From the sequence record NC_041973.1: DNA of 64,000 bases. The stretch is one strand, 5' to 3'. The notes below the pieces were generated by a model. The model saw only the letters and a list, made by a program, of their open reading frames with translations. It was not told the origin of the DNA and did no database searches. A program made the translations under genes and the position numbers. Numbering within the stretch: the stretch's first letter is position 1; every line of letters begins with the position of its first letter. Positions 1 to 64,000 of the stretch are shown here, in pieces.

Positions 1-996
1 ATGGCACATGATCATCAATTCAACGAAGCCTCAGACAGAGGGCTATTCGATTATGATGCTGACTGTAAAGTAAGTTACTTTATTAAGTCCGCACTCAAGA
101 CTCCGTTATTCATTCGACAGCGTACCGGATTGGATAATATCATCCCACCGAAGTTTTATGGTGGCGGGGTCATGGATCAGGTGGAAATCATGCTAGAGTT
201 TCAGATCAAGGAGCATGTATTTCTCGACATTAACAGTAAATCAATTGAGGAGCTACCACCCGAGTACGCCGTGATTGCCAAGGCAATTAATGTAATAAAA
301 GAAAAGCGTGTACGTGAACATGGCAACTATTATGTTGGTCGTGTTGTGTATACCTTTACCAGCGAATATTTTGAGCGCTGTAATGGTCAGTTCTATTTCT
401 CTGTGTTGGATATGGTCTTCTCCGTAAATAGCCCAGATGAGACAGACGAACACCCGTATTGCATTAATGTGTTACAGCAAACCATGGCCGCGAAATTAAA
501 GGACGATTATGCCGGCTTAGTGACCTATGCAGTTAAGCTGGTAGATTCGCAGACGCGACTAGGCCCAAAGTACATCAACATCGCTGGTGATGTCTTTGAA
601 GTCACACCCACCGAAGGGCAAGGGACCGAATCAGCTGACGGCCTCTATCTCATTGGTGATGCACCGATCCGCAGAGGGAAGAAAGAATCTACTGGGCGTA
701 CACGATTTACGCCACTCGACTCGATACTACAAAGCCCTGAGAAGTATGGATTATTTTCTACTATTGGGGAAGCAAAGCATCGGGGAGATAAACAGTTGGA
801 TGCGGCATTTAATGCATTAGACGCAGCTAACGCGAAGGAACGGAAAGCGCAGCAGAAGATCGCTCAGCTGGAGACTCAGCTGGAAGGGTTTAAAGCAAAA
901 GAGAAACAGGACAATGGACTGGTTCTCAACAAAGGGATAACGGAGCTCATCAAACTTATTACTGCCACTATAGGCATTGTTAAACTCTTGAGGTAA
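1..996 (+). CDS. Hypothetical conserved phage protein upstream of the nvRNAP subunit
   Basis: 331 aa ORF from base 1, C-terminal coiled coil and hydrophobic tail; ends 4 nt before the next ATG. No function recognised. Confidence 0.7.
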   Translation: MAHDHQFNEASDRGLFDYDADCKVSYFIKSALKTPLFIRQRTGLDNIIPPKFYGGGVMDQVEIMLEFQIKEHVFLDINSKSIEELPPEYAVIAKAINVIKEKRVREHGNYYVGRVVYTFTSEYFERCNGQFYFSVLDMVFSVNSPDETDEHPYCINVLQQTMAAKLKDDYAGLVTYAVKLVDSQTRLGPKYINIAGDVFEVTPTEGQGTESADGLYLIGDAPIRRGKKESTGRTRFTPLDSILQSPEKYGLFSTIGEAKHRGDKQLDAAFNALDAANAKERKAQQKIAQLETQLEGFKAKEKQDNGLVLNKGITELIKLITATIGIVKLLR

Positions 997-1000
997 CTCA

Positions 1001-2689
1001 ATGGACCCGTTGCTCGAAACAGCTATAAAAAATACCATACCAAAAATGAATCCAGATATCTCTAATGGATTTGTAAAGCGAGAGCTAGACAAAGCACTTG
1101 AATATCTCAACAACGTCTTTGCCAGCGCCTTTGGTAGTTTGGGTTCCAACATTAAGTACATCGGGTATCAGCGTTGTCGTCCCGATGAAGAGTACCGTTT
1201 CAGTTTAAAGCGTAATGGCGGAGCAACAGCTTCGAAGGCACGTTATGAGCTGGCCCGGTCGGATGTGTTTCTCACCAAGTTCAACTTCACGGTCGATGGA
1301 AAAGCAACCAAGCCATTGCTGCTCTATGTACCGTACTGTGATGACACTGGACTGATGCACCTGCGTGGGACAGCACACACCATCTCGCCTGTCTTGGAAG
1401 ATCCAGGGATCTCTGTGACACGGGATGGTTGTTTCTTTCGCGTGACCTGTGACAAGATCGTGGTGAAACGTACTGGCCATACGGTCTGTCGTGACATCAT
1501 GGACATCACACAAAAGCGTAAACGTGTGCAGAAGCACATCAACGTGCCGTGGGCGAAGATCTACCGTGCTAAGCAACAGAAAGCGAACTCAGCGAAGACC
1601 GCACCGGTTACCTCGCTGCCGCACTATCTGTTTGCGAAGTATGGCGTCACGCACACCTTTAAGAAGTATGCCGGTATGGATGTGGTGTTCGGGACTGAGT
1701 TGGATATCACACCTCAGAACTACCCTGACAATGAGTGGACACGGTTCTATTCCGCTAAACAAACCCATCCTAACAACAAGCGTCCGTCCCAAGAGTGGGT
1801 GCCAACGGCTGCAGCGTTAGCTGTCAGAACCACCGCACCGTCTCAGTTGGTGGATATCTTGGTAGCTGGCTACTTCTATGTCGCTGACTGTTATACCCAT
1901 GAATTCAATCCGATTCACTCTGATGAGCCAGATCATTGGCGTCTGATGATGGGTAAGATGGTCTTTAACAAGACGGTCAAGTATGTGCAGATGACAGAAT
2001 ACCTGGCACCGCACTTTGCCTCACTTGATACGTACCTGGACGACATCGCCAAAGAGAACCTGGCCGAAGAAGGGGTGTTGTGTGAAGACGTGTATGAGCT
2101 GATGACTTACATCATTGCGAACCTGGATCACATGATCAACACTGTGAACCTGGCTAGCATGTACAACAAGAAACTCGTTGTATTGCCGTATGTGTTATCA
2201 CCGATCATTCACGGGATCTTCTATACCAAGTTTAACCTGATGCAACAATGCAAGAAGCGTGCTGTTGATACCACCACTGGTGAAGAGATCATGGTGTTCA
2301 CGGAAGACACGTTATTTGATGTTCTTGGACGTAACCTGAAGCCGGAAGCGATTAACAAAGTGAAAGGGCCAGACCATGGCATGATTAGCTCTGTTGCAGC
2401 CCCAGGCGACAATAAGATGTTTAAGATAAATAACAAGATTACACTACAGCAAAATGCAACGCAATCAGGTGGGCGTCGTAATGAATCACCGATGACCGAT
2501 GATTCGAAAGGACTGGATGTCAGTATTGCAGACTGTGCATCGTATCTCCACATTACGAAACCCGATCCGACTGGCCGCTCTTTATTTAACCCCTTTAAGT
2601 TATTGGTACGTGATAAACTGCTTCCGTCCGTTAAATATGAAAAACTGTTTAGCGTAACGCAGGCGATTATCTATCGTCGCAATATTTAG
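1001..2689 (+). CDS. Non-virion RNA polymerase beta subunit, N-terminal part (phiKZ gp123 homolog)
   Basis: Colinear motif matches to phiKZ gp123 as recalled: MDPLLETAIKNTIPKMNP vs MPDPFLIEKIRENTPCMNP; LPHYLFAKYGVTHTFKKYA vs LAHYFFCQFGVTQTFKQWA; SMYNKKLVVLPY vs SMYGKRLTVLHY; PDPTGR vs NPDGRGR. Confidence 0.92.
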   Translation: MDPLLETAIKNTIPKMNPDISNGFVKRELDKALEYLNNVFASAFGSLGSNIKYIGYQRCRPDEEYRFSLKRNGGATASKARYELARSDVFLTKFNFTVDGKATKPLLLYVPYCDDTGLMHLRGTAHTISPVLEDPGISVTRDGCFFRVTCDKIVVKRTGHTVCRDIMDITQKRKRVQKHINVPWAKIYRAKQQKANSAKTAPVTSLPHYLFAKYGVTHTFKKYAGMDVVFGTELDITPQNYPDNEWTRFYSAKQTHPNNKRPSQEWVPTAAALAVRTTAPSQLVDILVAGYFYVADCYTHEFNPIHSDEPDHWRLMMGKMVFNKTVKYVQMTEYLAPHFASLDTYLDDIAKENLAEEGVLCEDVYELMTYIIANLDHMINTVNLASMYNKKLVVLPYVLSPIIHGIFYTKFNLMQQCKKRAVDTTTGEEIMVFTEDTLFDVLGRNLKPEAINKVKGPDHGMISSVAAPGDNKMFKINNKITLQQNATQSGGRRNESPMTDDSKGLDVSIADCASYLHITKPDPTGRSLFNPFKLLVRDKLLPSVKYEKLFSVTQAIIYRRNI

Positions 2690-2701
2690 TGAGCCTACAT
2701 C

Positions 2702-2878
2702 ATGAAACAGAACGCTGAGATCGATTCGTCTATTATTTCTACCGGTAATATCTTCCAGGCACACAAACCAGCCCCAGTTGGTCGTTGTGATCTGTCGGGT
2801 GAATCACAGAAACGCTCACAGAGCATGACAGAAGAAGATAAGGCGGCAGTAGCCAAACGTTTTGGTTTGACTAAATAA
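2702..2878 (+). CDS. Small hypothetical protein (58 aa, MKQNAEIDSS...KRFGLTK), absent from the ORF track
   Basis: Hand-translated ORF filling the gap between the RNAP gene and the next gene. Confidence 0.6.
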   Translation: MKQNAEIDSSIISTGNIFQAHKPAPVGRCDLSGESQKRSQSMTEEDKAAVAKRFGLTK

Positions 2879-2925
2879 TTAACTTTTTGTAAGCAGATTG
2901 TTTTAGTCTGCAAAAGGAAACCGTT

Positions 2926-5409
2926 ATGAGCAATATGTACCCACCGCAGATGATGATGGCCCAAGGAGGGTTGTATCCTCAGCAAGGGATGTATCCGCAG
3001 CAGCAGATGATGCAACCCCCAATGATGATGCAGCAACAAGCTCCACAAATCGATAAGCAAGCTTTAGCACAGGCTTTTGCAAAGTTTATCGATCAGGCGG
3101 CCACGCAGAACCAGAACCAGCTGACTGCCTATATCCACATGCGTTACACACAGAACCAGTATCAGAACCAGCAGTTCCAAACTGCGGTGAACACGGTGCT
3201 GGCGATGTACATGTTGGCGCTGCAGACAGCCCCTGGTATGCCACCGCATCAACTGCAGGGTCAAGCGGTGGTTGATGCATACGAAATCCACGCCATTCTG
3301 GAGTTGCAGCAGAACCCCCAGATGGTGCAGGCTTTGGCGCCGAATATCATTCAGGCGCTTGTGCAGAACATCCCGCGCTTACAGCAGCAGTTAAATCAAA
3401 GCTTCCCGCAGCTGCAGTTGCAAGTACCACAGCTTAATGTTCCGGGTTATCAGCTGCAGAATACCATGCAGCCGCAGCAGCACATGTTGCCTGGTTATAA
3501 TGCCATGATGCCACCGATGCAGGGTTATGCACCGGTACCGCAGCAGGGGATGTATCAGAACAGCATGATGCCTGGTCAGCCGTACAATGGTTATAACGCG
3601 CAGACTAATGATAACCTTGGCATGAGTGATGCCCGTGCTCAGTTACCTGCACCGCCAGCCGATGGTAAGTATTACGGTCCAGCGAGCATCGGTAACAACA
3701 CCGACAACAAACCAGCCAACACCGTGCAGCCTATTGCGGTCGCCGGCTTTGAAGTCAGTGAAGCGCGTGTACCAATGCATGCGGTGGGTGTGCTGGAAGA
3801 GTACAGCACACCTAACCTGCAACAAGCGATGCAACAGCAGCAAGACATACCAATGCCGAGTAACATCGACTTTGACAGTGTGATGTCGCTGGAAGAGGAA
3901 GAGAACGAAGAACCGATGTTCAACATCCCGATGGCGGATGAAGAGCAACTGGTGCTGAATGCGGGTACAGATGCTAGCACAGATGACGAACCGTATCAGA
4001 GTCCGTTCCCGTCATTCTCTCAGATCTTCGGTCAGCCTGCCTCAGGTGCTAACATCAGTGCAGCAGCAGAAGCGGCGATGACACCACCTCCTGCTGAAGC
4101 GTTACTGTCTCAGCCGGTTGCAAACAAACCGACGGTGGTGGTAACCAAAGCTGCTGAAGTGTCACCAGACGGTCTGCCAGATGGCTGGATGTTCACTGAG
4201 TCGCTGGAAGCCGGTGAGTTCCTGAAGCTGATCCGTGCTGCTAAACGCAATCGTAAGAATCCACTGCCGATTCATTACGACCGTACTTTCATGACCCGCT
4301 TGTATCGCTATAACCAAGATGGTGCGATTGAGCAACGTATCGTAGGAGAAACCATGGACAGACTTCGTCACGACCTATCCTCACTGGACGAGGTAGATAA
4401 CCAAGGGGCACGTGAGCAAGCAGCACTGTTCGCGCCACTGACCACTGCTACTATTGATGAAGTCAATAAGGTAGTGAAGGAAGCAGAGAAAGACAGCGGG
4501 AAAGTGACTGAGAAGCTGAAAGAGAAAGACATCGTCGTTCTTAGCAAGCCAGTGACTGTATCGTGCCGTCAAGAAGCGGCTATCCTGGTGGCAGCCAAAG
4601 CTGGCGAGATTCAGAAACTCAACAGCAACAAACACGGTTATGAGTACTACTACCGTGAAGCGATGGTGCTGCAAACCACCAAGAACGTGGCAGCGTTGTT
4701 GGAGAACCCAACTGTCAAAGCGTTGTCTCAGCGTTCACAGGTGAACAACCTGGTTGAGCTGGCAGAAGCAATCCGTGCAGCGCGTGCAGAAGGTGCGTTA
4801 AGTCCACAGGCACTGACCAAGCTGACTGACCACATGATGGAAGTGTTTAACGACATGCTCACTCATGATTACGGTTATGCGGGCGAACTGGTGTTGACCG
4901 GTAGCGATGAAGACGGTAACAAAACCCAGCTGGAAGATGAGCTGATGGACTTCGTGGTCTACATGGACAGTAATGAAGATCATCGTGAAGTGCTCGATCT
5001 GATTCATAAGCGTTGGATTCCGCTGCGTGAGCGTCTGTGCATTATCTTAACGGATGGTGCCTTAACCTCTGCACAACGTATTCTGGCCAAACGTTACGGT
5101 TCAGACGATGACATGGATGCGATGGTTGATGCGACCAGTAACATGCTGATTGCAATGACCTCGGTTAGCGTAACCAACCTCAACAAAACCAGCCGTGAGC
5201 TGAAGCTTGATGACAAGGACCGTATCTTCGCTGTAAACGCGTCTGACAGCCCGTATCTGTACAGTGTGTTGAAAGGTATCACCGAGCGCACTAAACAGCA
5301 CACATCGCGTTACACGAAGCATCGCGTGGTAACTGCAGATGGTCGCTTCCTGAACTTCCGTCTCGGCGGATTAGGAGACGGCAGTGTCTTCATTGCCAAC
5401 TTTGAGTAA
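2926..5409 (+). CDS. Large hypothetical protein with Q/M/P-rich low-complexity N-terminus and acidic linker
   Basis: 827 aa ORF, RBS AAGGA, followed by a hairpin-TTATGCCG element. Confidence 0.8.
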   Translation: MSNMYPPQMMMAQGGLYPQQGMYPQQQMMQPPMMMQQQAPQIDKQALAQAFAKFIDQAATQNQNQLTAYIHMRYTQNQYQNQQFQTAVNTVLAMYMLALQTAPGMPPHQLQGQAVVDAYEIHAILELQQNPQMVQALAPNIIQALVQNIPRLQQQLNQSFPQLQLQVPQLNVPGYQLQNTMQPQQHMLPGYNAMMPPMQGYAPVPQQGMYQNSMMPGQPYNGYNAQTNDNLGMSDARAQLPAPPADGKYYGPASIGNNTDNKPANTVQPIAVAGFEVSEARVPMHAVGVLEEYSTPNLQQAMQQQQDIPMPSNIDFDSVMSLEEEENEEPMFNIPMADEEQLVLNAGTDASTDDEPYQSPFPSFSQIFGQPASGANISAAAEAAMTPPPAEALLSQPVANKPTVVVTKAAEVSPDGLPDGWMFTESLEAGEFLKLIRAAKRNRKNPLPIHYDRTFMTRLYRYNQDGAIEQRIVGETMDRLRHDLSSLDEVDNQGAREQAALFAPLTTATIDEVNKVVKEAEKDSGKVTEKLKEKDIVVLSKPVTVSCRQEAAILVAAKAGEIQKLNSNKHGYEYYYREAMVLQTTKNVAALLENPTVKALSQRSQVNNLVELAEAIRAARAEGALSPQALTKLTDHMMEVFNDMLTHDYGYAGELVLTGSDEDGNKTQLEDELMDFVVYMDSNEDHREVLDLIHKRWIPLRERLCIILTDGALTSAQRILAKRYGSDDDMDAMVDATSNMLIAMTSVSVTNLNKTSRELKLDDKDRIFAVNASDSPYLYSVLKGITERTKQHTSRYTKHRVVTADGRFLNFRLGGLGDGSVFIANFE

Positions 5410-5411
5410 CC

Positions 5412-5445
5412 CATAACAGGAGAGCTTCGGCTCTCCTTTATGCCG
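5412..5445 (+). terminator. Hairpin + TTATGCCG element
   Basis: aggagagc-ttcg-gctctcct-ttatgccg. Confidence 0.75.
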
Positions 5446-5681
5446 GCCAGGTTTTCCACCCATCTCCTCTATCGGACAACAGATATAGATAGCGTCTGAT
5501 CAACGTCATTGATTACACCTTATTCTACGACCCCAACGTAACCTGTCGACATTCATAAGGGAATGCCACACCGTTGTTTATGCCTGTTCTTATAAAAGAA
5601 GCGACCAAGCAAAAGACCAATAATCCGCAAGCCTTCTTTAAACTAAACCTGTTCTCTTTTCTTATTAATCTGGAGTGTTGT

Positions 5682-6014
5682 ATGGATTTCTCATTTCTAC
5701 TTGATCAAAACCCGTTGAGCTATTACAAAAACGAGTTACCGGCCTTAGTCCGTGAACTTAATCGCTCGATGGAAGATGATGCCCGTGTTTCCTGTGAAGA
5801 CGCACTGAATGCGCTGGTGCATCTCTTTGCAACACCGGGCGAGCTCATCAGCCTTACTATTCAGCGCCACTGTAGCATCGCTGAGCAGAAGCTTCGCTAT
5901 ACGGCAAAGTTCATCAATGACACAGTGGCTACAGTCGAAGGACCTGAGCCAATGGATCTGCGCTATGTGCTAGGGACTGCAGTATTTAACGCCATCACCA
6001 TTCCTATCAAATAA
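5682..6014 (+). CDS. Hypothetical protein (110 aa)
   Basis: Start moved to the ATG at 5682 behind RBS GGAG; ends at a bidirectional terminator. Confidence 0.65.
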   Translation: MDFSFLLDQNPLSYYKNELPALVRELNRSMEDDARVSCEDALNALVHLFATPGELISLTIQRHCSIAEQKLRYTAKFINDTVATVEGPEPMDLRYVLGTAVFNAITIPIK

Positions 6015-6016
6015 AT

Positions 6017-6057
6017 CGGCATAAGAGGAGAGGCATTTGCCTCTCCTCTGTTATGCT
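6017..6057. terminator. Bidirectional hairpin with TTATGC on both strands, between convergent genes
   Basis: cggcataa-gaggagaggc-attt-gcctctcctc-tg-ttatgct. Confidence 0.8.
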
Positions 6058-6076
6058 ACTTCTTTTTTTTTTTGGT

Positions 6077-8932
6077 TTAGAACGTGAACTTCGGGTTTTT
6101 CGAGTCGTCGTCGTTGAAGTCGTCATCCGTCGGATCTTCAAGACTCGGATCAGCGGCATCATCATCCGGATTAGTGGTATCGTCCGGGTTCTGTGTGTCA
6201 TCCGGGTTCTGTTCATCTACCGGAGGTTCGTCACCATCGGTCGGTGGTGTCGGCATGGCAAACGGGTCAGCTTCACCCTCATCCGGTGCGGCATTCGGAT
6301 TAGCGGCAGTATCACCCAGCTGCTCATCTTCCTTCAGCTTATCGTATTTACTCTGCAGCTTCTCTTCGACTTTCTTCTTATCTTTCAGATACGTGAGAAT
6401 GCCTTCCCAGACATTTTCGTTATAGCTGATGATTTCAGAAAGCAGGGCAGCGGTAGCGTTAGTGTCTTCACCCAGATCATTCAGGATTGCGTATTGCTGC
6501 GCATTACCGGAATCATCCATCCACTTACGCATGTACATTGCCACCAGAGACTGACGCCAGGTTTCCAGATCCTCTTCAGAACCATCCAGGAACTTGCCCA
6601 CCACGGCATCTGGGAAGCGGTCATTGATGACAGCCTCGGTGTGTTCACGACGTGTCTGGTAGGCACGGGTGATCTCTTCCAGGTCGGTGGTTTCAGGTTC
6701 AGGTAGGGTGACGATGATTGAGTTAATGAAGTTGGTCAGCAAACGGGCTGCAATCGCACCTTCATCCTTAGCAACATCCGGGTTATTGGCTTTGAAGTCC
6801 TCAAACATCTTCTTGCCTTTAGCCGAAGACGGACTCCAGAGCTTCTTGTTGTTATGAATGATGTCGTACAACTCATTCATCAAGTTACCGGACTTGGCGG
6901 TCAGTTTACGCACCAGGTCAGAGGCATGACCACACACCACACGTTGTGACACGGTGATCTCTTGCGAGTACAGCGCATCGTTGTTGATGTGTTCGATGGC
7001 AAACTTAATGTCGTTCTGCGACGAGATGAGTTCAGGACGAATCCCCCACATCTGTGACAAGAACTCCATCAAGCGGTCATTCCACTCTGGATCAGGTGGA
7101 GTGATGTCACGCTTGCCGTGAGAGATATCTGCATCAATCGACGGGTAGTGATCGTTACCACTGGTCTTTACAATCACGCTGGCACTGTCAAGGATGTTAC
7201 ACACATCACGCGGGTTCTTGGCACCGATGATCGAGGAGAGACCAAGGGTGGAGTTCAAGTGCGTGGTGATCACATCTTCGATGGTGTTTTCTGGCTCTGG
7301 GTCATCCTCATCCAGCGGGATGTTCAGGGTGGTGATGTTCACCGAGTTCGCGACGTTAGCAAGCGTAGTCGCAATGATGTTGGTCATCGCCATCGACGCA
7401 TACAGACGTGAGCGGTCTAACAGAGAACGACCAATACCAAACCGGTTGTAGTCGAAAGCGAAGTAGGTCATCGCTTCTTCTGGCAGGTACAGGATACGGG
7501 TCTGCAGGTTACGGCAAGTACGGGCAAACATGATACGCATGACTTCGTTGGTTAACCCTACGGTCATGGTCTGGCCATAAGTGCCATTAGCCAGGCGCTG
7601 CACCAGATCTTTCTCCACTTCTTCGACATACTTGTTGTAGAAGGCAGACGTATCAAAGGTACATTTATTACCCGACTTCATCTCCGCAGCCATGGCAATG
7701 ATGCCTTTGGTGCTGTCGATGGCGCTGTTGGTATCCTGACGGTTCTTCATCTGATCTTGATAGAACTGATCATTCTGCGCCGTACGCACTGGGTTGCCGT
7801 GTTCATCCAACAGAACGAAGTAGCCAACGCGGTGTTTAAAGTCACCCGGGACGTGCACCGGGATCACACACTCTGAAGGCAGGTGCATCAGTAATGGCTG
7901 GCCAACGTTTTCTTTAGACAGCTCGTCGTCACGTCCAACCGTGATGTTATTGGTCGCTACGTAATCACGCTGTTTAAAGAGGTCGTTGTAGACATTGCTG
8001 TACTGCTCATCTGTTAACACCGGTGTCTGGGCAACTTTGCTGTCTTTGTCCTTACCGCCTTTTGCTTTCGCCCCACCTTTGTCTTCCAGTGCCTCCATAC
8101 CGGCACGGCGCAGACCTAACGGGATACGGTTCTTCTTCGACAGGTTGTGTCGCGCTAACGCCAGCTTAAAGCGCGGCAGACTTAACACCGCGTCGTTATC
8201 GGTGATGGTCAGCCCCAACTCATTTTTATTATCACCATTCAGATGGTGCATGGTCATAATAGGCGTTTCGCCACTCATCAACGATTCGAGTGACGCGGTC
8301 ATCAGCATATTAGAACTACCTGGGTTACCCAGATAGCCACGAGAGCGGAACTGTTGGGAGTGTGCGTCGTAGTCATCAGCAATCGCTTCCATACCAGAGC
8401 CACGGGTATAGCCGTTAATCACGTTATCCAGTGACGACTGGGAAAGCACTGCCCAGGCTGAAGAACCGGTCTTAAATAACATGTCCGGAACGATGTCAGC
8501 AAGTTTGTCAGTAATTTTATAGTTCTTTTCTATGTACTCCCGCACTGCGCTGATCAAAAGACTGTTAAGCTCTGTGTTCTTACCCTCATACGCTTCTGTG
8601 GTATAAGTCAGGGAGACCGTGCGTAAGTTACGCGGAGAGAGAATAGACGCCGTAAGGATCTTACACGCCTTTAAGGCTCCGGGTACACTTTCCATCAATT
8701 CGGTATTCGAGTCGATACTGGTACTGGTCAGTTTGGAGATGTTTTGGAGCATCCCTGCAGAAGGACCACCATCCCGGTTGGAACGTCCTGTACGTTTGGA
8801 CGTATCCCGCGGTTTGTTGTCCTTCGGAACCAGTATGTCAATGATCGCTTTTGTCGCAGGATCTTTATTGAGTAAATTCAGTTTTGGCGTAGCAGCACGG
8901 CTGTTACCTGCCAAGCGATTCGATTCGGCCAT
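6077..8932 (-). CDS. Portal protein (phiKZ gp129-like)
   Basis: About 950 aa, start set at MAESNRL behind RBS AAGGAG. Called from size, divergent pairing with a gp128-like gene, acidic disordered C-tail and the conserved gene order of phiKZ-like phages. Confidence 0.75.
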   Translation of the reverse strand: MAESNRLAGNSRAATPKLNLLNKDPATKAIIDILVPKDNKPRDTSKRTGRSNRDGGPSAGMLQNISKLTSTSIDSNTELMESVPGALKACKILTASILSPRNLRTVSLTYTTEAYEGKNTELNSLLISAVREYIEKNYKITDKLADIVPDMLFKTGSSAWAVLSQSSLDNVINGYTRGSGMEAIADDYDAHSQQFRSRGYLGNPGSSNMLMTASLESLMSGETPIMTMHHLNGDNKNELGLTITDNDAVLSLPRFKLALARHNLSKKNRIPLGLRRAGMEALEDKGGAKAKGGKDKDSKVAQTPVLTDEQYSNVYNDLFKQRDYVATNNITVGRDDELSKENVGQPLLMHLPSECVIPVHVPGDFKHRVGYFVLLDEHGNPVRTAQNDQFYQDQMKNRQDTNSAIDSTKGIIAMAAEMKSGNKCTFDTSAFYNKYVEEVEKDLVQRLANGTYGQTMTVGLTNEVMRIMFARTCRNLQTRILYLPEEAMTYFAFDYNRFGIGRSLLDRSRLYASMAMTNIIATTLANVANSVNITTLNIPLDEDDPEPENTIEDVITTHLNSTLGLSSIIGAKNPRDVCNILDSASVIVKTSGNDHYPSIDADISHGKRDITPPDPEWNDRLMEFLSQMWGIRPELISSQNDIKFAIEHINNDALYSQEITVSQRVVCGHASDLVRKLTAKSGNLMNELYDIIHNNKKLWSPSSAKGKKMFEDFKANNPDVAKDEGAIAARLLTNFINSIIVTLPEPETTDLEEITRAYQTRREHTEAVINDRFPDAVVGKFLDGSEEDLETWRQSLVAMYMRKWMDDSGNAQQYAILNDLGEDTNATAALLSEIISYNENVWEGILTYLKDKKKVEEKLQSKYDKLKEDEQLGDTAANPNAAPDEGEADPFAMPTPPTDGDEPPVDEQNPDDTQNPDDTTNPDDDAADPSLEDPTDDDFNDDDSKNPKFTF
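6162..6215 (-). repeat. 3 x 18 bp imperfect tandem repeat encoding (Q/T)NPDD(T/D) in the portal C-tail
   Basis: tcatccggattagtggta / tcgtccgggttctgtgtg / tcatccgggttctgttca. Confidence 0.8.
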
Positions 8933-8964
8933 TTTAAAGAGGCTCCTTGCAGTGGGAGAATAGC

Positions 8965-11340
8965 ATGAATTTAAATGTGGACTATACAATTTACGTGGAT
9001 AACACCAAGAAGCTTATCCGCACAATGGTCATTAATTCGGCTCAATCAGCTAATATAATTAACGGCCGTATGGATGGCTTGGGGTACGGTCGTGACATCT
9101 ACGACAAGAGTACCTGGAAGTACTACATGAACATGGCCGGGATCTACCATCCGTCCAATGACCGGATGCAGGTGAAGTCACTCGATAACGGTCAGCTCAT
9201 CGACTTTACCCGTGAGAACATGGAGATCCATGTCAGCACCAAACGCAGCTACCAGTACGGCACCGACTATTATAAAGCCCTGGTTGCGCAGTACCCGTAT
9301 CAGATTGCGTTGATCAAAGGGATCTTAAACCCAATTGATCTCAGTGTCTCAACCACCGCCGAGGACTGGCAGATCCTCTATTACGATAAGACGCTGGTAG
9401 AAGACGGTGAAGAGAACCTGATCCCCCGTTTCCAGGAATGGGTCAACACCCTGATCACCCAGACCTATCTGCCGGACTATGTCTACATCACCGAAGATCT
9501 GATGCACCACTTCTATCTTTCCTTAATTGGTGGTTTTGGTCCTGGTGTGATCCTGGGGATTCGCTTAGAGAACATCAAGACCAACCGGGCACACAGTTTC
9601 CACATCTGGTCGCACATTCTGTCGCATGCTGATATTGAGCAGTATCGTCCGTACCTGAACCGCAAACAGATCCTCTATCTGTATCGTAACATTGTGTGGC
9701 ATACCCGCAACCCAGGTGCGCAATACTCCTTCCAGAAGATGATCGATGCCTTCTTAACGGAACGCCGCATCCCATTACAGTCGTACAACGCCCAGCACAA
9801 CACCTCGAGCATTCTGACCAAGATTAAACCCGAGGTGGAGTTCAAGCGTGAACTGCTGAACATGCAAGATGCGATCGCCAATGTGAACTATGTGCGCAGT
9901 ACCCGTGAGATCCTGGAAGATGAAGTGCCGCTGGCGAAGAACAACGCCGACGTGTACGAAGACCGGATCGGGGAAGTCATTCAGGATGTCGGGACCAACC
10001 GCAACAGTAACCTGCCGACCAAAGTGCTGGAATCCAACATGCGGGATCTGTCTGACTCGCTGCCGTTCTCACACTCCCTGACATTACTGAACGAATGGGT
10101 GCGGTTGTCCTCTACGGGCATGTATACCGCGGTGATCACCACCACCAACCCCAACACCGGGCTGACCATGACCATGACAGTAAAGGAAGCGTTTATCCTT
10201 TACCTGTACGGTGTCTGGCAAAGTCACGGGGTTAACCTGGAGACGATCCCGACCTTCCGTGCCAATATGGTAATGAAGATCCCTCGGCCGCAGTTTGCGT
10301 TCTTAAAAGCACAATACGGCTCGCAGCATGTCACCGACGAGTTCATCAAGTACGCCCTGAATCTCTGTCCGGATATCCCGGCGATCATCTCGACAGAAAC
10401 CTTCTATGCGAAGACACTTGAGATTAATGCCGCGACTCAATTGCACCGGGATCTGTACAGTTACCGTAACCATTATCATGCGCGGGCAGAATTCGAAGCC
10501 CTGGCCTTTGGTTTCTACCAGGATCAGGATTGCGACATCAACTCCGGCATGACCTATAAGGAGTTCTTCAAACAGAAGGGGTGGGACTTCACTGACTTAC
10601 CGCCGGAAGAGTGGGTGGTGTTCGCCAACAAGGTCTCCTCCATTGCCACCGGGTTGGATACGGCTAACCAGCAGAAGCTTGCGGATATTCAGCAAGCCAT
10701 GTTGGGCCTGACCATGCAACTGTCCAGTTACACCATCCAAGTGATCAGGAAGATCAATGAAGAAGCGGTGGTGATGCTCGACTGGCCAACCTTGCGTGGG
10801 GGTGACATGCACATGAAGGTCTATCAGCAGTGGCACTTGGTGGATAACCCTGTGCGACCGATTGATACCCACATGCGTGAGAAGAAGACCTACAACCTGA
10901 TCCACGACTTCCCGAAAGGCCATAACTCGGTAGAGCGCAGCTGGCGCTTCTATATCGACACCGCCCGCCAGTTAAGTAGTCAGGGAATCAACTCCCGTTA
11001 CAACTATTTAAACGGTGCACGTATGCGGCTGTGGACGGCTGACGATGCGGCTGGTACCGAGAACGAGTTTGACCAACAGATGACCGTGAAAGATCTGCAA
11101 GGTCTCTGGATTGACCCGTACGGTGATGCCCGTCCACCGGCTGACTTCAGTGCAGAAGTGTTGAACGGATTGTGGACTGATCCGTTACCCGGGATTGCAC
11201 CAATCGTCAGTAGCTTGGGTGGGTTGTGGATCGACGGTCCAAAGAGCAGTGGTTTTGATGAGGATCTCAACGGACTGCATACTGAAGTCCCTGCGGCATT
11301 ACAAGCCTTGCGCAATACCCCGCCTGATAGCACCACGTAA
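8965..11340 (+). CDS. Virion structural / baseplate protein (phiKZ gp128-like)
   Basis: TWKYYMNMAGIYH and YPYQIALIKGILNPID motifs recalled for this family; divergent from the portal; start MNLNVDY behind GGGAGA. Confidence 0.7.
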   Translation: MNLNVDYTIYVDNTKKLIRTMVINSAQSANIINGRMDGLGYGRDIYDKSTWKYYMNMAGIYHPSNDRMQVKSLDNGQLIDFTRENMEIHVSTKRSYQYGTDYYKALVAQYPYQIALIKGILNPIDLSVSTTAEDWQILYYDKTLVEDGEENLIPRFQEWVNTLITQTYLPDYVYITEDLMHHFYLSLIGGFGPGVILGIRLENIKTNRAHSFHIWSHILSHADIEQYRPYLNRKQILYLYRNIVWHTRNPGAQYSFQKMIDAFLTERRIPLQSYNAQHNTSSILTKIKPEVEFKRELLNMQDAIANVNYVRSTREILEDEVPLAKNNADVYEDRIGEVIQDVGTNRNSNLPTKVLESNMRDLSDSLPFSHSLTLLNEWVRLSSTGMYTAVITTTNPNTGLTMTMTVKEAFILYLYGVWQSHGVNLETIPTFRANMVMKIPRPQFAFLKAQYGSQHVTDEFIKYALNLCPDIPAIISTETFYAKTLEINAATQLHRDLYSYRNHYHARAEFEALAFGFYQDQDCDINSGMTYKEFFKQKGWDFTDLPPEEWVVFANKVSSIATGLDTANQQKLADIQQAMLGLTMQLSSYTIQVIRKINEEAVVMLDWPTLRGGDMHMKVYQQWHLVDNPVRPIDTHMREKKTYNLIHDFPKGHNSVERSWRFYIDTARQLSSQGINSRYNYLNGARMRLWTADDAAGTENEFDQQMTVKDLQGLWIDPYGDARPPADFSAEVLNGLWTDPLPGIAPIVSSLGGLWIDGPKSSGFDEDLNGLHTEVPAALQALRNTPPDSTT

Positions 11341-11341
11341 C

Positions 11342-11373
11342 CGGCATAATGAGGGGTCGTCACTGACCCCTCA
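11342..11373 (-). terminator. Hairpin + TTATGCCG element in antisense orientation
   Basis: cggcataa-tgaggggtc-gtcact-gacccctca on +, between two + strand genes. Confidence 0.65.
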
Positions 11374-11419
11374 AAAGTAATCCTATGTTTACACCACCTC
11401 TACGCCTAAGGAGAACCAC

Positions 11420-12295
11420 GTGCCTGCTAATCAGCCGATTCACGGTGAGGGTGACTATGTTGTAGACGTCGCATTGAGCTCTGCTGAGTTAGTGTATGGT
11501 TTGATTAACCATGACAACAACACAGACTACACCTCATTGACGTTACGGTTAGGAACCCCGACTGTAAATACCAATGCACAGCACGATCGTAATACCCGTA
11601 TCTTTGCCCAAACTCGTCCAGGCGCGCCGAAGCAGGGGTCAACGTATTTCTATTATGATCGTATTTCGCTGGCCTACTACCTGCAAAACTACCCTGACCT
11701 GGAAGTCGACATCACCGATGACATGCTCACCATGCGTGATCTGATTCCGTGGATGAACCAGACCTTTGGATTAGGGTTGGTTGCTGAAGACGTCCGGGCC
11801 GATTTAATTGACCGTAGCCCGAACGCTGAAAACCGCTTTGCGATGTCAGCTGCCTCGCTGGCCTGGCAGGATTCGATCGTCTTAAAGATCAACATCCCAC
11901 CGGTGGATATTGCCACCTTGACCGGTGACTCGGTCTTTGATGCCATCGAAGTGGTGTCAGAACACCCACACACTTACGGCCAGTTGTACGGCTACCAGGT
12001 TGACACCTCTGGTATGGCAGCGTTACTGACCGGCCTGCCAATTGGTAAGCTGAGTAATCTCAATGGTGAGAACCTCACGCAAGCATTGTCCACTGCTACT
12101 TCTGACTATTGGGCTTTCGATGCAACTCCAGTTGTCCGTAACCTCTATGGTGCTACTGTGCGCTTTAATGGTCGCAGTACTGACCAGGCCTTGTACCCCA
12201 CTAAACCAGACAACGCGTACATGGTAATCGTGGATATTGTTGAGAGCGAATGCCTGGAGTTCGAAGGCCCGTTGGTTCTCTACTACACCCGTTAA
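11420..12295 (+). CDS. Virion structural protein (paralog family with 12311 and 14041)
   Basis: GTG start with RBS AAGGAGA; shared motifs YDRISL, FGLGL and W..NLYGA.V.FNG. Confidence 0.7.
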   Translation: MPANQPIHGEGDYVVDVALSSAELVYGLINHDNNTDYTSLTLRLGTPTVNTNAQHDRNTRIFAQTRPGAPKQGSTYFYYDRISLAYYLQNYPDLEVDITDDMLTMRDLIPWMNQTFGLGLVAEDVRADLIDRSPNAENRFAMSAASLAWQDSIVLKINIPPVDIATLTGDSVFDAIEVVSEHPHTYGQLYGYQVDTSGMAALLTGLPIGKLSNLNGENLTQALSTATSDYWAFDATPVVRNLYGATVRFNGRSTDQALYPTKPDNAYMVIVDIVESECLEFEGPLVLYYTR

Positions 12296-12310
12296 CCGAG
12301 GAATCGCATT

Positions 12311-13129
12311 ATGTTACAACGCATTCTGCAAAAGACGGCTAACGAGATTATCGTTGAACCGTTTAACCTGGCTTTTAACACCAACTTAAAAGCTGCCAAT
12401 TTTGAGCTGAAGGATGTCGGCCCTGCAACCGGTGGAAAAGATACCCAAGCCACCTTGTCGGTGATCGACACCACCTCCGGGTATAAAGGTGAGCGTCCGT
12501 TCACCTATGACCGTCTGGATGCCACAGAACTCTTTTACGGTGTGCCGAAGTTCTTCCCAATGGGTTCGGCTGACATTGATGAATACTCTGTCGTTGGGAT
12601 GCTGGCCTTACGTTATGGTCTGAAGCTTGACATCAACCATATCGCTAACGTCGCCATCACTGCCGGTAAAGCCGTGGTGACTTTCGCAGATTCATCCCCG
12701 ATCATCAAAGGCAGTGTGCAGTTTGACTTCTACGATGAAGCCATCGACTTGGAAGAACTGATTGCTGATCCAGAAATCGGTGTGCTGGAGATGCCAGAGC
12801 GTACTGAGAAGCCGAACGTGACGTATTACAGTTACGCGCACGACATGACGTACTGCAAAGCGTTTGTTCCGGGTATGGCGGTGGGTTCACTGGCAACACA
12901 GGAACTGGCCGATGCAGTAGCGAGCATCACCGGTGATCCGTGGGTGCTGGCAGACGGTACGACCACTGAATACAACCTGGCCGGTGCTGAGCTCGTCTAC
13001 AACGGCAACACCACCACTGCGAATGCCCAGGGCTATCCCGTCAATGACGAATACGCCATGGTGGCTTTGTTTAAATTAACAGATTCATGTAATAATTTTA
13101 GTGGTCTGCTAATGGTTAACATGAACTAA
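12311..13129 (+). CDS. Virion structural protein (paralog family)
   Basis: YDRLDA, RYGLKL and W..YNLAGAELVYNG motifs shared with neighbours. Confidence 0.7.
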   Translation: MLQRILQKTANEIIVEPFNLAFNTNLKAANFELKDVGPATGGKDTQATLSVIDTTSGYKGERPFTYDRLDATELFYGVPKFFPMGSADIDEYSVVGMLALRYGLKLDINHIANVAITAGKAVVTFADSSPIIKGSVQFDFYDEAIDLEELIADPEIGVLEMPERTEKPNVTYYSYAHDMTYCKAFVPGMAVGSLATQELADAVASITGDPWVLADGTTTEYNLAGAELVYNGNTTTANAQGYPVNDEYAMVALFKLTDSCNNFSGLLMVNMN

Positions 13130-13149
13130 TCTGTTGAAAAGGAACAATA

Positions 13150-14025
13150 ATGAAACGTAATGTCAGATCGCATGCAGGGAACATGTTGCAGGTCGCCCAG
13201 ATGTTGGGGATTGCACATGTGGTTCAGGAGCACACCACGCTGAATGAAAAGTTCAATGTGCTGCCTGATCAGATCCCGCAGACCGGTCGCCCTAACATGC
13301 AGTACTTCTGCATTGGCTTTGGCGGACACAAAGGTATTCTCGGTAAGAACAATACCTTCCTGTCCACATCGATCGACCACTACCCGGATCATGCGGCGCT
13401 CTATAAACACATCCCGTTTGTGTTGCGTGAGATCGGTAATGACCTCACTGCAGATCAGCGCGCGAAGTATCGTCTGCGCAGCATCATCACGCTGGATGAC
13501 GGCAGTCGCTATATCGCCTACTACCTAAAGAAGATCGAACTCAGTAATGTGGTGGTGCGTTCTCAAAAGAACACACGCGATGAAGCCGGTTTAATCGCCA
13601 CCTCTGACTACGTGCCGGATGCCTCGGTACTGAACCCACAACAACCTGAACTCAACACCAACAACATCGACCAGGTAGTCACCTCCACGACCTTCTTGTC
13701 AGCCAACGCTGAACTGGATCTGTCGCTGAATGAGCTTGACTGTTCAGAGCTGCTCGATGTCGCCCGCATCCTTTATAAAGATGAAGCGTATGCCCTGGTG
13801 TCGGAGTACGGTTTGGTGGCGGGTATCGATGTCCCTGCCCAGGGTTCAACCGGTGCTGGCGGAACCATTCAGTATACTGAAGTGGTGGCGGCACAGATCG
13901 TGGACTTCATGACCAACCGTGGCTCAGGTGCGGATGATGACGATAAAGGCATCACCTGTCTGGTCAACTACGGTGCTACTGAGCCGCTGTTAGCTGACAG
14001 TGGTGCAAACGCAACAACCGTCTAA
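13150..14025 (+). CDS. Conserved virion (tail/baseplate) protein of phiKZ-like phages
   Basis: YFCIGFGGH, HIPFVLR..NDL...R..YRLR and YIAYYLK motifs; structural gene context. Confidence 0.65.
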   Translation: MKRNVRSHAGNMLQVAQMLGIAHVVQEHTTLNEKFNVLPDQIPQTGRPNMQYFCIGFGGHKGILGKNNTFLSTSIDHYPDHAALYKHIPFVLREIGNDLTADQRAKYRLRSIITLDDGSRYIAYYLKKIELSNVVVRSQKNTRDEAGLIATSDYVPDASVLNPQQPELNTNNIDQVVTSTTFLSANAELDLSLNELDCSELLDVARILYKDEAYALVSEYGLVAGIDVPAQGSTGAGGTIQYTEVVAAQIVDFMTNRGSGADDDDKGITCLVNYGATEPLLADSGANATTV

Positions 14026-14040
14026 TGACACGGGGGTGAC

Positions 14041-14910
14041 ATGAACATTCTGGGTAAAGATCCACAACAGTTGATCAAAGAACTCGCTGCCGGTCACAAC
14101 AATGTCACGTTGGTGCCAGGGGCGACGAAAGTGGTTAACTTTCAAAACCTGGCTGGTACGGTTGGTATTGACGCACAGGCGGATATTGTCCCGGCTGACC
14201 CGACCGTCTATTACCGTAAGAAGACCATCCAGTTTGGCAAGATCGATCTGTCCAAGCATTGGCTGAATCAGCGTCTGACGATCCCACTGCAGGCGAACTC
14301 AACCAGCCACAGCATCTTACCACAGCTGATCAAACGTTATGGTCTGAAACTGTCCACCGACGATCTGGTGTTGACCACGGTAAATACCAGTAAAGATATC
14401 TGGGAATTACCGATTCGGGTGAAAGCCACCTCGTGGGTCTTTAAGAACACGCTGGACAACATTATCGTCTACGCCACCGATGTCAGCACTGATCTGCAGT
14501 ATGTGATCAAACGCCCATCGTTGACTGGGCTGGCGTATCCTTCTGCCGATACCACCAAGATGCAAGGCCCGCTGTTAAGCTACGGTATGCATTACAGTGT
14601 GTATACCGGACAGAACGAAGCTCTCCGCAATGCGAAGGTCGGTTACAAGATGATTGTGGCCTCTGACGATGACTGGGCGATTGCGGATCTGCTGTCGGAC
14701 TATACGGGTCTGGCATGGTCGTTTAAACAGACTGGACCAAGCCTGTACAATGCCGAAGTGATGTATAATGGTGTTGCAACGAATGTACCGAGCACCTATT
14801 CCCATCTTGATCGCAATAGCGCCACGAACTTCTTAATTCTGAAGCTCAGTGGTGTTGGTGATGTGGGCGGGTATGTTGCTATTGGTTATACGATCGAAGT
14901 TGATCCGTAG
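14041..14910 (+). CDS. Virion structural protein (paralog family)
   Basis: RYGLKLSTDDL and W..SLYNAEVMYNG motifs shared with 11420 and 12311. Confidence 0.65.
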   Translation: MNILGKDPQQLIKELAAGHNNVTLVPGATKVVNFQNLAGTVGIDAQADIVPADPTVYYRKKTIQFGKIDLSKHWLNQRLTIPLQANSTSHSILPQLIKRYGLKLSTDDLVLTTVNTSKDIWELPIRVKATSWVFKNTLDNIIVYATDVSTDLQYVIKRPSLTGLAYPSADTTKMQGPLLSYGMHYSVYTGQNEALRNAKVGYKMIVASDDDWAIADLLSDYTGLAWSFKQTGPSLYNAEVMYNGVATNVPSTYSHLDRNSATNFLILKLSGVGDVGGYVAIGYTIEVDP

Positions 14911-14959
14911 CAGTGTATAAATGAAGGGTGGGGCTTCGGCTCTGCCCTTAGGGAGTCTT

Positions 14960-15565
14960 ATGATGGTGTTGCAAGATGGACGCCCGGTGGAAGAGTTACT
15001 GCAGGTCTCCATTGACCCCGGAACTGATACCGTCGGTGTTACGTTATTGGGATTGCATCCGATCACCCTTGAGATGACCTGGAAGGAATCCTTTACGTTG
15101 TATGGATCATTGCTTAATTACCGCTCAGAGCTCGTGTTCCAGGAAGACCGGAATCGTGATGCACGTTTAAAGGGCCTCACTGATGCCCTGTTGCGTTATC
15201 TCTGTACGGTGCGGCCTCACGTAGTGGTGTTTGAAGATAACTTCTTACGTCACTCCCCACAGGCCTTTAAAGCACTGATCGAATCGGTGGAAGCCATTAA
15301 GCGCGCAGTCTGGGGATATAACCCATACTTACCGTTCTATGAGATCTCTCCGATGCAGGCGAAAGGTGCCGTGAATGCGATTGCTCCTCGCGGACAAAAA
15401 CATGATAAGGAGCTAGTGCGTAAGGGACTGATGAACTATCCACGTTTACAAATCCCTCATGCTATTTTGCAGACACTCTCTGAGCACGCAGTTGACTCCG
15501 TCGCCATCGGCATCTACGGCCTGGAACAATTGTCGCTCGCATTGAGTGCTGCTCATTGGAGATAA
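14960..15565 (+). CDS. ruvC: RuvC-like Holliday junction resolvase
   Basis: SIDPGTDTVG, VVFEDNF, SPMQAKGAV...KELV and EHAVDSVAIG match the RuvC catalytic motif layout. Confidence 0.88.
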   Translation: MMVLQDGRPVEELLQVSIDPGTDTVGVTLLGLHPITLEMTWKESFTLYGSLLNYRSELVFQEDRNRDARLKGLTDALLRYLCTVRPHVVVFEDNFLRHSPQAFKALIESVEAIKRAVWGYNPYLPFYEISPMQAKGAVNAIAPRGQKHDKELVRKGLMNYPRLQIPHAILQTLSEHAVDSVAIGIYGLEQLSLALSAAHWR

Positions 15566-15566
15566 A

Positions 15567-16076
15567 ATGACTACGCAGGCTACTGAAGAAGAGAAGGTGG
15601 AAGTGCCGGCATCGAGTCTGGTTGAACCAGTGATCGAGTCGGTACACCCGCCGGTTGTCCGGGCAATGAACTTTGCCGGGGTATTGGCTGTCCTCACCAC
15701 CTGTTTGTGTGCCATTGCTTTCTTTGCCAACATGTCAATCCATGTCTGGCGAAACGGGTCATGGCCGCCGAACGTGGGGGCGGTGATCGTGGCAGTGGTG
15801 TTGATCGGTCCTGTCTTAACCGCCTGGCAGTTCATGGGTGTGCGCAAAATCCTAACCTCATTACTTTCAAACGAGAATGGCCTGGGGTTAGGCGGAATTG
15901 CGAAAGAGGTCGTGGCACGGCGTATGGGGTTTCAATACCAGCCGACCCAGCCAATGACCAGCCAGCAGGTGCAGCAAAACTACCCGTCACATCAACCGCC
16001 GGTGGAATACCCCACGCCACCCGAGGGTTATGCACAGAACGTCCCGCCCGTACCACCCGGTGAGAATGCACGATGA
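15567..16076 (+). CDS. Two-TM membrane protein, possible holin
   Basis: Two hydrophobic segments and a P/Q-rich tail; converges on the spanin pair. Holin role is inferred from context only. Confidence 0.4.
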   Translation: MTTQATEEEKVEVPASSLVEPVIESVHPPVVRAMNFAGVLAVLTTCLCAIAFFANMSIHVWRNGSWPPNVGAVIVAVVLIGPVLTAWQFMGVRKILTSLLSNENGLGLGGIAKEVVARRMGFQYQPTQPMTSQQVQQNYPSHQPPVEYPTPPEGYAQNVPPVPPGENAR

Positions 16077-16098
16077 ATAGCACCGAACTGATTTAATC

Positions 16099-16150
16099 AG
16101 CATAAAGACAGAGAGCTTCCTTGCGGAGGCCCTCTGTCTTGTTTATGCCG
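16099..16150. terminator. Bidirectional hairpin with TTATGC on both strands
   Basis: agcataa..aagacagag...ctctgtctt-gt-ttatgccg between convergent genes. Confidence 0.8.
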
Positions 16151-16157
16151 GTTAAGG

Positions 16158-16661
16158 TTATTTCGTCGATCCGGTAGGGGGATTGACTTTCAGGTTGTTC
16201 AACTGTTTTATTGCAGTGAGCAGACCGGTGGTGTACTCCTGGAGTTTGGTCAGACGACGAGCAGTGTCATCCGCTTCTGCCCCAATATTGATTAAGAACT
16301 GACTGTCTTCAGGTGGAAAGTACAGGTACTCATCATCTTCGAGCACACTGGTGACTTTATAGTTTACATCAGGCAAAGGTGCAATCGCTGCCGTTGAGGT
16401 AGCTGGAGCGCCCGCTGGAACACCTACAGTTGCAGGCACGTCAGCATCACTCGTACTACCAAAGCGGTCAATGATTCGCTTTTGCACCGTCGGAGCCGCG
16501 GGTCGCATCAGGGGAGCTGGCGGCTCCTGGACTTGCAATACCGTTTGCTCCAGCAACGTTCCGGTAAGGGATGGTGACAGGGGCGCTTGGTTTCTTGATC
16601 CGCAACCGGAAAGAACCATCACTAACAGCCCCAAGCAAGTTCCCAGTAGTAGCTTGCGCAT
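16158..16661 (-). CDS. Outer-membrane spanin (Rz1-like lipoprotein)
   Basis: MRKLLLGTCLGLLVMVLSG-C lipobox, proline-rich mature part, overlaps the 3' part of the i-spanin in another frame. Confidence 0.8.
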   Translation of the reverse strand: MRKLLLGTCLGLLVMVLSGCGSRNQAPLSPSLTGTLLEQTVLQVQEPPAPLMRPAAPTVQKRIIDRFGSTSDADVPATVGVPAGAPATSTAAIAPLPDVNYKVTSVLEDDEYLYFPPEDSQFLINIGAEADDTARRLTKLQEYTTGLLTAIKQLNNLKVNPPTGSTK

Positions 16662-16932
16662 CCTGTGACTCCTTATCATATTCAGAACTGATTCGTTGAG
16701 TCAGCGCCATCTGTTGTTGCTGGATGTCTCTCGTCTGCTCCCCGAGGACCTTTAGTTGATTAACAGATTCGCCTATCGATTCAATCTGTTTCGACATTTG
16801 TTTCTGTTGTTCACCAAGCGTGGCAACCGACGTCGCTGTTGACCACAGAAAATAGACAACGAAGCCTACCACTGCGATGACAAGTACGACTTTGAAGTTT
16901 TTAAGAAATAGTTCTTTCAGCAGAATCCACAT
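16468..16932 (-). CDS. Inner-membrane spanin (Rz-like)
   Basis: N-terminal TM, coiled coil and C-terminal DGSFRLRI motif typical of Rz proteins. Confidence 0.8.
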   Translation of the reverse strand: MWILLKELFLKNFKVVLVIAVVGFVVYFLWSTATSVATLGEQQKQMSKQIESIGESVNQLKVLGEQTRDIQQQQMALTQRISSEYDKESQDAQATTGNLLGAVSDGSFRLRIKKPSAPVTIPYRNVAGANGIASPGAASSPDATRGSDGAKANH

Positions 16933-16941
16933 AAGTCGACC

Positions 16942-18171
16942 TTAATAGGTAGAGATCTTCAACCACCAGGCTTTGGCAAAGACCCAGGGTTTGGGCATCA
17001 GCCCATAGTCTGTGACAATGTCCTCGTTACGGTACTGGATGGTTGTGTTAAGGGCGAATCGCCGACGATGGTGTAAGGTAAGTAACCGAGAGCGTCCCTC
17101 GCCCGGGCGTAGCAAAGGCTCCGCCATCACCCCGTTGTTCAGCTGAATGGGGATACGAGTGTTATCGGGCACGGTGAACATACCAGGCCATTTATGTGTC
17201 TCCAGGGGAATCTGCTCCACTTCTAAGAGCGGATTGTCAAACACCACCCAAAAACTGGTAGATAAGAGCAGCCAGGCTTTATAGAAGTCATCCTTCTGGT
17301 AATCACCCTTGCTCATGATCCGAGGCGAGTCAGGATTGATATTGGCCGGAATGCTAGATAGGTCTATGAATTCGCGGTCATAGAAATAGCGATCAACCCA
17401 GTCAATATACACCGTTGACAAACTGACCAGGCCTTCTCCGAGGATAGAGATGACTTCATCCTGCCAATAGAAGATCCCACCGATCACAATCCCGACGGAT
17501 TTACCCTGGGTGCTAAACGGCGGCGACATCAAGATCTTCTGCCGATAGGGGTTCAGTTCATCTGAAGGCTGGAGCTGGTCCGCGGTGATGGAGTAACACT
17601 TCAGGGTGCTGACATTATGAAAGCTCAATACGCCTGATTTCACATCGTTGCTGACTTTGGCATTTTTACACGCATCTAACAGATAGATGCCGTCATCGGA
17701 TAGCGAGCTGCGGTGCAGGTAGCCGTTCACGGTAAACAATGCACAGTTAAATAATGTCGGGTAGTCCACTCCTTCTTTCATTAAGATGACATCATTAGCG
17801 TCCGCATAGCTAAAGTCACGTTTCAGGGATGAGGTGATGTTGGTCGGCTTTTGGGTAAACCACCATTCATTGAGATTGTTAAATAGCGCAGACTTCTTGG
17901 TGAGATTAGGTAGCGTCGTTGAGGTGGTCAACGCCCGGTTACCGAGCGAGGCTAACCACTGCACCAACGTACCGTTGAAAGCACTCACTTCATTATAATA
18001 ATCCTGCAGAACCAGACAGACGTTCTTCTTTAGAAAGGGTGACGATAATATGACCCGGTTTTCAGAATAGGTCTGCAACACCGTTTTGAGCTGCATGGAT
18101 GAAATATCGTCAGCAACTAACTTCGGGCGCTTGCCCACGGTTTTGGAAATACAGGCAACGTAGTTATACAT
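16942..18171 (-). CDS. Probable virion structural protein
   Basis: 409 aa ORF in the structural module, divergent from the fibre cluster. Confidence 0.55.
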   Translation of the reverse strand: MYNYVACISKTVGKRPKLVADDISSMQLKTVLQTYSENRVILSSPFLKKNVCLVLQDYYNEVSAFNGTLVQWLASLGNRALTTSTTLPNLTKKSALFNNLNEWWFTQKPTNITSSLKRDFSYADANDVILMKEGVDYPTLFNCALFTVNGYLHRSSLSDDGIYLLDACKNAKVSNDVKSGVLSFHNVSTLKCYSITADQLQPSDELNPYRQKILMSPPFSTQGKSVGIVIGGIFYWQDEVISILGEGLVSLSTVYIDWVDRYFYDREFIDLSSIPANINPDSPRIMSKGDYQKDDFYKAWLLLSTSFWVVFDNPLLEVEQIPLETHKWPGMFTVPDNTRIPIQLNNGVMAEPLLRPGEGRSRLLTLHHRRRFALNTTIQYRNEDIVTDYGLMPKPWVFAKAWWLKISTY

Positions 18172-18200
18172 GCGCTCCGCCCTTAGTTTGAAAAATCAAT

Positions 18201-18206
18201 CATATG
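18201..18206. promoter_or_regulatory. Palindromic CATATG giving the phiKZ late-promoter TATG on both strands
   Basis: Sits in the 85 bp gap between divergent structural genes. Confidence 0.35.
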
Positions 18207-18256
18207 TGCTCGTTACTTAAACATACCTAAGCTATAAAATTACTTTGGAGACCGAC

Positions 18257-19231
18257 ATGGCTCAGCAGATCAGCGTGAACGACGTAGTTTATCCGTTCAA
18301 CCCCCTTAATACCGTGGCCGGTGCCAAAGGCATTGTGGAGTCCCATACACTTACGCCAGCCAACGGTGTGAACTATGTGACTTTCGTTCCACGCGCAGCC
18401 CCTTTCTTTCGCCGCACCTTAGTACTCAAGAACAAAGCCAACAACCAGGTGTTAGTCGAAGGCCAGCATTATACTCTGGCGTATTTCTTTGCCCCATTCA
18501 CCCAGCTGGTCTATAAAGGTGTCTACGGCGGTATTACAGTCAATGAACTGGATGCGCCAATTGAAGTCGAAGTGACCTATGATACCATCGGCGGGGATTT
18601 TGTTCTGGACAGCACTGGTTATGCACAGCTGGCTGCTAACCTGGTGAACAACCCGCGTGAACTGGACTGGACACAGATCGCTGATACCCCAGATACGTAC
18701 CCACCGATCGACCATACCCATCCGGCTGACCAAACCCTGAACTACATGGATTACGTTGAGCAACTGCAGGCCATGCAGGCACTGGTCGCCAGCGCCATCG
18801 GCGGGTATGTGACCTCCCTCAACACCCACATCGACACCCAAGGTAATGCCCATGGCATGAAGCCGATCGATATCGGACTGGGTAATGTGATGAACTGGGC
18901 ACCGGCTACGACCGAAGATATCCCAGGGGGCGGGACAACGCTGTATACTTCACTGGCGATTGTGAAACAAGCCTTCCAGTACATGTACGGCGGCTTAACC
19001 ACCCCGGCATTGAAGAGTGCGATTCTCAATGACTACCTGTCAGCAGAATCCGTGGTCCGTACCTTAACGGTATTGAATGAAGGCGCGTTACTGAACACCG
19101 ATGAAGTGGCGAACTTTGGTTTGTGGAAAACCTACCGGGCACAGATGTTGATCAAAGCATCAACCGGCAATACCACCGTGCTCACTCCGCCAGCGGTAAA
19201 CGGAGCGTTCTCACGACTGTTAGGAGTCTAA
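18257..19231 (+). CDS. Tail fibre / baseplate-attachment family protein 1
   Basis: N-terminal YPFNP...PFF...YDTIGG domain and H..T..N.H...G.GNV.N..AT motif shared with downstream paralogs. Confidence 0.7.
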   Translation: MAQQISVNDVVYPFNPLNTVAGAKGIVESHTLTPANGVNYVTFVPRAAPFFRRTLVLKNKANNQVLVEGQHYTLAYFFAPFTQLVYKGVYGGITVNELDAPIEVEVTYDTIGGDFVLDSTGYAQLAANLVNNPRELDWTQIADTPDTYPPIDHTHPADQTLNYMDYVEQLQAMQALVASAIGGYVTSLNTHIDTQGNAHGMKPIDIGLGNVMNWAPATTEDIPGGGTTLYTSLAIVKQAFQYMYGGLTTPALKSAILNDYLSAESVVRTLTVLNEGALLNTDEVANFGLWKTYRAQMLIKASTGNTTVLTPPAVNGAFSRLLGV

Positions 19232-19232
19232 C

Positions 19233-20495
19233 ATGAGCAGTACTTTATTTCCTGATGTACGTCGGTTGGAGTTTGACCGCTCAGGCATTAGCGCTGACAA
19301 TCACATCACGGACGATTACATTGATCTGCCTGTAGCGGGATCAAACCGGGCGATCGTGTTAAAGCATGGTGCGTTCTATACCGACTCATTGATATTGAAA
19401 GATGACAGCGGCAATATTCTGGAGAAATGGGTGGATTACCAACCTGTCTATCCTTATAACCGCCCTGAGCTCAATATCACTGAGATGACCGGCAAGGACA
19501 ACGCAGCGTTTATCATGATCCTCAATGCCAGTCTGACTGGGCGGGTGATCGCTGATTATCAGGCAGTGGGGATTCCAAGCGGGATCGCTAACCGGGACTT
19601 GATCGATATCCTGGATGCGATTGCCAAAGATGCGCGTAAGTATTACTGGGATGATATCTTTGATAAGCCCGATAAGTTCCCGCCATCTCCACACCCATTG
19701 GATATCAAAGACACCTACAACTGGGCGCCGATGACAGAAGCCATGGCACGGTTCGTGGATTGTTTGAAACACCTTGATCGTCTGCCAACCATCCAGGACT
19801 ACATCGATCAGATCGACACGGTGTATAAGGACACGTTACCAAAACTCAATGCAGTTTATAGCGCGTTCCTCACCCACCGTCGGAACTACAGTAATCCGCA
19901 TCTTGATGTGAAGACCACGGTAGTTAATCTGAACAATGTGGATGATTTTGATATGGCGTCCTTGGCAGAGGTCATTGCCGGCACATCCAGTGTTAAGTTC
20001 ATGTCACCGTACACCGGCTCGCAAGCGGCTTACAATACCCTGCTGAAGAATGACACCTCGTTAGTGCACGTTAACCGTGTGCCGATGGTGCAGTTCGGGG
20101 ACCTGAGCACCACTGCGATTCCGTATACGATCGCAGGTTTCGTACTGACCATCACGGCGGACGTGCCGGCGATGTTGGCGTCACGGGAGTTCACCCTGAA
20201 GAAAGGGGCGATCGACCTGACCAAGTTTGTCAGTACACCGGCGAACAAGACCCTCTTCCTCTATGTGCGTATCCGTAATGGACAAGCGAGCTATGAGGTC
20301 GCGAGTGCAGCATCACCTGAGACCACCACGTATATCAACGTAGGACGCATTGTAACCGGTGCATCTGCTATCACGTCTGTTACGATCAATAAGATCTCCG
20401 GACTCGGTACCGTGCGCGTCAGTGAGGCCCAGATTGGTTCTGCGATTGCAGTGACATCTGGACTGCCATCCCAATCGGCGAATTTGAACTGGTAA
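19233..20495 (+). CDS. Tail fibre family protein 2
   Basis: Shares the N-domain, the HxxNPH motif and the C-terminal IDL..PANKT..Y domain. Confidence 0.7.
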   Translation: MSSTLFPDVRRLEFDRSGISADNHITDDYIDLPVAGSNRAIVLKHGAFYTDSLILKDDSGNILEKWVDYQPVYPYNRPELNITEMTGKDNAAFIMILNASLTGRVIADYQAVGIPSGIANRDLIDILDAIAKDARKYYWDDIFDKPDKFPPSPHPLDIKDTYNWAPMTEAMARFVDCLKHLDRLPTIQDYIDQIDTVYKDTLPKLNAVYSAFLTHRRNYSNPHLDVKTTVVNLNNVDDFDMASLAEVIAGTSSVKFMSPYTGSQAAYNTLLKNDTSLVHVNRVPMVQFGDLSTTAIPYTIAGFVLTITADVPAMLASREFTLKKGAIDLTKFVSTPANKTLFLYVRIRNGQASYEVASAASPETTTYINVGRIVTGASAITSVTINKISGLGTVRVSEAQIGSAIAVTSGLPSQSANLNW

Positions 20496-20548
20496 GGGTG
20501 AGTGGGTGACCCCCTCACCCACTTCCCTATGACCCAGGAGAGGTTTCG

Positions 20549-23500
20549 ATGAACACCCCGATTTTAACGAAGTATAAATTTGACCCCACGGGGAAAGATC
20601 CCGAGAACCTGATTGGTGGCGAACGCCACACTGTTGCGGCGGGCCCAAAGAACAAAATCATCGCCGTGTTTGAAGGTCCCTTTTTCTCAGCCAGTGCCAA
20701 AGTGCGCTTGCTTGACGGCAGCTACCTGGAACCCTGGGTAGACTTCCAACCCGTGCACCATTTCCCTGAAGCCTCCAAACGCACCGGGAAGTCCTGTACG
20801 TGCTTTATCAAGATCCTCAATGAATCGGTCAATGGGGATGTCTTTATTGAGTACCAGGTGGTGGGGGGTGAGTTCACCTTCAACAGTATCACGCTTGAGA
20901 ACCTGTTATGGGCGATCATTAATGATGAGCGTTCGGTCCTGTGGGATAACATCAACAACCGTCCCGCTACGTACCCGCCATCGTATCACACCCATGATAT
21001 CTTCAATGACACGTATGGCTGGGATGATCGTATCGCTTTCAGTAACTGGATCTCGGATTACCTGATCCTCGGTGGCGAGCGCTTGAACTACGAAGGCTTT
21101 ACCAACAAGGTCAATGTGGTACTGGATGAGATCACCACCATTCAGGCGAACATCTTAGCCCAAGTTGCTGAGCATGAAGCCGATCACACCAATCCGCATG
21201 CCGATACGGCAAAGACCTTGGGTTACAACAAACTGCAGAACCTGGCCACCGCGAACGAAGTGCAGGCGCTGGAAGGGCAACGTACCGATCTGCGTCTTAC
21301 CGTGAAGACGGCTGAAAGCATTCTGGCGGATGCAGTAAAAGGCTATTCGGTCAACCTGATTCACCAGGGGATTATTCCGGTCAGTCGCTTTGGTAACCTG
21401 AACTTCTTACAACCAGGGATCATCGGGTCGTTTGAAGGGGCGTCGATGGTTGAAGCAGAAGATCACTACGCCCAGAACGTTGAGAATGACGGCACATACA
21501 TTCGTTTACGTCCAGGGACCAACGGTGAATCTATTGCGTTGTATTACGACTATGTCACCAACATCCACAACAACATTAATACATTCACCGTCACCAACAC
21601 CAATAACAAATACACACCTGCCAGTTTGGATCAGGCGTATATTCCGGCGCGCTTATTTGACTGTCAAGGTGATGTAATTGCCGGGATCATGTACAACAAG
21701 GCCGCATTGCCGAGCACTGCTGATTATAAGTACTGGGTGGCGCTGACCAACGGCACACTGGACAGCACCAAACATAACTGCGCGGTTATCAACAATGCCT
21801 ATTTTACCATGGATGACGGCACAACCCAAGACTTTCGTACCGCCTGGACCCAGTTTTGTTTGATAGGTTCTCGGATTTACATCATCCATCAGAATCCAAA
21901 CATCGCTACTACGATGGAGGCCGGTGGTTCAATCTCTGTCAACGCAATTCCCCAATTCTATCTCGGGTATATTAACGTTGCCGATGTAGTGGCCGGCGGT
22001 CCGGTGAATGTGACTCAACTTACGGGTTGGGCAACAACGCTGTTAGGTCAGACCCGTACAGCAGCTCGCAGTATGCAAATCTGTGATCAGGTGATTGGTC
22101 GCTCTAATCAGCACGTTCTGGTGCGTTATGACGGAAATCAATACGTCAAAGCACAATACCGCTCATGGCCAGGTGGTTATGGTAAATTGGTTGCCAACAC
22201 CGACGGTACGTTAACCATGTTGGTTGACTTCACCCTCAACGTTGATGGTCGCAACAATTCCAACATCTCAATGTTCCCAATCCGTTTCATTGTGGACTTA
22301 AATGCCAAGACTGTGCGGTCACCCGAAACGATGAACCCGTTTGTGATTATCGACGCCCCTAACAGTAACCTGACCATGACGGTGAATACCAACGGGTCTA
22401 ACCTGAACATGTTCAAACTACGCGGGGTAAATGATGGCGGGACGGCACTGACCGGTGATTACCACGGCAGTCGGATGATCACGAAGAAAGGGTATTCAAT
22501 CTGCACCCATCGCCAACAATCCACCAACCTCGGTTTGCGGGTTGATGTCCAACAGATCCCGAACTTTACGAACATCGATGCCTACTGGCGCAATCCAGCC
22601 GGGTACAGTAATGTACTGTATCGTTCAGTAGGAGATGACACCTCCTACGGTTCTGAGGCCAAAGGTAACTTACGCTGCCCAATCCTCTTCCCGAACAACC
22701 GTTTAGGTTTCTACACTCTGGACTCTAGCGGTACGCATTTTGTGTCACAGCCGCTCATTGGCAATGGTGATTTCGTTTATAAACTGATCGGACTTGGAAC
22801 AGTGCAGGGTTTCCAGCCCTCGAACGACCGTGTGAAGGCTGTGATTAAGTACCCTACCCGTGAGATCATCACTGAGATCAACGGCGGGTCTGTGGTCACA
22901 CATTGCCGTTCAATCTCTGACGATGCACCCGCGGGACCAGCTAACATTGATTACTTGCTCAATGAATCGGGTAGTATCAGTACCGATGTGAACTATCTGC
23001 GGTCGCAGGGTCAGCGTGTGTTAACTCAACTCGGTATTACGGCAGCTAAGTTCAGATGTATTTTGTTTGTACCGACCGATGGCGGGATGTCATTGATGTT
23101 GAAGGTTGTGGGGTATACTCCCCCGCAAGCTAACGGCATTACTAACACCATCACTGCAATCGCAACTGTGACGTATGGCGGTGCACGTGATGGTGTGTTA
23201 GTTGGCTGGACTGCCAATGTGGATGATATCATTAGCAAACCGGAAGTGGTCGGTACGTCAGATATCTCCCGCATCCAAACGACTTTTGGTTTATTGACAT
23301 ATAAGGTAGGGAATGAATACATCGTTGCGATGGGTGGGTTCTATTGCCCTTACACAGTAGGTCCGGCTAACAATTTACCATTAGTGTACTTAAAAATGAC
23401 TAATGGTCGGATTGCCGGCAATCCATCTAACCAGTACTTTGTTTCGCCGTACGTCGACTTGCTGTCTAACACACCGTTTGCACTGCCGGGCAAGGGTTTG

Positions 23501-24040
23501 TTTGTAACTTACTCAGACGGGAACTACACCACTCCTGTAACGCCTGATGCGGCGGCTGCGGTAGGTCCGTGCGCGATTGTGGTTGCGGGTCAGGGCGAGG
23601 ATTTCGAGAAAGTACGGCAATGGACTATTCCAGGCAACTCTACGATGGTGCTGTTGTCACAAACAGTAGAACAAGGCTGGATCTTGTACTTTGCTGAAGA
23701 GATCCCGGTGATTCTGAATGGGCGGGAGTACGCCTTACCGATCACCAGTATCGACCTGCGTAATGTGAAAGCTAACCCGGCGAGCACCACCTTCTTTGTC
23801 TACATTGAAGCTGTGGATGCAACTACTGCGAAGTACACCATCTCAGCCACGGAGTTGGCGGCTGCGACCACACGGATGTTCATTGGCACGGTAGCAACCA
23901 ATACGTCACAGATCAACACGATCAACGTGACCAAGCGATCGGGTCTGAATAAGTACCAGATCTCTGCGGTGAAAGCCGGATCGTCTATTCCGGTGTCAAC
24001 CGGCTTGCCGTTCCAACGCGGTAACTGGAGTCAGGAATAA
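20549..24040 (+). CDS. Long tail fibre family protein 3 (1163 aa)
   Basis: YKFDPTG N-domain, HTNPH motif, T/N/G-rich beta body, conserved C-domain. Confidence 0.75.
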   Translation: MNTPILTKYKFDPTGKDPENLIGGERHTVAAGPKNKIIAVFEGPFFSASAKVRLLDGSYLEPWVDFQPVHHFPEASKRTGKSCTCFIKILNESVNGDVFIEYQVVGGEFTFNSITLENLLWAIINDERSVLWDNINNRPATYPPSYHTHDIFNDTYGWDDRIAFSNWISDYLILGGERLNYEGFTNKVNVVLDEITTIQANILAQVAEHEADHTNPHADTAKTLGYNKLQNLATANEVQALEGQRTDLRLTVKTAESILADAVKGYSVNLIHQGIIPVSRFGNLNFLQPGIIGSFEGASMVEAEDHYAQNVENDGTYIRLRPGTNGESIALYYDYVTNIHNNINTFTVTNTNNKYTPASLDQAYIPARLFDCQGDVIAGIMYNKAALPSTADYKYWVALTNGTLDSTKHNCAVINNAYFTMDDGTTQDFRTAWTQFCLIGSRIYIIHQNPNIATTMEAGGSISVNAIPQFYLGYINVADVVAGGPVNVTQLTGWATTLLGQTRTAARSMQICDQVIGRSNQHVLVRYDGNQYVKAQYRSWPGGYGKLVANTDGTLTMLVDFTLNVDGRNNSNISMFPIRFIVDLNAKTVRSPETMNPFVIIDAPNSNLTMTVNTNGSNLNMFKLRGVNDGGTALTGDYHGSRMITKKGYSICTHRQQSTNLGLRVDVQQIPNFTNIDAYWRNPAGYSNVLYRSVGDDTSYGSEAKGNLRCPILFPNNRLGFYTLDSSGTHFVSQPLIGNGDFVYKLIGLGTVQGFQPSNDRVKAVIKYPTREIITEINGGSVVTHCRSISDDAPAGPANIDYLLNESGSISTDVNYLRSQGQRVLTQLGITAAKFRCILFVPTDGGMSLMLKVVGYTPPQANGITNTITAIATVTYGGARDGVLVGWTANVDDIISKPEVVGTSDISRIQTTFGLLTYKVGNEYIVAMGGFYCPYTVGPANNLPLVYLKMTNGRIAGNPSNQYFVSPYVDLLSNTPFALPGKGLFVTYSDGNYTTPVTPDAAAAVGPCAIVVAGQGEDFEKVRQWTIPGNSTMVLLSQTVEQGWILYFAEEIPVILNGREYALPITSIDLRNVKANPASTTFFVYIEAVDATTAKYTISATELAAATTRMFIGTVATNTSQINTINVTKRSGLNKYQISAVKAGSSIPVSTGLPFQRGNWSQE

Positions 24041-24088
24041 CCAGCACGGGGGAGGTGACTCCCCCTTTCTTTATTGAAAGGAGTTGCC

Positions 24089-27000
24089 ATGAGCAGCAAC
24101 CTTGTGGTCGAGCCAGGCAGTTGGGGTGAGTTCTATGCCTCGATTGAAGCTTTGACCTGGAAGTTACAAAACTCACGTTATTCTCAGTATGATCTGGCTT
24201 CCACGGTGATGGTCAACTTTGAAAACGATGTTGATGATCTGGTAACCAGTGCACAGACCCTTTTAGCCAGTCATCAGGCACGTCGGGATAATGTCCATCA
24301 GGTGAACGCCGAGCAGTTGGGGTTTGGCTTAGTCGATAACTTTAAAACTGCAACCGTAGCACAAGCCGGCGAAGGCGGATACCCCAATCTCTTTGTTACC
24401 CCACAGGGGTTTAATGCCCTGGCGAGTAAAGTGTTTGCAGATTTCGGTTCATCACTTCATCATCAAGGGATCAACCCAATCTCGTCGTTTGGTTCGCTGT
24501 CTTTCCTCCCCCCTGACGTCTCCGGTTCTTTTGAAGGTTCAGGTCAGGTATCGGGAAACTCAGCCAGTCCAATGATCATTGAAGACGATGGAACATTAGT
24601 GGGGTTGCGCTACGGTACCACAGGCACCACCGAAGGATTGTACTACTTCTACTTACCAACCGCTGAAGACCGTATTGATAACGCGTCTGTTATTCGCACC
24701 AACTTTAAGTATGCACCTGCAAACTTACCGGCGGGGGCTTATTGCACCGATGTTTACAATACCGAGTCGGATGTGCTGCTGGGGAATATCAAAGGGTCAT
24801 CGAGCTACAATTGGTTTATCTCCATTACCAACGGGACGTTTGACGCCACCAAACACAACACCGCTTACTTCACTATCAACGGTGATTCGGACCTTGCTTA
24901 CCTGGGTAAGTATTCCACGGCGCTGGTTGTCAATGGCTATGTTTATATTTTCGGCATGTTGGATGACGGCTTTACCACCAACCGACCTATTGGTGGTGAG
25001 TTGAAAAACACCCAACCCATTGACATGGTGGTGTGGCGCGTTGCAGTAAGCAGTATCATTAATAACAATGCGGTGACTCTTGAAAAGATCAGTACTTGGT
25101 CTACCAAAGATATCTGGGGTGACACAACCAGCAATCCCCGTATTCAGCTCAGTAAAATCGCGATCAGTGAGAATGCAGCTGACAAACCGTATGTGCAGGT
25201 GAATGGCACGCTGGTGCGCTCAGTAATCGTTCGTAATGCCCAGCGTCGTCTGTTTGCCGTGGTTGACCCAAGCAACCCTAACCGTATTCGGTTGGCTGTT
25301 AATCACACCTTTTATGCGCAGCTCTCAACCGGCAGCAGTTATAACGGCAGTTGTGCGTTGAGCCTGTTGCTGGATCTGACTGCAAAGACCGCAGTGGTGG
25401 AAGATAACGCCAACCGTATCCTGGTCGGTGTAAGTGGCCAGACGGTTACTGTGTCCGGCAATACCCTACTGACTGATAATCTGTTAACAGGCTCGGCACT
25501 AGGGGGTAACTGGCATCCAAACGTCACGTTGACCTCACGCGGGTATCTGTTCTGTCGCACCTCAGGTAACCAGCCAGATGAGAACCCACGGTTCAGTAAA
25601 GGACTGATCACCAACTTTACTACCCGGTTTGAAGCGATGCGGATTCGGTCACGTCAAGTGCGCCAGATAACCCTGGTTACCGACCCACTGGTTACCGGTA
25701 CGGCACTGACCAACAACTTCATGAAGCCACAGTACTTGGCCGGTAATGCGTTGTTGCTCACCAGTAACCCGTACAAGACGCCCGGGTATTACGCTTACGG
25801 TACGACTAAACGGGTATTGCTTACCGGGTCACCTACCTTTAACTACACGCTGAACTCCGGTGTGACGTTACAGGGCTGGGCGCCTAACAGCAACCGTTAT
25901 GAGATCACCGATGCCAACAACCCACCCCGCAATCGCTTTTACCACATCATCACCCAGGTTGACAGTGCCGGTAATGTGACCTCCAGTCCGTCAGTGTTGT
26001 CAGATGGTAGTTCTGCACAAGTGGGCACTTCCATTGACGCTAACCTGAACATCACCGGCTCGATCACTTTTAACCAGGCTGAACTGAACACCGTGGCGAA
26101 AGCGGCGTGTCAGACTGCCTTGGGGGCTGCGCCGTCGTTGTGGCGTGGTTTGATCTATGTCCCGCAGGATACCGCGGTGCCGTTGATCATGGTGTGTACC
26201 GGTGAAGTACTGCGCAGTGACGGTAACGGTTATCGGGTGAATCACTCGTTGGTTGAGTTAACGTACACCGGTGCGCGTTCAGGGAACATTACTGGCTATA
26301 CCGTGAAGCGGGTACTCAACTCACAGCTCAATGACCAGCAACCAACCGGCGTGCCGTTAGAGCTGGCGTGTAACGGTGGGTTGAACATCTACAAAACAGC
26401 GGCCGGCGATTATCTGCTGGGGATTGGCGAACCTACCTTCCATCAGACCTACGGTGGGATCTACGGTTATGTCTGGTATGCGGCGATCAAAGCAGGCACA
26501 GGCACCATTGAAGACAGTTCGTTAAAAACCTTTAACCATGGCTATTATCCGACGTCCGTTAACCCAACCCCGGTTGTGGTGCCGGGTTATGGTTTGTGTG
26601 TAATGGATTATCAGACGCAGCAGGCTAACGCCAACGCCTTGATGATCGTGGATGTGATGGCGGCAACCTACGCCGAGTTTGTTGCCTGGACGTCCAAGCG
26701 TAAGCTGGTCTTAACCGCACAACAGGTAGAGCAAGGGTATCTCGTTTACTTCACGGCACCCACTCAGGTGTTCATGGCTGGTAACGAATACACCCTGCCT
26801 GCGGGTAACATTGACCTGCGTACCATCACTGCCAATCCTGCCAGTAAGACGTTCTATGTTTACGTGCAGTTAGTCGACGAGCAGGTACAATACCTGATCA
26901 CCCTCGATCAGCTTGCTCCAACCATAACGTTGATGTACATTGGCAAGATTACCACCAACACCACGCAAATCAGTAGCATTGCTGTTGATAAACGTATCCG

Positions 27001-27544
27001 CATCGAAACCTTCGAACTGTCAGCTACCCATATCGGGTCGGGTATTCCGATCACGACAGGTGTGCCGTCAACCGCGGGTAACTTTGCATGGCGTAATGGT
27101 TACTTGAAACTGATGAGCTTTGCAATGCAGCTGGACTATAGTGGTATTGTGACAGTGAATCTGAGAACGGGTGCGGTAACCATTGAAATGAGTGTCTCTG
27201 GTACACCACCAGATTCTGTGAGCAGAACAAGAACACAGACTGTCTGGTCTACTGGTGAGACCTGGGTGCCTGGTCTGGTGACGGTGGGGACCGAAGCATC
27301 AGGGGCAAGCGATGCATTCAATACGTACGCGAGTACATCGAAAACCTTCCCAGCTCTGGCGAGGTCAGATATCGCAAACAGTACTGGGCTTGCAGTTATG
27401 ATGGGTAACGAAAGTAACCCAACTAACAAAGGCGTCTTTACTCAGCAGCCAAGTGCAGCCAATGACTATACCCTTAAGTGGAAAGTCACTGATACACCGG
27501 GTGGCGCTGGCGAATACACCTTTGATCTGTATGTGAAATACTAA
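24089..27544 (+). CDS. Long tail fibre family protein 4 with an extra C-terminal domain
   Basis: Paralogous to 20549 (GSFEG, TNGT.D.TKHN, IDLR...ANPAS.TF); ATG behind AAGGAG. Confidence 0.75.
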   Translation: MSSNLVVEPGSWGEFYASIEALTWKLQNSRYSQYDLASTVMVNFENDVDDLVTSAQTLLASHQARRDNVHQVNAEQLGFGLVDNFKTATVAQAGEGGYPNLFVTPQGFNALASKVFADFGSSLHHQGINPISSFGSLSFLPPDVSGSFEGSGQVSGNSASPMIIEDDGTLVGLRYGTTGTTEGLYYFYLPTAEDRIDNASVIRTNFKYAPANLPAGAYCTDVYNTESDVLLGNIKGSSSYNWFISITNGTFDATKHNTAYFTINGDSDLAYLGKYSTALVVNGYVYIFGMLDDGFTTNRPIGGELKNTQPIDMVVWRVAVSSIINNNAVTLEKISTWSTKDIWGDTTSNPRIQLSKIAISENAADKPYVQVNGTLVRSVIVRNAQRRLFAVVDPSNPNRIRLAVNHTFYAQLSTGSSYNGSCALSLLLDLTAKTAVVEDNANRILVGVSGQTVTVSGNTLLTDNLLTGSALGGNWHPNVTLTSRGYLFCRTSGNQPDENPRFSKGLITNFTTRFEAMRIRSRQVRQITLVTDPLVTGTALTNNFMKPQYLAGNALLLTSNPYKTPGYYAYGTTKRVLLTGSPTFNYTLNSGVTLQGWAPNSNRYEITDANNPPRNRFYHIITQVDSAGNVTSSPSVLSDGSSAQVGTSIDANLNITGSITFNQAELNTVAKAACQTALGAAPSLWRGLIYVPQDTAVPLIMVCTGEVLRSDGNGYRVNHSLVELTYTGARSGNITGYTVKRVLNSQLNDQQPTGVPLELACNGGLNIYKTAAGDYLLGIGEPTFHQTYGGIYGYVWYAAIKAGTGTIEDSSLKTFNHGYYPTSVNPTPVVVPGYGLCVMDYQTQQANANALMIVDVMAATYAEFVAWTSKRKLVLTAQQVEQGYLVYFTAPTQVFMAGNEYTLPAGNIDLRTITANPASKTFYVYVQLVDEQVQYLITLDQLAPTITLMYIGKITTNTTQISSIAVDKRIRIETFELSATHIGSGIPITTGVPSTAGNFAWRNGYLKLMSFAMQLDYSGIVTVNLRTGAVTIEMSVSGTPPDSVSRTRTQTVWSTGETWVPGLVTVGTEASGASDAFNTYASTSKTFPALARSDIANSTGLAVMMGNESNPTNKGVFTQQPSAANDYTLKWKVTDTPGGAGEYTFDLYVKY

Positions 27545-27546
27545 AT

Positions 27547-27592
27547 CGGCATAGAGGGAGAGGTGTTAGCCTCTCCCTCGTGCTTTATGCCG
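27547..27592. terminator. Bidirectional hairpin with TATGCCG on both strands
   Basis: cggcata-gagggagagg-tgttag-cctctccctc-gtgct-ttatgccg. Confidence 0.8.
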
Positions 27593-27593
27593 A

Positions 27594-28532
27594 TTAAACA
27601 GGACCACCAGTTTCTGAACCGCCTTTCTGTACCCCACCGTGCAGGTGACCGGTTAGTGAGATACCGGCTGCGACAACATCCGCTGGGGTGTTTAAACCAC
27701 CAGAGGTCTCAATGTGACCATTATGGTCGATGTCACCAATCATACTGATCCCACCTGGAGAGTTAATCGTGGTTTTATTAGTAATAAGCTCGAAGGATTC
27801 ATTAGCCGTGATCTTCATGGTTTTGCACAACATGGAAATCAGTTCTTGGGCAGTGAGATTGAAGTTCTCTTGCGCAATGATTTCAATGTTCTTTTTGCTC
27901 ATGGTGATCAGGCACTTGTCGGTATTGGTGATCTGCCATAACGCCTCAAGCGAGTTCAGGACCAAGTTGTTGTCCAGGTCATCCGCCAATGAGAAGATCG
28001 CTTCACCGTAATCCGCCTTGATGACATACTGGACTTGTTCGCCATTCATCTTCGAGTTGGACATCATGAAGTGTTTTTTATGAGAGGACCATTCAATGAA
28101 GTACCAGTCTCCTTCACCGATGTTCTTATCTTCAGTGGTGGCCGGCGACCCACTCAAGGCAATGATGATGGTCTCTAAACGTCGCAGGTCATCATCCAGA
28201 CCCGTTTCCGTCCAGTAGTACTTGTCCTCGTCACCAATCTGCCAGATCACGACACGTTCACCTTTGACTACATCGGGGGCGGTGACGCGGTTAGAACGGA
28301 ATGGGAACCAGATTGCTGCGATGGTGGAGTCCGTTACCACTTTGTCTTGGGTACTGTCACCCGACGAGGTCTTGCCATTATGGGTGATGACCTGTGGGTT
28401 CACTTCAGCTTCACCCGACATCATCGGTGCAGTTTCACGGGGAATAACTTGAATCTCTTTGCTGTTGGTGCTCTTGACTGCAGCCACCACACCCATAGAG
28501 TAAAATTTAAGAACCGATACGTTACTGGCCAT
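27594..28532 (-). CDS. Baseplate central spike (gpV/gp45-like; phiKZ gp164-like)
   Basis: N-terminal OB-like part, beta-helix repeats and C-terminal HLHGGVQKGGSETGGP with the iron-binding HxH motif. Confidence 0.88.
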   Translation of the reverse strand: MASNVSVLKFYSMGVVAAVKSTNSKEIQVIPRETAPMMSGEAEVNPQVITHNGKTSSGDSTQDKVVTDSTIAAIWFPFRSNRVTAPDVVKGERVVIWQIGDEDKYYWTETGLDDDLRRLETIIIALSGSPATTEDKNIGEGDWYFIEWSSHKKHFMMSNSKMNGEQVQYVIKADYGEAIFSLADDLDNNLVLNSLEALWQITNTDKCLITMSKKNIEIIAQENFNLTAQELISMLCKTMKITANESFELITNKTTINSPGGISMIGDIDHNGHIETSGGLNTPADVVAAGISLTGHLHGGVQKGGSETGGPV

Positions 28533-28605
28533 AGCTAACCCTAATGTTATTTTTTACGTAACCCGACCATTCTATAAACCAGATCGAATTAATAGGAATC
28601 GATAA

Positions 28606-28797
28606 ATGAACCAAGTCTTCTTTATTGAGGCAGCGCCTCAGCGTTTACCGCAGTGGCTCAACCAAGCGATTCTTGACGGCCGTGTTCTTGTGCGCGGTGA
28701 CTCCGTAGTAGACTACCCGTTTTATGTGGTCGACGGACAGGTCGCAACAGTCGGCCAGAGCCTGGTCTTTGACGGACAAACCATCACCATCAACTAG
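28606..28797 (+). CDS. Small hypothetical protein
   Basis: 63 aa ORF with RBS AGGA, directly upstream of the SbcC-like gene. Confidence 0.55.
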   Translation: MNQVFFIEAAPQRLPQWLNQAILDGRVLVRGDSVVDYPFYVVDGQVATVGQSLVFDGQTITIN

Positions 28798-28808
28798 CGG
28801 CGCATATC

Positions 28809-31301
28809 ATGCTGATTAAATTTATTGAGCTATACAATTATCAGCGATTGAAGAACAAAGGCATCAATCGCATCACCATGACCTTCAGTGAAGTGGTGCA
28901 AGTTATTCTGGGTAAGAACGGCAGTGGTAAGTCATCGCTGATTCGCGAGCTCTCACCACTGCCACCTGCGAATGACGAGTATGATAAAGACGGTTACAAA
29001 CATATCGTCATCGAACACAAAGGCGCAGAGTATGAGCTGTACTCCCAGCCTGGCTCGCCGTCACGCCATACCTTTAAGCGTAATGGCGAAGACCTGAACG
29101 AAAGCATGACCATGAATGCGCAGAAGATCTTGGTGAAAGAACACTTTGGGTATACTGCTGAAATCCATGAAGTCTTACTGGGAATGGTGAATGGGGTTTC
29201 CTTTACTTCCATGACACCACAGAAACGCCGTGAGTGGTTCACCTTACTCCACCCAACTGACCTGTCGTATGTCATTGAATTGCATCAGGTGTTAAAGGTG
29301 ATGTTGCGTGATGCCAAAGGCGGGATCAAAACCAGTAACCAGCACTTGACGGACCTGTATGGTCAGCGTCAGGAAGGGGTCACGGTTGAAGCACAGCAAA
29401 GTCAATTGGATGATATCCAACACCGACGTGATCGCATTGCACGGTTTATCTCGGATGAGTTAGCCGGGAAGAACTTCAAGCAAGAGCTCGATAACGACAT
29501 GTACCGGTTGAAAGATATCGGTGAACGTTTCCAAGCCAACCCGCCATTACTGTCACGCAACTACCGGTCGCGGGAAGAGATCTTAACCGAGCTGGAGAAC
29601 TGCCGGGCTGAACTGGGTAAGCTGGAGTATGCCCATAAGACCCACAGCAACGAACTGGCTGAGCTTTCAAAGAACGAGATCTTTACCAGTGGTGATGCTG
29701 AGAAAGACAAAGCGGAACTGGAAGCCTCTAAGCTTGCCATTGCTGAGCATCTTGAACAAAGCCGGGCGGCCCATGCGGATGCGATGAACCGTTTAGGGGA
29801 TAACCCTTTATGGCAAAAAATGTACAGTATGCCGTTTGAGCAGGTACGGGTGGTGTTATCGCAGGTGGAGAACCTGATCGATCACCTGTTGCGTATGGTG
29901 CCGATGGATGAGCGCAAGAACACCTTGATGTTCTATGACCGTGCCCGTCGCAGTCAGTATGATCTGCAGGTGATGATTGAAGGGTTAGAGCAAGAAGACA
30001 AGAAGTACAGTCATCAGCTCTCCCATTTCAATTCCGCCGATAAGACCGAGTGCCCGTCGTGTCACCATCGCTGGGTACCGGGGGTATCTGAGCGGCAGAT
30101 GGAAGAAGTCAAGCAGAAGCACAATGCGGTGAACGTGGAACTCACCACAGCCCGGGAGCGACTGGGTCGGTGTAATGCCTACCTTGAAGCCAATGAGACC
30201 TGGTATCAGGCCGCCAGTGCGTATATCCGCTATACCGAAACCATGCCAGAGTGTCGGGATGTGTTTGAGTGGATGCTGGCGAATGATGTCCTCTATATGG
30301 CTAACCGGGAATTCGCGGCGATTCTGCCGACCATCAAGCACGGTATCTTAAGTCGTGAAGCGTTGGCGAATGACGAGCAGCGTCTGGTGCAGATTGACAA
30401 TAAGCTGAAGCTCTTTACCAACGATGCCATTGAGTGGCACACCCGCCGTTACAATGAGCATGAGACGGCCTTGAGTCAGGTAATCAGTCAGACCCAAGCA
30501 ATCAATCACACCATGGCGGTGCTAAAGAAAGATCTGCGTCTGGTCGATGACAGTCTGATGATGGCAGAAGTCGCACGGGTCTCAATGGAAGGGGTGCGGG
30601 TCAATACCGGTAACCTGGCTAAGCAAGCGATTGCCAATACGGCCAATGACGAATACCGGATGTTGGGGGATCAGCACAAATCCATCACTGCAGGGCTCTA
30701 TAACGCACGCTCACTGGAGTCAACCATTCTCAGCACTGAATCCCATGTGCAGTCAATGAAAGCCTCTAAGGACGCGCTGGAGCTCTTGGTGAAGGCCACC
30801 TCACCAACCGAAGGCATTCCGGCTGAACAGTTGTCTGAGTTCATTGAAACCTTTGTCGGTAACATGAACGCGATCATCTCCGATATTTGGGGTGACAATC
30901 TGCAGATCAAACCGTGTAACATGGAAAACGGTGATCTCTCCTTTAAGTTCCCGTTAATCTCAGGTGACTTTGAAGGCGGAGCGAAAGATGTCTCTGACTC
31001 CTCAACTGGGGAAGCACAGATCATCAACTACGTCTTCCGGTTAGTGGTGATGCAGTACCTGGGCTTTGAGCAGTATCCGTTGGTCATGGATGAAGCGGGC
31101 GCTAACTTCGATGAAGCACACCGTCCGGCATTAATGAACTACATCAAACGTGCCTCAGAGTCTGGGGTCTATTCGCAGATCTTTTTGATCTCTCACTATA
31201 TCGCACAGCACGGTGTATTAACCCATGCAGAAGTCTGCGCCTTGTCTAACGACGGTGTCGCACTGCCTGAGACATACAACGACCATGTTGTTATCGAGTA
31301 A
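28809..31301 (+). CDS. sbcC: SbcC/Rad50-like SMC ATPase
   Basis: Walker A GKNGSGKSS, long coiled coils, CPSC zinc hook, SSTGE signature, Walker B LVMDE, ISH switch. Confidence 0.92.
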   Translation: MLIKFIELYNYQRLKNKGINRITMTFSEVVQVILGKNGSGKSSLIRELSPLPPANDEYDKDGYKHIVIEHKGAEYELYSQPGSPSRHTFKRNGEDLNESMTMNAQKILVKEHFGYTAEIHEVLLGMVNGVSFTSMTPQKRREWFTLLHPTDLSYVIELHQVLKVMLRDAKGGIKTSNQHLTDLYGQRQEGVTVEAQQSQLDDIQHRRDRIARFISDELAGKNFKQELDNDMYRLKDIGERFQANPPLLSRNYRSREEILTELENCRAELGKLEYAHKTHSNELAELSKNEIFTSGDAEKDKAELEASKLAIAEHLEQSRAAHADAMNRLGDNPLWQKMYSMPFEQVRVVLSQVENLIDHLLRMVPMDERKNTLMFYDRARRSQYDLQVMIEGLEQEDKKYSHQLSHFNSADKTECPSCHHRWVPGVSERQMEEVKQKHNAVNVELTTARERLGRCNAYLEANETWYQAASAYIRYTETMPECRDVFEWMLANDVLYMANREFAAILPTIKHGILSREALANDEQRLVQIDNKLKLFTNDAIEWHTRRYNEHETALSQVISQTQAINHTMAVLKKDLRLVDDSLMMAEVARVSMEGVRVNTGNLAKQAIANTANDEYRMLGDQHKSITAGLYNARSLESTILSTESHVQSMKASKDALELLVKATSPTEGIPAEQLSEFIETFVGNMNAIISDIWGDNLQIKPCNMENGDLSFKFPLISGDFEGGAKDVSDSSTGEAQIINYVFRLVVMQYLGFEQYPLVMDEAGANFDEAHRPALMNYIKRASESGVYSQIFLISHYIAQHGVLTHAEVCALSNDGVALPETYNDHVVIE

Positions 31302-31321
31302 CTAGGCTTAAGGAGTCTATT

Positions 31322-32722
31322 GTGTCGGCTATTCCTGCTAATCTGTATTACGGTCCTGAGGTTCCGGTCGACGCATTGCCTGGTGCAGTGTTTAACGACG
31401 GCACATGTTTGTATCGCGGAGGTGAACACGGTTGGTTGTATATGTGTCATCTCCACACTGTTTTAAACACTCTCGATTCACCTTTGGCGGCGTATGCTGC
31501 TGAACCGAACAACGGCACGATCGCTGAGCTTAATGAACCGTTCGCGGTTTACCATCAAGGTAACTGGTTGGAGTTGGACAAAGACGCTGCACCAGACTTG
31601 AATGCGACCGTGGTCTTCAAAGATGAAGATGTGCGCGCAATCGCCGCCGACAGCAATAGAACCTGTTTAGTGTTTATGGACGGCAGCAACGACGCACAGG
31701 TGGCTTTCAAGGTAACACTGTACCTTTGCCATAAAGGCGAAGTGGTGGGGCTTGGTGACTACGACTACGTTAGCGCCGATAATCTACCGCTGCTGCAGAG
31801 AATGATGTTCGGTAACCGGGGAGGGGGTATGGTTGAATACATGGAACTAGACATCACATCACGGTTTATCGTGAACAAAGGGCATTTACCGGAAGTGGGC
31901 GATACCTGGATCGATAACGAGTTCAACGAATACGTGTACAGTCCGACACGGCTGTGGGATCGTATTGGTAAGCTTGCCTTTGTGTATAAAGGCAGTCTGG
32001 CTTCCGGTATCGATGCCTTGCGTCACCCCGGGCCGCATAACACCGGCGACACGTACTTGGTTGACAATTTTGCGTATGTCTATAACAAAATTGTCAACCG
32101 CTTTGTGGTGTTGCAAGTTGATCCGGGTAACGATAACACACCGTTTGATCTCTATCCTGATGGTGCACTCGAACCCATTCCAATGCAGGGGATCTATCGC
32201 CGCAGTACTGACGCCTTGCCTAGTGAACCCAATGGCTGTGGGTATGTCGTGATTGAGCAAGATGGCAGTCATGTCATCTACAATCAGTACGGATTGCGTA
32301 TCGACTGCGATGTGGTGGAAACCACCGAGCGCACCGAGTCCCGCACACCGATGGTGGTGATCGGCGATAACGCGTTGCTGAGGCTTTATTACGAAGCCAA
32401 CGACATGGACCCTTGTGAAGGGGATGTCTGGGTAAATGATAAACAGCTCATGACCTTCTTTGCTGGCGAATGGACGTTATTGCCCGTGGGTCGCCTCTAC
32501 ACGGAACGACACCAGCCGCTGCGTGATAAAGTTCAGGCATTGCGTGAACTGATTGACAGTGGTCGGTTCAAAAGTGTGATCGATAAAGCCCGAGAGCAGG
32601 AGTTTGAACGCGAGCTGGCCGAATACGACGCTGTCCTCAAACAACCCCAGCTAGAACAAGAACCCAAAGACACTTCTTTCTTTGCACCGATCAAAGCCTT
32701 CTTTAAGCGTTTGATACAGTAA
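31322..32722 (+). CDS. Hypothetical protein with repeated small GD.W..Y.Y..W beta modules and an amphipathic C-terminal helix
   Basis: PEVGDTWID..EYVY...W, TGDTYLVD..YVY, EGDVWVND....W; ends SFFAPIKAFFKRLIQ. Confidence 0.6.
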   Translation: MSAIPANLYYGPEVPVDALPGAVFNDGTCLYRGGEHGWLYMCHLHTVLNTLDSPLAAYAAEPNNGTIAELNEPFAVYHQGNWLELDKDAAPDLNATVVFKDEDVRAIAADSNRTCLVFMDGSNDAQVAFKVTLYLCHKGEVVGLGDYDYVSADNLPLLQRMMFGNRGGGMVEYMELDITSRFIVNKGHLPEVGDTWIDNEFNEYVYSPTRLWDRIGKLAFVYKGSLASGIDALRHPGPHNTGDTYLVDNFAYVYNKIVNRFVVLQVDPGNDNTPFDLYPDGALEPIPMQGIYRRSTDALPSEPNGCGYVVIEQDGSHVIYNQYGLRIDCDVVETTERTESRTPMVVIGDNALLRLYYEANDMDPCEGDVWVNDKQLMTFFAGEWTLLPVGRLYTERHQPLRDKVQALRELIDSGRFKSVIDKAREQEFERELAEYDAVLKQPQLEQEPKDTSFFAPIKAFFKRLIQ

Positions 32723-32744
32723 AGATCGTAGATCATTTTATTCC

Positions 32745-32752
32745 TACATTAC
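32745..32752 (+). promoter_or_regulatory. Candidate early promoter TACATTAC
   Basis: One mismatch to the phiKZ early consensus TATATTAC; intergenic, heads a small-gene cluster; repeated at 40045. Confidence 0.55.
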
Positions 32753-32779
32753 CAGATTGGTATAGTCATCGAGGTCATC

Positions 32780-33124
32780 ATGTTAGTGATACTACCCCTC
32801 GGTAATTTGGCCGCACGGATTGATCGTGCGCTCCAGGTTACTGATTACGTGTTCTCTGCTGAAGAGATTGCTGAAGCTGCGGTTCATTACATCAACGGAG
32901 ATGTGGACTGTGCGCTGGATCAGCTCTTTCGCAAGATCAACGCTTTAGATGAGACTTTTGTTGACTTGCCGTATAACACCCCTTCTGACCAAGTACTGAA
33001 AAAAGTGATTGGTCAGGTAGGGCGTGAAATCAATACCAATCTATTTAACCTCTATCACGACGTCTGTATCCCGCACTTTGTAAGCGCAGGAGAACATCAA
33101 GTCGTGCTAACTGTCGATATGTAG
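32780..33124 (+). CDS. Hypothetical protein
   Basis: ORF with RBS GAGG in a tightly packed cluster. Confidence 0.6.
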   Translation: MLVILPLGNLAARIDRALQVTDYVFSAEEIAEAAVHYINGDVDCALDQLFRKINALDETFVDLPYNTPSDQVLKKVIGQVGREINTNLFNLYHDVCIPHFVSAGEHQVVLTVDM

Positions 33125-33133
33125 GAGTTACCC

Positions 33134-33622
33134 ATGAGCAGTATTCATCGCGTCTTTTCCACGGACTTACAAACTATCAAAGACACTCCCGCACCGGAGC
33201 TCGAAGATAGTGTTACGGTCGCCCGGAGGATTGCCATGCAGCAACAGCATCAAACGAGTTTCCTGATACTTTTCAAAGAGCGTGCACGTCAATGCACCGA
33301 TGGCTTTGATAAGTGGCGGATGGATAAAACCAACAACCCTCTGTTTGAACAGACGGCACGCCAGCGCTTAGCGGGCATCGCCATCAACATCTACCAGGAA
33401 GTCACCGGTGAAGTGGTCAGCAGCGACACCAGGCACCAGTTGATTAAATGGGCCGAAGACAACAAAGTGATCATCATCAACCATGTGGTCGGCATGCAGC
33501 TGTGGCACCGCATGGTAAACAACACCCCGGCTGAAACCCAGCTGCAGGTGTTCAGTGGTGGTCGGCAAGCCCTGATGTTCTCTTTCAAAATCCCCGGGGC
33601 GAAGCATCCTTATCTTATATAA
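33134..33622 (+). CDS. Hypothetical protein
   Basis: ORF with RBS AGGAG. Confidence 0.6.
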   Translation: MSSIHRVFSTDLQTIKDTPAPELEDSVTVARRIAMQQQHQTSFLILFKERARQCTDGFDKWRMDKTNNPLFEQTARQRLAGIAINIYQEVTGEVVSSDTRHQLIKWAEDNKVIIINHVVGMQLWHRMVNNTPAETQLQVFSGGRQALMFSFKIPGAKHPYLI

Positions 33623-33628
33623 GGTGTC

Positions 33629-33961
33629 GTGATGAAGCTGCAATATCATGCTATCATCCCTATCCCCTCTATGCCGGCTATTTGTCAACAGTACGGTATT
33701 TCGCGTGAAGGGCTCGTGCGAATGGTATTGGAATACCTGGAGGGGAATGAGTATCAGATGATGAGACGCATCCAAGAACTGCCTGCTGTGACTGACCCTG
33801 ACATGACTGAAGCGGTCGTAGCCGCCGTTTCACGTGCCATGTTGGAGTTCCTGGATTCGTTACCTGAGGTTAGTACAGGCCAACATATTCGGGATATCTA
33901 TTTGATAGCAGCCCATTCATTAACCGCCCATGTCGGATTCGCTGTGTGCGATGACGAGTAG
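33629..33961 (+). CDS. Hypothetical protein
   Basis: ORF with RBS AAGGT, packed between neighbours. Confidence 0.6.
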   Translation: MMKLQYHAIIPIPSMPAICQQYGISREGLVRMVLEYLEGNEYQMMRRIQELPAVTDPDMTEAVVAAVSRAMLEFLDSLPEVSTGQHIRDIYLIAAHSLTAHVGFAVCDDE

Positions 33962-33967
33962 ATTCCC

Positions 33968-34378
33968 ATGACCCTTTATAAAGAACATGTGGTGTTGTGT
34001 ATTGTCCAATCTGATGCAGCCACCGAAGCCTGGGCCGAGCTATCGCAGCTAGTTTTCGATAACCCGACTTTGATGTTTGATCAGGAAGACTTTACCCGCC
34101 TCCTTAATTTAGCGTTGGCCGATGACCGGGATGAGATGATCAAATACATCCGCACCGCCCTCACGGTCGACCTAAATATTGAGCTCATTAATTGGCTCAC
34201 AGACAGCATGCTTGACATCGCCTATGCTCTTCGCAAATCGTTACCGGTGTTAACACCCACACAACCCGGAGTTGTGGCCAAGTGTGAGTACCTGTCCCAT
34301 TGCAGGCGCAACGTCGTACTAAAAGCTACCATCCTCGAACCTTTACCTAAGGAGCATTTGACAGTTATTCACTTCTGA
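33968..34378 (+). CDS. Hypothetical protein
   Basis: ORF packed in the same cluster. Confidence 0.6.
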   Translation: MTLYKEHVVLCIVQSDAATEAWAELSQLVFDNPTLMFDQEDFTRLLNLALADDRDEMIKYIRTALTVDLNIELINWLTDSMLDIAYALRKSLPVLTPTQPGVVAKCEYLSHCRRNVVLKATILEPLPKEHLTVIHF

Positions 34379-34452
34379 CTTTGGGAGAAGTGACCAAGGC
34401 CGTGGGGGTATAAGCCTCCACTTAAAGAACCACGACTTCGGTAAAAACCAAA

Positions 34453-35220
34453 ATGAAAACGATCAACGCGATCCTTCACACCCTCGTGCTGTTTGCACTT
34501 GTCTTCGTTGCACAATCCTCACTGGTCCACGCCTCGACATCAACTGGAAAAGCTGCCGTCCAGTTTAATCAAGCAGGGTGGGATAAATACAAATCCACAT
34601 TAACCCGAGCCTCGTTAGCATCCGGTGTACCGGTCACTGAGCTCGTGATCTTTACCTCTATTGAGTCTGACTTCGAAGCCAAGGCCCGCAACACAGCCGG
34701 GAGCAATGCAGGCGGACTGACCCAATTCATTCCAAGTACTTGGCGATCGATGGTGCGAACCCACCACAAAAAGTACGGGTTAAGTAAAAACGTGTCTCGT
34801 TTTAATGCCTATGCCAACGCGGCTATGACCGCAGAGTATATTAAGCAGAACAGGAGCCTTCTACAACAGGCACTAAAACGGGAGATCACCACTACCGATG
34901 TCTATATGGCTCACTTCCTTGGTCCGGGTACTGCAATTCAAGTCCTGAAGGCCAAAGGTAACCGCTCGATCACATCTGTTGTAAAGGCGACAAAAGGAAA
35001 TGCCCGCTTGTTTTACAACAAAGGTCGACCATTAACGGTTGCTCAGTTTAAAGCCAATATGGCCCGCAAAGTGGCTAACCACCGCCAGGTCTATAAACCC
35101 GTTGCCGTAAAGTACGCTGTACGCTACGAGGAAAACCAACGTCTCGATGCGCTTATCGCCAAAGTCAATGATAAGCCAGTACGCGTCGGGTTTAGCACCG
35201 CATACGTCAGGGAAATGTAA
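34453..35220 (+). CDS. Lytic transglycosylase (phiKZ gp144-like catalytic domain) with an N-terminal signal peptide
   Basis: IESDF (catalytic Glu), AGGLTQFIPSTW, E.IK.N..LL...LKRE.T.TD.Y.AHFLGPG; hydrophobic N-terminus ending LVHA. Confidence 0.9.
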   Translation: MKTINAILHTLVLFALVFVAQSSLVHASTSTGKAAVQFNQAGWDKYKSTLTRASLASGVPVTELVIFTSIESDFEAKARNTAGSNAGGLTQFIPSTWRSMVRTHHKKYGLSKNVSRFNAYANAAMTAEYIKQNRSLLQQALKREITTTDVYMAHFLGPGTAIQVLKAKGNRSITSVVKATKGNARLFYNKGRPLTVAQFKANMARKVANHRQVYKPVAVKYAVRYEENQRLDALIAKVNDKPVRVGFSTAYVREM

Positions 35221-35251
35221 AAGTTAACATACCTGCACGATAATATACATT

Positions 35252-35283
35252 GGGAGGGGCGCAGGTCTCTCCCTTTTATGCCG
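35252..35283 (+). terminator. Hairpin + TTATGCCG element
   Basis: gggaggggc-gcag-gtctctccc-ttttatgccg. Confidence 0.7.
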
Positions 35284-35315
35284 TTTGAATTTATTAACCC
35301 CCAAGGAGGTTGTGT

Positions 35316-35729
35316 ATGCCTGCATTATTGCGTGCCGCCAATACCAGTTGTAACACCATTGGTCATGAGTATCACTCCCCGTTAAACGAACAGGTCATCA
35401 TGATCAGCGATAACCAAATGAAAATGTTAATAGCCCTGCCTGCGAGCAAACTGAATCTATTAACACGTAATCCGGTCTACGCTGACAATGGCATTGAATC
35501 TGTGTTCGTCCATCCCTTGTTTATTGAGATAGCTGGCCTGATCCAGTTAAGTGCCTATGCCAAAGACCCCGCATGGCAGCAGCATGACCTCAGTAGCATG
35601 ATGGTCTACCTCGGGATGGTCGGGCGTAACAATGTTCGTCTGGTTGAAGTAAATGCCCACCTGGCCAGTTGCGGTATGCTCACGTTGCGCCGTAGTGCCC
35701 TTGAGTTTGCCAAACCCGTTATGTCTTAA
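35316..35729 (+). CDS. Hypothetical protein
   Basis: ATG behind a perfect AAGGAGG. Confidence 0.6.
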   Translation: MPALLRAANTSCNTIGHEYHSPLNEQVIMISDNQMKMLIALPASKLNLLTRNPVYADNGIESVFVHPLFIEIAGLIQLSAYAKDPAWQQHDLSSMMVYLGMVGRNNVRLVEVNAHLASCGMLTLRRSALEFAKPVMS

Positions 35730-35774
35730 TGGACAAACACTTACTATTATCTGTTAATTAATCTGGAGTGCCTT

Positions 35775-36221
35775 ATGATTCAACCTATTAACGTTCCCGG
35801 GATGGTGATCAACCCCGAAGTCTCCCGTGAAGTGATCTTAATGACCAGTGAACAGCTGGACCGTTTCTCGATTGCTGCCTTCGACATGCTGGCGTTGGGT
35901 AATACCGTATTCAGTGGTGAGTTCGGCAGTTATGTCACACCATCGCGTGACGAGTTCATGCAGGCTTACCTGCGTCCATTGCAAGCCCCTGACTCGGTAA
36001 GGCGCTACAATGAGATCGATCAAACCCAAGTCGCCTGTCTGGTCGATTCAATTACCCGTAACGAAAAAGGTGATCTGATTGGGCGGGTGATCCCACATGG
36101 TCCGAATGGCCCGAAACTTGAAAAGCTGTTTAAAGAAAAGAAACAGAAGTTCAAAGTCTTTCCACGCCTCAAGTGGGAAAACGGCTGGAAGTTCGTGGCG
36201 TTTGATGTGGGGTATAAGTAA
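35775..36221 (+). CDS. Degenerate prohead-protease-fold protein (T4 gp21 / phiKZ gp175 family), probably inactive
   Basis: GEFGSY, EIDQTQVACLVDSI, GDLIGRVIPHGPNGPKLEKL and AFDV align with T4 gp21 GELNHP, NVDPMQAAIIIED, NDVYGRAR..GPGDKL and VGVDAV. Confidence 0.65.
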   Translation: MIQPINVPGMVINPEVSREVILMTSEQLDRFSIAAFDMLALGNTVFSGEFGSYVTPSRDEFMQAYLRPLQAPDSVRRYNEIDQTQVACLVDSITRNEKGDLIGRVIPHGPNGPKLEKLFKEKKQKFKVFPRLKWENGWKFVAFDVGYK

Positions 36222-36542
36222 ATGGTACGCGCCGATACAACCATCGCAACAAAAGGAAAGGTTGTGCGCTTGAGTGTCACCGGTTACGGGGTGATGAGCA
36301 TGGATGGGGTTATGGTAGATGATCCTAAGCAGCGCGTGAACATGCGCACCGCCCACCCCAGCCAAAGTTGTTACCCACTACCGGGTGAAAAGAAATGGTA
36401 CGAAGTTAAACGGGTAGAGCAGACAGCCAATGGTTGGTGTTATCCGGTGGTCGGGTTATTTAAGTATCCCGGTGATGCCACAAACTTTATTCAATCCCTT
36501 ATTCAGAAATACAAACTCGATCAGGAAAAACCTCATGAGTGA
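36222..36542 (+). CDS. Hypothetical protein (C-domain shared with the next gene)
   Basis: YEVKRVEQ..NG..PVVGLF...DA vs FAVYRREW.NN..VWVGDF...DA. Confidence 0.6.
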   Translation: MVRADTTIATKGKVVRLSVTGYGVMSMDGVMVDDPKQRVNMRTAHPSQSCYPLPGEKKWYEVKRVEQTANGWCYPVVGLFKYPGDATNFIQSLIQKYKLDQEKPHE

Positions 36543-37014
36543 AATTACCGTAAAAGTTGTTGGTCCAATTCAAGCGGGTAAAACTGCAATCGCCTCTTTA
36601 TTGGACAATGCCCTGCGTGCCAATGGTATCATAGCAAAGATCCAGTCCGACTCAGCGCTGTCCTATCTGCGTGAAGCCAAGAACCACGTCCCAACCAATG
36701 TCAGTGTCACGATCATTGACGGTACCGCTGACGGGGTGCGTGAATTTGGTAACAGCGATGATGTCATTCCAATCCGCGGTCGCATCATGGGTATCGAAGT
36801 CCAACCGGTCAAATACACTCCCGCTGAAGCGACAGTGGTTGCGCTGGCCGATGCTAACGCCTTTGCCGTGTATCGCCGTGAATGGCTGAACAATGCGTCG
36901 CTGGCCGTCTGGGTGGGTGACTTCCACGTTGAGAGCGATGCCATTGACTGCGCCAACACCCTGGCTGAGAAATACGGCACCGCCGCTGACTTCCTTTATA
37001 AGGCAGGTTTGTAA
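36535..37014 (+). CDS. Small P-loop-containing hypothetical protein
   Basis: VVGPIQAGKT Walker-A-like motif; start moved to MSEITV behind AGGA. Confidence 0.6.
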   Translation: MSEITVKVVGPIQAGKTAIASLLDNALRANGIIAKIQSDSALSYLREAKNHVPTNVSVTIIDGTADGVREFGNSDDVIPIRGRIMGIEVQPVKYTPAEATVVALADANAFAVYRREWLNNASLAVWVGDFHVESDAIDCANTLAEKYGTAADFLYKAGL

Positions 37015-37016
37015 CC

Positions 37017-37286
37017 ATGCATCAGTTTACTCCTGAGATGAAAGAAACGTTAAACGAACTCGAGCGTGAGTTAGCCCACATTCGTTTAACGCAACCGAAC
37101 CGGATTAACACACTGATCAAAACCAAGTGTTTTAGCCTGGCCCGGAAAACAAAGTCACCGCACGTCAAACGGGTTCTGCAGTCAATTACCGCTACCCCGT
37201 TGTCGGTTGTAAAGTTAGAAGAAGTTCTGAAGCTTTACCATGAAGTGGATAGTGGTGAAGTGGAACTCTCTATTCAGCAGGTTTGA
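37017..37286 (+). CDS. Hypothetical protein
   Basis: 89 aa ORF in operon context. Confidence 0.55.
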   Translation: MHQFTPEMKETLNELERELAHIRLTQPNRINTLIKTKCFSLARKTKSPHVKRVLQSITATPLSVVKLEEVLKLYHEVDSGEVELSIQQV

Positions 37287-37759
37287 GGGGGGTAGAATGG
37301 CGTTGGCTTTCGATTCTTAACGAGTCGGACTTCAACGCAATGACCTTCCTCGCGGTGAAACAATACCACGCTCAGTCTATCTACTGGAAACGACTGGGTG
37401 TGGATTGGAACACCCCTAAGCCTGAGACTGTCCACAAGTTTATGGCCACCTATGTGAAGAATGCCCCGATCAAACTGATGATCCGTAACGCGGATGCGGT
37501 GATGATTGGGTTTGCACTACTCAGTACCGAACGCACGGATAAAGGACTTGTCTGTCACATCGACGAGGTGTTTATCGACGAACCCTATCGTAATAAGGGC
37601 ATTGGTAAGAAAACGCTTATTAGGATTAAACGGCACGCCGAAAAACAGAAGATCGCTGCATTGACCTTGAACGTCAGTGCTGCCAATCCCGTTCGCGCAC
37701 TTTATGAACGTATGGGGTTTGAACCAGTGCAGGTGAAATACCAGATGCGGCTGGGTTGA
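37283..37759 (+). CDS. GNAT family N-acetyltransferase
   Basis: IDEVFIDEPYRNKGIGK acetyl-CoA motif A, LTLNV, N...ALYERMGF motif B. Confidence 0.9.
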   Translation: MRGVEWRWLSILNESDFNAMTFLAVKQYHAQSIYWKRLGVDWNTPKPETVHKFMATYVKNAPIKLMIRNADAVMIGFALLSTERTDKGLVCHIDEVFIDEPYRNKGIGKKTLIRIKRHAEKQKIAALTLNVSAANPVRALYERMGFEPVQVKYQMRLG

Positions 37760-37777
37760 CCTAGTGAGGAGTTTGTC

Positions 37778-38332
37778 GTGTCTATCTATCGCATTGAAAT
37801 CCACCCGAACGCCACCAGTGGTCTTACGGTACTTGTCAGCACGGCTGAAGGTATACGGCGGCTGGCATTAGTGGAAGGGTGTTCGGAACAGGGAGCGTTT
37901 GTAGTTATACGGGATAAGGTTATACGGTTCTATCATTGGGATGTACGACGGGAAGAAGACCGGGCGTTGTTCAATGCAGACGGTTTGGCACGGAACACAC
38001 TGGTTGGGATCGAAGCCTTGTTGTGCAAGAACAAAGATTGGGGGTTTGGTGGGACACGCTTCCTGGCGTTTATGACAGGGTGCTTAAAACACCGCTGGAA
38101 CGAGTACAGCAACACGCGGGGGTTTATCCGAGCAGAACATCATCATTTGGTGCACACTCGCGTAGATCGCCGTGAGGAGCGTGTATTCGTGACATTAGGG
38201 GATTGGGCGCAACACGCACCGTGGAACTTACGCCTGGACCGTAAAACCCCCTATTCAACGAAATTCAGAGAGGTGGTTGAACGCCTCGTCCGTCAGGAGT
38301 TCGACTTACCGGCGGTCTTTGACATTAATTAA
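37778..38332 (+). CDS. Hypothetical protein
   Basis: GTG start with RBS GAGGAG. Confidence 0.6.
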   Translation: MSIYRIEIHPNATSGLTVLVSTAEGIRRLALVEGCSEQGAFVVIRDKVIRFYHWDVRREEDRALFNADGLARNTLVGIEALLCKNKDWGFGGTRFLAFMTGCLKHRWNEYSNTRGFIRAEHHHLVHTRVDRREERVFVTLGDWAQHAPWNLRLDRKTPYSTKFREVVERLVRQEFDLPAVFDIN

Positions 38333-38346
38333 CCTAAGGTGCTTTC

Positions 38347-38844
38347 ATGGACATTCAACAGTACCAACCCTCTGCACAGATCCTGCATCTCGCTAATCTG
38401 TTCTGCGACTACTTCAACCAATCGCCGAATTATTATAACTTGGATTTGGGTAACCGGATCTTTGTCGAGACCAGCATCTATCCCATCACCGGGGTTGTTG
38501 ATATAACACCACAGCGGATCGAACGCCTGCAAGCGTCGCACATGACAGGTCAGCTGGCCGCTGTGGTCGATGAGCTGTTAAAACTATTTCCTAACATGCG
38601 CTATGTATCAGATGAGTGTGATGGGTTGTTGTCTTTACTGTGTAACGGACGGGCAATTGAGATGACAACTGTCAAGGGTCTCTGTCGGGGCATTGTCACC
38701 TTACGGGGTCTGGTCTGGTTAGATCGCTTTGATCACGACTACCTTAATCCTGATGCGGCGCATTATGAAGAGATGGCCAGGTTGATCAATATCCATCTGG
38801 GGATGATTAAATTCCAAGGCACCATCCTAAAAAGATTTCTTTAA
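38347..38844 (+). CDS. Hypothetical protein
   Basis: ORF with RBS AAGGT. Confidence 0.6.
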   Translation: MDIQQYQPSAQILHLANLFCDYFNQSPNYYNLDLGNRIFVETSIYPITGVVDITPQRIERLQASHMTGQLAAVVDELLKLFPNMRYVSDECDGLLSLLCNGRAIEMTTVKGLCRGIVTLRGLVWLDRFDHDYLNPDAAHYEEMARLINIHLGMIKFQGTILKRFL

Positions 38845-38870
38845 CACAAGTATACGTAGCGAGGTCATGA

Positions 38871-39455
38871 ATGAACTACATCTACCGGGCAAACGGCCAT
38901 TTATTTGTGTTGCTCTACCACATTCCAGTTCTTGATGTCGATCCAAATAAAATGACCCATTGGGAACGGGTATTGCATTACCGTCCCTTAACGATTGCCC
39001 TCGGGGCTGAAGAAACAGCGGCGGTCGCATTCATGCCCGTTCATCTCGAACTGAGTGGCTGGTCAATGACAACCGATGAAGGTGAGTTCTACGACGGCAT
39101 CTATGTGATCTGGGAGGGTAAACTCTATCTAACACAGAACGATGAAATGTGTTTGATAGAAGAAATCCCTGCCCTGTTTCACAACCTGATGCCAAGTGCT
39201 TATCATCAGCAAATGGTGCGTTACACTCAACCGTTTGAGTTCATCAACGGGCTCGACCATCGTAAGTTACGCTCGCTAAAAGCGACAGCCGAAACCGCCA
39301 ACAGTTTCCTGCGTATGATGGATCGGTTTGAACAAGCGGTTGAGTGCCATTACATCAATGAACGCACCAACCTCATGGCGTCCACCGAGATGCCCTTGAG
39401 CTTTATTCCGCGCCAACGTGGCGCTGCTATTAACGAACCTATCGTCTTACATTAA
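38871..39455 (+). CDS. Hypothetical protein
   Basis: ORF with RBS GAGG. Confidence 0.6.
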   Translation: MNYIYRANGHLFVLLYHIPVLDVDPNKMTHWERVLHYRPLTIALGAEETAAVAFMPVHLELSGWSMTTDEGEFYDGIYVIWEGKLYLTQNDEMCLIEEIPALFHNLMPSAYHQQMVRYTQPFEFINGLDHRKLRSLKATAETANSFLRMMDRFEQAVECHYINERTNLMASTEMPLSFIPRQRGAAINEPIVLH

Positions 39456-39466
39456 CGGAGCCAGTC

Positions 39467-39919
39467 ATGTCAGAACAAAAACCCCTTATCCCGTTTCTCC
39501 ACTTCCAGATCGATGCATTCCGTAATTACCTGGTCGCTAATGATCTGACCCCGTACGCCGTCTTTACCTTACCTAAAGGTCTGGACCCGGTACTGGATCG
39601 CTACGCCGATCCTGCCAGTGGTCAGCTGATCCTTAACCTCAGCCCTAACTCCTGTGGTCACTACGAGATCACTGATGATGGTTATATGGTTCTGCATCAG
39701 CGTTTCTCGGGTAAAGCCCACGAAGCGTTCCTGCCGGTCCAACACCTGCTGGCCATGTATGCGCGTGAACGTCAAGACCAGGCCATGGTCTTTGCCGACA
39801 TCGAGCACACCTGCGATGATGATGTGAAATTTGTTGAAGATGAGACTGTACCGGAAGTGGATGACACTAACGTAACAGCCCTGCCCTTCAAGAAACCCAC
39901 ATTAACGGTAGTCAAGTAA
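39467..39919 (+). CDS. sspB: Stringent starvation protein B (ClpXP adaptor) homolog
   Basis: N.LTPY, GQLILNLSP, RFSGK, P...LLAMYARE, acidic linker, C-terminal KPTLTVVK (E. coli RPALRVVK). Confidence 0.92.
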   Translation: MSEQKPLIPFLHFQIDAFRNYLVANDLTPYAVFTLPKGLDPVLDRYADPASGQLILNLSPNSCGHYEITDDGYMVLHQRFSGKAHEAFLPVQHLLAMYARERQDQAMVFADIEHTCDDDVKFVEDETVPEVDDTNVTALPFKKPTLTVVK

Positions 39920-39981
39920 ATTCTATGACTGCGGTTGCGTTCGGTGAGCTTGCCTTTGTACGGTATTGAAGTTCAGCAGTC

Positions 39982-39999
39982 GGGTGGCATTTGCCACCC
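39982..39999 (+). terminator. Hairpin gggtggc-attt-gccaccc after sspB
   Basis: Perfect 7 bp GC-rich stem followed by a T-rich tract. Confidence 0.6.
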
Positions 40000-40044
40000 T
40001 TCTATACACAGCTTCTTTATTTTTTGTCGAAAAATAATCAGACC

Positions 40045-40052
40045 TACATTAC
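40045..40052 (+). promoter_or_regulatory. Candidate early promoter TACATTAC (CAGACC context)
   Basis: Identical to 32745; the CAGACC flank is shared with 57512; upstream is AT-rich. Confidence 0.55.
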
Positions 40053-40105
40053 GTATAGGCTACAGCTAGTCTGTTGTAATTCGCATCACTAAGGCTAGGT
40101 TTACT

Positions 40106-40402
40106 ATGTCACTCATTTGCGTTGATCATCTTGTGGCGGCTTGCGCTACATTTGTTCTGCTGTTGGTGCTGGAGCGCATCATTCACAGAGACGAACCCGA
40201 CCACACCCTGATTGAACTGCTTCTTACCGCCTTCGGCATTTCAATCAGCATTCCCATCACTGTCGGTATGATTATGCTGACTTACGTGATTCTGTTGATC
40301 CGTAAGCAACCCAACGCCTTAACCAGGGCGAGCTATTTCCCGGTGGAGATCCTGCGTCTTATTACCCGCAATCGCTTCAGGCGAAAACCCTCTATTCTCT
40401 AA
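40106..40402 (+). CDS. Small two-TM membrane protein
   Basis: Two hydrophobic helices and a basic C-tail. Confidence 0.55.
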   Translation: MSLICVDHLVAACATFVLLLVLERIIHRDEPDHTLIELLLTAFGISISIPITVGMIMLTYVILLIRKQPNALTRASYFPVEILRLITRNRFRRKPSIL

Positions 40403-40412
40403 CTTACTTCTG

Positions 40413-40441
40413 GGGTGAGTGAAAACTCACCCTTTATGCCG
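40413..40441 (+). terminator. Hairpin + TTATGCCG element
   Basis: gggtgagt-gaaa-actcaccc-tttatgccg. Confidence 0.75.
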
Positions 40442-40503
40442 GCGTGTTTAAAACAACTAAACTGCGCCATTATTTAGACACCGTTAATTAAAGGAATACT
40501 GTT

Positions 40504-41055
40504 ATGTCTGTTGTCGACAAATTCAAGAACTGGAAAGCGAACAAGCGCATCGCGTTGCTCGAAGAACTGCTGGAGGTTCACTACTCAATCGGCGATGTGG
40601 TGAGTTACCCAGATCCACCGGCGTTCGAAGTCTGCTGGCATGACACACCGGACTCGATTCACCGGGCACGCTGGACAGGTGTGGCTGAAGCCACCGGCAT
40701 GACGTATGACGATTTCTTCAAAGCCACGCGCGTAGGTCAGCTGCACGATACCTCAAACGTTGAAATCACCGGTGAACAAGAAGTCACGGATATGCAAACC
40801 CAGGGTTGCTATGCCTTCTGTAACTGGCTGACGAATGAGATCCACATCTGGCTGGGTGATCTGCCGTATGATGACCCGCGCACGGAAGAGATCCTGCACA
40901 CCATGATCGCCAGTGAGATCGCGCACCTCACCCCCAACCGCCATCGTAATGAACAGCTGGAAATGTACCGGGCGATGCAGTATGCCGTGGTAGCGCGTTC
41001 TGCCAAAGCGGTATTGGTTGATGCACTGGGCCTGCTGAAAGGAAAACAGGTATGA
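40504..41055 (+). CDS. Hypothetical protein
   Basis: RBS AAGGA; contains SEIAH, an HExxH-like motif lacking the first His. Confidence 0.6.
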   Translation: MSVVDKFKNWKANKRIALLEELLEVHYSIGDVVSYPDPPAFEVCWHDTPDSIHRARWTGVAEATGMTYDDFFKATRVGQLHDTSNVEITGEQEVTDMQTQGCYAFCNWLTNEIHIWLGDLPYDDPRTEEILHTMIASEIAHLTPNRHRNEQLEMYRAMQYAVVARSAKAVLVDALGLLKGKQV

Positions 41056-41369
41056 AGAAGGAGCTCTTCACGGTTGTTACCATTGCAGGCGAAGTTAAAA
41101 CCCCGATCACGGTGTTTGTTCCGGAGCACGACTACGACATCAATCAACGGGTAGATCTGGTGGCTGCGTGTTATGACCGTCGCCACAAACAAACACCCAT
41201 CAGCAAAGAACACAAAGCATTGGTTACTGACTTACTGGCGCAGATGCGCGAGAAGCTTAACACCGCGATTACACTCGGGGAAGATGTTGTGCTGGTCTCA
41301 GGCGATGTCTCATTGAAGTACCGGGTTTACCTCAGTACTTTTAAAGGGACGACCTATGTTGAGACATGA
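41052..41369 (+). CDS. Hypothetical protein (tandem paralog A)
   Basis: KELFTVVTIAG..PI / GDVSLKYRV resembles the next ORF. Confidence 0.6.
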   Translation: MKKELFTVVTIAGEVKTPITVFVPEHDYDINQRVDLVAACYDRRHKQTPISKEHKALVTDLLAQMREKLNTAITLGEDVVLVSGDVSLKYRVYLSTFKGTTYVET

Positions 41370-41670
41370 GTTGATTACTTCAGTAGCAGTCAACGGCAAG
41401 GAGTATTCGCCGATTGTCTGCCCACTGGCTAAAGGACCGGATTACAGCCGGGCGTTTGGTGCGTTGCATAAAGCGTATCGGGATGCTGCGACTTACGGCA
41501 GTCAGATCATCACGGAGCCGTATGTCAAAACCATTTGCGGGTTGATCGATCAAATCCAAACTGATCTGGCTGCAGGTGTCGATTTCACCGAGACCCGTAA
41601 AGTCAGTGACGGTGAAGTGGCAATCAGTTATCACATCACTGTTCGTACGCTCCCGCGCCACGGCAGTTAA
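41356..41670 (+). CDS. Hypothetical protein (tandem paralog B)
   Basis: HELITSVAVNG..PI / GEVAISYHI. Confidence 0.6.
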   Translation: MLRHELITSVAVNGKEYSPIVCPLAKGPDYSRAFGALHKAYRDAATYGSQIITEPYVKTICGLIDQIQTDLAAGVDFTETRKVSDGEVAISYHITVRTLPRHGS

Positions 41671-41736
41671 TGACCTCACCCAATCAGTGCAGCCGCTGGT
41701 TGGGTTTTCTTACGCTTCATTATAAAGGAAGACATC

Positions 41737-42366
41737 ATGGGTTGGTTTAATAAACAGAAAGCTACACCGGTAGCTGAAGACACTCCCACGACAGACAAGC
41801 AAGACAGTGCCGACTACCCGTGGGGTGCAACGTATCGCCAACGGCTAATGACACATGCTCGTTCACTATTGACCGTTGATGAACAACAACCCCTGCGTTC
41901 TGGCGAAGCCGGTAAGTTGATCGTTTTTAACGGCGTGGGTTTCTTGATTCGGGGTGAATCGGCCAACATTCCTGATTTGGCTTACATGCACTATCTGGAA
42001 GAAATGTGGAACTGGTTGTTGCGCTGTAATGGAATCGAGCAAAAGCACGGGGGTGTCGTGCCTCGGGCTGAGGTGATTCGCCGTTACGATATCGGCGGGG
42101 TAGCTGAAGGGTGTGGCTATACCGTTGGGTCGCTGGAACCAATCGTACCGGCCTATACTGCCAGTAGCCTGCGTCACCGTAATGCTGCAGACGGTCTGCA
42201 TTTACTCAAAACCCTGCAGGACGTGATTCCGGTCACGGACATGCTGATGATTAGTGAACATGAGAAAGAGCTGATCCGCAATATAGAGAACTTGGGGATG
42301 AAACTGGTTTCAACACCACTCAGTCACGCCGGTCAGATATTTAGCCGAATCCGCTTTAAGGACTGA
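41737..42366 (+). CDS. Hypothetical protein
   Basis: RBS AAGGA. Confidence 0.6.
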   Translation: MGWFNKQKATPVAEDTPTTDKQDSADYPWGATYRQRLMTHARSLLTVDEQQPLRSGEAGKLIVFNGVGFLIRGESANIPDLAYMHYLEEMWNWLLRCNGIEQKHGGVVPRAEVIRRYDIGGVAEGCGYTVGSLEPIVPAYTASSLRHRNAADGLHLLKTLQDVIPVTDMLMISEHEKELIRNIENLGMKLVSTPLSHAGQIFSRIRFKD

Positions 42367-42371
42367 CACCG

Positions 42372-43481
42372 ATGATCTATCTGGTCTGGATTCTGATCCC
42401 CTCCTTACTACTGGTACTGCTATCCAAAGCCGTGTTCCCGCATCACATCACCTTTAAAGAGTGGTCGCTGCAGGGCGTGGCAGTTGTAGTGGGGACGGCG
42501 TTGTCTGTCTTGATACTCTATATCACTACAACGGGGATGAGTATCGATCATGAAGTCTGGAATGGCTCTGTGATCTCCAAAGCGCCGGTGCGGGTCTCCT
42601 GTACGCACGAACACCAATGTGGCGAGACGTGCTCTACCGACAGCAAGGGTAAGAAACACTGCACGCCGATCTATTGTCCGGATCATGCCTTTGATGTTGA
42701 TTGGGATGTCAAGACAACGGTCGGAATGTTTACCATTGATCGCGTAGCGTTTGATCGTCAGGGATTACGGGAACCTAAACGCTTCACTGCAGTGCAGATT
42801 GGCGAACCGGCCGCAGCGGAGAAGTACACCCGCAATTACCTGTTGCTGGACAGTGATCGCTTCAAGGCTTCAGAAGGGGTGATGGAGAAGTACAAAGGAC
42901 GGATACCGGATTATCCCTCCACGTATGACTATTACCGTTTTAACCGGGTAGTCAACACCACCAAGGATGATTTCAATTACATCAACGATTACCTGAATAA
43001 GGAACTGATTACACTCGGCGCACAAAAACAACTCAACATTGTCGTGGTAATAACCGACAAGAGTAAAGACTTCTATGAAGCCCTCCGTGAATCCTGGGAC
43101 GGTGCCCGTAAGAACGATGTGATACTCGTCTACGGCATTGACAAGGAACATCATGTGAACTGGTTTAAAGCCGATGCGTTTGCAGACGGGCAGTCAAATA
43201 TGTCGATGATCAAAACACTGAACTCGACAGCCCTTGACCGCACCCTTGATGCTGACCTCGTGCATGAACAACTTCACGTGATCCAGGAGCGTTTTACTAG
43301 ACTGCCTAATAAAACCTTCGAATACCTCAATGAAGATTTCACCCCACCGATGTGGGCAATCATCATGACGGTGCTCATTAACCTGCTACTCAATATTGGC
43401 GTGACCTGGTTCATGGTAAAAAATGAAATGGGTGAATACGCATTCATGAATGATAAAGGAAGAAGAAATGCAAGATGGTAA
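42372..43481 (+). CDS. Multi-pass membrane protein with a Cys-rich periplasmic segment and a TPM-like domain
   Basis: Two N-terminal TMs, CTHEHQC..C...C...YC, NIVVVIT...KNDVILVYG, C-terminal TM; overlaps the LemA-like gene. Confidence 0.6.
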   Translation: MIYLVWILIPSLLLVLLSKAVFPHHITFKEWSLQGVAVVVGTALSVLILYITTTGMSIDHEVWNGSVISKAPVRVSCTHEHQCGETCSTDSKGKKHCTPIYCPDHAFDVDWDVKTTVGMFTIDRVAFDRQGLREPKRFTAVQIGEPAAAEKYTRNYLLLDSDRFKASEGVMEKYKGRIPDYPSTYDYYRFNRVVNTTKDDFNYINDYLNKELITLGAQKQLNIVVVITDKSKDFYEALRESWDGARKNDVILVYGIDKEHHVNWFKADAFADGQSNMSMIKTLNSTALDRTLDADLVHEQLHVIQERFTRLPNKTFEYLNEDFTPPMWAIIMTVLINLLLNIGVTWFMVKNEMGEYAFMNDKGRRNARW

Positions 43482-44061
43482 CAAGAAAGGGTTGTCTACT
43501 GGCGCTATTGTGGGCGTCGTCGTTGCTGGTTTCCTGGTACTGGTCGTGGCCATAGCGGGCAGTCTGTTCATGGGTTATGTCTCTGCCTCTAATGGCGGCG
43601 TGCAAGCTGAGTCACGTATTGAACAGCTGAACAAAGACTCCGAGAACGTGCTGTCGACCTCAACGATCAAGATCAAGAACATGGCTCAGATTCCGGGCAT
43701 GTATGTGAAAGATCTTAAAGAGGTGATCCGTGCGACCTTTGAAGGCCGTTATGGTAAAGACGGATCGAAAGCCGTGGTGCAGTTTATTCAGGAACAAAAC
43801 CAGCAGGTCGATTCCAAACTGTACCTGAACATTCAAAATGAGATGGCGGCTGGTCAGGATGAGTTTCGTATTGCGCAGAGCAACAAGCTTGCAGCATGTC
43901 GTAATTATGAAAACAGCCTGGGTTATTTCTGGAAAGGTATGTTCTTGAAGTGGGCGGGCTATCCGAAGAAAGACCTGAGCAAACTCTGCCAGGTGGTATC
44001 GGATGATCAGACACAGGAAGCGTTTAAGACCGGCAAGCAAAAGACCATCGAGCTGAACTAA
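43468..44061 (+). CDS. LemA-like single-pass membrane protein
   Basis: N-terminal TM, then a helical bundle ending R.YENSLG.FW...F..WAGYP. Confidence 0.55.
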   Translation: MQDGNKKGLSTGAIVGVVVAGFLVLVVAIAGSLFMGYVSASNGGVQAESRIEQLNKDSENVLSTSTIKIKNMAQIPGMYVKDLKEVIRATFEGRYGKDGSKAVVQFIQEQNQQVDSKLYLNIQNEMAAGQDEFRIAQSNKLAACRNYENSLGYFWKGMFLKWAGYPKKDLSKLCQVVSDDQTQEAFKTGKQKTIELN

Positions 44062-44089
44062 CTCACCATCGGACAGGGATGTTCTTTTA

Positions 44090-44446
44090 ATGGAGGTCGT
44101 CATGCCTTTTATTCGATTCAAAGCAAAAGAGATTAAACATACTGCGGACGCCGTAACAAGTCTGAAGCGGTTCTTTGGTCTGATTGATAAAAATATCGAT
44201 GCGGTCAAGATCGTTGCAGCGTTTCAAACCGTAGATACCCACAACGAACCCCTGCTGGAAAACTCGTTGTTGATTATCACACGGATGCCAGACGGGACGA
44301 AACGTTTCACCAGTATCTGGAACGCGAAGTTTAAAGAAGAACTTGCTGCATTTAAACCTGAACTCGTTGGTGAAGTCCGATCGTTCAGACTCGATAATCA
44401 GTTGTATATGGACGGCAATGAGGATAACCCACTTAAAAGGTTTTAG
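44090..44446 (+). CDS. Hypothetical protein
   Basis: ORF between the LemA-like gene and rtcB; the true start may be 44102 behind GGAGG. Confidence 0.55.
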   Translation: MEVVMPFIRFKAKEIKHTADAVTSLKRFFGLIDKNIDAVKIVAAFQTVDTHNEPLLENSLLIITRMPDGTKRFTSIWNAKFKEELAAFKPELVGEVRSFRLDNQLYMDGNEDNPLKRF

Positions 44447-44487
44447 TTACCCCAGTTAACCGTGCCGTTTTTATAAAGGTCGTTATC

Positions 44488-45726
44488 ATGTCAAACATTA
44501 TTGAATTAGAAGGCAAGCAGGTTCCCATCAAGATGTGGACGAAGTTTGTTCCAGTGGAAGAACGTGCCCAACAGCAATTACTAAACTTGAGTGAGTTACC
44601 TTTCATCTTCAAACATCTCGCCGTGATGCCTGATGTACACTGGGGAATGGGCGCGACCATTGGTTCGGTTATTGCGACTAAAGGTGCGATTATTCCTGCT
44701 GCAGTGGGTGTTGATATTGGTTGTGGGATGATTGCCCAACAAACCTCGCTGGTTGCTGCTGACCTGCCAGATAACCTCGGTGCTTTGCGCAGTCGTATTG
44801 AAGCAGGCATCCCGCATGGACGTACCGATAACGGCGGTGCAAACGATCGCGGTGCCTGGGGTGATGAGTTCGCCATGGGCTTAGACGATGTGCACCGTGA
44901 AGCATTGCTGGTTCTTCAGCAACGTTTAGTGGCTATTGTGGCTAAGCACCCGAAGCTCACCAAAGCAGCAGGTAAGTTCACCAAACATACTGGCACACTG
45001 GGTAGTGGTAACCACTTCGTTGAAATCTGTTTAGACGAAGAGCAACGCGTTTGGGTAATGCTGCATTCAGGTTCACGTGGTATCGGTAACACCATCGGTA
45101 AATACTTCATCGAGAAAGCCAAAGAAGAGATGAACCGTTTCTTCGTCCATTTAGTTGACCAAGATCTGGCGTATCTCCCAGAAGGCTCTCAGTATTACGA
45201 TGACTACTTGCAAGCGGTGCAATGGGCACAAGACTTTGCAGCGCTCAATCGTGCGGTGATGCTGAGTGCGACACTGAAGGCATTGCACAGTACCGTGGCT
45301 AAGCCATTCACTGAAAGCACTATTGCGGTTAACTGTCACCACAACTATGTCGCAATGGAAAACCATTTTGATACCAATGTCCTGGTCACCCGTAAAGGTG
45401 CAGTGCGGGCGCGTGTAGGTGATCTGGCGATTATCCCGGGTAGTATGGGCGCGAAGTCGTTTATTGTCGAAGGGTTGGGTAACCAGGAAAGCTTCTGTTC
45501 GTGTTCGCATGGTGCTGGTCGTTTACTGTCGCGCTCAGCAGCAGTGAAACAATTCAGTCTGGAAGACCATATCCGTGATACCGAGGGTGTGGAATGCCGT
45601 AAAGATAAAGACGTCCTTGATGAAACACCGAAGGCGTATAAGTCGATTGAAGACGTGATGCGTTCACAAGACGATTTGGTGAAAATCAAATATACCCTGA
45701 AACAGATCCTTTGTGTAAAAGGTTAA
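44488..45726 (+). CDS. rtcB: RtcB RNA 3'-phosphate/5'-OH ligase
   Basis: All catalytic motifs present: MPDVH, VGVDIGCG, LGSGNHF, HSGSRG, CHHN, IPGSMG, SCSHGAGR. Confidence 0.97.
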   Translation: MSNIIELEGKQVPIKMWTKFVPVEERAQQQLLNLSELPFIFKHLAVMPDVHWGMGATIGSVIATKGAIIPAAVGVDIGCGMIAQQTSLVAADLPDNLGALRSRIEAGIPHGRTDNGGANDRGAWGDEFAMGLDDVHREALLVLQQRLVAIVAKHPKLTKAAGKFTKHTGTLGSGNHFVEICLDEEQRVWVMLHSGSRGIGNTIGKYFIEKAKEEMNRFFVHLVDQDLAYLPEGSQYYDDYLQAVQWAQDFAALNRAVMLSATLKALHSTVAKPFTESTIAVNCHHNYVAMENHFDTNVLVTRKGAVRARVGDLAIIPGSMGAKSFIVEGLGNQESFCSCSHGAGRLLSRSAAVKQFSLEDHIRDTEGVECRKDKDVLDETPKAYKSIEDVMRSQDDLVKIKYTLKQILCVKG

Positions 45727-45728
45727 TT

Positions 45729-46049
45729 ATGAACAAGAAAAAGCAAGTTACGATCTTTGTGGCAGGTGATGTCAATTCAGCTAAGACCACGGTCATTGCC
45801 ATTATTGAAAAGGCGCTGAAAGAAGCGGGTCTGGACACCACACTGCTTGCGCATGCAGCGGCGGATGCGGAATATTTCGTCGGTGAGAAATTAACACCAG
45901 AGCATATCTCTGCGATCAATGAGAAGGTTGAGATTTCCATTGAAGAACTCACCCGCCCAGCACCGACCAATGATGATGGCTCGCGCCCTGAGAGTTATGT
46001 GGCGATCGTACATAGCGCCGGTATTAAGATCCTTCCCCGTAACAGCTAA
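45729..46049 (+). CDS. Small degenerate P-loop protein (paralog of 36535)
   Basis: IFVAGDVNSAKTTVIAIIEKALKEAG vs VKVVGPIQAGKTAIASLLDNALRANG. Confidence 0.6.
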   Translation: MNKKKQVTIFVAGDVNSAKTTVIAIIEKALKEAGLDTTLLAHAAADAEYFVGEKLTPEHISAINEKVEISIEELTRPAPTNDDGSRPESYVAIVHSAGIKILPRNS

Positions 46050-46054
46050 CTCCT

Positions 46055-46083
46055 AAGAGGACTTCGGTCCTCTTTTATGCCCG
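46055..46083 (+). terminator. Hairpin + TTATGCC element
   Basis: aagaggac-ttcg-gtcctctt-ttatgcccg. Confidence 0.75.
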
Positions 46084-46127
46084 GTTTAATTGTATATAGA
46101 CACAGTACACATCAACCGAGGGCCATC

Positions 46128-47066
46128 ATGTTAGAGTTGCTGATGTTAGGACACACCACCCAAAGCGCGGGGGGTAAGCAGGAAGACATCAAGACTGACG
46201 TCTCGGGACTCATTGCAAAATATAGCAATGCAGGATCTATCAGCGCCTTAAATATCACCGTTGGCGCCAGCGCCGGACTTGCGGTATATGACAACCAATT
46301 AATCCTCATTAATCCGGGTTCGATGAGCTATTATGACATCAACACCTTTGCATTAAAGAAGAGCACAACCAACAACGTCAGTATCAGCGTTAGCTATAAT
46401 AGTGTCGCACACCAGTCAGGCAAACATTGGTGGTTTGGTCAGGATCGTGCTACCGCAGTAATTTACCATGCGGATTTAGAAACTGGGGTCATTACCAAAT
46501 ACCCTACGCCGCCGGTTAAGAAAGGTATGTTCTTTGCTTATAACGGCAGGCTCTGGTTATTAGGTGGTTGGGTAGGTACCACCAGTAATACCACGACCAT
46601 CTACAGCATCGACTACAACAATCCCGTGAGCTGGAGTAGTCAGCCTTTAAACACCCCATTACCTCGTCAGTTAGCGGGTGCATCAGCCTATTTCACCACA
46701 AATGGTTTAGTGGCGTTTGTCGGTGGCGGGGCGGTAGGTAGTTCCGGAGAGACTGATGGTACAGGTTATACCAGCGTCATGCTCTTCAATCCCGATACGT
46801 TAACCTTCACAGGCAAGACGATCTCCACACCAATGGGTGGCGGATACCACAACCCGAACTTTGTCTTCAATGATACCGCGTACCAATTTAAATACACCAA
46901 CACCGGACAGCGTTGGTCGTTAGGCGATGTCAGTCGGGAATCTAGCCTCAGTCCCGCACCGATAATTGGCGGTTACCATAACGCATTCACCATTGCAGGT
47001 CGCGTTGCTTTCTACGGGAACAGTTACTCTACCAGTCCTGTTTATCTCTACGTTTTACCAGATTAA
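46128..47066 (+). CDS. Kelch-like beta-propeller protein
   Basis: Repeated units such as YNGRLWLLGGW and GLVAFVGGG, N-terminal MLELLM; start behind GAGGG. Confidence 0.6.
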   Translation: MLELLMLGHTTQSAGGKQEDIKTDVSGLIAKYSNAGSISALNITVGASAGLAVYDNQLILINPGSMSYYDINTFALKKSTTNNVSISVSYNSVAHQSGKHWWFGQDRATAVIYHADLETGVITKYPTPPVKKGMFFAYNGRLWLLGGWVGTTSNTTTIYSIDYNNPVSWSSQPLNTPLPRQLAGASAYFTTNGLVAFVGGGAVGSSGETDGTGYTSVMLFNPDTLTFTGKTISTPMGGGYHNPNFVFNDTAYQFKYTNTGQRWSLGDVSRESSLSPAPIIGGYHNAFTIAGRVAFYGNSYSTSPVYLYVLPD

Positions 47067-47071
47067 GAACC

Positions 47072-47101
47072 GGAGAGGCGCATAGCCTCTCTCTTATGCC
47101 G
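47072..47101 (+). terminator. Hairpin + TTATGCCG element
   Basis: ggagaggc-gcata-gcctctct-c-ttatgccg. Confidence 0.7.
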
Positions 47102-47118
47102 TCAAAAGGAAATTAACC

Positions 47119-47529
47119 ATGCGTACACTTGTTGTTGTTTTAACTGAACCGGCTGAGAACCAATCGATTGCTCTGACTATCCGCGACCCGTATCACGAGC
47201 TTACCTTTGACAAGATCGCAGGCTGGATCGAGTCGGCTACGGGCGATAGTGTATTTCGTGACAAATTCGATTTATTGTGTAACGAACACACCCTGGAAGT
47301 TTTGGTCGATGTAGTTGATGACGGTGACACACCAACGGTGCACTTCGTCTACAGCAACACCCAGTGGAAAGATTGGGTAAAGTCAGTGGCAAAAGCTTTT
47401 GTTTACAATGACCCGCATTCTCGTAACTTCTGCACGGTGAAGGCCGCAGCCGCTTTACTGACCCGTGCGAAACCAACCCTTAGTGACCAACACAGCGATC
47501 TGCGTGGCATTGCCTACGTCGAGGAGTAA
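47119..47529 (+). CDS. Hypothetical protein
   Basis: RBS AAGGA after a terminator element. Confidence 0.6.
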   Translation: MRTLVVVLTEPAENQSIALTIRDPYHELTFDKIAGWIESATGDSVFRDKFDLLCNEHTLEVLVDVVDDGDTPTVHFVYSNTQWKDWVKSVAKAFVYNDPHSRNFCTVKAAAALLTRAKPTLSDQHSDLRGIAYVEE

Positions 47530-47531
47530 TC

Positions 47532-47963
47532 ATGGACAACAAGATTCAAGTCGTTATCTTATCGGATGATTCGTATCAGCAACGCTTCCTGTTCCTGGAA
47601 GTCCCTGTGCTCGTGAGCAACATTGATACCGACATCACCGTCCGTAAGCTTATTAATGAAGCGACAGCAAAAGGCCGCCCTGATTTTAACGTCTCTCTGA
47701 TCAGTGCAGGGATCGGTATGATTGCCGGTTCTAATAACGTTACCATGGAATACCAGATCAAAGCGAACTGCTCAGGTGCCGCCGGTGAGATCGCTGAGTA
47801 TATCCGCACCGTAGGTAACTACGAGCGGGTACAGGTAGCAACCAAACCCCACATCGCCCTGGCGATGCTGCATAACGAAGATTGGGTAGGTAAGCAAACC
47901 ATCGATCTGATGGATGCAACCCCGTTCCTGACCATTACTCCTCTTACTGAAGAGACCTGCTAA
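47532..47963 (+). CDS. Hypothetical protein
   Basis: RBS GAGGAG; N-terminus loosely similar to the previous ORF. Confidence 0.6.
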   Translation: MDNKIQVVILSDDSYQQRFLFLEVPVLVSNIDTDITVRKLINEATAKGRPDFNVSLISAGIGMIAGSNNVTMEYQIKANCSGAAGEIAEYIRTVGNYERVQVATKPHIALAMLHNEDWVGKQTIDLMDATPFLTITPLTEETC

Positions 47964-47964
47964 C

Positions 47965-48921
47965 ATGGCTGAAGTCATTAAACGCTTGCCGGGGATGAAT
48001 CACCATCCGGCATACCCTGGTATCTGGGTACCCTTCAAAGGTTATCGTCTGAAGGATTACTACGACATCAAACTGAAAACCGGTGAGGTGTATAAGTGCT
48101 GGTACCCGAACGCCACCGCCTGGTCACCCCGGGGTGAGTTAGTGGAAGGTCAGCCGGGCCGGGTAGAGGATGATGATGTGGTGGAGATCCGCCTGTTACC
48201 CGATGAAGAGATCACTGACCGTTATTGGTTCAAAGGCGAAGATCGTCTGAAGCGCAATATCGATTTCTTTGGCGATGTGTTACCGGAAGTGATTACCGCA
48301 GAAGATGGCACGGTAACCTTTAAACCGATCACCCGGCGCGTGTTTGATGAGTTGGTAACCAGTAGCTGGGATGGTGAGAAAGCGATCTGGCTACGGGAGG
48401 ATGAGTTATCCGTCGAGGAGCTCAAGACCAGGCTCTGGAGTGAGAAGGGTGATATCGATCCTGATTCGATACTGGGTCAGTCATTCACCACTTATCTGAC
48501 GCTACTCTGCACCCAAGCCAAATACGAGCTTGAGTTGCTGGAAGTACCGTGGAAGGGCAGCACATTCTACATGAACCTGATGAGCCCCACTGACTATCAG
48601 CGTGAAGCATGTCTGAATGCAGTGGTCAAGCTTGAAGAACTGGCGGCGCAGAAGCAAGCTGAAGAGCGTTTGCCTTCCACACCTTATCGTGGCGTCACGG
48701 CAGCAGGTCGTGCAGCACAACGCGCCGTGGTCACGGCAGCGGCGCATACATTGGTATCTGCCTTGGATCGTAAAGCGATAGCTGGCGCCAAGCACATGAA
48801 AGGTGATCGCTTTGTTACTAAAGGCGAAGCACGGGTAGTCGATGGTCAGAAACTGACCGGGAAGCAATTACGTAAACTGCAGAAGAAACAACGGAGGGCT
48901 GAACGTGGAACAGTCGAATGA
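47965..48921 (+). CDS. Hypothetical protein with a basic C-terminal tail
   Basis: 318 aa; ends KQLRKLQKKQRRAERG. Confidence 0.6.
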   Translation: MAEVIKRLPGMNHHPAYPGIWVPFKGYRLKDYYDIKLKTGEVYKCWYPNATAWSPRGELVEGQPGRVEDDDVVEIRLLPDEEITDRYWFKGEDRLKRNIDFFGDVLPEVITAEDGTVTFKPITRRVFDELVTSSWDGEKAIWLREDELSVEELKTRLWSEKGDIDPDSILGQSFTTYLTLLCTQAKYELELLEVPWKGSTFYMNLMSPTDYQREACLNAVVKLEELAAQKQAEERLPSTPYRGVTAAGRAAQRAVVTAAAHTLVSALDRKAIAGAKHMKGDRFVTKGEARVVDGQKLTGKQLRKLQKKQRRAERGTVE

Positions 48922-49213
48922 AGAAATCAAACTAATCAGTGGTGATGAAGAACGTGGCGAAGCTTCGTATTTAGTCGAAAGTGAATACGAAGCCCGTGAC
49001 GCGTATCAGCATTTCATTGAGCACTATACTGGCGATTCAATCACCGATGGCGAAGATCAGTGGCATACGGTTGCCAGTGAAGGATTCCTCAGTGACCTTG
49101 ACTATCCGGTGATTGTGATCTTCTACATCAACTGGGATCATGCTGACCGTCACGAAGTGAAGTCCGTTCCCGTCAATGGTTTGAGTGCGCTTGCGCCTCA
49201 TCTGTTCAAATAA
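48905..49213 (+). CDS. Acidic hypothetical protein
   Basis: GTG start with RBS GGAGG, overlapping the previous stop. Confidence 0.55.
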   Translation: MEQSNEEIKLISGDEERGEASYLVESEYEARDAYQHFIEHYTGDSITDGEDQWHTVASEGFLSDLDYPVIVIFYINWDHADRHEVKSVPVNGLSALAPHLFK

Positions 49214-49238
49214 GTTCCATTAACCCAAAGAGGTAATT

Positions 49239-49532
49239 ATGTCGTTCACACTGTCAAAGAAACTCGTTCCTGTTCTGCTCACCGCAAAAGACGGCCGTAA
49301 GTACGCCGTTGTTAATGGCGGTAACCGCGCCAAGCTGACCCTCGGCTTTGATGACGGGATCAGTCAGGAGGTTGCTGTGCCTTCTGAGCAGATTCCTGAA
49401 GAAGCGCGCACCAACGGCACTAAACTGTATTTCGATGCAGAAGGTGCGGTGACGGGCTGGGATGCAGCACCGGGTGGAAAGACGAAGTCAAGCACGACTG
49501 CCGGATCAATGACCATGCGTCGTCCTGGCTAA
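49239..49532 (+). CDS. Hypothetical protein
   Basis: RBS AGAGGT; followed by a terminator element. Confidence 0.6.
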   Translation: MSFTLSKKLVPVLLTAKDGRKYAVVNGGNRAKLTLGFDDGISQEVAVPSEQIPEEARTNGTKLYFDAEGAVTGWDAAPGGKTKSSTTAGSMTMRRPG

Positions 49533-49540
49533 ACCATCAG

Positions 49541-49566
49541 GGGGAGGGAAACCTCCCCTTATGCCG
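49541..49566 (+). terminator. Hairpin + TTATGCCG element
   Basis: ggggagg-gaaa-cctcccc-ttatgccg. Confidence 0.75.
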
Positions 49567-49578
49567 TATGGAGGGGTT

Positions 49579-50109
49579 ATGAGTTTATTGATCTACACTG
49601 ACGGGTTGTTAATCGGGGATCGTCGGGGAACACGTAATGCAGAGCATGAGCGATTCATCCGTGACATGAAGAAGACCCATGTTTCGAAATGCAAGCGCTT
49701 AGCGTTAGGGGTGGTAGGGGAAGAGATTCATCCAACAGATCTGCCAAAGGTGATGACCTTCTTTATTAACTCGCTGACCGATCACTATCATCGTGAACAC
49801 GACGTGGGCTATACCCACAGCTATAGCGAAGAAGAGTCATTGGTAGCCGGTCTTGAGAATCGTCGTTTTATCCTGATGACAGCTGACCGGGCTTTTATCA
49901 TTAACTTCGGCTCTTTGACTGAGATCACTCACGAGCCCTGGTATTGCTCAGGTAACGGGATGGTGATGGCCGATGTCTTTCTGACTGCAGGGATGTCGCC
50001 AGGGAAAGTAATTGAAGCGGTGGCTAAACTTAACCTGGAAGTGGGGCATTCATTTACCCGTGTCGAACAGTCTCGCTTAAAACCCTTGATTAAGAAGGTG
50101 GAAGAATGA
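49579..50109 (+). CDS. HslV/Ntn-hydrolase-like protein
   Basis: MS.LIYTDG.L.GDRR and YCSGNG..MA..L.AG....VIEAVAK resemble phage HslV-family peptidases; start behind GGAGG. Confidence 0.45.
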   Translation: MSLLIYTDGLLIGDRRGTRNAEHERFIRDMKKTHVSKCKRLALGVVGEEIHPTDLPKVMTFFINSLTDHYHREHDVGYTHSYSEEESLVAGLENRRFILMTADRAFIINFGSLTEITHEPWYCSGNGMVMADVFLTAGMSPGKVIEAVAKLNLEVGHSFTRVEQSRLKPLIKKVEE

Positions 50110-50618
50110 GTGGCATATTCGCAGCCCAAGGGCGTAACCTGGTGTTTCCTACTCAGCTGGAGAAAAGGAGTGGGCTTTACTACACCCCGCCTCCTGAAGC
50201 GTGCTGGATGCCTTGGGGGCGTTACTTCCCGCTGTCAGCAACCAGCTTCAATATCCTCGAGCATTTCATGACCGGAGAAGATCTGCCACGGGAGAGTTCA
50301 TACTCGACGCATGTGCTCGGTATTCTGGTCACACCAAACGGACTGATCTACGAATACATCAATACCGTTGAAGGGATTAGACGGCGGGTTGTTCCTTTGG
50401 GTAAAGGCGCAGTGTATTGTCGCTCCGATGATCCATTGCTGGAAGAAGCTATGACGGCAGCGATGGTAGTGCATGATCAGCTGGTCGATGCCATTACGTT
50501 AGTGAGTAAGTCACGCAAACTGATGACCCATCAGTACAAATATACAACACTGGACAAAGTATATGCGGAAATAAAGGAACGTAAACTTGTCCTGCAGCCG
50601 CCCACGAGGAACCACTAA
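50106..50618 (+). CDS. Hypothetical protein, possible divergent paralog of 49579
   Basis: GILVTPNGLIYEY and VYCRSD..AM.A...DAITLVSK; ATGA overlap with the previous gene. Confidence 0.45.
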   Translation: MSGIFAAQGRNLVFPTQLEKRSGLYYTPPPEACWMPWGRYFPLSATSFNILEHFMTGEDLPRESSYSTHVLGILVTPNGLIYEYINTVEGIRRRVVPLGKGAVYCRSDDPLLEEAMTAAMVVHDQLVDAITLVSKSRKLMTHQYKYTTLDKVYAEIKERKLVLQPPTRNH

Positions 50619-50648
50619 TTTAACCCCTGTTTATATAGAAAGGAAAAT

Positions 50649-51095
50649 ATGAACAACTTTATTAACGATGCTTTAGATATCATTGAACTTAACGAAAGTA
50701 GTGCACGTACTGAACTCTGCCGCAAGCAGGAAGCTTCGTTACCGGCCTATATTCTCAAACTGGCGACTAGACTTGCCAAGAAGATTACCTATGCAGTTCG
50801 CTTAATGGAGAGACGCGATGAAGGGTATGTTCGTCTTGGTACTTATAGCGATCGCTGGTTACTCTGTTTTGGTGACCGCATCAGCCGTTATGGCATGCAT
50901 ACGTCGGGTAAACATGCGCTCTATCTTACCTTGGATTGGGCTACTTTTATCCGTGACCATAAGTTATTTGACGTGGCAAATCACCTACTTCAATTGGCTC
51001 TGGGCAAGTTGCTTCCTGGGCATTGTGTGTTACTGGGCGGTGAAACACCCAAACACGAATTCGAGTTCGTGATCTGCAAACAAACAACAAAATAA
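50649..51095 (+). CDS. Hypothetical protein (family with 51107 and 53154)
   Basis: C-terminal F.RD..L......L...L....VLLG. Confidence 0.55.
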   Translation: MNNFINDALDIIELNESSARTELCRKQEASLPAYILKLATRLAKKITYAVRLMERRDEGYVRLGTYSDRWLLCFGDRISRYGMHTSGKHALYLTLDWATFIRDHKLFDVANHLLQLALGKLLPGHCVLLGGETPKHEFEFVICKQTTK

Positions 51096-51106
51096 GAGAG
51101 GGCATC

Positions 51107-51526
51107 ATGCCACAGCGTGGTACAGCACCGAACTTTGCAGAATTCACACAGCAAGAACTGGCAGAGAAGGTAATCCCGATACTGCCAGATTACTGTAACC
51201 GTCTTTGTGGGGTCATGATCAGTACATGCTTTGCGCATCGCGTTGGACTTACTGACAAATCTGTACTGCGTTTTGCTGAGTATCACTTCAACCCCACGCC
51301 CGACCTAGCGCGACAAACAGACTGGTCGGTGGAAGTGCGAAGTGAGCAGTGTGTGGTTTATGAACTCAACATCCCCAAGTTTGTCCACGAGGCTGGATTG
51401 GTAAAGCAGTTTTTAGATATCCTCTCCAGTCATCTTGAACTTTATTTCACTGACAGTAAGGTACTCCTCGGCCATGTACTCCCGCCGTGCTTCCTTACTA
51501 TCCGCATTGAGAAAACAACACCATGA
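51107..51526 (+). CDS. Hypothetical protein (same family)
   Basis: FVHEAGL....L...L....VLLG. Confidence 0.55.
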   Translation: MPQRGTAPNFAEFTQQELAEKVIPILPDYCNRLCGVMISTCFAHRVGLTDKSVLRFAEYHFNPTPDLARQTDWSVEVRSEQCVVYELNIPKFVHEAGLVKQFLDILSSHLELYFTDSKVLLGHVLPPCFLTIRIEKTTP

Positions 51527-52290
51527 ATCTTTATCTCGTCTCTGACAGTCGTTATACCCCACCGGGTGATTTCTACAACAACTGGTTAGTCCACGCTAAT
51601 AGTCGTGACAGTGCCGCGATGTTGTGTAATTCACGTTGTCTGGTTGATACCTTTGAGATTGGTAGCCTGAACTACAACAACGGCGAACTGATCATGATGC
51701 ACAAGACCGTCCAGCACACGGATGAACCGCGTCTGAAGCAGAAGGTTGGGGATGCACTGTATTATCCTTTAACGGTATCACCTGACAGCAGTGCCTTTGA
51801 CCGTATCATTGGTGAGATCGTGAACAAAGCCGCCTCTCCGTTACCGGAAGGTGTCTCTGTCGATCGCCTTCTCATCAATGCTGACAGTCCTGAAGCGCTG
51901 TTCTTTATCTCGCGCCATGACTTTGGTGCATCACGTTGTTACTACAAGATCCCCAGTGAACTCGACAGCCAAATCTCTAAACTGCTGGACTTCAATAAAG
52001 GTGAGCGTATTCCCCGTACGTCTCACGAACCGGTTGTGCTCTCCTGGCGTAGTCGTCTCTCCCTCATGATCGCGCGTCAGCATGATGATGCGTACAACCA
52101 TGAGAAGCTGGAGATCTACCGTAAAATGGCATTTGATCTGGTAGCTACCGCTACCGTCGAGGATAGCGCCACGCCTGTTGCCCTCGACCCTGATCAACCG
52201 GACTTCAAAGTCTGGATGCCGGGAATTGATGAAGAGAAGATCCATCAAGCGCTGGATACGTTAGGTGCGCCACGTCAGTTAGGGGAATAG
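51523..52290 (+). CDS. Hypothetical protein
   Basis: 255 aa, ATGA overlap with the previous gene. Confidence 0.6.
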   Translation: MNLYLVSDSRYTPPGDFYNNWLVHANSRDSAAMLCNSRCLVDTFEIGSLNYNNGELIMMHKTVQHTDEPRLKQKVGDALYYPLTVSPDSSAFDRIIGEIVNKAASPLPEGVSVDRLLINADSPEALFFISRHDFGASRCYYKIPSELDSQISKLLDFNKGERIPRTSHEPVVLSWRSRLSLMIARQHDDAYNHEKLEIYRKMAFDLVATATVEDSATPVALDPDQPDFKVWMPGIDEEKIHQALDTLGAPRQLGE

Positions 52291-52311
52291 CCTATTATAT
52301 AGGTTGTAACT

Positions 52312-52431
52312 CAATGGGATGGTGATCTTTTATCTTCCGCGGGTGAGGGTTAGAACCCGGCTGTGGCCGCATAGCCAAAGTCGGTTAATCAAAGTCGACG
52401 GATTTGGATTACCCGGCGTGACTTGTCATTG
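52312..52431 (+). ncRNA. Candidate structured non-coding RNA (four-way junction)
   Basis: Closing stem 52338-46/52409-18 encloses three hairpins; outer stem 52312-17/52426-31; intergenic; ends before a hairpin-TTATGCCG element. Confidence 0.5.
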
Positions 52432-52478
52432 TTTCACTTTGTTCTACTACACAAACAGCTCAACTCTCTCATAATTCA

Positions 52479-52508
52479 AGGGGTGGGGTAACTCACCCCT
52501 TTATGCCG
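52479..52508 (+). terminator. Hairpin + TTATGCCG element
   Basis: aggggtggg-gtaa-ctcacccct-ttatgccg. Confidence 0.75.
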
Positions 52509-52523
52509 CAAGGATCTATTATC

Positions 52524-52856
52524 ATGCAGGAATTCTTCAAAAGCTACGGCACGTACTTCTTTGATGTACTCATGTTTATCATGGTGTTCGCCTGGTGTTT
52601 CTGTGGCAGTGGCGGTACACGTCATGACAAAAACAAATGGTTGCGTTACGGCGCACCTGTTGCATTTGGTCTTTTTGTTGTGCTGGTCGTCCACGGGTTT
52701 GGTGCATTTGATCGTTATCTGGAAAGGAATAAGTGCGCTGACTTACCAATAGGTGTCGGTGTAATGATTGAAGACCGCTGCTACAAGCGCGTTGATGGAC
52801 CCGTGTACATATCCGCCGACAGTACCGTGTACAAGGAGAGCAATGTACATGACTGA
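52524..52856 (+). CDS. Small two-TM membrane protein
   Basis: Start MQEFFK behind AAGGA; two hydrophobic helices. Confidence 0.6.
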   Translation: MQEFFKSYGTYFFDVLMFIMVFAWCFCGSGGTRHDKNKWLRYGAPVAFGLFVVLVVHGFGAFDRYLERNKCADLPIGVGVMIEDRCYKRVDGPVYISADSTVYKESNVHD

Positions 52857-53052
52857 TTTGTGGTTGTACATTGCAATCTTTCTGCTCTGTTATATCTGGG
52901 CATTCTTCGGTCTTCCACCTACCGGTAATAAAAGAAAGCTTTATCTGTATCCGGGAATCGTTGCAGTAGCGTTCTGTTTAGGTGTAATGGCGATTAAGAA
53001 CTGCAGTGATTCAACCACACAATATCAACCGCTGTACAACGTGCATCAATAA
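52849..53052 (+). CDS. Small two-TM membrane protein
   Basis: Start MTDLWL behind AAGGAG. Confidence 0.6.
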   Translation: MTDLWLYIAIFLLCYIWAFFGLPPTGNKRKLYLYPGIVAVAFCLGVMAIKNCSDSTTQYQPLYNVHQ

Positions 53053-53055
53053 CGG

Positions 53056-53083
53056 GAGGAGGCTTTGGCCTCCTCTTATGCCG
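53056..53083 (+). terminator. Hairpin + TTATGCCG element
   Basis: gaggaggc-tttg-gcctcctc-ttatgccg. Confidence 0.75.
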
Positions 53084-53153
53084 ACTATTCTTTTTTGGTT
53101 ATTTCCTACATCTACCCGCAAATCATTTAGCCCATTATACACTGGAGTTATTC

Positions 53154-53705
53154 ATGGAAAAGATTACGAGCGATACGATCCTTGCTAAGTTACGTGAGGT
53201 GGCAGAAACAAACAAAGAAAACCAACATCATAAACTCCGCTCAATAAGCCAAACCATGGCGTACAACATTGAAGCGATCGTCGAGCTGATTGCGTTATCG
53301 GGTGAGATGCACCTTGACCTGCTTGATCGACACAAGGTTGATGCGATCATAGAGCCGCATTACAAAGGCAATCAACGGGCTTATAGTCGATTGAGCCATA
53401 CCGCCTCTATTCATACGGGCATGGAATACCTTGCCGGCAACGCACACATCTATACCAACGACGACGGTAAAGAAGCGGTACGAATCATCTGCACCTTTAA
53501 ATTTAAGCGCGACTTCCTGCAACCTAGCTTATTACCTAAGGTACTTCACTACTGCCTGCGGGAGCTTAAGCCGCAACTTGCTGACAGTGGTGCTGTCCTC
53601 TTCCACACACAGGGTGAGCTGGAAGACCCTCGTCTTAAAGGCATTCCGGGCTGGCACGTCGACGCCAACGTCCGTGATAACTCCATTGTCATTACTTTAC
53701 GTTAA
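53154..53705 (+). CDS. Hypothetical protein
   Basis: RBS GGAG; C-terminal half resembles 50649 and 51107. Confidence 0.55.
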   Translation: MEKITSDTILAKLREVAETNKENQHHKLRSISQTMAYNIEAIVELIALSGEMHLDLLDRHKVDAIIEPHYKGNQRAYSRLSHTASIHTGMEYLAGNAHIYTNDDGKEAVRIICTFKFKRDFLQPSLLPKVLHYCLRELKPQLADSGAVLFHTQGELEDPRLKGIPGWHVDANVRDNSIVITLR

Positions 53706-53715
53706 GGAATCATAC

Positions 53716-54426
53716 ATGATCGTTGTTGTTGTTGATACTGAATCGACTGCCTTGGATGAACTCGCGGGTATTCTTAGTTTGTCCGCTATTCGCACTAACG
53801 TGGCTGACATGAGTTGCATCAAGCACCTGATCGGTGTGCACCAAGCCGGCAAGACGCATGACGACATCTTCCATGCCGTATTAAACCTCAATGAACAATA
53901 CGTGATGGGTCGTACCTTCTTGCAAAGCACGCAGGATTGGTGGATGAAGAAAACCACCCCGGCGGCGAAGGCTTCAGTAACCGGACCAACGCAGTCTGCA
54001 AAAGATGCTTTGACAGCATTTGTGGCTTTCATCGAAAAGGCCATTGAGGCGACGATTAACGAACGCGGGGAGAAAGCGAAGGTCCAGCTGTACTACCGTG
54101 GCGACTTCGATGCTAAAGCCATTGCGTCCCTGGCAAAAGCGGTGGGTGTTGAACTCCCGTATATCTTCAATCAGAACAAAGAGATCCGCACATATATCGA
54201 TGCCAAGCTGGACACGGATATCGGTTATATCCCGTGGCTCGGTTACCCAGAAGGACTGGGGCGTCATAGCTCACTCGATGATGTTCTAATCGATGGCTTC
54301 GAGATGGCGGTGGCCTATCGCATCAATCACCTCGAAAAGTTCGATAAAAAGTCGGTGCCGGGCGAGATCGCCAAACTGAAAGAAACGTACCCTGTTCCGG
54401 AGAAAACCCATGCAAAATCTAAATGA
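53716..54426 (+). CDS. DEDD 3'-5' exonuclease (Rv2179c/DUF5051-like)
   Basis: VVDTESTAL (ExoI), T.DWW.K, RGDFD (ExoII), HSSLDD (ExoIII); start behind AAGGA. Confidence 0.8.
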   Translation: MIVVVVDTESTALDELAGILSLSAIRTNVADMSCIKHLIGVHQAGKTHDDIFHAVLNLNEQYVMGRTFLQSTQDWWMKKTTPAAKASVTGPTQSAKDALTAFVAFIEKAIEATINERGEKAKVQLYYRGDFDAKAIASLAKAVGVELPYIFNQNKEIRTYIDAKLDTDIGYIPWLGYPEGLGRHSSLDDVLIDGFEMAVAYRINHLEKFDKKSVPGEIAKLKETYPVPEKTHAKSK

Positions 54427-55132
54427 CCGTATCTTTGCCAATTATGATGGTTACATTGAAGCTATTGATGCGCATTTTAAACCTACCTATCAACTGCAGC
54501 TGGCTGAGCAAGTCATCCCGGGTGAGCAGATGGATAAGCTTGTAACCTGGATGGACCACAACGCCCATGTCAAGGGTGCAACCGTCTACCTGATGGAGTT
54601 GGTGCCTGATCTCGATAAACCGCATCCTGCACAATCAGAGATGCGTGTGTTTATTGCACTCGGTATGTTTAATCGTGAAGTCAACCCTGATTTGCCTTAC
54701 TGGTGTCATGTACATCGCCATTACCCGGTTAACCTCGCTGTCGACTTGATTGTTACTGACCTGCAAGGCGTTCCTGTAACCCATGCCGTTCTGACTGCGT
54801 TTAAGTCATTTGATCGAGCGCGTACCTACAGGGATAATCTCGGCGGTAAAGGCGGGCATCAACCGCATCACGAAATCCATACTGGCATTATTGACCAAAG
54901 TGGTAAGGTGATCTTCGAAGCCTACGGGAATATCAACTGGCATACCAAGAATGCCATTCGTCTGCTGGCCGAACGACAGATCCTGCAGGAAGATACCGAG
55001 TTGTCAGCGGTGTGGTTACTGGCGGGTTTAAAAGCAGGTGTCAACTGGAAAGTCGAAGACCATGTTGACATCATGAAAGCAATTGATACTTTCCGTCCGA
55101 GGAATACCCATGATTTTAACGGCTATGTTTAA
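54410..55132 (+). CDS. Hypothetical protein
   Basis: 240 aa, RBS GGAGA. Confidence 0.6.
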   Translation: MQNLNDRIFANYDGYIEAIDAHFKPTYQLQLAEQVIPGEQMDKLVTWMDHNAHVKGATVYLMELVPDLDKPHPAQSEMRVFIALGMFNREVNPDLPYWCHVHRHYPVNLAVDLIVTDLQGVPVTHAVLTAFKSFDRARTYRDNLGGKGGHQPHHEIHTGIIDQSGKVIFEAYGNINWHTKNAIRLLAERQILQEDTELSAVWLLAGLKAGVNWKVEDHVDIMKAIDTFRPRNTHDFNGYV

Positions 55133-55874
55133 GAAGTGCTTTGGTGCTTCATCTGTCTATAAAGAAGATGACGGCAGCACGCGTATTACCGCCGACCAGT
55201 ATGAGCTTACGCTGGGGCGATCCTACAACCCTAAGCTTAAGCGTAAGGTAGGTCGGGGATTTGGCTTCTATGTCGAAAATGGTGAGAAGCTCGAGTTCGT
55301 CCTGCGGGGTTACTGGTTTGTGTTGATTGCCTGGAGCAAGAAGCGCAAATCACTCAAGTGGGACGAAGTGGAGAATGCACCGACCTACGGCTTCAATGTT
55401 GTCGACTCTGACTTAGCGATCTATCTGGGCAACGAATCCGCTAAGTCAGACAAACACATCAGCATGCGTAGTCGCAGCAAATACATCCCCCTGCCTTGGG
55501 CCTGGGTCTTCCATAAGCGTGAAGTGTTAACCACCCGTGACACCTGGGCTGATGTCAAAGAAGGTGCGCTGTCTCAAGAGTGGTCGTTCCCCGCCACATA
55601 CATCACCAAGCACAATGAAGTGCAAGAGTTGATGGTCGAAGCGAAGATGGAGCGCATGAGTTGGCGCCTGGCATGGCTGCCTTGGTTCGCGCCGGTTAGC
55701 AAGAAAGACCGCTCGGTAAGTTACAAGTACCACGGGAACGGCGGTAACGGAGTTGGTCACGATGCCAGTGGGTGGAAAGGCGGGGTCATCGGCGGTGGCA
55801 TTATCATGCGGGACAATGAACACAACCCGAAAGAAACATTCGACCGTTTAATTAAAGAGCAGCATTACGGCTAA
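55110..55874 (+). CDS. Hypothetical phage protein with a GWKGG motif
   Basis: Start set behind GAGGA. Confidence 0.55.
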   Translation: MILTAMFKKCFGASSVYKEDDGSTRITADQYELTLGRSYNPKLKRKVGRGFGFYVENGEKLEFVLRGYWFVLIAWSKKRKSLKWDEVENAPTYGFNVVDSDLAIYLGNESAKSDKHISMRSRSKYIPLPWAWVFHKREVLTTRDTWADVKEGALSQEWSFPATYITKHNEVQELMVEAKMERMSWRLAWLPWFAPVSKKDRSVSYKYHGNGGNGVGHDASGWKGGVIGGGIIMRDNEHNPKETFDRLIKEQHYG

Positions 55875-55886
55875 GAAGGAAAGCAC

Positions 55887-57038
55887 ATGCGTCAGTATTT
55901 GGATGGGATTCGTTACATCTTTGAGAACGGGTCACAACGAGGGGATCGCACCGGGGTAGGTACGTTGTCGGTGTTCTCGATGAAGCAGACTTATGATCTG
56001 CGTCTGGGATTCCCACTGGTCACCAGTAAGAAAGTGCGTATCGATTTTATTATCGAAGAGCTCATCTCTTTCCTGTCGGGTAATCCCGATATGCCGGGTG
56101 TGGGTATCTGGGATGATTGGCGTGTCAAAGACGAAGTCTCTCGTGAAGTCCCGTTAGAGAACCACGAGCGTTTAAAACTCTGGGTTGAGAAGTCGGACCT
56201 GAAGTATAACGTTGCTTACCTTCAACTCAATGCGATGGGTTCTGTCGAAGCGGGTCATCGTTTCCTGGATGAGCAAGGGATTCCACGTAACAGAAAAGAA
56301 GTACTGGTAGCAGAAGGTGCACTCAATGCACCCTATGGGCCAGCGTGGCGTGCGTGGAAAGGTCGTCAGGGCGAAGTGCATGATCAGATCAGTTATCTGC
56401 TCAAGCTGCTTAAAAACAATCCTACGAGCCGTCGTATGCTATTGTCTGCCTGGGACCCGGCGAATATGCCGGATGAGTCTATCAGTCCGCAGGATAACAT
56501 CATTGATGGCAAGCCACCTCTGACTCCGTGTCATTGGGCGTTTGAGCTGTACACTGACGAAATCCTGGCAGAGGAACGCCTTGATTGGGTCGAAGCTAAT
56601 GCACCTAGTCTCTGGGAAGACTACAATGATCGTTCAGGACGTGGTCAGTGGTTAGGCGACACAGACAGTAAGCGCCTTCATGAATTCCTGGACGAAGCCG
56701 GCGTACCGAAGTATTACCTGGATCTGAAGTATCACCAACGTTCCTGTGACTATATGGTTGGCGTGCCGTATAACATCGCCAGCTATGCGGTGTTGCAGCA
56801 CATGTTCGCCGCCACCTGTAACATGATCCCGCGGATACTGGAAGCGGATATGACTAACATCCATATCTACAACTTCCACAAAACCAATGCGGTCATGCAG
56901 GCCAGTCGCAGCCCACGCGCACTACCCACTCTGAAGGTACTCGCCGCTCACGATAAGTTGGAAGACTATACGTTGGAAGACTTTGAACTCGAAGGTTATG
57001 ATCCGCATCCTTTTATTAAATATGAAAGAGCGGTCTGA
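55887..57038 (+). CDS. thyA: Thymidylate synthase
   Basis: DRTGVGT, FPLVTSKK, YGPAWR, RRMLLSAW, PCH catalytic Cys, QRSCD..GVPYNIASY, HIY; contains in-frame insertions. Confidence 0.97.
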   Translation: MRQYLDGIRYIFENGSQRGDRTGVGTLSVFSMKQTYDLRLGFPLVTSKKVRIDFIIEELISFLSGNPDMPGVGIWDDWRVKDEVSREVPLENHERLKLWVEKSDLKYNVAYLQLNAMGSVEAGHRFLDEQGIPRNRKEVLVAEGALNAPYGPAWRAWKGRQGEVHDQISYLLKLLKNNPTSRRMLLSAWDPANMPDESISPQDNIIDGKPPLTPCHWAFELYTDEILAEERLDWVEANAPSLWEDYNDRSGRGQWLGDTDSKRLHEFLDEAGVPKYYLDLKYHQRSCDYMVGVPYNIASYAVLQHMFAATCNMIPRILEADMTNIHIYNFHKTNAVMQASRSPRALPTLKVLAAHDKLEDYTLEDFELEGYDPHPFIKYERAV

Positions 57039-57070
57039 TCCACTGGTGCGTTGAAGGGAGCACAACGGTA

Positions 57071-57436
57071 ATGAAGAGAGAGTCCAGTTACACCCTGGTC
57101 TTTGGGGAAGGTAGTACTGAAGAAGATGTCAACACCCTGCGTGAGATGGTGTCACACATGCGGGGGTTGACTGGGTTGTCGCAGCTGGGGGCGTTTGAGG
57201 TGTTCGTTACCCATTATGAATTGCAACGTAAAGACGCAGGGCTAATCACCAGTAATCTTCCGGTGAATGCACAGTCGTTGTTTGATGTCAGTGATCGACA
57301 GAACTGGCTGACACCGCTGTTCACTTCCCGGGGGTTAGTGGCGTGTGATTTGTTGTTGTTACTGAAGCAAGGCAAATGGACCGGAGAACACCTCAAGGTG
57401 ACCTTTCGGGTAAAGGGTATCAGGGCGAAAGCATAA
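57071..57436 (+). CDS. Hypothetical protein
   Basis: RBS GGGAG; followed by a terminator element. Confidence 0.55.
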   Translation: MKRESSYTLVFGEGSTEEDVNTLREMVSHMRGLTGLSQLGAFEVFVTHYELQRKDAGLITSNLPVNAQSLFDVSDRQNWLTPLFTSRGLVACDLLLLLKQGKWTGEHLKVTFRVKGIRAKA

Positions 57437-57442
57437 CGCATA

Positions 57443-57470
57443 CGGAGGGGTCATTCCCTCCGCTATGCCG
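57443..57470 (+). terminator. Hairpin + CTATGCCG element
   Basis: cggaggg-gtcatt-ccctccg-ctatgccg. Confidence 0.7.
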
Positions 57471-57511
57471 ATTAAGTTTTTAACAAAGTTTACTGCAGAT
57501 CTTTTCAGACC

Positions 57512-57519
57512 TATATCAC
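57512..57519 (+). promoter_or_regulatory. Candidate early promoter TATATCAC (CAGACC context)
   Basis: One mismatch to phiKZ TATATTAC; same flank as 40045. Confidence 0.55.
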
Positions 57520-57568
57520 GTCGGTGAATAACCTTTCACTAATTAACCAATCCGTAAGGAGTTTTATC

Positions 57569-58945
57569 ATGGCTGCATTAAAATCTAAAGTTGAACTGTT
57601 TCACTGGTATCAGGAACTGAAAACTGAATTTAAAACCGGCAAGATTACCGTGTTCGAATTTGAGCGGCAAGTGCTCAGCGAAATTCTTTCCCTGACCGAT
57701 ACTGGTAAAACACCATCTACTGCCAAAATCAGTCTGGTAGTGGACATCCTTAATTCTGTGGTTTTTGATCATGTGTTTACCGCAGACGGTATCATTGACC
57801 TGGACAACATGCTCGCTCGTGAACACGTACGCAACATTTCGGAATTGACGGCAGCACGCAATAACTTTATTACCATACAAGCCCAGGCCCGTCTGAACAA
57901 AGAAAAGGAACAGACTGCGAAACCAGCAGAGCAGAAGGCGTTTGCCAAGTTTCCAACGAAAGAAGAGCTCGAATATTGGGTTAATGCCAGAAAGCTATTC
58001 CGTTATGGTAACCCCAATACGCTCGGCACTGAAGCATACCAGGAGGTTGTCAAATACTGGCATCTGGTCGATAAATATCTGGGTACATTAAAACTGGAAC
58101 TGGATCACACCGACCCTAACTACGTCGATAACATCCTGTTGATTGACTACTTTGTATCGTTGGTCGCCAAGCAAGAGGTTCCTGAGGAAGAACGCAGGCA
58201 TCTGAAAGACACACTTAGCAGTCTATATGCGTGCCCCATTAAAACCCCACACATCGATGCATTTGTCGAACGTGACCAACACCCCCTTCCAGTTAAGCCA
58301 AAACAACCACCCATCGCGCAACAAGCCATCGACCGCGCTATTGCCTGGCGTGAAGAGGAAACCAAAACAAACCATCAGCAAAAAGACATATTACGAGAAT
58401 TCGCCGATCAATACTGTCCGGTAATGGTGGCCAAGCAACATGCCACTCAGCAGTTGTTTGATTTCGTTGCTCGTGCGGTGAAACGTGTCTTGACCGCCAT
58501 TGCTCAGCCAAACAACCCGGAAGACGCCGAGATGCTGGCAAAAGGTCATGCCATCAACATTCTCAATGTTAAGCATGGTGTAATTGGTGTCAGTACCACG
58601 ATTACCAGAAACGGTCTGGTCAAGTTACGCATCTTCGCTGAACGTGAACTATGTAACGAGGACTACGGTATTCCGACTCTGTCGTATAATCAAGTCCGTC
58701 AATCACCTCATGCAACGTTCAGCATACCAATGCCGGCGCTGATAGATGGGTTCATTAACATGTGGGATATCCCTAATCAGGCCCCTCGCCATATGCATAA
58801 TAGCGTAGGCGGTATGTTGGGTAATCCCTATCCGTTACAGCAGCTTGATGGTTTGATGTCAGCTATTGCAAGAGAAGCAGCCGAGTACGGCGTTACGCCT
58901 ACTTATGGCATGATCGAAGACAGCCTTATCGTTGTGCTGCATTAA
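57569..58945 (+). CDS. Hypothetical protein with a repeated helical N-module
   Basis: Start MAALKS behind AAGGAG; WYQELK..FKTG.I module shared with the next gene. Confidence 0.65.
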   Translation: MAALKSKVELFHWYQELKTEFKTGKITVFEFERQVLSEILSLTDTGKTPSTAKISLVVDILNSVVFDHVFTADGIIDLDNMLAREHVRNISELTAARNNFITIQAQARLNKEKEQTAKPAEQKAFAKFPTKEELEYWVNARKLFRYGNPNTLGTEAYQEVVKYWHLVDKYLGTLKLELDHTDPNYVDNILLIDYFVSLVAKQEVPEEERRHLKDTLSSLYACPIKTPHIDAFVERDQHPLPVKPKQPPIAQQAIDRAIAWREEETKTNHQQKDILREFADQYCPVMVAKQHATQQLFDFVARAVKRVLTAIAQPNNPEDAEMLAKGHAINILNVKHGVIGVSTTITRNGLVKLRIFAERELCNEDYGIPTLSYNQVRQSPHATFSIPMPALIDGFINMWDIPNQAPRHMHNSVGGMLGNPYPLQQLDGLMSAIAREAAEYGVTPTYGMIEDSLIVVLH

Positions 58946-58952
58946 TTCACAC

Positions 58953-58982
58953 GGGGAGGTTTCCCTCCCCCTTTTATTTTTT
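58953..58982 (+). terminator. Hairpin ggggagg-tttc-cctcccc plus T-tract
   Basis: Classic intrinsic terminator layout. Confidence 0.6.
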
Positions 58983-59008
58983 AATTAACCTACTGTGAGA
59001 ATTTAACC

Positions 59009-59710
59009 ATGAACAAAGAAACTTATACTACCTGGTACAATGGATTAAAAGAAAGATTGGCGACTGGGCACATTAATCAGGAACACTACGAGACACTTAT
59101 TGTTGACAATCTAAGTTCATTGATTACTCATTTCTTCAATAGTCGATACGACGATGGTCATATGTCTCTGGAGGAGCATTTTGCGTTAGTTAATCATTAT
59201 TTCGAACTGGTTGCTGATGCAGAAATATCAGAACGCAGTGCCATGCTCATGGTACGTTCTGTAGCTAGCAGTATTCAAAAGCTACCAGCGGCTAAAGCCT
59301 TCGCAGAGAAACATAACACTCCGGCGCCGTCAATTAAAGAAATTCTTGGTAGTCGACCTGGTTTACTGCGTAAGCATGCTGCCAGCACGACCGAGAAGAT
59401 GATAGGGTGTCCGGTGATCACCCAGGCCAACGAACCTGAGAACGAAGTAACCATTGACTTACCCTGGAAATTGGCATTGCACGTTTACAAAGGGTTCCTG
59501 GTAAAGGCGCTGATGTCAAAGCACGGATATAAATACAGTGATGCGTATAACTACATTACTGATCATCAGAACAAATACGACGAACTCTTGGCAGAAGTCC
59601 TCAACAACATTATTGCTAATGAGGAATCGCATCTGGTGTCGGTAGGTGGCGGCATCACTGCAGCGGGTACTGGTCTGGTGGTAAGCGGGATTATTAAGCC
59701 GGAGGAGTGA
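59009..59710 (+). CDS. Chimeric protein: helical N-module plus RNAP beta-prime switch-2/dock fragment without an active site
   Basis: Residues about 108-203 align without gaps to phiKZ gp55 as recalled and motif-wise to bacterial beta-prime; no NADFDGD motif. Confidence 0.75.
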   Translation: MNKETYTTWYNGLKERLATGHINQEHYETLIVDNLSSLITHFFNSRYDDGHMSLEEHFALVNHYFELVADAEISERSAMLMVRSVASSIQKLPAAKAFAEKHNTPAPSIKEILGSRPGLLRKHAASTTEKMIGCPVITQANEPENEVTIDLPWKLALHVYKGFLVKALMSKHGYKYSDAYNYITDHQNKYDELLAEVLNNIIANEESHLVSVGGGITAAGTGLVVSGIIKPEE

Positions 59711-60270
59711 TGAAAGGAGAGATAGAGACACGCTTCAGAAGACACTACGGCAACCACATTAAACGGGGTAGTGATATCGCAGTGCCTTTATACCACATTA
59801 GTCTACAGAATGACTTGGAGGGGCTATGGCGACCTAAAGCCCCTGACTCGCCATTTGATATTCCGAAGAAACCCAACATCATTACTGAAATGCCGCTCCC
59901 GCGTATCTGTGTAGCACCATCTATCGAACAGTGCTTCTGGGCAATCTATCCCAATATCTCTAAGCTCTTTGAAGAGGAAGAATACGCAGCGGTTTGTTTT
60001 GCGGTTTATCAACCGATTCTGCATGCCGGTATTGCTGTCGTGGATACCAGTACGTTAACGCAATGCCGACTAGTGCACGATGCACATATTACCGGCGAGC
60101 ATTGGTTACTTAGTGATACCACCATGTGTGTGATCGACTTTATTCAGGTTAATAACACCTCACACGGCGAGTTCGTAAAGTTCCATCCGTTTAATACCCC
60201 GGTTGGTAACGAATGGGAGCTCGCCCCTAAAAATGTTGTTTATCATTCACTTAAATTAACGGAGTTGTAA
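59707..60270 (+). CDS. Hypothetical protein, possible ADP-ribosyltransferase fold
   Basis: LYHIS...RICVAPS...TGEHW layout fits the ART strand-1 His, strand-2 Ser and terminal Glu pattern. Confidence 0.4.
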   Translation: MMKGEIETRFRRHYGNHIKRGSDIAVPLYHISLQNDLEGLWRPKAPDSPFDIPKKPNIITEMPLPRICVAPSIEQCFWAIYPNISKLFEEEEYAAVCFAVYQPILHAGIAVVDTSTLTQCRLVHDAHITGEHWLLSDTTMCVIDFIQVNNTSHGEFVKFHPFNTPVGNEWELAPKNVVYHSLKLTEL

Positions 60271-60274
60271 ATCC

Positions 60275-60919
60275 ATGGTAACTGCTAGAAAAGCTAATAA
60301 GACCTTAGGTGAGCACGCAGTGGCTCATGAGGCAGTAACACGCTTAGGTAGCAACAAGAAAGTCAAACCAGTTAAACCGCTTTGGACACTGGAGAACATC
60401 GAGGACAATCTGGTTGGTCAAGGCATCCTTGCCTACTTGAAACGCCACACGTCGTTATCGATCCGTGATATCAACACCGCGGCTAACCGCCTGACGAAGA
60501 TTGCTGATTCAGATATAAAGGAAGGGAAAGCGCGTGATTACGTGGCACGAGTTATTGGGTACAACAATTACGACGCTCTCAACGTCACCGTTCGTGCAGC
60601 GGTACCTGTGCGCAATCATGTACAACGTCGTAAAGCAAATCAGCCGGTCACAGAGTTGTTGATAGAAGACGAAGAACTGCCGCCGGTAACACGTACTGAA
60701 ATCAACCCCTTGGTGATGTTAGCCCTACAGCGTGAGATCTCTAAACGCGGCTTTCGTCTACTGGGTAAGAACTACCGGGCTTTCGTTAACAAGGATAACC
60801 CCGAGCACACCTTTACGTTGATGCAGGCGTATAACTACCTTGCCAAACAACTGGGTTATCCGGATTATCACTCTATGCCCCGTCAATACCCAATCATTAA
60901 CTTGCGCTACGTCGATTAA
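60275..60919 (+). CDS. Protein with two copies of a small helical domain (A..L..../A...A+.LGY.DY type)
   Basis: KARDYVARVIGYNNYDAL and QAYNYLAKQLGYPDYHSM. Confidence 0.55.
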   Translation: MVTARKANKTLGEHAVAHEAVTRLGSNKKVKPVKPLWTLENIEDNLVGQGILAYLKRHTSLSIRDINTAANRLTKIADSDIKEGKARDYVARVIGYNNYDALNVTVRAAVPVRNHVQRRKANQPVTELLIEDEELPPVTRTEINPLVMLALQREISKRGFRLLGKNYRAFVNKDNPEHTFTLMQAYNYLAKQLGYPDYHSMPRQYPIINLRYVD

Positions 60920-60941
60920 CCTATTGTAAGGAATAAAGAAC

Positions 60942-61691
60942 ATGACAACGACTTTCCCGAAAGAGATGAATGCTGCTTTCCATCCTGATAACGAACAAAC
61001 CACCCAGCTGTGCAAAACGATCCAGCAGATCAGCGGGGTGGAGATCAAACGTGTACATGTGGTGATGGCGATCCACCATTACAAACAAAACGATGCGGCA
61101 CATCAGCCTGACCACATGCTGGCGGTCTTAGCAGAAGCAGCCCACATCATCCAGTCGTTTCCTGACCTGGAGAAATGGCGCACCCAGATCATGTTAGGGT
61201 GTCTGTTCCATGACACCCACTGTCACATCGATCGGGATATGCACCACCTGCTAGGCGCCGAACATGCCCAAGAGGCATTACTGGAGTATGCGTGTGGTTA
61301 TGGGATGTCACGTGCGGATGTCTACCTGATCAGTCAGGCCGTACTGGAGCATCGGGCTTCCTGGAAGTACCCGCGTATTAACCCTGTATCCAACGCTGTG
61401 GCGTCTGCAGATCGTGGCTACCCTGATCTAAAGAAATACATCCGTCGTGCTGTACAGTACCGTTACAAGCGCATGGCAGTCATCAACATGAACACCATCA
61501 TCGATGAGTCGATCGAACACATGGTAGAGAAGTTCGGTGATGGCGGTTATGCCTGGGAAAGCTACCCGACGTATGCAGCGGTGATGCACGGTGATGCGAT
61601 TCAACAAGTGAAGCAACAACTGCGCAGTAAAGAAGGAAAGGCACAGCTCAAGGAGTACGCTGAACTCCACTTTGATGAGTGGGTAGAATAA
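60942..61691 (+). CDS. HD-domain phosphohydrolase
   Basis: DH...V, LFHD, HH..GA, AVLEH, ASAD. Confidence 0.85.
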   Translation: MTTTFPKEMNAAFHPDNEQTTQLCKTIQQISGVEIKRVHVVMAIHHYKQNDAAHQPDHMLAVLAEAAHIIQSFPDLEKWRTQIMLGCLFHDTHCHIDRDMHHLLGAEHAQEALLEYACGYGMSRADVYLISQAVLEHRASWKYPRINPVSNAVASADRGYPDLKKYIRRAVQYRYKRMAVINMNTIIDESIEHMVEKFGDGGYAWESYPTYAAVMHGDAIQQVKQQLRSKEGKAQLKEYAELHFDEWVE

Positions 61692-61699
61692 GCTACGTG

Positions 61700-61729
61700 G
61701 CCGGAGGATTACCTCCGGCTGTTATGCCT
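61700..61729 (+). terminator. Hairpin + TTATGCC element
   Basis: gccggagg-atta-cctccggc-tg-ttatgcct. Confidence 0.7.
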
Positions 61730-61851
61730 GTTCTTTCTTCTTTGTAATTCTCAACACATTCGGTCTTTGTTATACAAAGGCTATAATCTTTGTCCCGAGC
61801 TAAGGGTAACGTGAACAGTTATGCTGGCTTACTTTTTAAAGGTATCTTTTC

Positions 61852-62382
61852 ATGGATGGTTTATTTAATCTCTCCTCATGGCAATCGATTTTACTTGTGG
61901 TAGTTGTACTCCTGCTGTGGGCGTATTACCAACGACTTCAACACCTGCGTCGTAAGTATCATCGCCGTAATGAACGCATGATGGCGCAGAGCGTGGTCAT
62001 GACATCCCGGCTGTTACTGAGTACCTTCTCGGAGATTGTGGAACGCGCTAAAGAGGAGGACATCTACCAGCGTGATCCTAACTCCCCGATTGCGGCAGAC
62101 CGGGCCAGTGCGATGGCCTGCTCCTCCATCTTCAGTGGGTTGTATAACCTGGTTGTGGTGCCCGTCACCACCCTTGATCCGGTGTTCAACGATTTATTGA
62201 TTACCGGTACTGAGCGGGAAGATGTTGAGGAAGGGGTCTTTGTGTCGTTTTATTTGGGTGAACAGCGTAATGATGTGGTTAGGCATTTTATACCCGACCG
62301 GTCGTTACAGGCCTTTATCACCCAAACGCGTGCCTTCAGTGCTTACCTGCGACAGGCTGCGAATACAAAACCACCACAATGA
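61852..62382 (+). CDS. N-terminally anchored membrane protein (paralog A)
   Basis: TM helix followed by YQRLQHL. Confidence 0.6.
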   Translation: MDGLFNLSSWQSILLVVVVLLLWAYYQRLQHLRRKYHRRNERMMAQSVVMTSRLLLSTFSEIVERAKEEDIYQRDPNSPIAADRASAMACSSIFSGLYNLVVVPVTTLDPVFNDLLITGTEREDVEEGVFVSFYLGEQRNDVVRHFIPDRSLQAFITQTRAFSAYLRQAANTKPPQ

Positions 62383-62390
62383 GGTGACAC

Positions 62391-62921
62391 ATGACCAATT
62401 ATGGTTTTCTGCTGAACACAGTACTTCTGGCTTTTCTTATTTGGTTTGGTTACCGACTGCACACGTTGGTAAACAACAGCGAGAAAGCCACCCTCGCCGC
62501 TGATCATAACGCCAAGCTGCGCTTCCTGACCTATGCAGCCCGGCAGATAATGAGTGACTTGTATACGTCGCTCAATCTTCCGACGCTCACCGGGTGTGCG
62601 AAGATGTATCTACGCGATGACGGCAAGCTTGATAATATTGAAGTCATTATGCGACTCTTCATGAAAACCCATAATGAGATTATTACCAAGCTCTCCGAGG
62701 GATTGGTGTCGGATCATTTGAAGATCACCGATGTTAAAGTTACCCATGATCTGGTGACCAACGAAGTGCTCATCACACTCTTGTATCCGAATAAAGTCAC
62801 TGACATCCTGGTCTTCCATCATAACCACCTGGCGCAGGCGATCTACCAACTGGATCGATTGCAGCATCGGCTCTCAACGTTCCACAAAGCGGTGCCGAAC
62901 CGCGACCTGTACCAACTCTAA
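62391..62921 (+). CDS. N-terminally anchored membrane protein (paralog B)
   Basis: TM helix followed by GYRLHTL; same length (176 aa). Confidence 0.6.
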   Translation: MTNYGFLLNTVLLAFLIWFGYRLHTLVNNSEKATLAADHNAKLRFLTYAARQIMSDLYTSLNLPTLTGCAKMYLRDDGKLDNIEVIMRLFMKTHNEIITKLSEGLVSDHLKITDVKVTHDLVTNEVLITLLYPNKVTDILVFHHNHLAQAIYQLDRLQHRLSTFHKAVPNRDLYQL

Positions 62922-62924
62922 ACC

Positions 62925-62954
62925 AAGGGAGGGCTTCGGCTCTCCCTTATGCCA
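62925..62954 (+). terminator. Hairpin + TTATGCC element
   Basis: aagggagggc-ttcg-gctctccctt-atgcca. Confidence 0.7.
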
Positions 62955-63041
62955 TCCGTTCTTCTTTTTTGGTTATTACTATGAATTGCAAGATTCACCA
63001 CGTAGTTCGTTTCACTTATTAACCCCTAAAGAGGAATAGTC

Positions 63042-64000
63042 ATGACAGATAGCACTACAGCGCAGAGCCAGACCGTGACGTTAGACCAAGTCATCGCGTC
63101 AGGCGGCCAGATTGTCTTCCTGGACAATGGGCAACTGAAAAGCTTTCCTGTCTCTCAGATCACTGACTTACTGAAAAGCGGCATGTCTACTGACGTGTTG
63201 GGTCAGGCTGATTCTCTGAGTATGTTTGGTCAAGTGGAGTCGTTCGAGGCTCTACGTAAGCTTAAGCCACAGAAAGAAGGTGCACGCATCTCTCTTCGTG
63301 GCTGGAACAAAGGCAGTTGTCTGGGTGGCGGTGAGTTCATTGGTCATCTCGTCACCAAAGATCTTAAAGCCCGTCCAGATGATGGCGGTATGATTGCAGC
63401 CGGTAGCGGGTTCTTCTGGGAACGTGTGTGCTCAGATTGCGGGCAAATGAATGTCACTCACTTCGGTGCGCTTCCTGGCGCCACTGCAGCGACTGATTGC
63501 GTGCCAGCAATGACCGCCATGCTGAACTGGAGTAATGCCAACGCTGTTGGTTTAGGAATTCAATTCCCAGCCGGTACTTTCTTCGCTTCCAGTTTAAAGT
63601 TCACCAAAGAGATCGGGTATTTCCGTATCGCCGGTAACCACATCAACTTTGGTTATTTTGCTAACACGGTATTGGTGAGTGACGCTACTGAAAACTTTAT
63701 GTTGGATGTTGCGGCCCGTCGGGTTGAGTTGGCAAACATCATCTTCCGCGGTGTGAGTACTACTGAGAAGCCGAATAAGAAAGGGATCTTTAATAACATC
63801 GTCATTGGTGGTCAGTACTTCAACATGACCTGTGTGCGGTTTGAGAAAATCGGCGGGACCTGTGTTAATCTGATCGATACTCTCGATACCAAGATGACAC
63901 AATGGTACGCGTCACAATGTACTGGTGATGTGATCGTTAACAAATGGTCCGATCGTCAGGCAGGTGGCTGGAACCATACCACTGCTGTTGAAATGACCAA
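63042..64000 (+). CDS. Tailspike / exopolysaccharide depolymerase-like protein (truncated by the window end; absent from the ORF track)
   Basis: Hand translation: MTDSTTAQ...FEALRKLKP..GARISLRGW..GS.LGGGEF...DDGGMIA..W.R, then VTHFGA.P...DC..A...IQFPAGTF (pectate-lyase-3-like beta-helix start); RBS GAGGA. Confidence 0.75.
   Translation, partial: MTDSTTAQSQTVTLDQVIASGGQIVFLDNGQLKSFPVSQITDLLKSGMSTDVLGQADSLSMFGQVESFEALRKLKPQKEGARISLRGWNKGSCLGGGEFIGHLVTKDLKARPDDGGMIAAGSGFFWERVCSDCGQMNVTHFGALPGATAATDCVPAMTAMLNWSNANAVGLGIQFPAGTFFASSLKFTKEIGYFRIAGNHINFGYFANTVLVSDATENFMLDVAARRVELANIIFRGVSTTEKPNKKGIFNNIVIGGQYFNMTCVRFEKIGGTCVNLIDTLDTKMTQWYASQCTGDVIVNKWSDRQAGGWNHTTAVEMT

Follow-up and report, generated by a model that had tools for sequence, protein, structure and literature searches.

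The closest described relatives of the element analysed here are the transcription terminators of the phages phiKZ and 201phi2-1. The 61 phiKZ terminators found by ONT-cappable-seq share a stem-loop followed by TTATKYYGT (Putzeys et al. 2024, PMC10914365), and motif A of the 201phi2-1 terminators (n = 59) resembles this phiKZ motif (Poppeliers et al. 2024, PMC11512511). Eight of the 201phi2-1 terminators work in uninfected P. chlororaphis, with six of the eight at least equal to lambda T0, and cloned 201phi2-1 elements lower the expression of a downstream reporter in vivo. All eight of the printed 201phi2-1 TTS coordinates (PMC11512511) fall at stem-TTTATGY[Y]G, uniformly 8 nt past the stem, seven of them at T0+5 and one at T0+4, and the variants among these eight terminators that come close to stem-TTTATGYYG include TTTATACCG and TTATATGCCG. 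Long-read 3' ends do not separate true termination from exonuclease trimming to a protective hairpin. Nucleus-forming phages do not use the host RNAP for transcription, and termination goes unmentioned in a 2025 review of their biology.

How does the genome of an Erwinia phage compare with these systems? The window, which is the whole stretch of DNA that was analysed, consists of bases 1-64000 (64,000 nucleotides) of the Erwinia jumbo phage vB_EamM_RAY (Agricanvirus). RAY is a nucleus-forming phage in which gp002 is nuclear (PMC10299810), and its sequence record annotates eight RNAP beta-type genes together with chimallin. There are 15 loci in the window at which a hairpin is joined to a short conserved motif, giving 18 faces with a predicted RNA 3' end for each. 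With a probability of about 0.87, the RAY elements are transcription terminators of a hairpin-dependent type that is common to the phiKZ-related nucleus-forming jumbo phages, a reading that derives from their position, orientation and conservation and from their homology to the RNA 3'-end motifs of phiKZ and 201phi2-1. The RAY element is a local form of the published stem-loop and TTATKYYGT motif and is not new in kind. Literature searches returned no paper on this motif in RAY or Agricanvirus.

The likeness to the two described systems is close. Behind its GC-rich stem-loop the RAY motif TTATGCCG is an exact fit to TTAT-K-Y-Y-G, each genome carries tens of copies (61 in phiKZ, 59 in 201phi2-1 and about 60 in RAY), and in each case the elements sit at the 3' ends of genes and are bidirectional where genes converge. 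The phages belong to the same family and share the two-RNAP transcription system, and in phiKZ as in RAY the major capsid gene is followed by a terminator of this type. There are also differences. The phiKZ consensus stem is CCYCCCC...GGGRRGG, whereas in RAY the arms are reversed, purines prevailing in the 5' arm and pyrimidines in the 3' arm, and the tail, G/T-Y-Y-G in phiKZ, is all but fixed as GCCG in RAY. The 3' ends of phiKZ and 201phi2-1 were mapped on RNA, whereas those of RAY are predicted from the sequence. The opposite stem polarity is counted against the terminator reading. Among 376 instances across the family, however, 117 stems are Y-rich, 98 R-rich and 161 mixed, and polarity therefore looks like a genus-level property rather than one that defines the family.

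The association between hairpin and motif can be seen in the counts. Within the window TTATGCCG occurs 12 times against 1.90 expected, a number reached in 0 of 100 shuffles, and 11 of the 12 copies lie directly 3' of a hairpin, the remaining one, at 507, being inside the gp1 coding sequence and without a hairpin. YTATGC alone is not enriched in the window (49 seen, 57 expected), so that the signal is the combination of hairpin and motif. Across the RAY genome a hairpin of dG <= -10 stands directly 5' of 51 of the 136 TATGCC copies, compared with 1.6 on average and at most 7 for 179 permuted hexamers. The 17 window faces that were folded have energies between -11.7 and -24.6 kcal/mol and z-scores between -2.5 and -6.6, and Rfam returns zero family matches anywhere in the window.

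Three of the window loci are putative bidirectional terminators at convergent gene junctions. That between gp5(+) and gp6(-) (6017-6073) is built on a shared stem at 6024-6049, with TTATGCCG on the minus face (6024 down to 6017) and, on the plus face, TTATGCTA at 6051-6058 followed by T11 at 6063-6073 after an extended stem; two pairs are swapped in a compensatory manner in AH06. The gp13(+)/gp14(-) junction (16098-16150, stem 16105-16140) has TTATGCCG at 16143-16150 on the plus face and TTATGCTG from 16105 down to 16098 on the minus face, and is conserved in Ea35-70 and AH06. At gp20(+)/gp21(-) (27547-27592, stem 27554-27579) the plus face is TTATGCCG at 27585-27592 and the minus face CTATGCCG from 27554 down to 27547. 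A further minus-strand copy (11342-11373, hairpin 11350-11373, TTATGCCG) lies antisense between two plus-strand genes, and in AH06 its hairpin is retained and the motif lost.

The other window loci are all on the plus strand, each a candidate terminator after the gene named. The gp4 element (5412-5445; hairpin 5416-5439, TTATGCCG 5438-5445) folds at -17.0 kcal/mol with a z-score of -5.3, has a predicted RNA 3' end at about 5444 and is identical in sequence in Ea35-70. After gp29, a transglycosylase gene, the element spans 35252-35283 (hairpin 35252-35273, TTATGCCG 35276-35283), and after gp40 it spans 40412-40441 (hairpin 40412-40433, TTATGCCG 40434-40441), where in AH06 an A to G change in the stem gives a wobble pair while the motif is invariant and the flank has diverged. 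The gp49 element (46055-46082; hairpin 46055-46074) carries TTATGCCC at 46075-46082. In the gp50 element (47072-47101; hairpin 47072-47092, TTATGCCG 47094-47101) the whole stem sequence is replaced in AH06, with hairpin and TTATGCCG retained. Next come the gp55 element (49538-49566; hairpin 49538-49561, TTATGCCG 49559-49566), an intergenic element (52476-52508; hairpin 52476-52503, TTATGCCG 52501-52508) between gp60, which ends at 52290, and gp61, with its annotated start at 52503, and the gp62 element (53054-53083; hairpin about 53054-53077, TTATGCCG 53076-53083). The last three follow gp68 (57442-57470; hairpin 57442-57463, CTATGCCG 57463-57470), gp73 (61697-61729; hairpin 61697-61722, TTATGCCT 61722-61729) and gp75 (62925-62954; hairpin 62925-62948, TTATGCCA 62947-62954). 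Three annotated start codons have probably been mis-called on the ATG of the motif.

The 15 sites listed in the original prediction are thus all stable hairpins followed by (T/C)TATGC, and the positions given there are hairpin starts. The stems had been described as unrelated, which does not hold: most share a purine-rich 5' arm, GGAGRGG, and a 3' arm, CCYCTCC, and three cassettes of ~40 nt in RAY are identical, with a near-identical family in addition. The absence of a U-tract, also proposed there, is true of about 80% of sites, the best 8-nt window containing no more than 4 T in 51 of 64, but not of a plus-strand subset in which a run of T8-11, such as that at 6063-6073, comes immediately after an extended stem whose outer arm is TTATGCYG. 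Only this subset conforms to the canonical U-tract rule (at least 5 U in the 8 nt after the stem), and a canonical terminator scan of 40001-60000 called none of the seven element sites. The failure of about 80% of sites on the canonical rule is also counted against the terminator reading. Genome-wide, placement and tail composition were taken from 64 curated RAY sites. T directly precedes TATG in 56 of them; after TATG, C occupies position +4 in 60, position +5 has C in 50 and T in 12, and G stands at +6 in 48, with TATGCCG present in 39.

A co-oriented gene lies upstream of 57 of the 64 curated sites, and of these 26 face a convergent gene and 31 have a co-oriented gene downstream. The earlier observation that the motif occurs on both strands around one stem at all three convergent junctions of the window is borne out (6014/6077, 16076/16158 and 27544/27594), and the argument drawn from it, in favour of termination over promoter activity, extends to the entire genome, where 17 of the 18 convergent junctions carry the element and all 17 divergent gaps are without it (Fisher p = 4e-9). 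Presence at the former and absence from the latter therefore indicate a terminator and not a promoter. At orthologous sites in Ea35-70 and AH06 the stems are either compensated or replaced outright and the flanks diverge, with TTATGCCG invariant. Four antisense-facing motif copies between co-directional genes are counted against the terminator reading; one of them, 11348(-), is not conserved in AH06.

The same word is found after hairpins well beyond RAY. A survey of relatives, as suggested in the original prediction, covered 79 IMG/VR loci from metagenomic relatives, in which TATG stands after a hairpin 419 times where 69.7 would be expected; the consensus is TATG-Y-Y-G-T and the commonest form TATGCCG. 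The most enriched 5-mer after strong hairpins is TTATG or TATGC in RAY, AH06, KpGz_1, Proteus phage 10, phiKZ and RSL2; in Goslar and 201phi2-1 TATGC or TATGT is enriched, though not at the top, with TTTAT or TTTTA ranking first. Proteus phage 10, too diverged for orthologous sites to be anchored by BLAST, entered this enrichment comparison only. The T4 and E. coli controls display no enrichment of TTATG after hairpins, although the E. coli region lacks T-run enrichment too and is weak as a positive control. The motif is missing from SPN3US-like and CR5-like jumbo phages that also infect E. amylovora, the SPN3US-like phages of Erwinia having a hairpin and T-runs instead; the Wellington-type tail is TTTAT with a T-run. 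The motif thus tracks the lineage of the phage and not the host.

Mechanistically, the nascent RNA would fold into the GC-rich stem-loop, after which the polymerase would copy a short weak (U)UUAU tract and then G-Y-Y. The RNA would be released about 8 nt beyond the stem, on the second Y of TATGYYG, with the conserved G as the next base. By analogy with 201phi2-1 the RAY RNA should end at the same position, so the predicted release point is the second C of TATGCCG. The conserved TATG and YYG bases may represent a sequence-specific pause or release signal. At convergent pairs one stem would serve both directions, with CGGCATAA and TTATGCYG pairing to lengthen it. Since RAY, like phiKZ, has multisubunit RNAPs of both the virion and the non-virion type, and its transcription takes place within the phage nucleus, phage polymerases are expected to use these signals. 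The proposal that the terminators are specific to phage RNAPs, however, is unsupported in that form, as the eight 201phi2-1 elements of this type also terminate in uninfected P. chlororaphis; the signals are thus probably not exclusive to the phage enzymes.

What, then, is it about TATG that has kept it in place? One explanation, which would refine the terminator reading rather than replace it, is that the non-virion RNAP, in phiKZ a purifiable enzyme of five subunits, recognises the TATG core by its sequence, producing a polymerase-specific pause after which a short U-tract suffices. Late promoters of phiKZ need TATG, with G as +1 (PMC4666361), and a 2026 structure has a beta-lobe pocket in the core subunit GP123 binding non-template TATG (PMC12809450). 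The product of RAY gp2 (1001-2689, plus strand) is the ortholog of this nvRNAP beta-like subunit (phmmer against PDB 7ogp_E, E = 3e-44), and its pocket is conserved. An alignment of 5 genera has F151, H331, S144, S334, K158 and K190 unchanged throughout, which makes 6 of 14 pocket residues compared with 62 of 543 positions overall (P = 0.0025). GP123 homologs are encoded in 287 phage records; among 84 homologs there is essentially no variation at F151, H331 and Q466, and the residues at 185 and 406 are always aromatic. In the clade of SPN3US, Wellington and EarlPhillipIV, two of which share RAY's host, an altered pocket (C144, S/T158, E334) goes with the loss of TATG after hairpins, although this covariation amounts to essentially one evolutionary contrast.

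Several points make recognition by the pocket doubtful. The mapped 201phi2-1 ends are 2 nt beyond the G in TATG and so are out of promoter register, the authors of the structure call the pocket incomplete in the transcribing complex (PMC12809450), and without infection the 201phi2-1 terminators function with the host RNAP. The RAY genome contains 1376 copies of TATG, mostly without visible effect. For early transcription, a GP123-family profile found no detectable similarity in the RAY virion-RNAP beta-like gp163. It is at least as doubtful that the phage uses a single word, TATG, for both stops and starts through the same gp2/GP123 pocket, with a hairpin-dependent pause, termination on a minimal UUUAU and a co-directional restart. 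Re-initiation at the same TATG might add such stop-start transcription to the pause, and the proposed logic resembles that at the gene junctions of negative-strand RNA viruses.

It is improbable that the element is instead a late promoter or a terminator-promoter, with the next transcript beginning at TATG and only an incidental hairpin. It shares an identical tetranucleotide with the phiKZ late-promoter core, and the RAY GP123 ortholog conserves the pocket; a co-oriented gene follows at 31 of 57 sites; and a TATGCC without a hairpin lies directly upstream of gp316, in a position equivalent to that of phiKZ P119L. P119L, however, has no upstream hairpin, and the RAY element sits at convergent junctions and not in the divergent, promoter-only gaps. 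A promoter at the 26 sites that face a convergent gene would yield antisense RNA only. The element tracks the upstream stop codon, with the next start codon at a very variable distance (IQR 27-129 nt), and a separate promoter-like sequence, YCTAYATTAC, is present downstream of several terminators and in divergent gaps. The promoter reading was rejected because of the element's orientation and because divergent gaps lack it. A reading of the motif ATG as a start codon or ribosome-binding site was also discarded, with only 11 of 64 opening an ORF of at least 60 codons and a median of 15 codons.

No more probable is a 3'-processing or stability signal, whereby transcripts end elsewhere and are cut by an endonuclease at UUAUG or trimmed back to the hairpin. 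The hairpins are stable enough to stop 3' exonucleases, and 3'-end sequencing on its own cannot distinguish processing from termination. Trimming to a hairpin, though, provides no selection for TATGYYG 3' of the stem, the uniform 8 nt of the 201phi2-1 ends is the classical termination distance, and the cloned elements reduce reporter expression downstream. Finally, a dispersed mobile or repetitive (REP/MITE-like) element or DNA-binding site with no role in transcription merits hardly any credence and was set aside, for despite the three identical cassettes and their near-identical family, identity ends at the cassette edges, most stems differ in sequence, the flanks are unrelated, compensatory change keeps the structure at orthologous sites, and the motif is strand-specific, tied to gene 3' ends and one-sided, unlike a dimeric site.

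Taken as terminators, the RAY elements provide a map of about 60 transcription-unit ends, with the 3' ends in the window predicted at single-base resolution; the published 201phi2-1 ends are all on the second Y. In the form TATGYYG the terminator word of phiKZ reaches across a wide range of nucleus-forming jumbo phages. Were TATG to be read by the promoter pocket, it would constitute a new kind of sequence-specific terminator and a useful orthogonal part for engineering nucleus-forming phages, and the loss of the TATG terminator together with the pocket substitutions in SPN3US-like phages would be its evolutionary trace.

How does the element relate to other signals that stop or pause a polymerase? 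With bacterial intrinsic terminators it shares a GC hairpin followed by a U-rich start, release about 8 nt after the stem as judged from the 201phi2-1 ends, and, through its relatives, activity with the host RNAP in vivo; the RAY plus-strand subset even has a true T8-11 run after the extended stem. It differs from them in that 51 of 64 RAY sites have no more than 4 T in 8 nt, and in the conserved A, G, Y, Y and G positions, for which there is no counterpart in the bacterial signals. Simple intrinsic termination leaves this A-U-G-Y-Y-G conservation unexplained, in genera whose chimallin is only about 24% identical. The class II terminator of T7 RNAP differs in sequence and does not require a hairpin, and for multisubunit RNAPs the elemental pause consensus is G-10 Y-1 G+1; in both, as is proposed for the phage element, a short conserved sequence contributes to stopping. 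The 201phi2-1 3' end falls on a pyrimidine and the next template position is a conserved G, matching Y-1/G+1 of the elemental pause, whereas in RAY there is no G at -10, a position that falls in the pyrimidine-rich arm of the stem.

The exact 8-nt motif TTATGCCG is present in 12 copies in the window, where 1.90 would be expected and none of 100 shuffles reaches 12. As the looser YTATGC alone shows no enrichment in the window (49 copies against 57 expected), the signal is the hairpin and motif together. In the extracted context, GC-rich hairpins immediately precede 11 of the 12 exact copies, and likewise the variants TTATGCCC, CTATGCCG, TTATGCCT, TTATGCCA, TTATGCTG and TTATGCTA, and a GC-rich hairpin followed by the motif is found at every site listed in the original prediction. 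The other exact copy (507-514) lies within the gp1 coding sequence and was left out as a chance copy, having no upstream hairpin. Fold energies for 17 hairpin faces range from -11.7 to -24.6 kcal/mol, with z-scores of -2.5 to -6.6. Over the complete RAY genome, put together from six loci (coordinates outside the window are given on loci L002 to L006), 51 of 136 copies of TATGCC follow a strict hairpin (dG <= -10), where 179 permutations of the hexamer average 1.6 and never exceed 7, and the consensus of the curated set of 64 sites is T-TATG-C-C-G.

The stems, originally described as unrelated, are in fact related in composition, mostly combining a purine-rich 5' arm with a CCYCTCC 3' arm. A handful of cassettes of about 40 nt are identical copies set in unrelated flanks. 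Three such identical bidirectional cassettes occupy three different convergent junctions (L003:19161-19196, L004:4371-4404 and L006:1763-1796), and a second, near-identical family is found at window 6024-6049, L002:45947, L004:21093 and L006:20269. This identity could have arisen if recombination copied the cassettes, or if they converged on a single optimal sequence.

Is the element a terminator or a promoter? A co-oriented gene precedes 57 of the 64 sites, and three of the remaining seven owe their status to errors in our own ORF calls. At 26 of these 57 sites a promoter would serve nothing because the downstream gene is convergent. Genome-wide, the element is found on at least one strand at 17 of 18 convergent junctions, and on both strands at 12, whereas all 17 divergent intergenic gaps lack it (Fisher p = 4e-9). 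The argument for termination first drawn from convergent junctions is thereby upheld, and the terminator interpretation is right. Nor does the ATG of the motif generally act as a start codon, the median ORF that it opens being 15 codons. The annotated starts of gp50, gp56 and gp61 (46077, 49561 and 52503) do coincide with the ATG inside the motif, yet these are probably mis-called, since in-frame ATGs with better Shine-Dalgarno spacing exist downstream at 46128, 49579 and 52524.

Selection on the element was followed at orthologous sites aligned from Ea35-70 (about 93% identity) and AH06 (about 78%). The stem at 6037 shows compensatory pair swaps, that at 40425 changes to wobble pairs, and that at 47084 has been replaced outright; at all three sites TTATGCCG is invariant, in contrast to the diverging bases that directly follow it. 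The single exception to motif conservation is the antisense-facing copy 11348(-), part of a hairpin (11342-11373) between two + strand genes that carries TTATGCCG on the - strand only; in AH06 the hairpin is kept and the motif is gone. Three similar weak antisense-facing copies are present elsewhere in the RAY genome.

The view that the motif stands in place of a U-tract survives in part, with about 80% of RAY sites failing the canonical U-tract rule, but it does not extend to a + strand subset in which a T8-11 run comes straight after an extended stem whose outer arm, TTATGCYG, pairs with an upstream CRGCATAA. Runs of at least seven T show a strong strand bias (20 of 26 on the + strand) and mostly lie 0-5 nt past such an extended hairpin, as at window 6063-6073, L002:45985, L003:10367, L003:43291 and L005:27825. 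Because T-runs follow these + strand hairpins, many bidirectional terminators have a canonical-looking + face and a - face with TATGCCG only. Strong intergenic hairpins lacking TATGC, some with T-rich tails such as TTTATTTTTT at 58973, occur at 20496-20528, 24046-24067, 41678-41705 and 58951-58972, and likely represent a second, more canonical flavour of terminator.

The genome also holds a distinct promoter-like motif, YCTAYATTAC(C), which comes after an A/T-rich stretch. Its 15 intergenic copies (window 32743-32752, L002:15037, L002:35917, L003:16961 and L004:7290 among them) are all + strand and lie ahead of genes, in divergent gaps and, at several terminators, some 20 nt past the element. 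In phiKZ, a similar sequence, TCTATATTACAG, comes after the capsid terminator. At L002:28640-28684 no more than about 4 nt separate the promoter-like CCTACATTACC from a hairpin with TTATGCCA; this reads as a promoter-proximal terminator that would give a very short RNA, and could represent an attenuator or a small RNA like those reported from phiKZ 5' UTRs. A hairpin-less TATGCC at L006:17166-17171 (genome 267166), in the 28-nt gap between a DnaB-like helicase gene (-) and gp316 (+), corresponds in position to P119L, a late promoter of phiKZ, and could serve RAY as a late promoter.

At 100% identity, the window corresponds to bases 1-64000 of Erwinia phage vB_EamM_RAY (genus Agricanvirus; 271,182 bp), whose record has annotations for chimallin, PhuZ and eight genes of RNAP beta type. 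Nucleus formation by RAY has been confirmed experimentally, with the non-virion RNAP (nvRNAP) subunits gp002, gp223, gp248 and gp249 being nuclear (PMC10299810). Sigma-70-like promoter matches are not enriched in window 40001-60000 (22 against 24.0 in shuffles), consistent with host-RNAP-independent transcription. Specificity for the phage RNAP, as proposed in the original prediction, is unproven, and published results for relatives contradict it if it is taken to mean exclusivity: host RNAP does not ignore the signal, because six of eight 201phi2-1 terminators tested in uninfected P. chlororaphis match or beat lambda T0 (PMC11512511). The signal follows phage lineage rather than host. Wellington and EarlPhillipIV, jumbo phages of RAY's host species E. 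amylovora that encode homologs of the phiKZ nvRNAP subunit GP123, give observed/expected counts of TTATG after hairpins of 0/0.7 and 1/0.8, and together with SPN3US have hairpins with TTTAT or T-runs, TATG being absent after hairpins; RisingSun and EL are intermediate.

The main text of the 201phi2-1 paper gives eight transcription termination site (TTS) coordinates (PMC11512511). They belong to the eight terminators tested in P. chlororaphis, and all eight, once fetched, are on the + strand, 8 nt past a GC stem, within stem-TTTATGY[Y]G or a close variant; counting from the G of TATG, the TTS is two bases further on in seven and one base further on in the eighth, and the conserved G is the next template base. 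By homology, the second C of TATGCCG should be where RAY transcripts end. Such an end, a pyrimidine with G as the following base, is similar to the elemental pause signature known from multisubunit RNAPs.

It has also to be considered that the polymerase itself would read TATG at terminators. TATG is the core of phiKZ late promoters, where it is required and its G is +1 (PMC4666361), and RAY gp2 is the ortholog of GP123 (E = 3e-44), a core subunit whose beta-lobe pocket binds non-template TATG in a 2026 structure (PMC12809450). Pocket residues are invariant over five genera at 6 of 14 positions against 62 of 543 overall (P = 0.0025); among 84 homologs F151, H331 and Q466 are practically invariant, and positions 185 and 406 carry an aromatic residue in every case, whereas the clade without TATG terminators (SPN3US, Wellington, EarlPhillipIV) shares altered residues C144, S/T158 and E334. 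The model fits these GP123-type comparisons, but the mapped ends are 2 nt off the promoter register, the authors of the structure call the pocket incomplete in the transcribing complex, and the covariation of pocket and motif is a single evolutionary contrast, leaving direct reading by the polymerase rather unlikely. For the virion RNAP, profile comparison of the GP123 family with the beta-like subunit gp163 of RAY gave no similarity. The pocket structure paper does not discuss pausing or termination (PMC12809450).

In an unbiased test, in which strong hairpins were located and the 5-mers of the next 18 nt ranked, TTATG/TATGC is the top 5-mer in RAY, AH06, KpGz_1, Proteus phage 10, phiKZ and RSL2; in Goslar and 201phi2-1 TATGC/TATGT is about 5-7-fold enriched and TTTAT or TTTTA ranks top, and T4 and E. 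coli show no enrichment. The family survey envisaged in the original prediction, covering loci around 79 IMG/VR homologs of GP123, bore the motif out, with 419 TATG after hairpins against 69.7 expected and 275 TTATG against 28.6. The consensus of 376 distinct instances is TATG-Y-Y-G-T, most commonly TATGCCG, with one clade using CTATGYYG. Purine/pyrimidine stem polarity is mixed across the family, and therefore the reversed polarity of RAY looks to be a genus-level trait. A literature search found no paper on the motif in RAY or Agricanvirus. In phiKZ, ONT-cappable-seq defined 133 termination regions, 61 of which share a stem-loop then TTAT, with the consensus BCCYCCCCHWWDGGGRRGGBYTTATKYYGT (PMC10914365), and motif A of 201phi2-1 (n=59) 'strongly resembles' the phiKZ motif (PMC11512511). 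This kind of element is already known from phiKZ and 201phi2-1; RAY, whose TTATGCCG is an exact fit to the phiKZ TTATKYYG, adds another case.

Follow-up and report, generated by a model that had tools for sequence, protein, structure and literature searches.

Is the small protein encoded by gp31 of the Erwinia jumbo phage vB_EamM_RAY (Agricanvirus) a relative of the prohead protease and, if so, how much of the active site has it kept? The gene lies in the window analysed here, the first 64 kb of the genome of RAY, a nucleus-forming chimallivirus (Prichard et al. 2023). An initial annotation made from the sequence alone had described it as a catalytically dead copy of the prohead protease; its coordinates match the open reading frame exactly. 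In current databases gp31 (FDH98_gp031) is still a hypothetical protein, and the present analysis gives this gene a fold and a family.

35775..36221, + strand: gp31 coding sequence, 148 aa; open reading frame identical to RAY FDH98_gp031, with an AlphaFold2 model that matches 5JBL (Z 9.4, slightly above the level of unmatched models) and with hhalign matches to the S80 and gp117-like families
35765..35768, + strand: ribosome-binding site GGAG, 6 nt 5′ of the gp31 ATG, read from the sequence

Distribution of gp31 and relatives detected by sequence

Tblastn searches found gp31 at identical coordinates in RAY, with 99-100% identity in 15 further records, and a homologue with 62% identity in phage AH06. 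The gene is entered as 'hypothetical' in some 17 records of Erwinia jumbo phages. A second gp31 paralogue in the RAY genome was found neither by phmmer nor by HMM searches. The protein was absent among those detected by mass spectrometry of RAY lysates and is not one of the 24 whose location Prichard et al. (2023) determined.

Database models of proteases did not recognize the sequence. No Pfam or NCBIfam model matched gp31, and PF20034 and PF03420 matched neither gp31 nor any of the 15 members of its family, even at E 5. A sequence search of the PDB returned only dynein light chain (E about 1), dismissed as spurious. gp31 was assigned to phrog_11015 (E 1e-104) and showed a weak match to phrog_7478, 'head maturation protease' (E 0.04). 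Three of its remote relatives independently matched phrog_7478, again weakly (E 0.002-0.006). The neighbours of gp31 in the ESM Atlas include Peptidase_S77, Peptidase_S80 and DUF2213 clusters.

An exhaustive representative search together with a profile word search gathered 14 relatives with 22-63% identity. Those on long enough contigs derive from phage contigs of about 270-295 kb. In the alignment of all 15 sequences (A3), nine columns are invariant across 22-30% identity. The residues Glu49, Gly51, Gly99, Gly103, Lys117, Arg131, Phe143 and Asp144 are invariant among the 15 members.

The representative search also returned, with E 7.7e-29, a 2614-aa multicystatin and papain-family protein (P0004). 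Its thirteen matches all fall on positions 81-126 of the gp31 profile, where gp31 reads 'TQVAC' and cystatins have the QxVxG hairpin. The low E-value is probably an additive artefact of 13 weak repeated matches, and the candidate was rejected.

Predicted fold of gp31

An AlphaFold2 model of gp31, calculated from the shallow 15-sequence alignment A3, reached a pLDDT of 85.9 and a pTM of 0.79. A Foldseek search of this model against the PDB placed the T4 prohead protease gp21 (5JBL) first (E 0.028, prob 0.94). Independently of Foldseek, VIA-align was run against PDB representatives. Among 48,161 PDB chains 5JBL was again the top match with Z 9.4 (rmsd 3.7 Å, 119 residues, 20% identity), only slightly above the best Z of 7-8 that unmatched models typically reach. 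The second match was the varicella-zoster virus (VZV) protease with Z 7.0, followed by other herpesvirus assemblins.

As a positive control, the genuine S80 protease of RAY was folded and searched in the same way. The same two structures came out on top, 5JBL with Z 14.1 and the VZV protease with Z 4.6. The secondary-structure elements of the gp31 model and the RAY protease model correspond one to one. Both follow the order β, α, α, GE-motif β, α, two long β strands, α, nucleophile strand and Asp strand. In the BFVD, the gp31 model matched annotated prohead core proteases and a large number of uncharacterised 125-160-aa proteins encoded by other chimalliviruses (Phabio, 201phi2-1, Psa21, Miami).

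At the level of the predicted structures, gp31 contains a gp21/assemblin-like core fold. The initial annotation had staked its reading on such a barrel and had proposed a comparison with the S77 and S80 peptidases. In our searches T4 gp21 (S77) and herpesvirus assemblin (S21) ranked first and second among the structures that matched the model, and the profile-profile comparison described below pointed to the S80 family.

Profile alignment with S80 proteases and loss of the catalytic His and Ser

In the RAY genome PF20034 (Peptidase_S80) matches a single place, 138247-138939 (E 1.4e-87). The corresponding genuine protease is a 262-aa open reading frame at genome positions 138229-139017 with the motifs GEMDHP, CFSIR and TWDWV. 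BLASTP revealed no similarity between gp31 and this protease (E 1.2), so gp31 is not a recent copy, and judged from the sequences the relation between the two is ancient. The comparison of profiles was more sensitive. Using hhalign, A3 was matched to an alignment of 24 S80 proteases (A4) with 90% probability and E 1.5e-6.

Residues up to the C-terminus were mapped with a relaxed, low-stringency hhalign comparison of A3 and A4. Gly73-Glu74 of the S80 proteases correspond to Gly48-Glu49 of gp31, and the catalytic His77 to Ser52. The GP.G.KL helix start is aligned with its counterpart in gp31. Further downstream, the catalytic Ser155 falls on Phe129, the invariant Arg157 on Arg131 and the catalytic Asp181 on Asp144. 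The nucleophile part of this alignment is of low confidence and is anchored by the invariant Arg131, which equals Arg157. The corresponding sites in the window are as follows.

35919..35930, + strand: codons of Glu49-Phe50-Gly51-Ser52, the 'GE..HP' motif with His replaced by Ser (hhalign, GEFGSY against GEMDHP)
36159..36167, + strand: codons of Phe129-Pro130-Arg131, the 'S-x-R' motif of the nucleophile strand, in which Phe has taken the place of Ser and Arg is kept (hhalign, KVFPR against CFSIR)
36204..36206, + strand: codon of Asp144, the kept third member of the former triad (FDV against WDW in S80 and VDA in T4 gp21)

The replacements extend over the whole family. None of the 15 members has a conserved His. 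Ser52 is present in 14 of them and replaced by Gln in the remaining one (P0017). The nucleophile position is occupied by F, Y, N, I, H or Q and never by S, T or C. In addition, gp31 ends four residues past Asp144, while the RAY protease runs on for about 80 residues.

The five motifs that the initial annotation had aligned with T4 gp21 are all present and collinear in the gp21 translation: GELNHP (81-86), NVDPMQAAIIIED (90-102), NDVYGRAR..GPGDKL, GVSSR (138-142) and VGVDAV. The central motif block aligns with gp31 as originally written. Between A3 and the T4-like S77 proteases, hhalign aligned positions 80-121 with 90-133 (30%) at a marginal E-value of 5.6e-4. Asp144 is aligned with the Asp of VGVDAV. 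Taken together, the profile alignments with S77 and S80 proteases and the two structure searches indicate a resemblance beyond chance. Apart from this marginal sequence relation, gp31 differs from T4 gp21 in its incomplete triad and its location outside any head-gene cluster.

The resemblance to the chimallivirus protease of MEROPS family S80 (PF20034), represented by phiKZ gp175, SPN3US gp245 and the RAY open reading frame, comprises the core fold, the order of its elements and four aligned features: the GE motif, the start of the GP.G.KL helix, the Arg that follows the position of the nucleophile, and the catalytic Asp. In contrast to these enzymes, gp31 lacks the catalytic His, the Ser, about 80 C-terminal residues, a Pfam match and pairwise similarity. 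The fold, the profile alignments, the missing conserved His and the absence of Ser, Thr or Cys from the nucleophile strand support the view that gp31 is a pseudo-protease, which has the gp21/assemblin fold without the catalytic His and Ser. The claim that these two residues are replaced and that only Asp is left was therefore borne out. Of the description as a catalytically dead copy of the prohead protease, the pseudo-protease stands by fold and profiles; the word 'copy' does not, given the lack of pairwise similarity and the ancient relation.

Could gp31 nevertheless be a protease or hydrolase with another catalytic set, for example Ser52 together with Lys117 or Asp144? Ser52 occurs in nearly all members of the family, and Lys117 and Asp144 are invariant. 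However, Ser52 is replaced by Gln in P0017 and by Glu in the related protein gp206 of 201phi2-1, which makes an alternative triad appear unlikely at the sequence level. With no conserved His and a nucleophile strand that never carries Ser, Thr or Cys, it is highly improbable that gp31 still acts as an enzyme.

gp31 and the truncated protease paralogues of giant phages

A class of proteins resembling the pseudo-protease gp31 is already known. Ali et al. (2017, PMC5694885) described 'diverged, truncated prohead-protease paralogues' in phiKZ-like giant phages, namely SPN3US gp117, 201phi2-1 gp206 (145 aa), PhiPA3 gp143, Stratton gp135 and Kwan gp144. Two copies each were reported from the Erwinia phages Machina, Caitlin and ChrisDB. 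The SPN3US paralogue was termed 'presumably no longer active (i.e., a cryptic protease)'. Agricanviruses are not listed among the carriers in that study, and neither Ali et al. nor the RAY papers mention gp31 as a protease paralogue. The initial annotation made no reference to this published class.

For comparison, we used Machina gp131, Caitlin gp129, Asesino gp132 and the homologues from SPAsTU and PCH45. The paralogues of this set belong to phrog_7478 and the true proteases to phrog_3014. hhalign matched A3 to the gp117-like paralogues (phrog_7478) over 91 columns (96.6%, E 6.4e-10) and to 201phi2-1 gp206 alone with E 2.4e-5. The 'AELGEP' of gp206 matches the 'CELGSP/AELGSP' of gp31 relatives, with Glu at the Ser52 position. 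An HMM built from A3 recognized Machina gp131 (E 1e-4) and gp130 (E 0.007); it found no match in phiKZ, 201phi2-1 and Goslar. In the reverse direction, a gp117-type HMM searched against the RAY open reading frames placed two proteins at the top, the true protease with E 4.8e-6 and gp31 with E 0.009. The same HMM detected two small paralogues in 201phi2-1; in phiKZ and Goslar it recognized nothing besides the true protease. A search for loci related to Machina gp131 returned none.

gp31 and the gp117-type paralogues share several properties. They are small (125-160 aa), their genes lie far from that of the genuine S80 protease in each genome, and they are devoid of the C-terminal part and the catalytic His, with Arg and Asp kept. 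As in genomes with a gp117-type protein, RAY has a short protein (gp31, 148 aa) beside a full-length S80 protease (262 aa, at 138 kb). Three differences set gp31 apart. It falls into a family of its own (phrog_11015), with phrog_7478 matched no better than E 0.04. Its Ser position is occupied by Phe; for gp117, the alignment of Ali et al. has a Ser (S126) there. Finally, unlike the paralogues of Machina, Caitlin and SPAsTU, gp31 is not adjacent to a gene for an HslU-like ATPase.

Judged by profile and motif, gp31 is a more diverged Agricanvirus member of the gp117-type paralogue superfamily. That it represents a truncated non-catalytic paralogue of the chimallivirus prohead protease is very probable. 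The paralogue class as such is already published; its extension to the Agricanvirus lineage, in a form without Ser as well as His, is new, and the function of gp31 is a prediction only.

For gp117 and gp118, Ali et al. considered a split into two genes. By analogy gp32 would be the split-off C-terminal half of the gp31 protein. This candidate was rejected because gp32 is not conserved beside gp31 homologues outside Agricanvirus.

A different combination of residues was observed in Serratia phage PCH45. Its paralogue (L022:2432-2911) carries an insertion with 'SFSIR', the true S80 nucleophile motif, yet has no His motif. The parts of the active site that were lost seem to vary from lineage to lineage.

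Selection and synteny

Comparison of gp31 from RAY and AH06 gave pN 0.225 and a saturated pS of 0.713, corresponding to a dN/dS of about 0.12. The neighbouring transglycosylase gene has a similar ratio. By this measure gp31 is under purifying selection. A 281-kb metagenomic phage harbors homologues of gp25, gp26, gp28, gp29, gp31, gp40 and gp41 in the same order, and no homologues of gp30 and gp32-gp39 were found in that syntenic stretch. In Salmonella phage SA002 the gp31 orthologue occupies about the equal genome position. Purifying selection and kept synteny both argue against a decaying relic.

The name 'cryptic protease' given to the SPN3US paralogue by Ali et al. (2017, PMC5694885) would suit a functionless relic, and MCE-domain barrels, which score Z about 5 against the gp31 model, would suit a generic β-barrel that converged with gp21. 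Both readings conflict with motifs that are invariant over deep divergence. The dN/dS ratio and a syntenic position that gp31 keeps while its neighbours turn over speak against a relic, and convergence does not account for sequence profiles that match protease families specifically and motifs that are collinear. We regard it as very improbable that gp31 is either of the two. Retention of the paralogue under purifying selection in many chimallivirus lineages likewise makes a dead relic unlikely.

Candidate functions of a non-cutting protease paralogue

As a whole, the observations are probably best explained by a truncated non-catalytic paralogue that acts as a non-cutting binding module. gp31 would be a soluble protein with the whole protease core fold kept in the same order of strands and helices. 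Glu49, Arg131 and Asp144, whose counterparts next to the catalytic centre of active proteases do not vary, are retained, and the base and nucleophile are lost together with the C-terminal tail. Such a protein, acting outside the prohead, would bind Glu-containing motifs of the cleavage type, or the protease itself, and leave them uncut. As a consequence, gp31 would limit or redirect proteolysis and not perform it. We infer binding from a preserved groove-forming portion combined with lost chemistry; taken by itself, this mechanism is a tentative suggestion. The Glu, Arg and Asp of gp31 could be purely structural.

Two functions had been suggested in the initial annotation, a dominant-negative timer of head maturation and a decoy for defence systems that sense phage proteins. 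A simple timer has become less plausible, as gp31 has no C-terminal region of the kind that Ali et al. (2017, PMC5694885) infer to target the giant-phage protease into the prohead and to be removed by autocleavage.

The defence idea takes a more concrete form in the light of a recent preprint. Hobbs & Kranzusch (2026, PMC12991175) reported that the activity of T4 gp21 suffices to activate CBASS by cutting an xxE-containing activation loop of the CD-NTase; loops of this type are present in about 24% of CBASS operons according to the same study. In this setting gp31 would be a shield or sponge rather than a decoy. It might shield host sensors of the phage protease (e.g. CBASS CD-NTase loops) or sequester free cytoplasmic protease, and head maturation would not trigger abortive-infection immunity. 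The trigger and the frequency of loop-bearing operons reported in the preprint, the kept non-chemical half of the active site and the position of gp31 within a variable, accessory gene block are consistent with such a role. Stoichiometric shielding of a host sensor is, however, conjecture, and we consider this function for gp31 unlikely. An equally doubtful generalization would be that the pseudo-protease paralogues of nucleus-forming jumbo phages serve as counter-defence against immunity triggered by the prohead protease, by occupying the bait loops of sensors such as CBASS CD-NTases or mopping up escaped protease, in either case with no cleavage. As a conserved non-cutting look-alike of a CBASS-triggering protease, gp31 is a testable candidate for a regulator or counter-defence factor.

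Adjacency of paralogues and HslU-like ATPase genes

In three giant phages a gene for an AAA+ ATPase with an HslU domain lies directly 5′ of the paralogue gene(s): Machina (L017:2329-5238), Caitlin (L018:21-2962) and SPAsTU (L020:417-2839), a relative of SPN3US. In Machina and Caitlin there are two paralogues in tandem, of which one is extended at its C-terminus (phrog_24315). The arrangement suggests a pair of unfoldase and pseudo-protease. RAY has a homologue of this HslU-like ATPase, gp116 (genome 86352-88061), which was localised to the phage nucleus (Prichard et al. 2023). The three open reading frames after gp116 (179, 179 and 139 aa) have no detectable protease likeness.

Outside of head assembly, gp31 might be a partner or adaptor of gp116 that delivers or caps substrates of the unfoldase. 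The position of the phrog_7478 paralogue directly 3′ of the ATPase gene in the three phages, the presence of gp116 in RAY and an SspB-like adaptor, gp39, in the same unit as gp31 would fit this function. On the other hand, gp31 is located 50 kb away from gp116, and the context in 201phi2-1 differs. A partnership with the ATPase seems unlikely. The non-cutting binding module remains the reading that we favour.

Gene neighbourhood of gp31

gp31 is situated in a one-directional block of small genes, variable and accessory in character, 3′ of gp29, a transglycosylase gene with SLT domain matches. The block also encodes an acetyltransferase (gp35) and the SspB-like protein gp39. Between gp29 and gp30 we noted a hairpin element.

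35252..35283, + strand: GC-rich hairpin followed by TTTTATGCCG, between gp29 and gp30; terminator-like site

Judged from its sequence and position, this hairpin is a probable boundary (terminator and/or promoter) of a gp30-gp40 unit that contains gp31. Genome-wide mapping placed the next copy of hairpin and YTTATGCCG on the + strand at 40434. gp39 (39467-39919), a homologue of the ClpXP adaptor SspB, is flanked by the two hairpin+TTATGCCG elements that also enclose gp31, which gives the putative unit another gene linked to proteolysis. The gp39 protein is cytoplasmic (Prichard et al. 2023).

In 201phi2-1 (L028:5214-7468) the small protease paralogues gp206 and gp210 flank an acetyltransferase, gp209. 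RAY gp31 lies four genes before the acetyltransferase gp35, within a stretch that spans 35775-37759, and phmmer detected no similarity between gp35 and gp209. The likeness of the two layouts may be coincidence.

The hairpin element is widespread in RAY, where it may serve as a terminator, a promoter or a processing site. Combined with YTTATGCC(G), the GC-rich hairpin occurs on the + strand of the window at 5438, 16143, 27585, 35276, 40434, 46075, 47094, 49559, 52501, 53076, 61722 and 62947 and on the - strand at 6024 and 11349. The copies are intergenic, and there are more across the genome, in which TTATGCC is present 69 times, roughly 45 of them with a hairpin. Dating of gp31 expression by the hairpin+TTATGCCG element was considered and abandoned, as the same element also precedes the nvRNAP β gene just after chimallin. 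The element contains the TATG of phiKZ late promoters, and one copy lies between the chimallin and nvRNAP β genes.

Follow-up and report, generated by a model that had tools for sequence, protein, structure and literature searches.

The gap between gp60 (51523-52290) and gp61 of Erwinia phage vB_EamM_RAY (Agricanvirus) very probably carries a functional structured RNA element of ~190 bases, which occurs once in the RAY genome. Comparison of related phages suggests that it is best explained as a conserved structured non-coding RNA of the + strand, forming a new family and predicted, at slightly better than even chances, to be a small RNA. RAY is a nucleus-forming jumbo phage (Chimalliviridae), and the window analysed here (64,000 nt; NC_041973.1) constitutes the first 64 kb of its genome, with numbering identical to that of the GenBank record.

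The comparison was based on four sequence types of the element, those of RAY, Erwinia billingiae phage AH06, Salmonella phage SA002 and Erwinia phage pEa_SNUABM_37 (SNU37). The annotated start of gp61 lies at 52503; the ATG at 52524, located behind AAGGA, agrees with the starts of the relatives, and the same AAGGA/ATG arrangement is repeated at the SNU37 and SA002 loci. With ATG 52524 taken as the start, the gap is 233 nt long, as the initial annotation of this region had proposed, and all of the sequence strings quoted in that annotation were found at the positions given for them. The + strand of segment 52291-52508 folds with -69.9 kcal/mol (z -2.8 relative to dinucleotide shuffles), and the - strand (z -0.6) folds no better than the shuffles. 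The gaps of SNU37 and SA002 fold with z-scores of -3.5 and -3.8, respectively, giving + strand values of -2.8 to -3.8 in three types. The predicted parts of the element and its downstream limit are as follows.

52291-52312, + strand: 5′ box, comprising the palindrome CCTATTATATAGG and GTTGTAACTC (from alignments).
52315-52339, + strand: hairpin P0, with 52315-19 paired to 52335-39 and 52321-25 to 52330-34 (from MFE folds).
52340-52359, + strand: hairpin P1, a 5-bp stem (52340-44/52355-59) with the 10-nt loop GAGGGUUAGA (from RNAalifold on the four types).
52364-52377, + strand: hairpin H2′, a 5-bp stem (52364-68/52373-77) with the loop GCAU (GCAY) (from the RNAalifold consensus).
52380-52417, + strand: H3, in RAY a 15-bp hairpin with two 1x1 internal loops (from covariation).
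52418-52478, + strand: tail, mostly unpaired (from alignments).
52479-52508, + strand: phiKZ-type intrinsic terminator, a 9-bp hairpin (52479-87/52492-500) with a GUAA loop, followed by TTATGCCG (52501-08).
52511-52526, + strand: ribosome binding site AAGGA and likely true ATG (52524) of gp61, outside the RNA and marking its downstream limit.

A blastn search of 50,697 phage records revealed the gap in 17 Agricanvirus records and, beyond these, only one chance match of 28 nt. In the pair RAY and AH06, the homologs of gp60 and gp61 share 31% and 35% protein identity, respectively, and the gap shares 92% DNA identity. Over 105 kb, the median identity of 200-nt windows between these two phages is 70%; the gap, at 93%, lies at about the 99th percentile and forms a conserved island, whose flanks are not alignable by blastn. 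Contigs of four metagenome runs contained the core with one substitution and one 1-nt deletion, next to a heavily changed gp60 end, and a search of them for new core variation beyond this gave none; no RNA run was found to contain the phage.

In six of the close relatives (Simmy50, Special G, MadMel, Mortimer, Ea35-70 and Desertfox), a HNH_3 homing-endonuclease gene has been inserted at the gap, between window positions 52297 and 52313, with replacement of the sequence up to 52329. The encoded nuclease has 196 aa and contains, according to Pfam, only HNH-type domains (PF13392, HNH_3, and a weak match to PF05551); in Desertfox the gene is intact and carries no annotation. RAY, Bosolaphorus, Rebecca, Deimos-Minion and AH06 lack it, as do the SNU37 and SA002 loci. 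The core of the RNA, from 52330 onwards, is unchanged in the HNH-bearing phages except for one substitution at 52445, shared by Desertfox and Mortimer. Homing-endonuclease genes habitually settle beside conserved sequences, and the arrival of this gene at the edge of the element fits that habit.

More distant homologs were located through synteny. The RAY exonuclease gp64 has weak homologs, at the same map position, in Erwinia phages pEa_SNUABM_37/48 and in Salmonella phage SA002, and a gap of 232-236 nt lies 1.1-1.4 kb upstream of the exonuclease homolog in SNU37 and SA002. The distance between the clades is considerable: the portal proteins of SNU37 and RAY are 50% identical (those of all other chimalliviruses sampled, <30%), and blastn of RAY against the whole SNU37 genome did not align the element. 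It was nevertheless recovered in both SNU37 (E 1.5e-8) and SA002 (E 5e-9) by a covariance model for which only RAY and AH06 had been used, and a model built from all four types found exactly one copy per genome in the four genomes. The latter model detected no element in 10 other chimalliviruses (Ralstonia, Escherichia, Klebsiella, Serratia, Salmonella and other Erwinia phages); a 19-bit match inside a CDS of phage Eowyn lacks H3 and was judged spurious. Exact and degenerate patterns in IMG/VR and GTDB genomes, and the exonuclease protein used as an anchor in IMG/VR, yielded no further homologs. An 18-mer search of JGI metagenomes returned 20 loci, all of them chance matches of 18-19 nt. Several of these matches fall within telomere-like TTAGGG-type repeats of eukaryotic DNA. 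Judging from these searches, the family appears to be restricted to one clade of nucleus-forming jumbo phages, comprising Agricanvirus (including AH06), pEa_SNUABM_37/48 and SA002.

The fold itself was derived with RNAalifold from the four types, and its 25 pairs give 100 pair cells. Standard pairs occupy 97% of these cells, and 10 of the 25 pairs have changed on both sides. When the 3′ partners were slid by 1-3 columns as a control, pairing fell to 21-44% and 0-2 pairs showed both-sided change; column shuffles matched the observed pairing, covariation score or number of covarying pairs in only 0-3 of 500 trials. A structure-blind MAFFT alignment placed the core in identical columns and gave identical counts, and the covariation is thus not a product of fitting the alignment to the model. 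Although carried by only four sequence types, it comprises compensatory events on three separate and independent branches (RAY versus AH06, SNU37 versus SA002, and the deep branch between them). G·U pairs are found in 14 of the 100 cells, and since each of them would read as a C·A mismatch on the opposite strand, the RNA is assigned to the + strand, i.e. the sense of the surrounding genes. Among the checks that the initial annotation had named, covariation across relatives therefore turned out positive, for P1, H2′ and H3, and its central proposal of a structured non-coding RNA is borne out by these three helices and by G·U pairs that fit the + strand only. The helices are maintained through compensatory change, as in a conserved structured RNA, and selection has preserved P0, P1 with its invariant 10-nt loop, H2′, H3 and the tail; the comparative support for a functional fold is solid, though drawn from few sequences.

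The same picture is obtained from the individual types. The MFE fold of SNU37 yields P1, H3 and the terminator unaided. Between RAY and AH06, a four-hairpin model keeps 35 of 35 pairs, the differences being either unpaired or pairing-preserving: two H3 pairs change from U-A to C-G on both sides, one G-C pair becomes G·U, and a G·U pair of the RAY terminator hairpin is A-U in AH06.

The 5′ box (motif TATT[AG]TATAG..GT[AT]GTA(A)CTC) is shared by all four types and occurs nowhere else in the RAY genome. In P0, a purine-rich, SD-like 5′ strand pairs with AUCUUCC (AUCUYCC). This hairpin forms in the SNU37 fold, where its pairing looks retained, and, as judged by hand pairing, the last codons of the HNH ORF can supply its 5′ strand in the HNH-bearing phages; its changes are one-sided only, with no double covariation. 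The P1 stem (CGGGU/ACCCG) has 5 of 5 pairs in all four types, with changes from U-A to G-C and from G-C to G-U and one compensatory change in total, and its loop reads RAGGGUUAGA across the types. Three of the five H2′ pairs have changed on both sides; the inner pair is C·A in RAY. H3 has six pairs changed on both sides over the four types and 96.7% of its cells paired; it is continuous in SA002, and its apical sequence CAAAGUCG is invariant. The middle of H3 corresponds to the pairing taatcaaa/tttggatta (52403-11) that the initial annotation had offered as an alternative to its third hairpin, and this proposal proved sound: 8/8, 8/8, 7/8 and 6/8 pairs are formed, with compensatory changes (here and below, counts are given in the order RAY, AH06, SA002, SNU37).

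The tail contains the boxes UCAC..UGUU..CUAYACAA, conserved at 52434-52454. Phages of the RAY type have extra tail sequence, a segment of which, AACUCUC (52462-68), is the complement of the P1 loop; in RNAfold, 52345-51 pairs with 52462-68 (p 0.8 in RAY and AH06) as an alternative to P1, and a pseudoknot between the P1 loop and the tail is possible on the basis of this model. By eye, a shorter equivalent of the loop-tail pairing can be drawn in SNU37 and SA002.

ONT-cappable-seq of phiKZ has yielded a terminator consensus consisting of a hairpin and a subsequent TTATKYYGT (PMC10914365), and the 3′ end of the element fits it. When the intergenic DNA of RAY was scanned for k-mers, TTATGCC(G) proved strongly enriched, nearly always after a GC-rich hairpin. 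In RAY, 53 of the 69 TTATGCC sites are preceded by a hairpin of -10 kcal/mol or lower, and in SNU37 this holds for 55 of 80, compared with 8% of random positions. The terminator call of the initial annotation was right. Most RAY terminators (41 of 53) are situated 26-67 nt behind the previous ORF; that of the element is situated 211 nt behind, the extra distance being filled by the structured RNA. TTATGCCG was first considered as a phiKZ-like late promoter, whose motif is TATG with G as the start (PMC4666361); this reading was displaced by the match to the mapped terminator consensus, on account of which a terminator is the primary reading. By analogy with the late promoters, a start at G 52505 is possible, which would provide a promoter for gp61 (this gene begins 20 nt further on, with no promoter between).

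Less can be said of the 5′ end. No own promoter matching a known motif was recognisable at the element, and the 5′ box was rejected as a member of the common promoter-like motif of RAY (CAGACCTAYATNAC..GTGAT; ~25 strong sites), against which it scores -23 bits. The palindrome that the initial annotation took as an upstream delimiter is present in RAY and is split by the HNH gene in six relatives, all of them viable phages with a disrupted 5′ box. The 5′ box is a perfect complement (8 bp) of the tail box CUAUACAA in SNU37 and SA002, with 6 of 8 positions matching in RAY and AH06. Because of this 6/8 match, and because shuffled 5′ segments pair comparably with the tail (equally well in 25/150, 3/150 and 18/150 trials), we do not claim that the 5′ box and the tail form a closing stem.

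The genes flanking the element differ between the clades. No similarity was detectable between the upstream genes of the two clades (gp60, the HNH gene of the relatives, SNU_50 and SA_50), nor between the downstream genes gp61 and SNU_51/SA_51; SA002 contains an extra upstream gene absent from SNU37. Downstream, RAY and AH06 encode a 110-aa membrane-like protein, and SNU37 and SA002 a protein of 210 aa with faint similarity to RAY gp65. The element is therefore considered a unit of its own rather than the leader or trailer of one gene.

If the element is functional, a discrete trans-acting small RNA is its somewhat favoured form. A predicted length of ~170-210 nt and the lack of a conserved ORF fit the class of sRNAs of <250 nt without a CDS, and mapping in two related phages, 201phi2-1 and phiKZ, has revealed small RNAs that are bounded by terminators and contain no CDS (PMC11512511). 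The element would be released as a discrete RNA of ~170-210 nt, with a 3′ end made by the phiKZ-type terminator and a 5′ end arising by processing of the upstream message or, alternatively, at a start of its own close to the 5′ box. It would then act in trans via its invariant unpaired parts, i.e. the loop RAGGGUUAGA, the apical CAAAGUCG and the tail sequence CUAYACAA, and might bind a complementary RNA or else a conserved protein of phage or host. Complementary 8-mers of the conserved unpaired boxes number 4-14 in the RAY and SNU37 genomes (8-18 expected), so that loop-complementary target sites are in no excess over chance in these two genomes. Mimicry of a host RNA was sought by blastn against E. 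coli genomes, a method insensitive to short motifs, and no similarity was found; mimicry of a CRISPR repeat, an idea suggested by known Erwinia repeats, is unlikely, and H2′ differs between the clades. A more specific version, in which the RNA is dedicated to the infection cycle, e.g. as a decoy or scaffold capturing a host defence, RNA-metabolism or phage protein through its invariant loops, is a speculative proposal.

The principal alternative, which we regard as possible yet clearly second to the small RNA, is a cis-acting element at the end of a transcription unit. It would modulate the terminator, or protect or process the message, and thereby set the read-through into gp61 and the exonuclease-containing block; it might do so as a riboswitch-like sensor, by attenuation or by processive antitermination of the kind known from the HK022 put RNA. 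The element is placed, in each of the four types, immediately upstream of the phiKZ-type terminator, with an SD sequence and start codon within ~20 nt and no promoter between. This constant position, together with the lack of a recognisable promoter for the element itself, keeps the cis-acting explanation alive. Insertion of the HNH gene between the upstream gene and an unchanged core would likewise fit simple co-transcription. Riboswitches and attenuators are, however, expected to show a conserved pairing between sensor and terminator and a consistent class of downstream gene; here the downstream gene differs between the clades and no alternative pairing with the terminator is conserved. The only sequence that could compete with the terminator, a GGGUGAG repeat noticed by eye in RAY and AH06, has no counterpart in SNU37 or SA002. 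Moreover, many RAY terminators directly precede an SD sequence and start codon without such an element, and we know of no ligand or factor for it.

It is quite unlikely that the conservation acts on DNA, whether as the target of a homing endonuclease, as a binding site for a protein or as a signal for replication or packaging. Homing endonucleases typically cut conserved DNA near their insertion point, and the presence of the HNH_3 gene at the 5′ edge in six relatives, as well as the palindromic 5′ box of RAY, could be understood in this way. A homing target would nevertheless account for ~20-40 bp rather than ~190, and conservation of the element extends to SNU37 and SA002, where the locus has no HNH gene. 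Compensatory changes through G·U intermediates, together with G·U cells (14%) confined to a single strand, are compatible with RNA but not with duplex DNA. A replication origin was rejected, as no GC-skew turning point is present at the locus.

A self-cleaving ribozyme, or an RNase-processing module separating the upstream message from the downstream RNA, is very unlikely. The invariant nucleotides do cluster in loops and junctions, a distribution also seen in small ribozymes, but the architecture is one of separate hairpins in a row with no evident catalytic junction, and no ribozyme family in Rfam 15 matched at E up to 5-10. The comparison with Rfam, another check named in the initial annotation, could be carried through for all four types and gave no family match near its gathering score and nothing tRNA-like at E up to 10: the best overlap at the RAY locus was mir-921 (16 bits against a gathering score of 80; E 5.4), and the homologous loci gave chance matches only.

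The initial annotation had interpreted the locus as a tRNA-mimic cloverleaf, possibly a decoy for anticodon nucleases, a reading that now appears extremely unlikely. A cloverleaf can be drawn in RAY, where the closing stem (52338-46/52409-18) has 9 of 9 pairs, and its supposed function would suit phages that encode RtcB and (according to the AH06 annotation) an RNA 2′-phosphotransferase, RAY itself having one tRNA only. The UUAGA of the P1 loop, which we take to resemble the T-loop pentamer, would also be in keeping with it. Yet the closing stem decays to 7/9, 6/9 and 5/9 pairs in AH06, SA002 and SNU37 with no compensatory change, and the third hairpin (gtcgg/tcgac; 5/5, 5/5, 3/5, 2/5) is not conserved either; the hairpin competing with it, H3, covaries. 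It is because the closing stem and third hairpin are unconserved while H3 holds that we describe the object as a row of hairpins and not as a cloverleaf. Neither ARAGORN nor Rfam detected anything tRNA-like in the four types, and the statement that the element is not a canonical tRNA agrees with the ARAGORN result for the window, in which it found none.

The other helices of the cloverleaf model fared unequally. Its first hairpin (gggt/accc) is complete in RAY and AH06 (4/4 each) and reduced to 3/4 in SA002 and SNU37, and it competes with P1, which has 5/5 pairs in all four. The second (ggctgtg/catagcc; 52359-65/52370-76) is similarly intact in the first two phages (7/7 each) and incomplete in the others (6/7 and 5/7), the covariation residing instead in the shifted H2′. 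Both hairpins are RAY-clade alternatives to P1 and H2′. The proposed outer stem (caatgg/tcattg) has no counterpart in SNU37 or SA002, and its 3′ arm belongs to a 15-nt stretch absent there.

A small protein gene, i.e. the 51-codon ORF 52319-52474 or a shorter version of it, is equally improbable: an open frame of 43-51 codons does persist in the RAY group and AH06, and another of 29-42 codons in SNU37 and SA002, but a 2-nt deletion takes away the ATG in Deimos-Minion, the HNH-bearing phages (including Simmy50) lack it too, -1/+1 indels shift the frame locally in AH06, GGGTTAGA is read in different frames by the two clades, the SD sequence and start codon are not conserved, and substitutions track base pairing and not codon position. 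Conservation of this ORF at the protein level, which the initial annotation had set out as the observation that would speak against an RNA, was consequently not found, neither its frame nor its start being conserved.

Comparison alone is enough to define a structured RNA that is common to phages infecting two host genera and has stayed in place while all of its neighbouring genes were replaced and a selfish nuclease gene moved in. To our knowledge, nucleus-forming jumbo phages have been studied almost entirely through their proteins, and their RNA biology is barely charted; we know of few small RNAs mapped in them so far, and of none with a known function. If the element is indeed a trans-acting RNA dedicated to the infection cycle, it would be the first structured non-coding RNA to be functionally defined in a chimallivirus, and would belong to a family without a catalogued relative. 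It offers a small, mutable target for asking what non-coding RNAs do in phages of this kind, in a phage, RAY, that is already accessible to cell biology, and it is a candidate family for RNA catalogues.

Several known systems share single features with the element. Like the HEARO/omega RNA of IscB, it is a structured RNA located beside a HNH gene and overlapping the 3′ end of that gene in some genomes. The nuclease in question is nevertheless HNH-only (196 aa), and the RNA exists without it in RAY, AH06, SNU37 and SA002; the obligate association with a RuvC+HNH IscB was not found, and no Rfam match was obtained, HEARO presumably having been among the families searched. With tRNA-like structures the element shares several adjacent hairpins and the UUAGA pentamer in a loop, and differs in having neither a conserved acceptor-like closing stem nor the geometry of an anticodon arm.

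Enterobacterial sRNAs that are derived from 3′UTRs or share a terminator consist of a structured 5′ part, a conserved single-stranded stretch and the intrinsic terminator shared with the end of the mRNA. The RAY element is built from the same three components; unlike these sRNAs, it has no Hfq-type long U tail, the U-tract after its terminator being short, and no identified seed-target pair. It is presumably transcribed by phage RNA polymerases inside the phage nucleus.

There are also likenesses to other RNAs of chimalliviruses. The last 30 nt of the element resemble the phiKZ-type terminator (PMC10914365), a likeness that concerns the 3′ end only and is predicted for RAY. The sRNAs of 201phi2-1 (e.g. 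sRNA005) and of phiKZ (upstream of gp182) are likewise short (<250 nt), terminator-bounded and CDS-free; some of them are intergenic, and they are conserved between genera by position and fold (PMC11512511, PMC10914365). Those sRNAs have been mapped experimentally, are mostly 5′UTR-derived and are tied to a conserved downstream gene (PMC11512511, PMC10914365), whereas the RAY element, compared with them by description, is predicted, independent of its neighbours, larger and multi-hairpin, and belongs to a clade of Erwinia and Salmonella phages. It is best read as a new RNA family of a kind already known, that of phage-encoded structured small RNAs.

The 5′ strand of P0, the 5′-most hairpin of the conserved RNA, resembles an extended Shine-Dalgarno (SD) sequence, reading GGUGAUC in RAY, GAGGUGAUC in Simmy50 and AAGGAGGUGAUC in Salmonella phage SA002, and is presumably complementary to the 3′ end of 16S rRNA. 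Its pairing partner, AUCUYCC, completes what resembles an internal SD/anti-SD duplex. No start codon is conserved after this strand.

SD-like region of P0:
52321-52339 of the window (RAY)
about 2338-2352 of L034 (by context, the SA002 locus)
about 2183-2196 of L002 (HNH-bearing; by context, Simmy50)

A gene for a 196-aa HNH_3 homing endonuclease is present in some Agricanvirus genomes and absent from others; in Desertfox it is unannotated yet intact. Hand pairing predicts that the final codons of this gene supply a substitute 5′ strand for P0.

HNH_3 homing endonuclease gene:
insertion between 52297 and 52313 of the window
1608-2198 of L002
408-998 of L010 (a second HNH-bearing locus)

The thymidylate synthase gene of AH06 (7027-9021 of locus L007) is annotated in two pieces flanking an HNH homing endonuclease gene, a split suggestive of an intron resembling the one in T4 td.

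The annotated start of gp61 (ATG, 52503) falls within the terminator tail TTATGCCG. An alternative ATG at 52524, with AAGGA upstream (52511-52515), matches the layout of AH06 and that of pEa_SNUABM_37 and SA002. Throughout the RAY genome, terminators composed of a hairpin and TTATGCC(G) are often followed directly by a ribosome-binding site and a start codon, with no promoter in between; either they are leaky or the internal TATG doubles as a start signal.

Terminators directly followed by a ribosome-binding site and start codon (window examples):
5438, 16143, 27585, 35276, 40434, 46075
47094, 49559, 53076, 61722, 62947

A few other RAY terminators, outside the window, are also unusually distant (173-367 nt) from the preceding called ORF, and may mark additional non-coding RNAs or small ORFs that the annotation lacks. 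Further partly non-coding stretches can be aligned with the distant pEa_SNUABM_37; these may be more non-coding elements that are conserved, or small genes overlooked in annotation. The sole tRNA gene of RAY is also listed below; the clade encodes an RtcB ligase (RAY gp048) and, according to the AH06 annotation, an RNA 2′-phosphotransferase.

Features outside the window (RAY genome coordinates):
173227, 160337, 265373(-): terminators far from the preceding ORF
166941-167211, 216443-216768, 256175-256523, 267833-267985: stretches aligned with pEa_SNUABM_37
165666-165741: tRNA-Asn (GTT)

A promoter-like motif, gcAGAaaaTntCAGACCTA[CT]ATnAC followed 4-6 nt on by GTGAT, recurs across the RAY genome, nearly always in intergenic regions and pointing at the next gene.

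Promoter-like motif:
32744, 40044, 57511 of the window, plus about 20 more sites genome-wide

This family may represent an early or middle promoter class of RAY; its ATTAC core resembles the phiKZ middle motif, AAanTTACc (PMC4666361).
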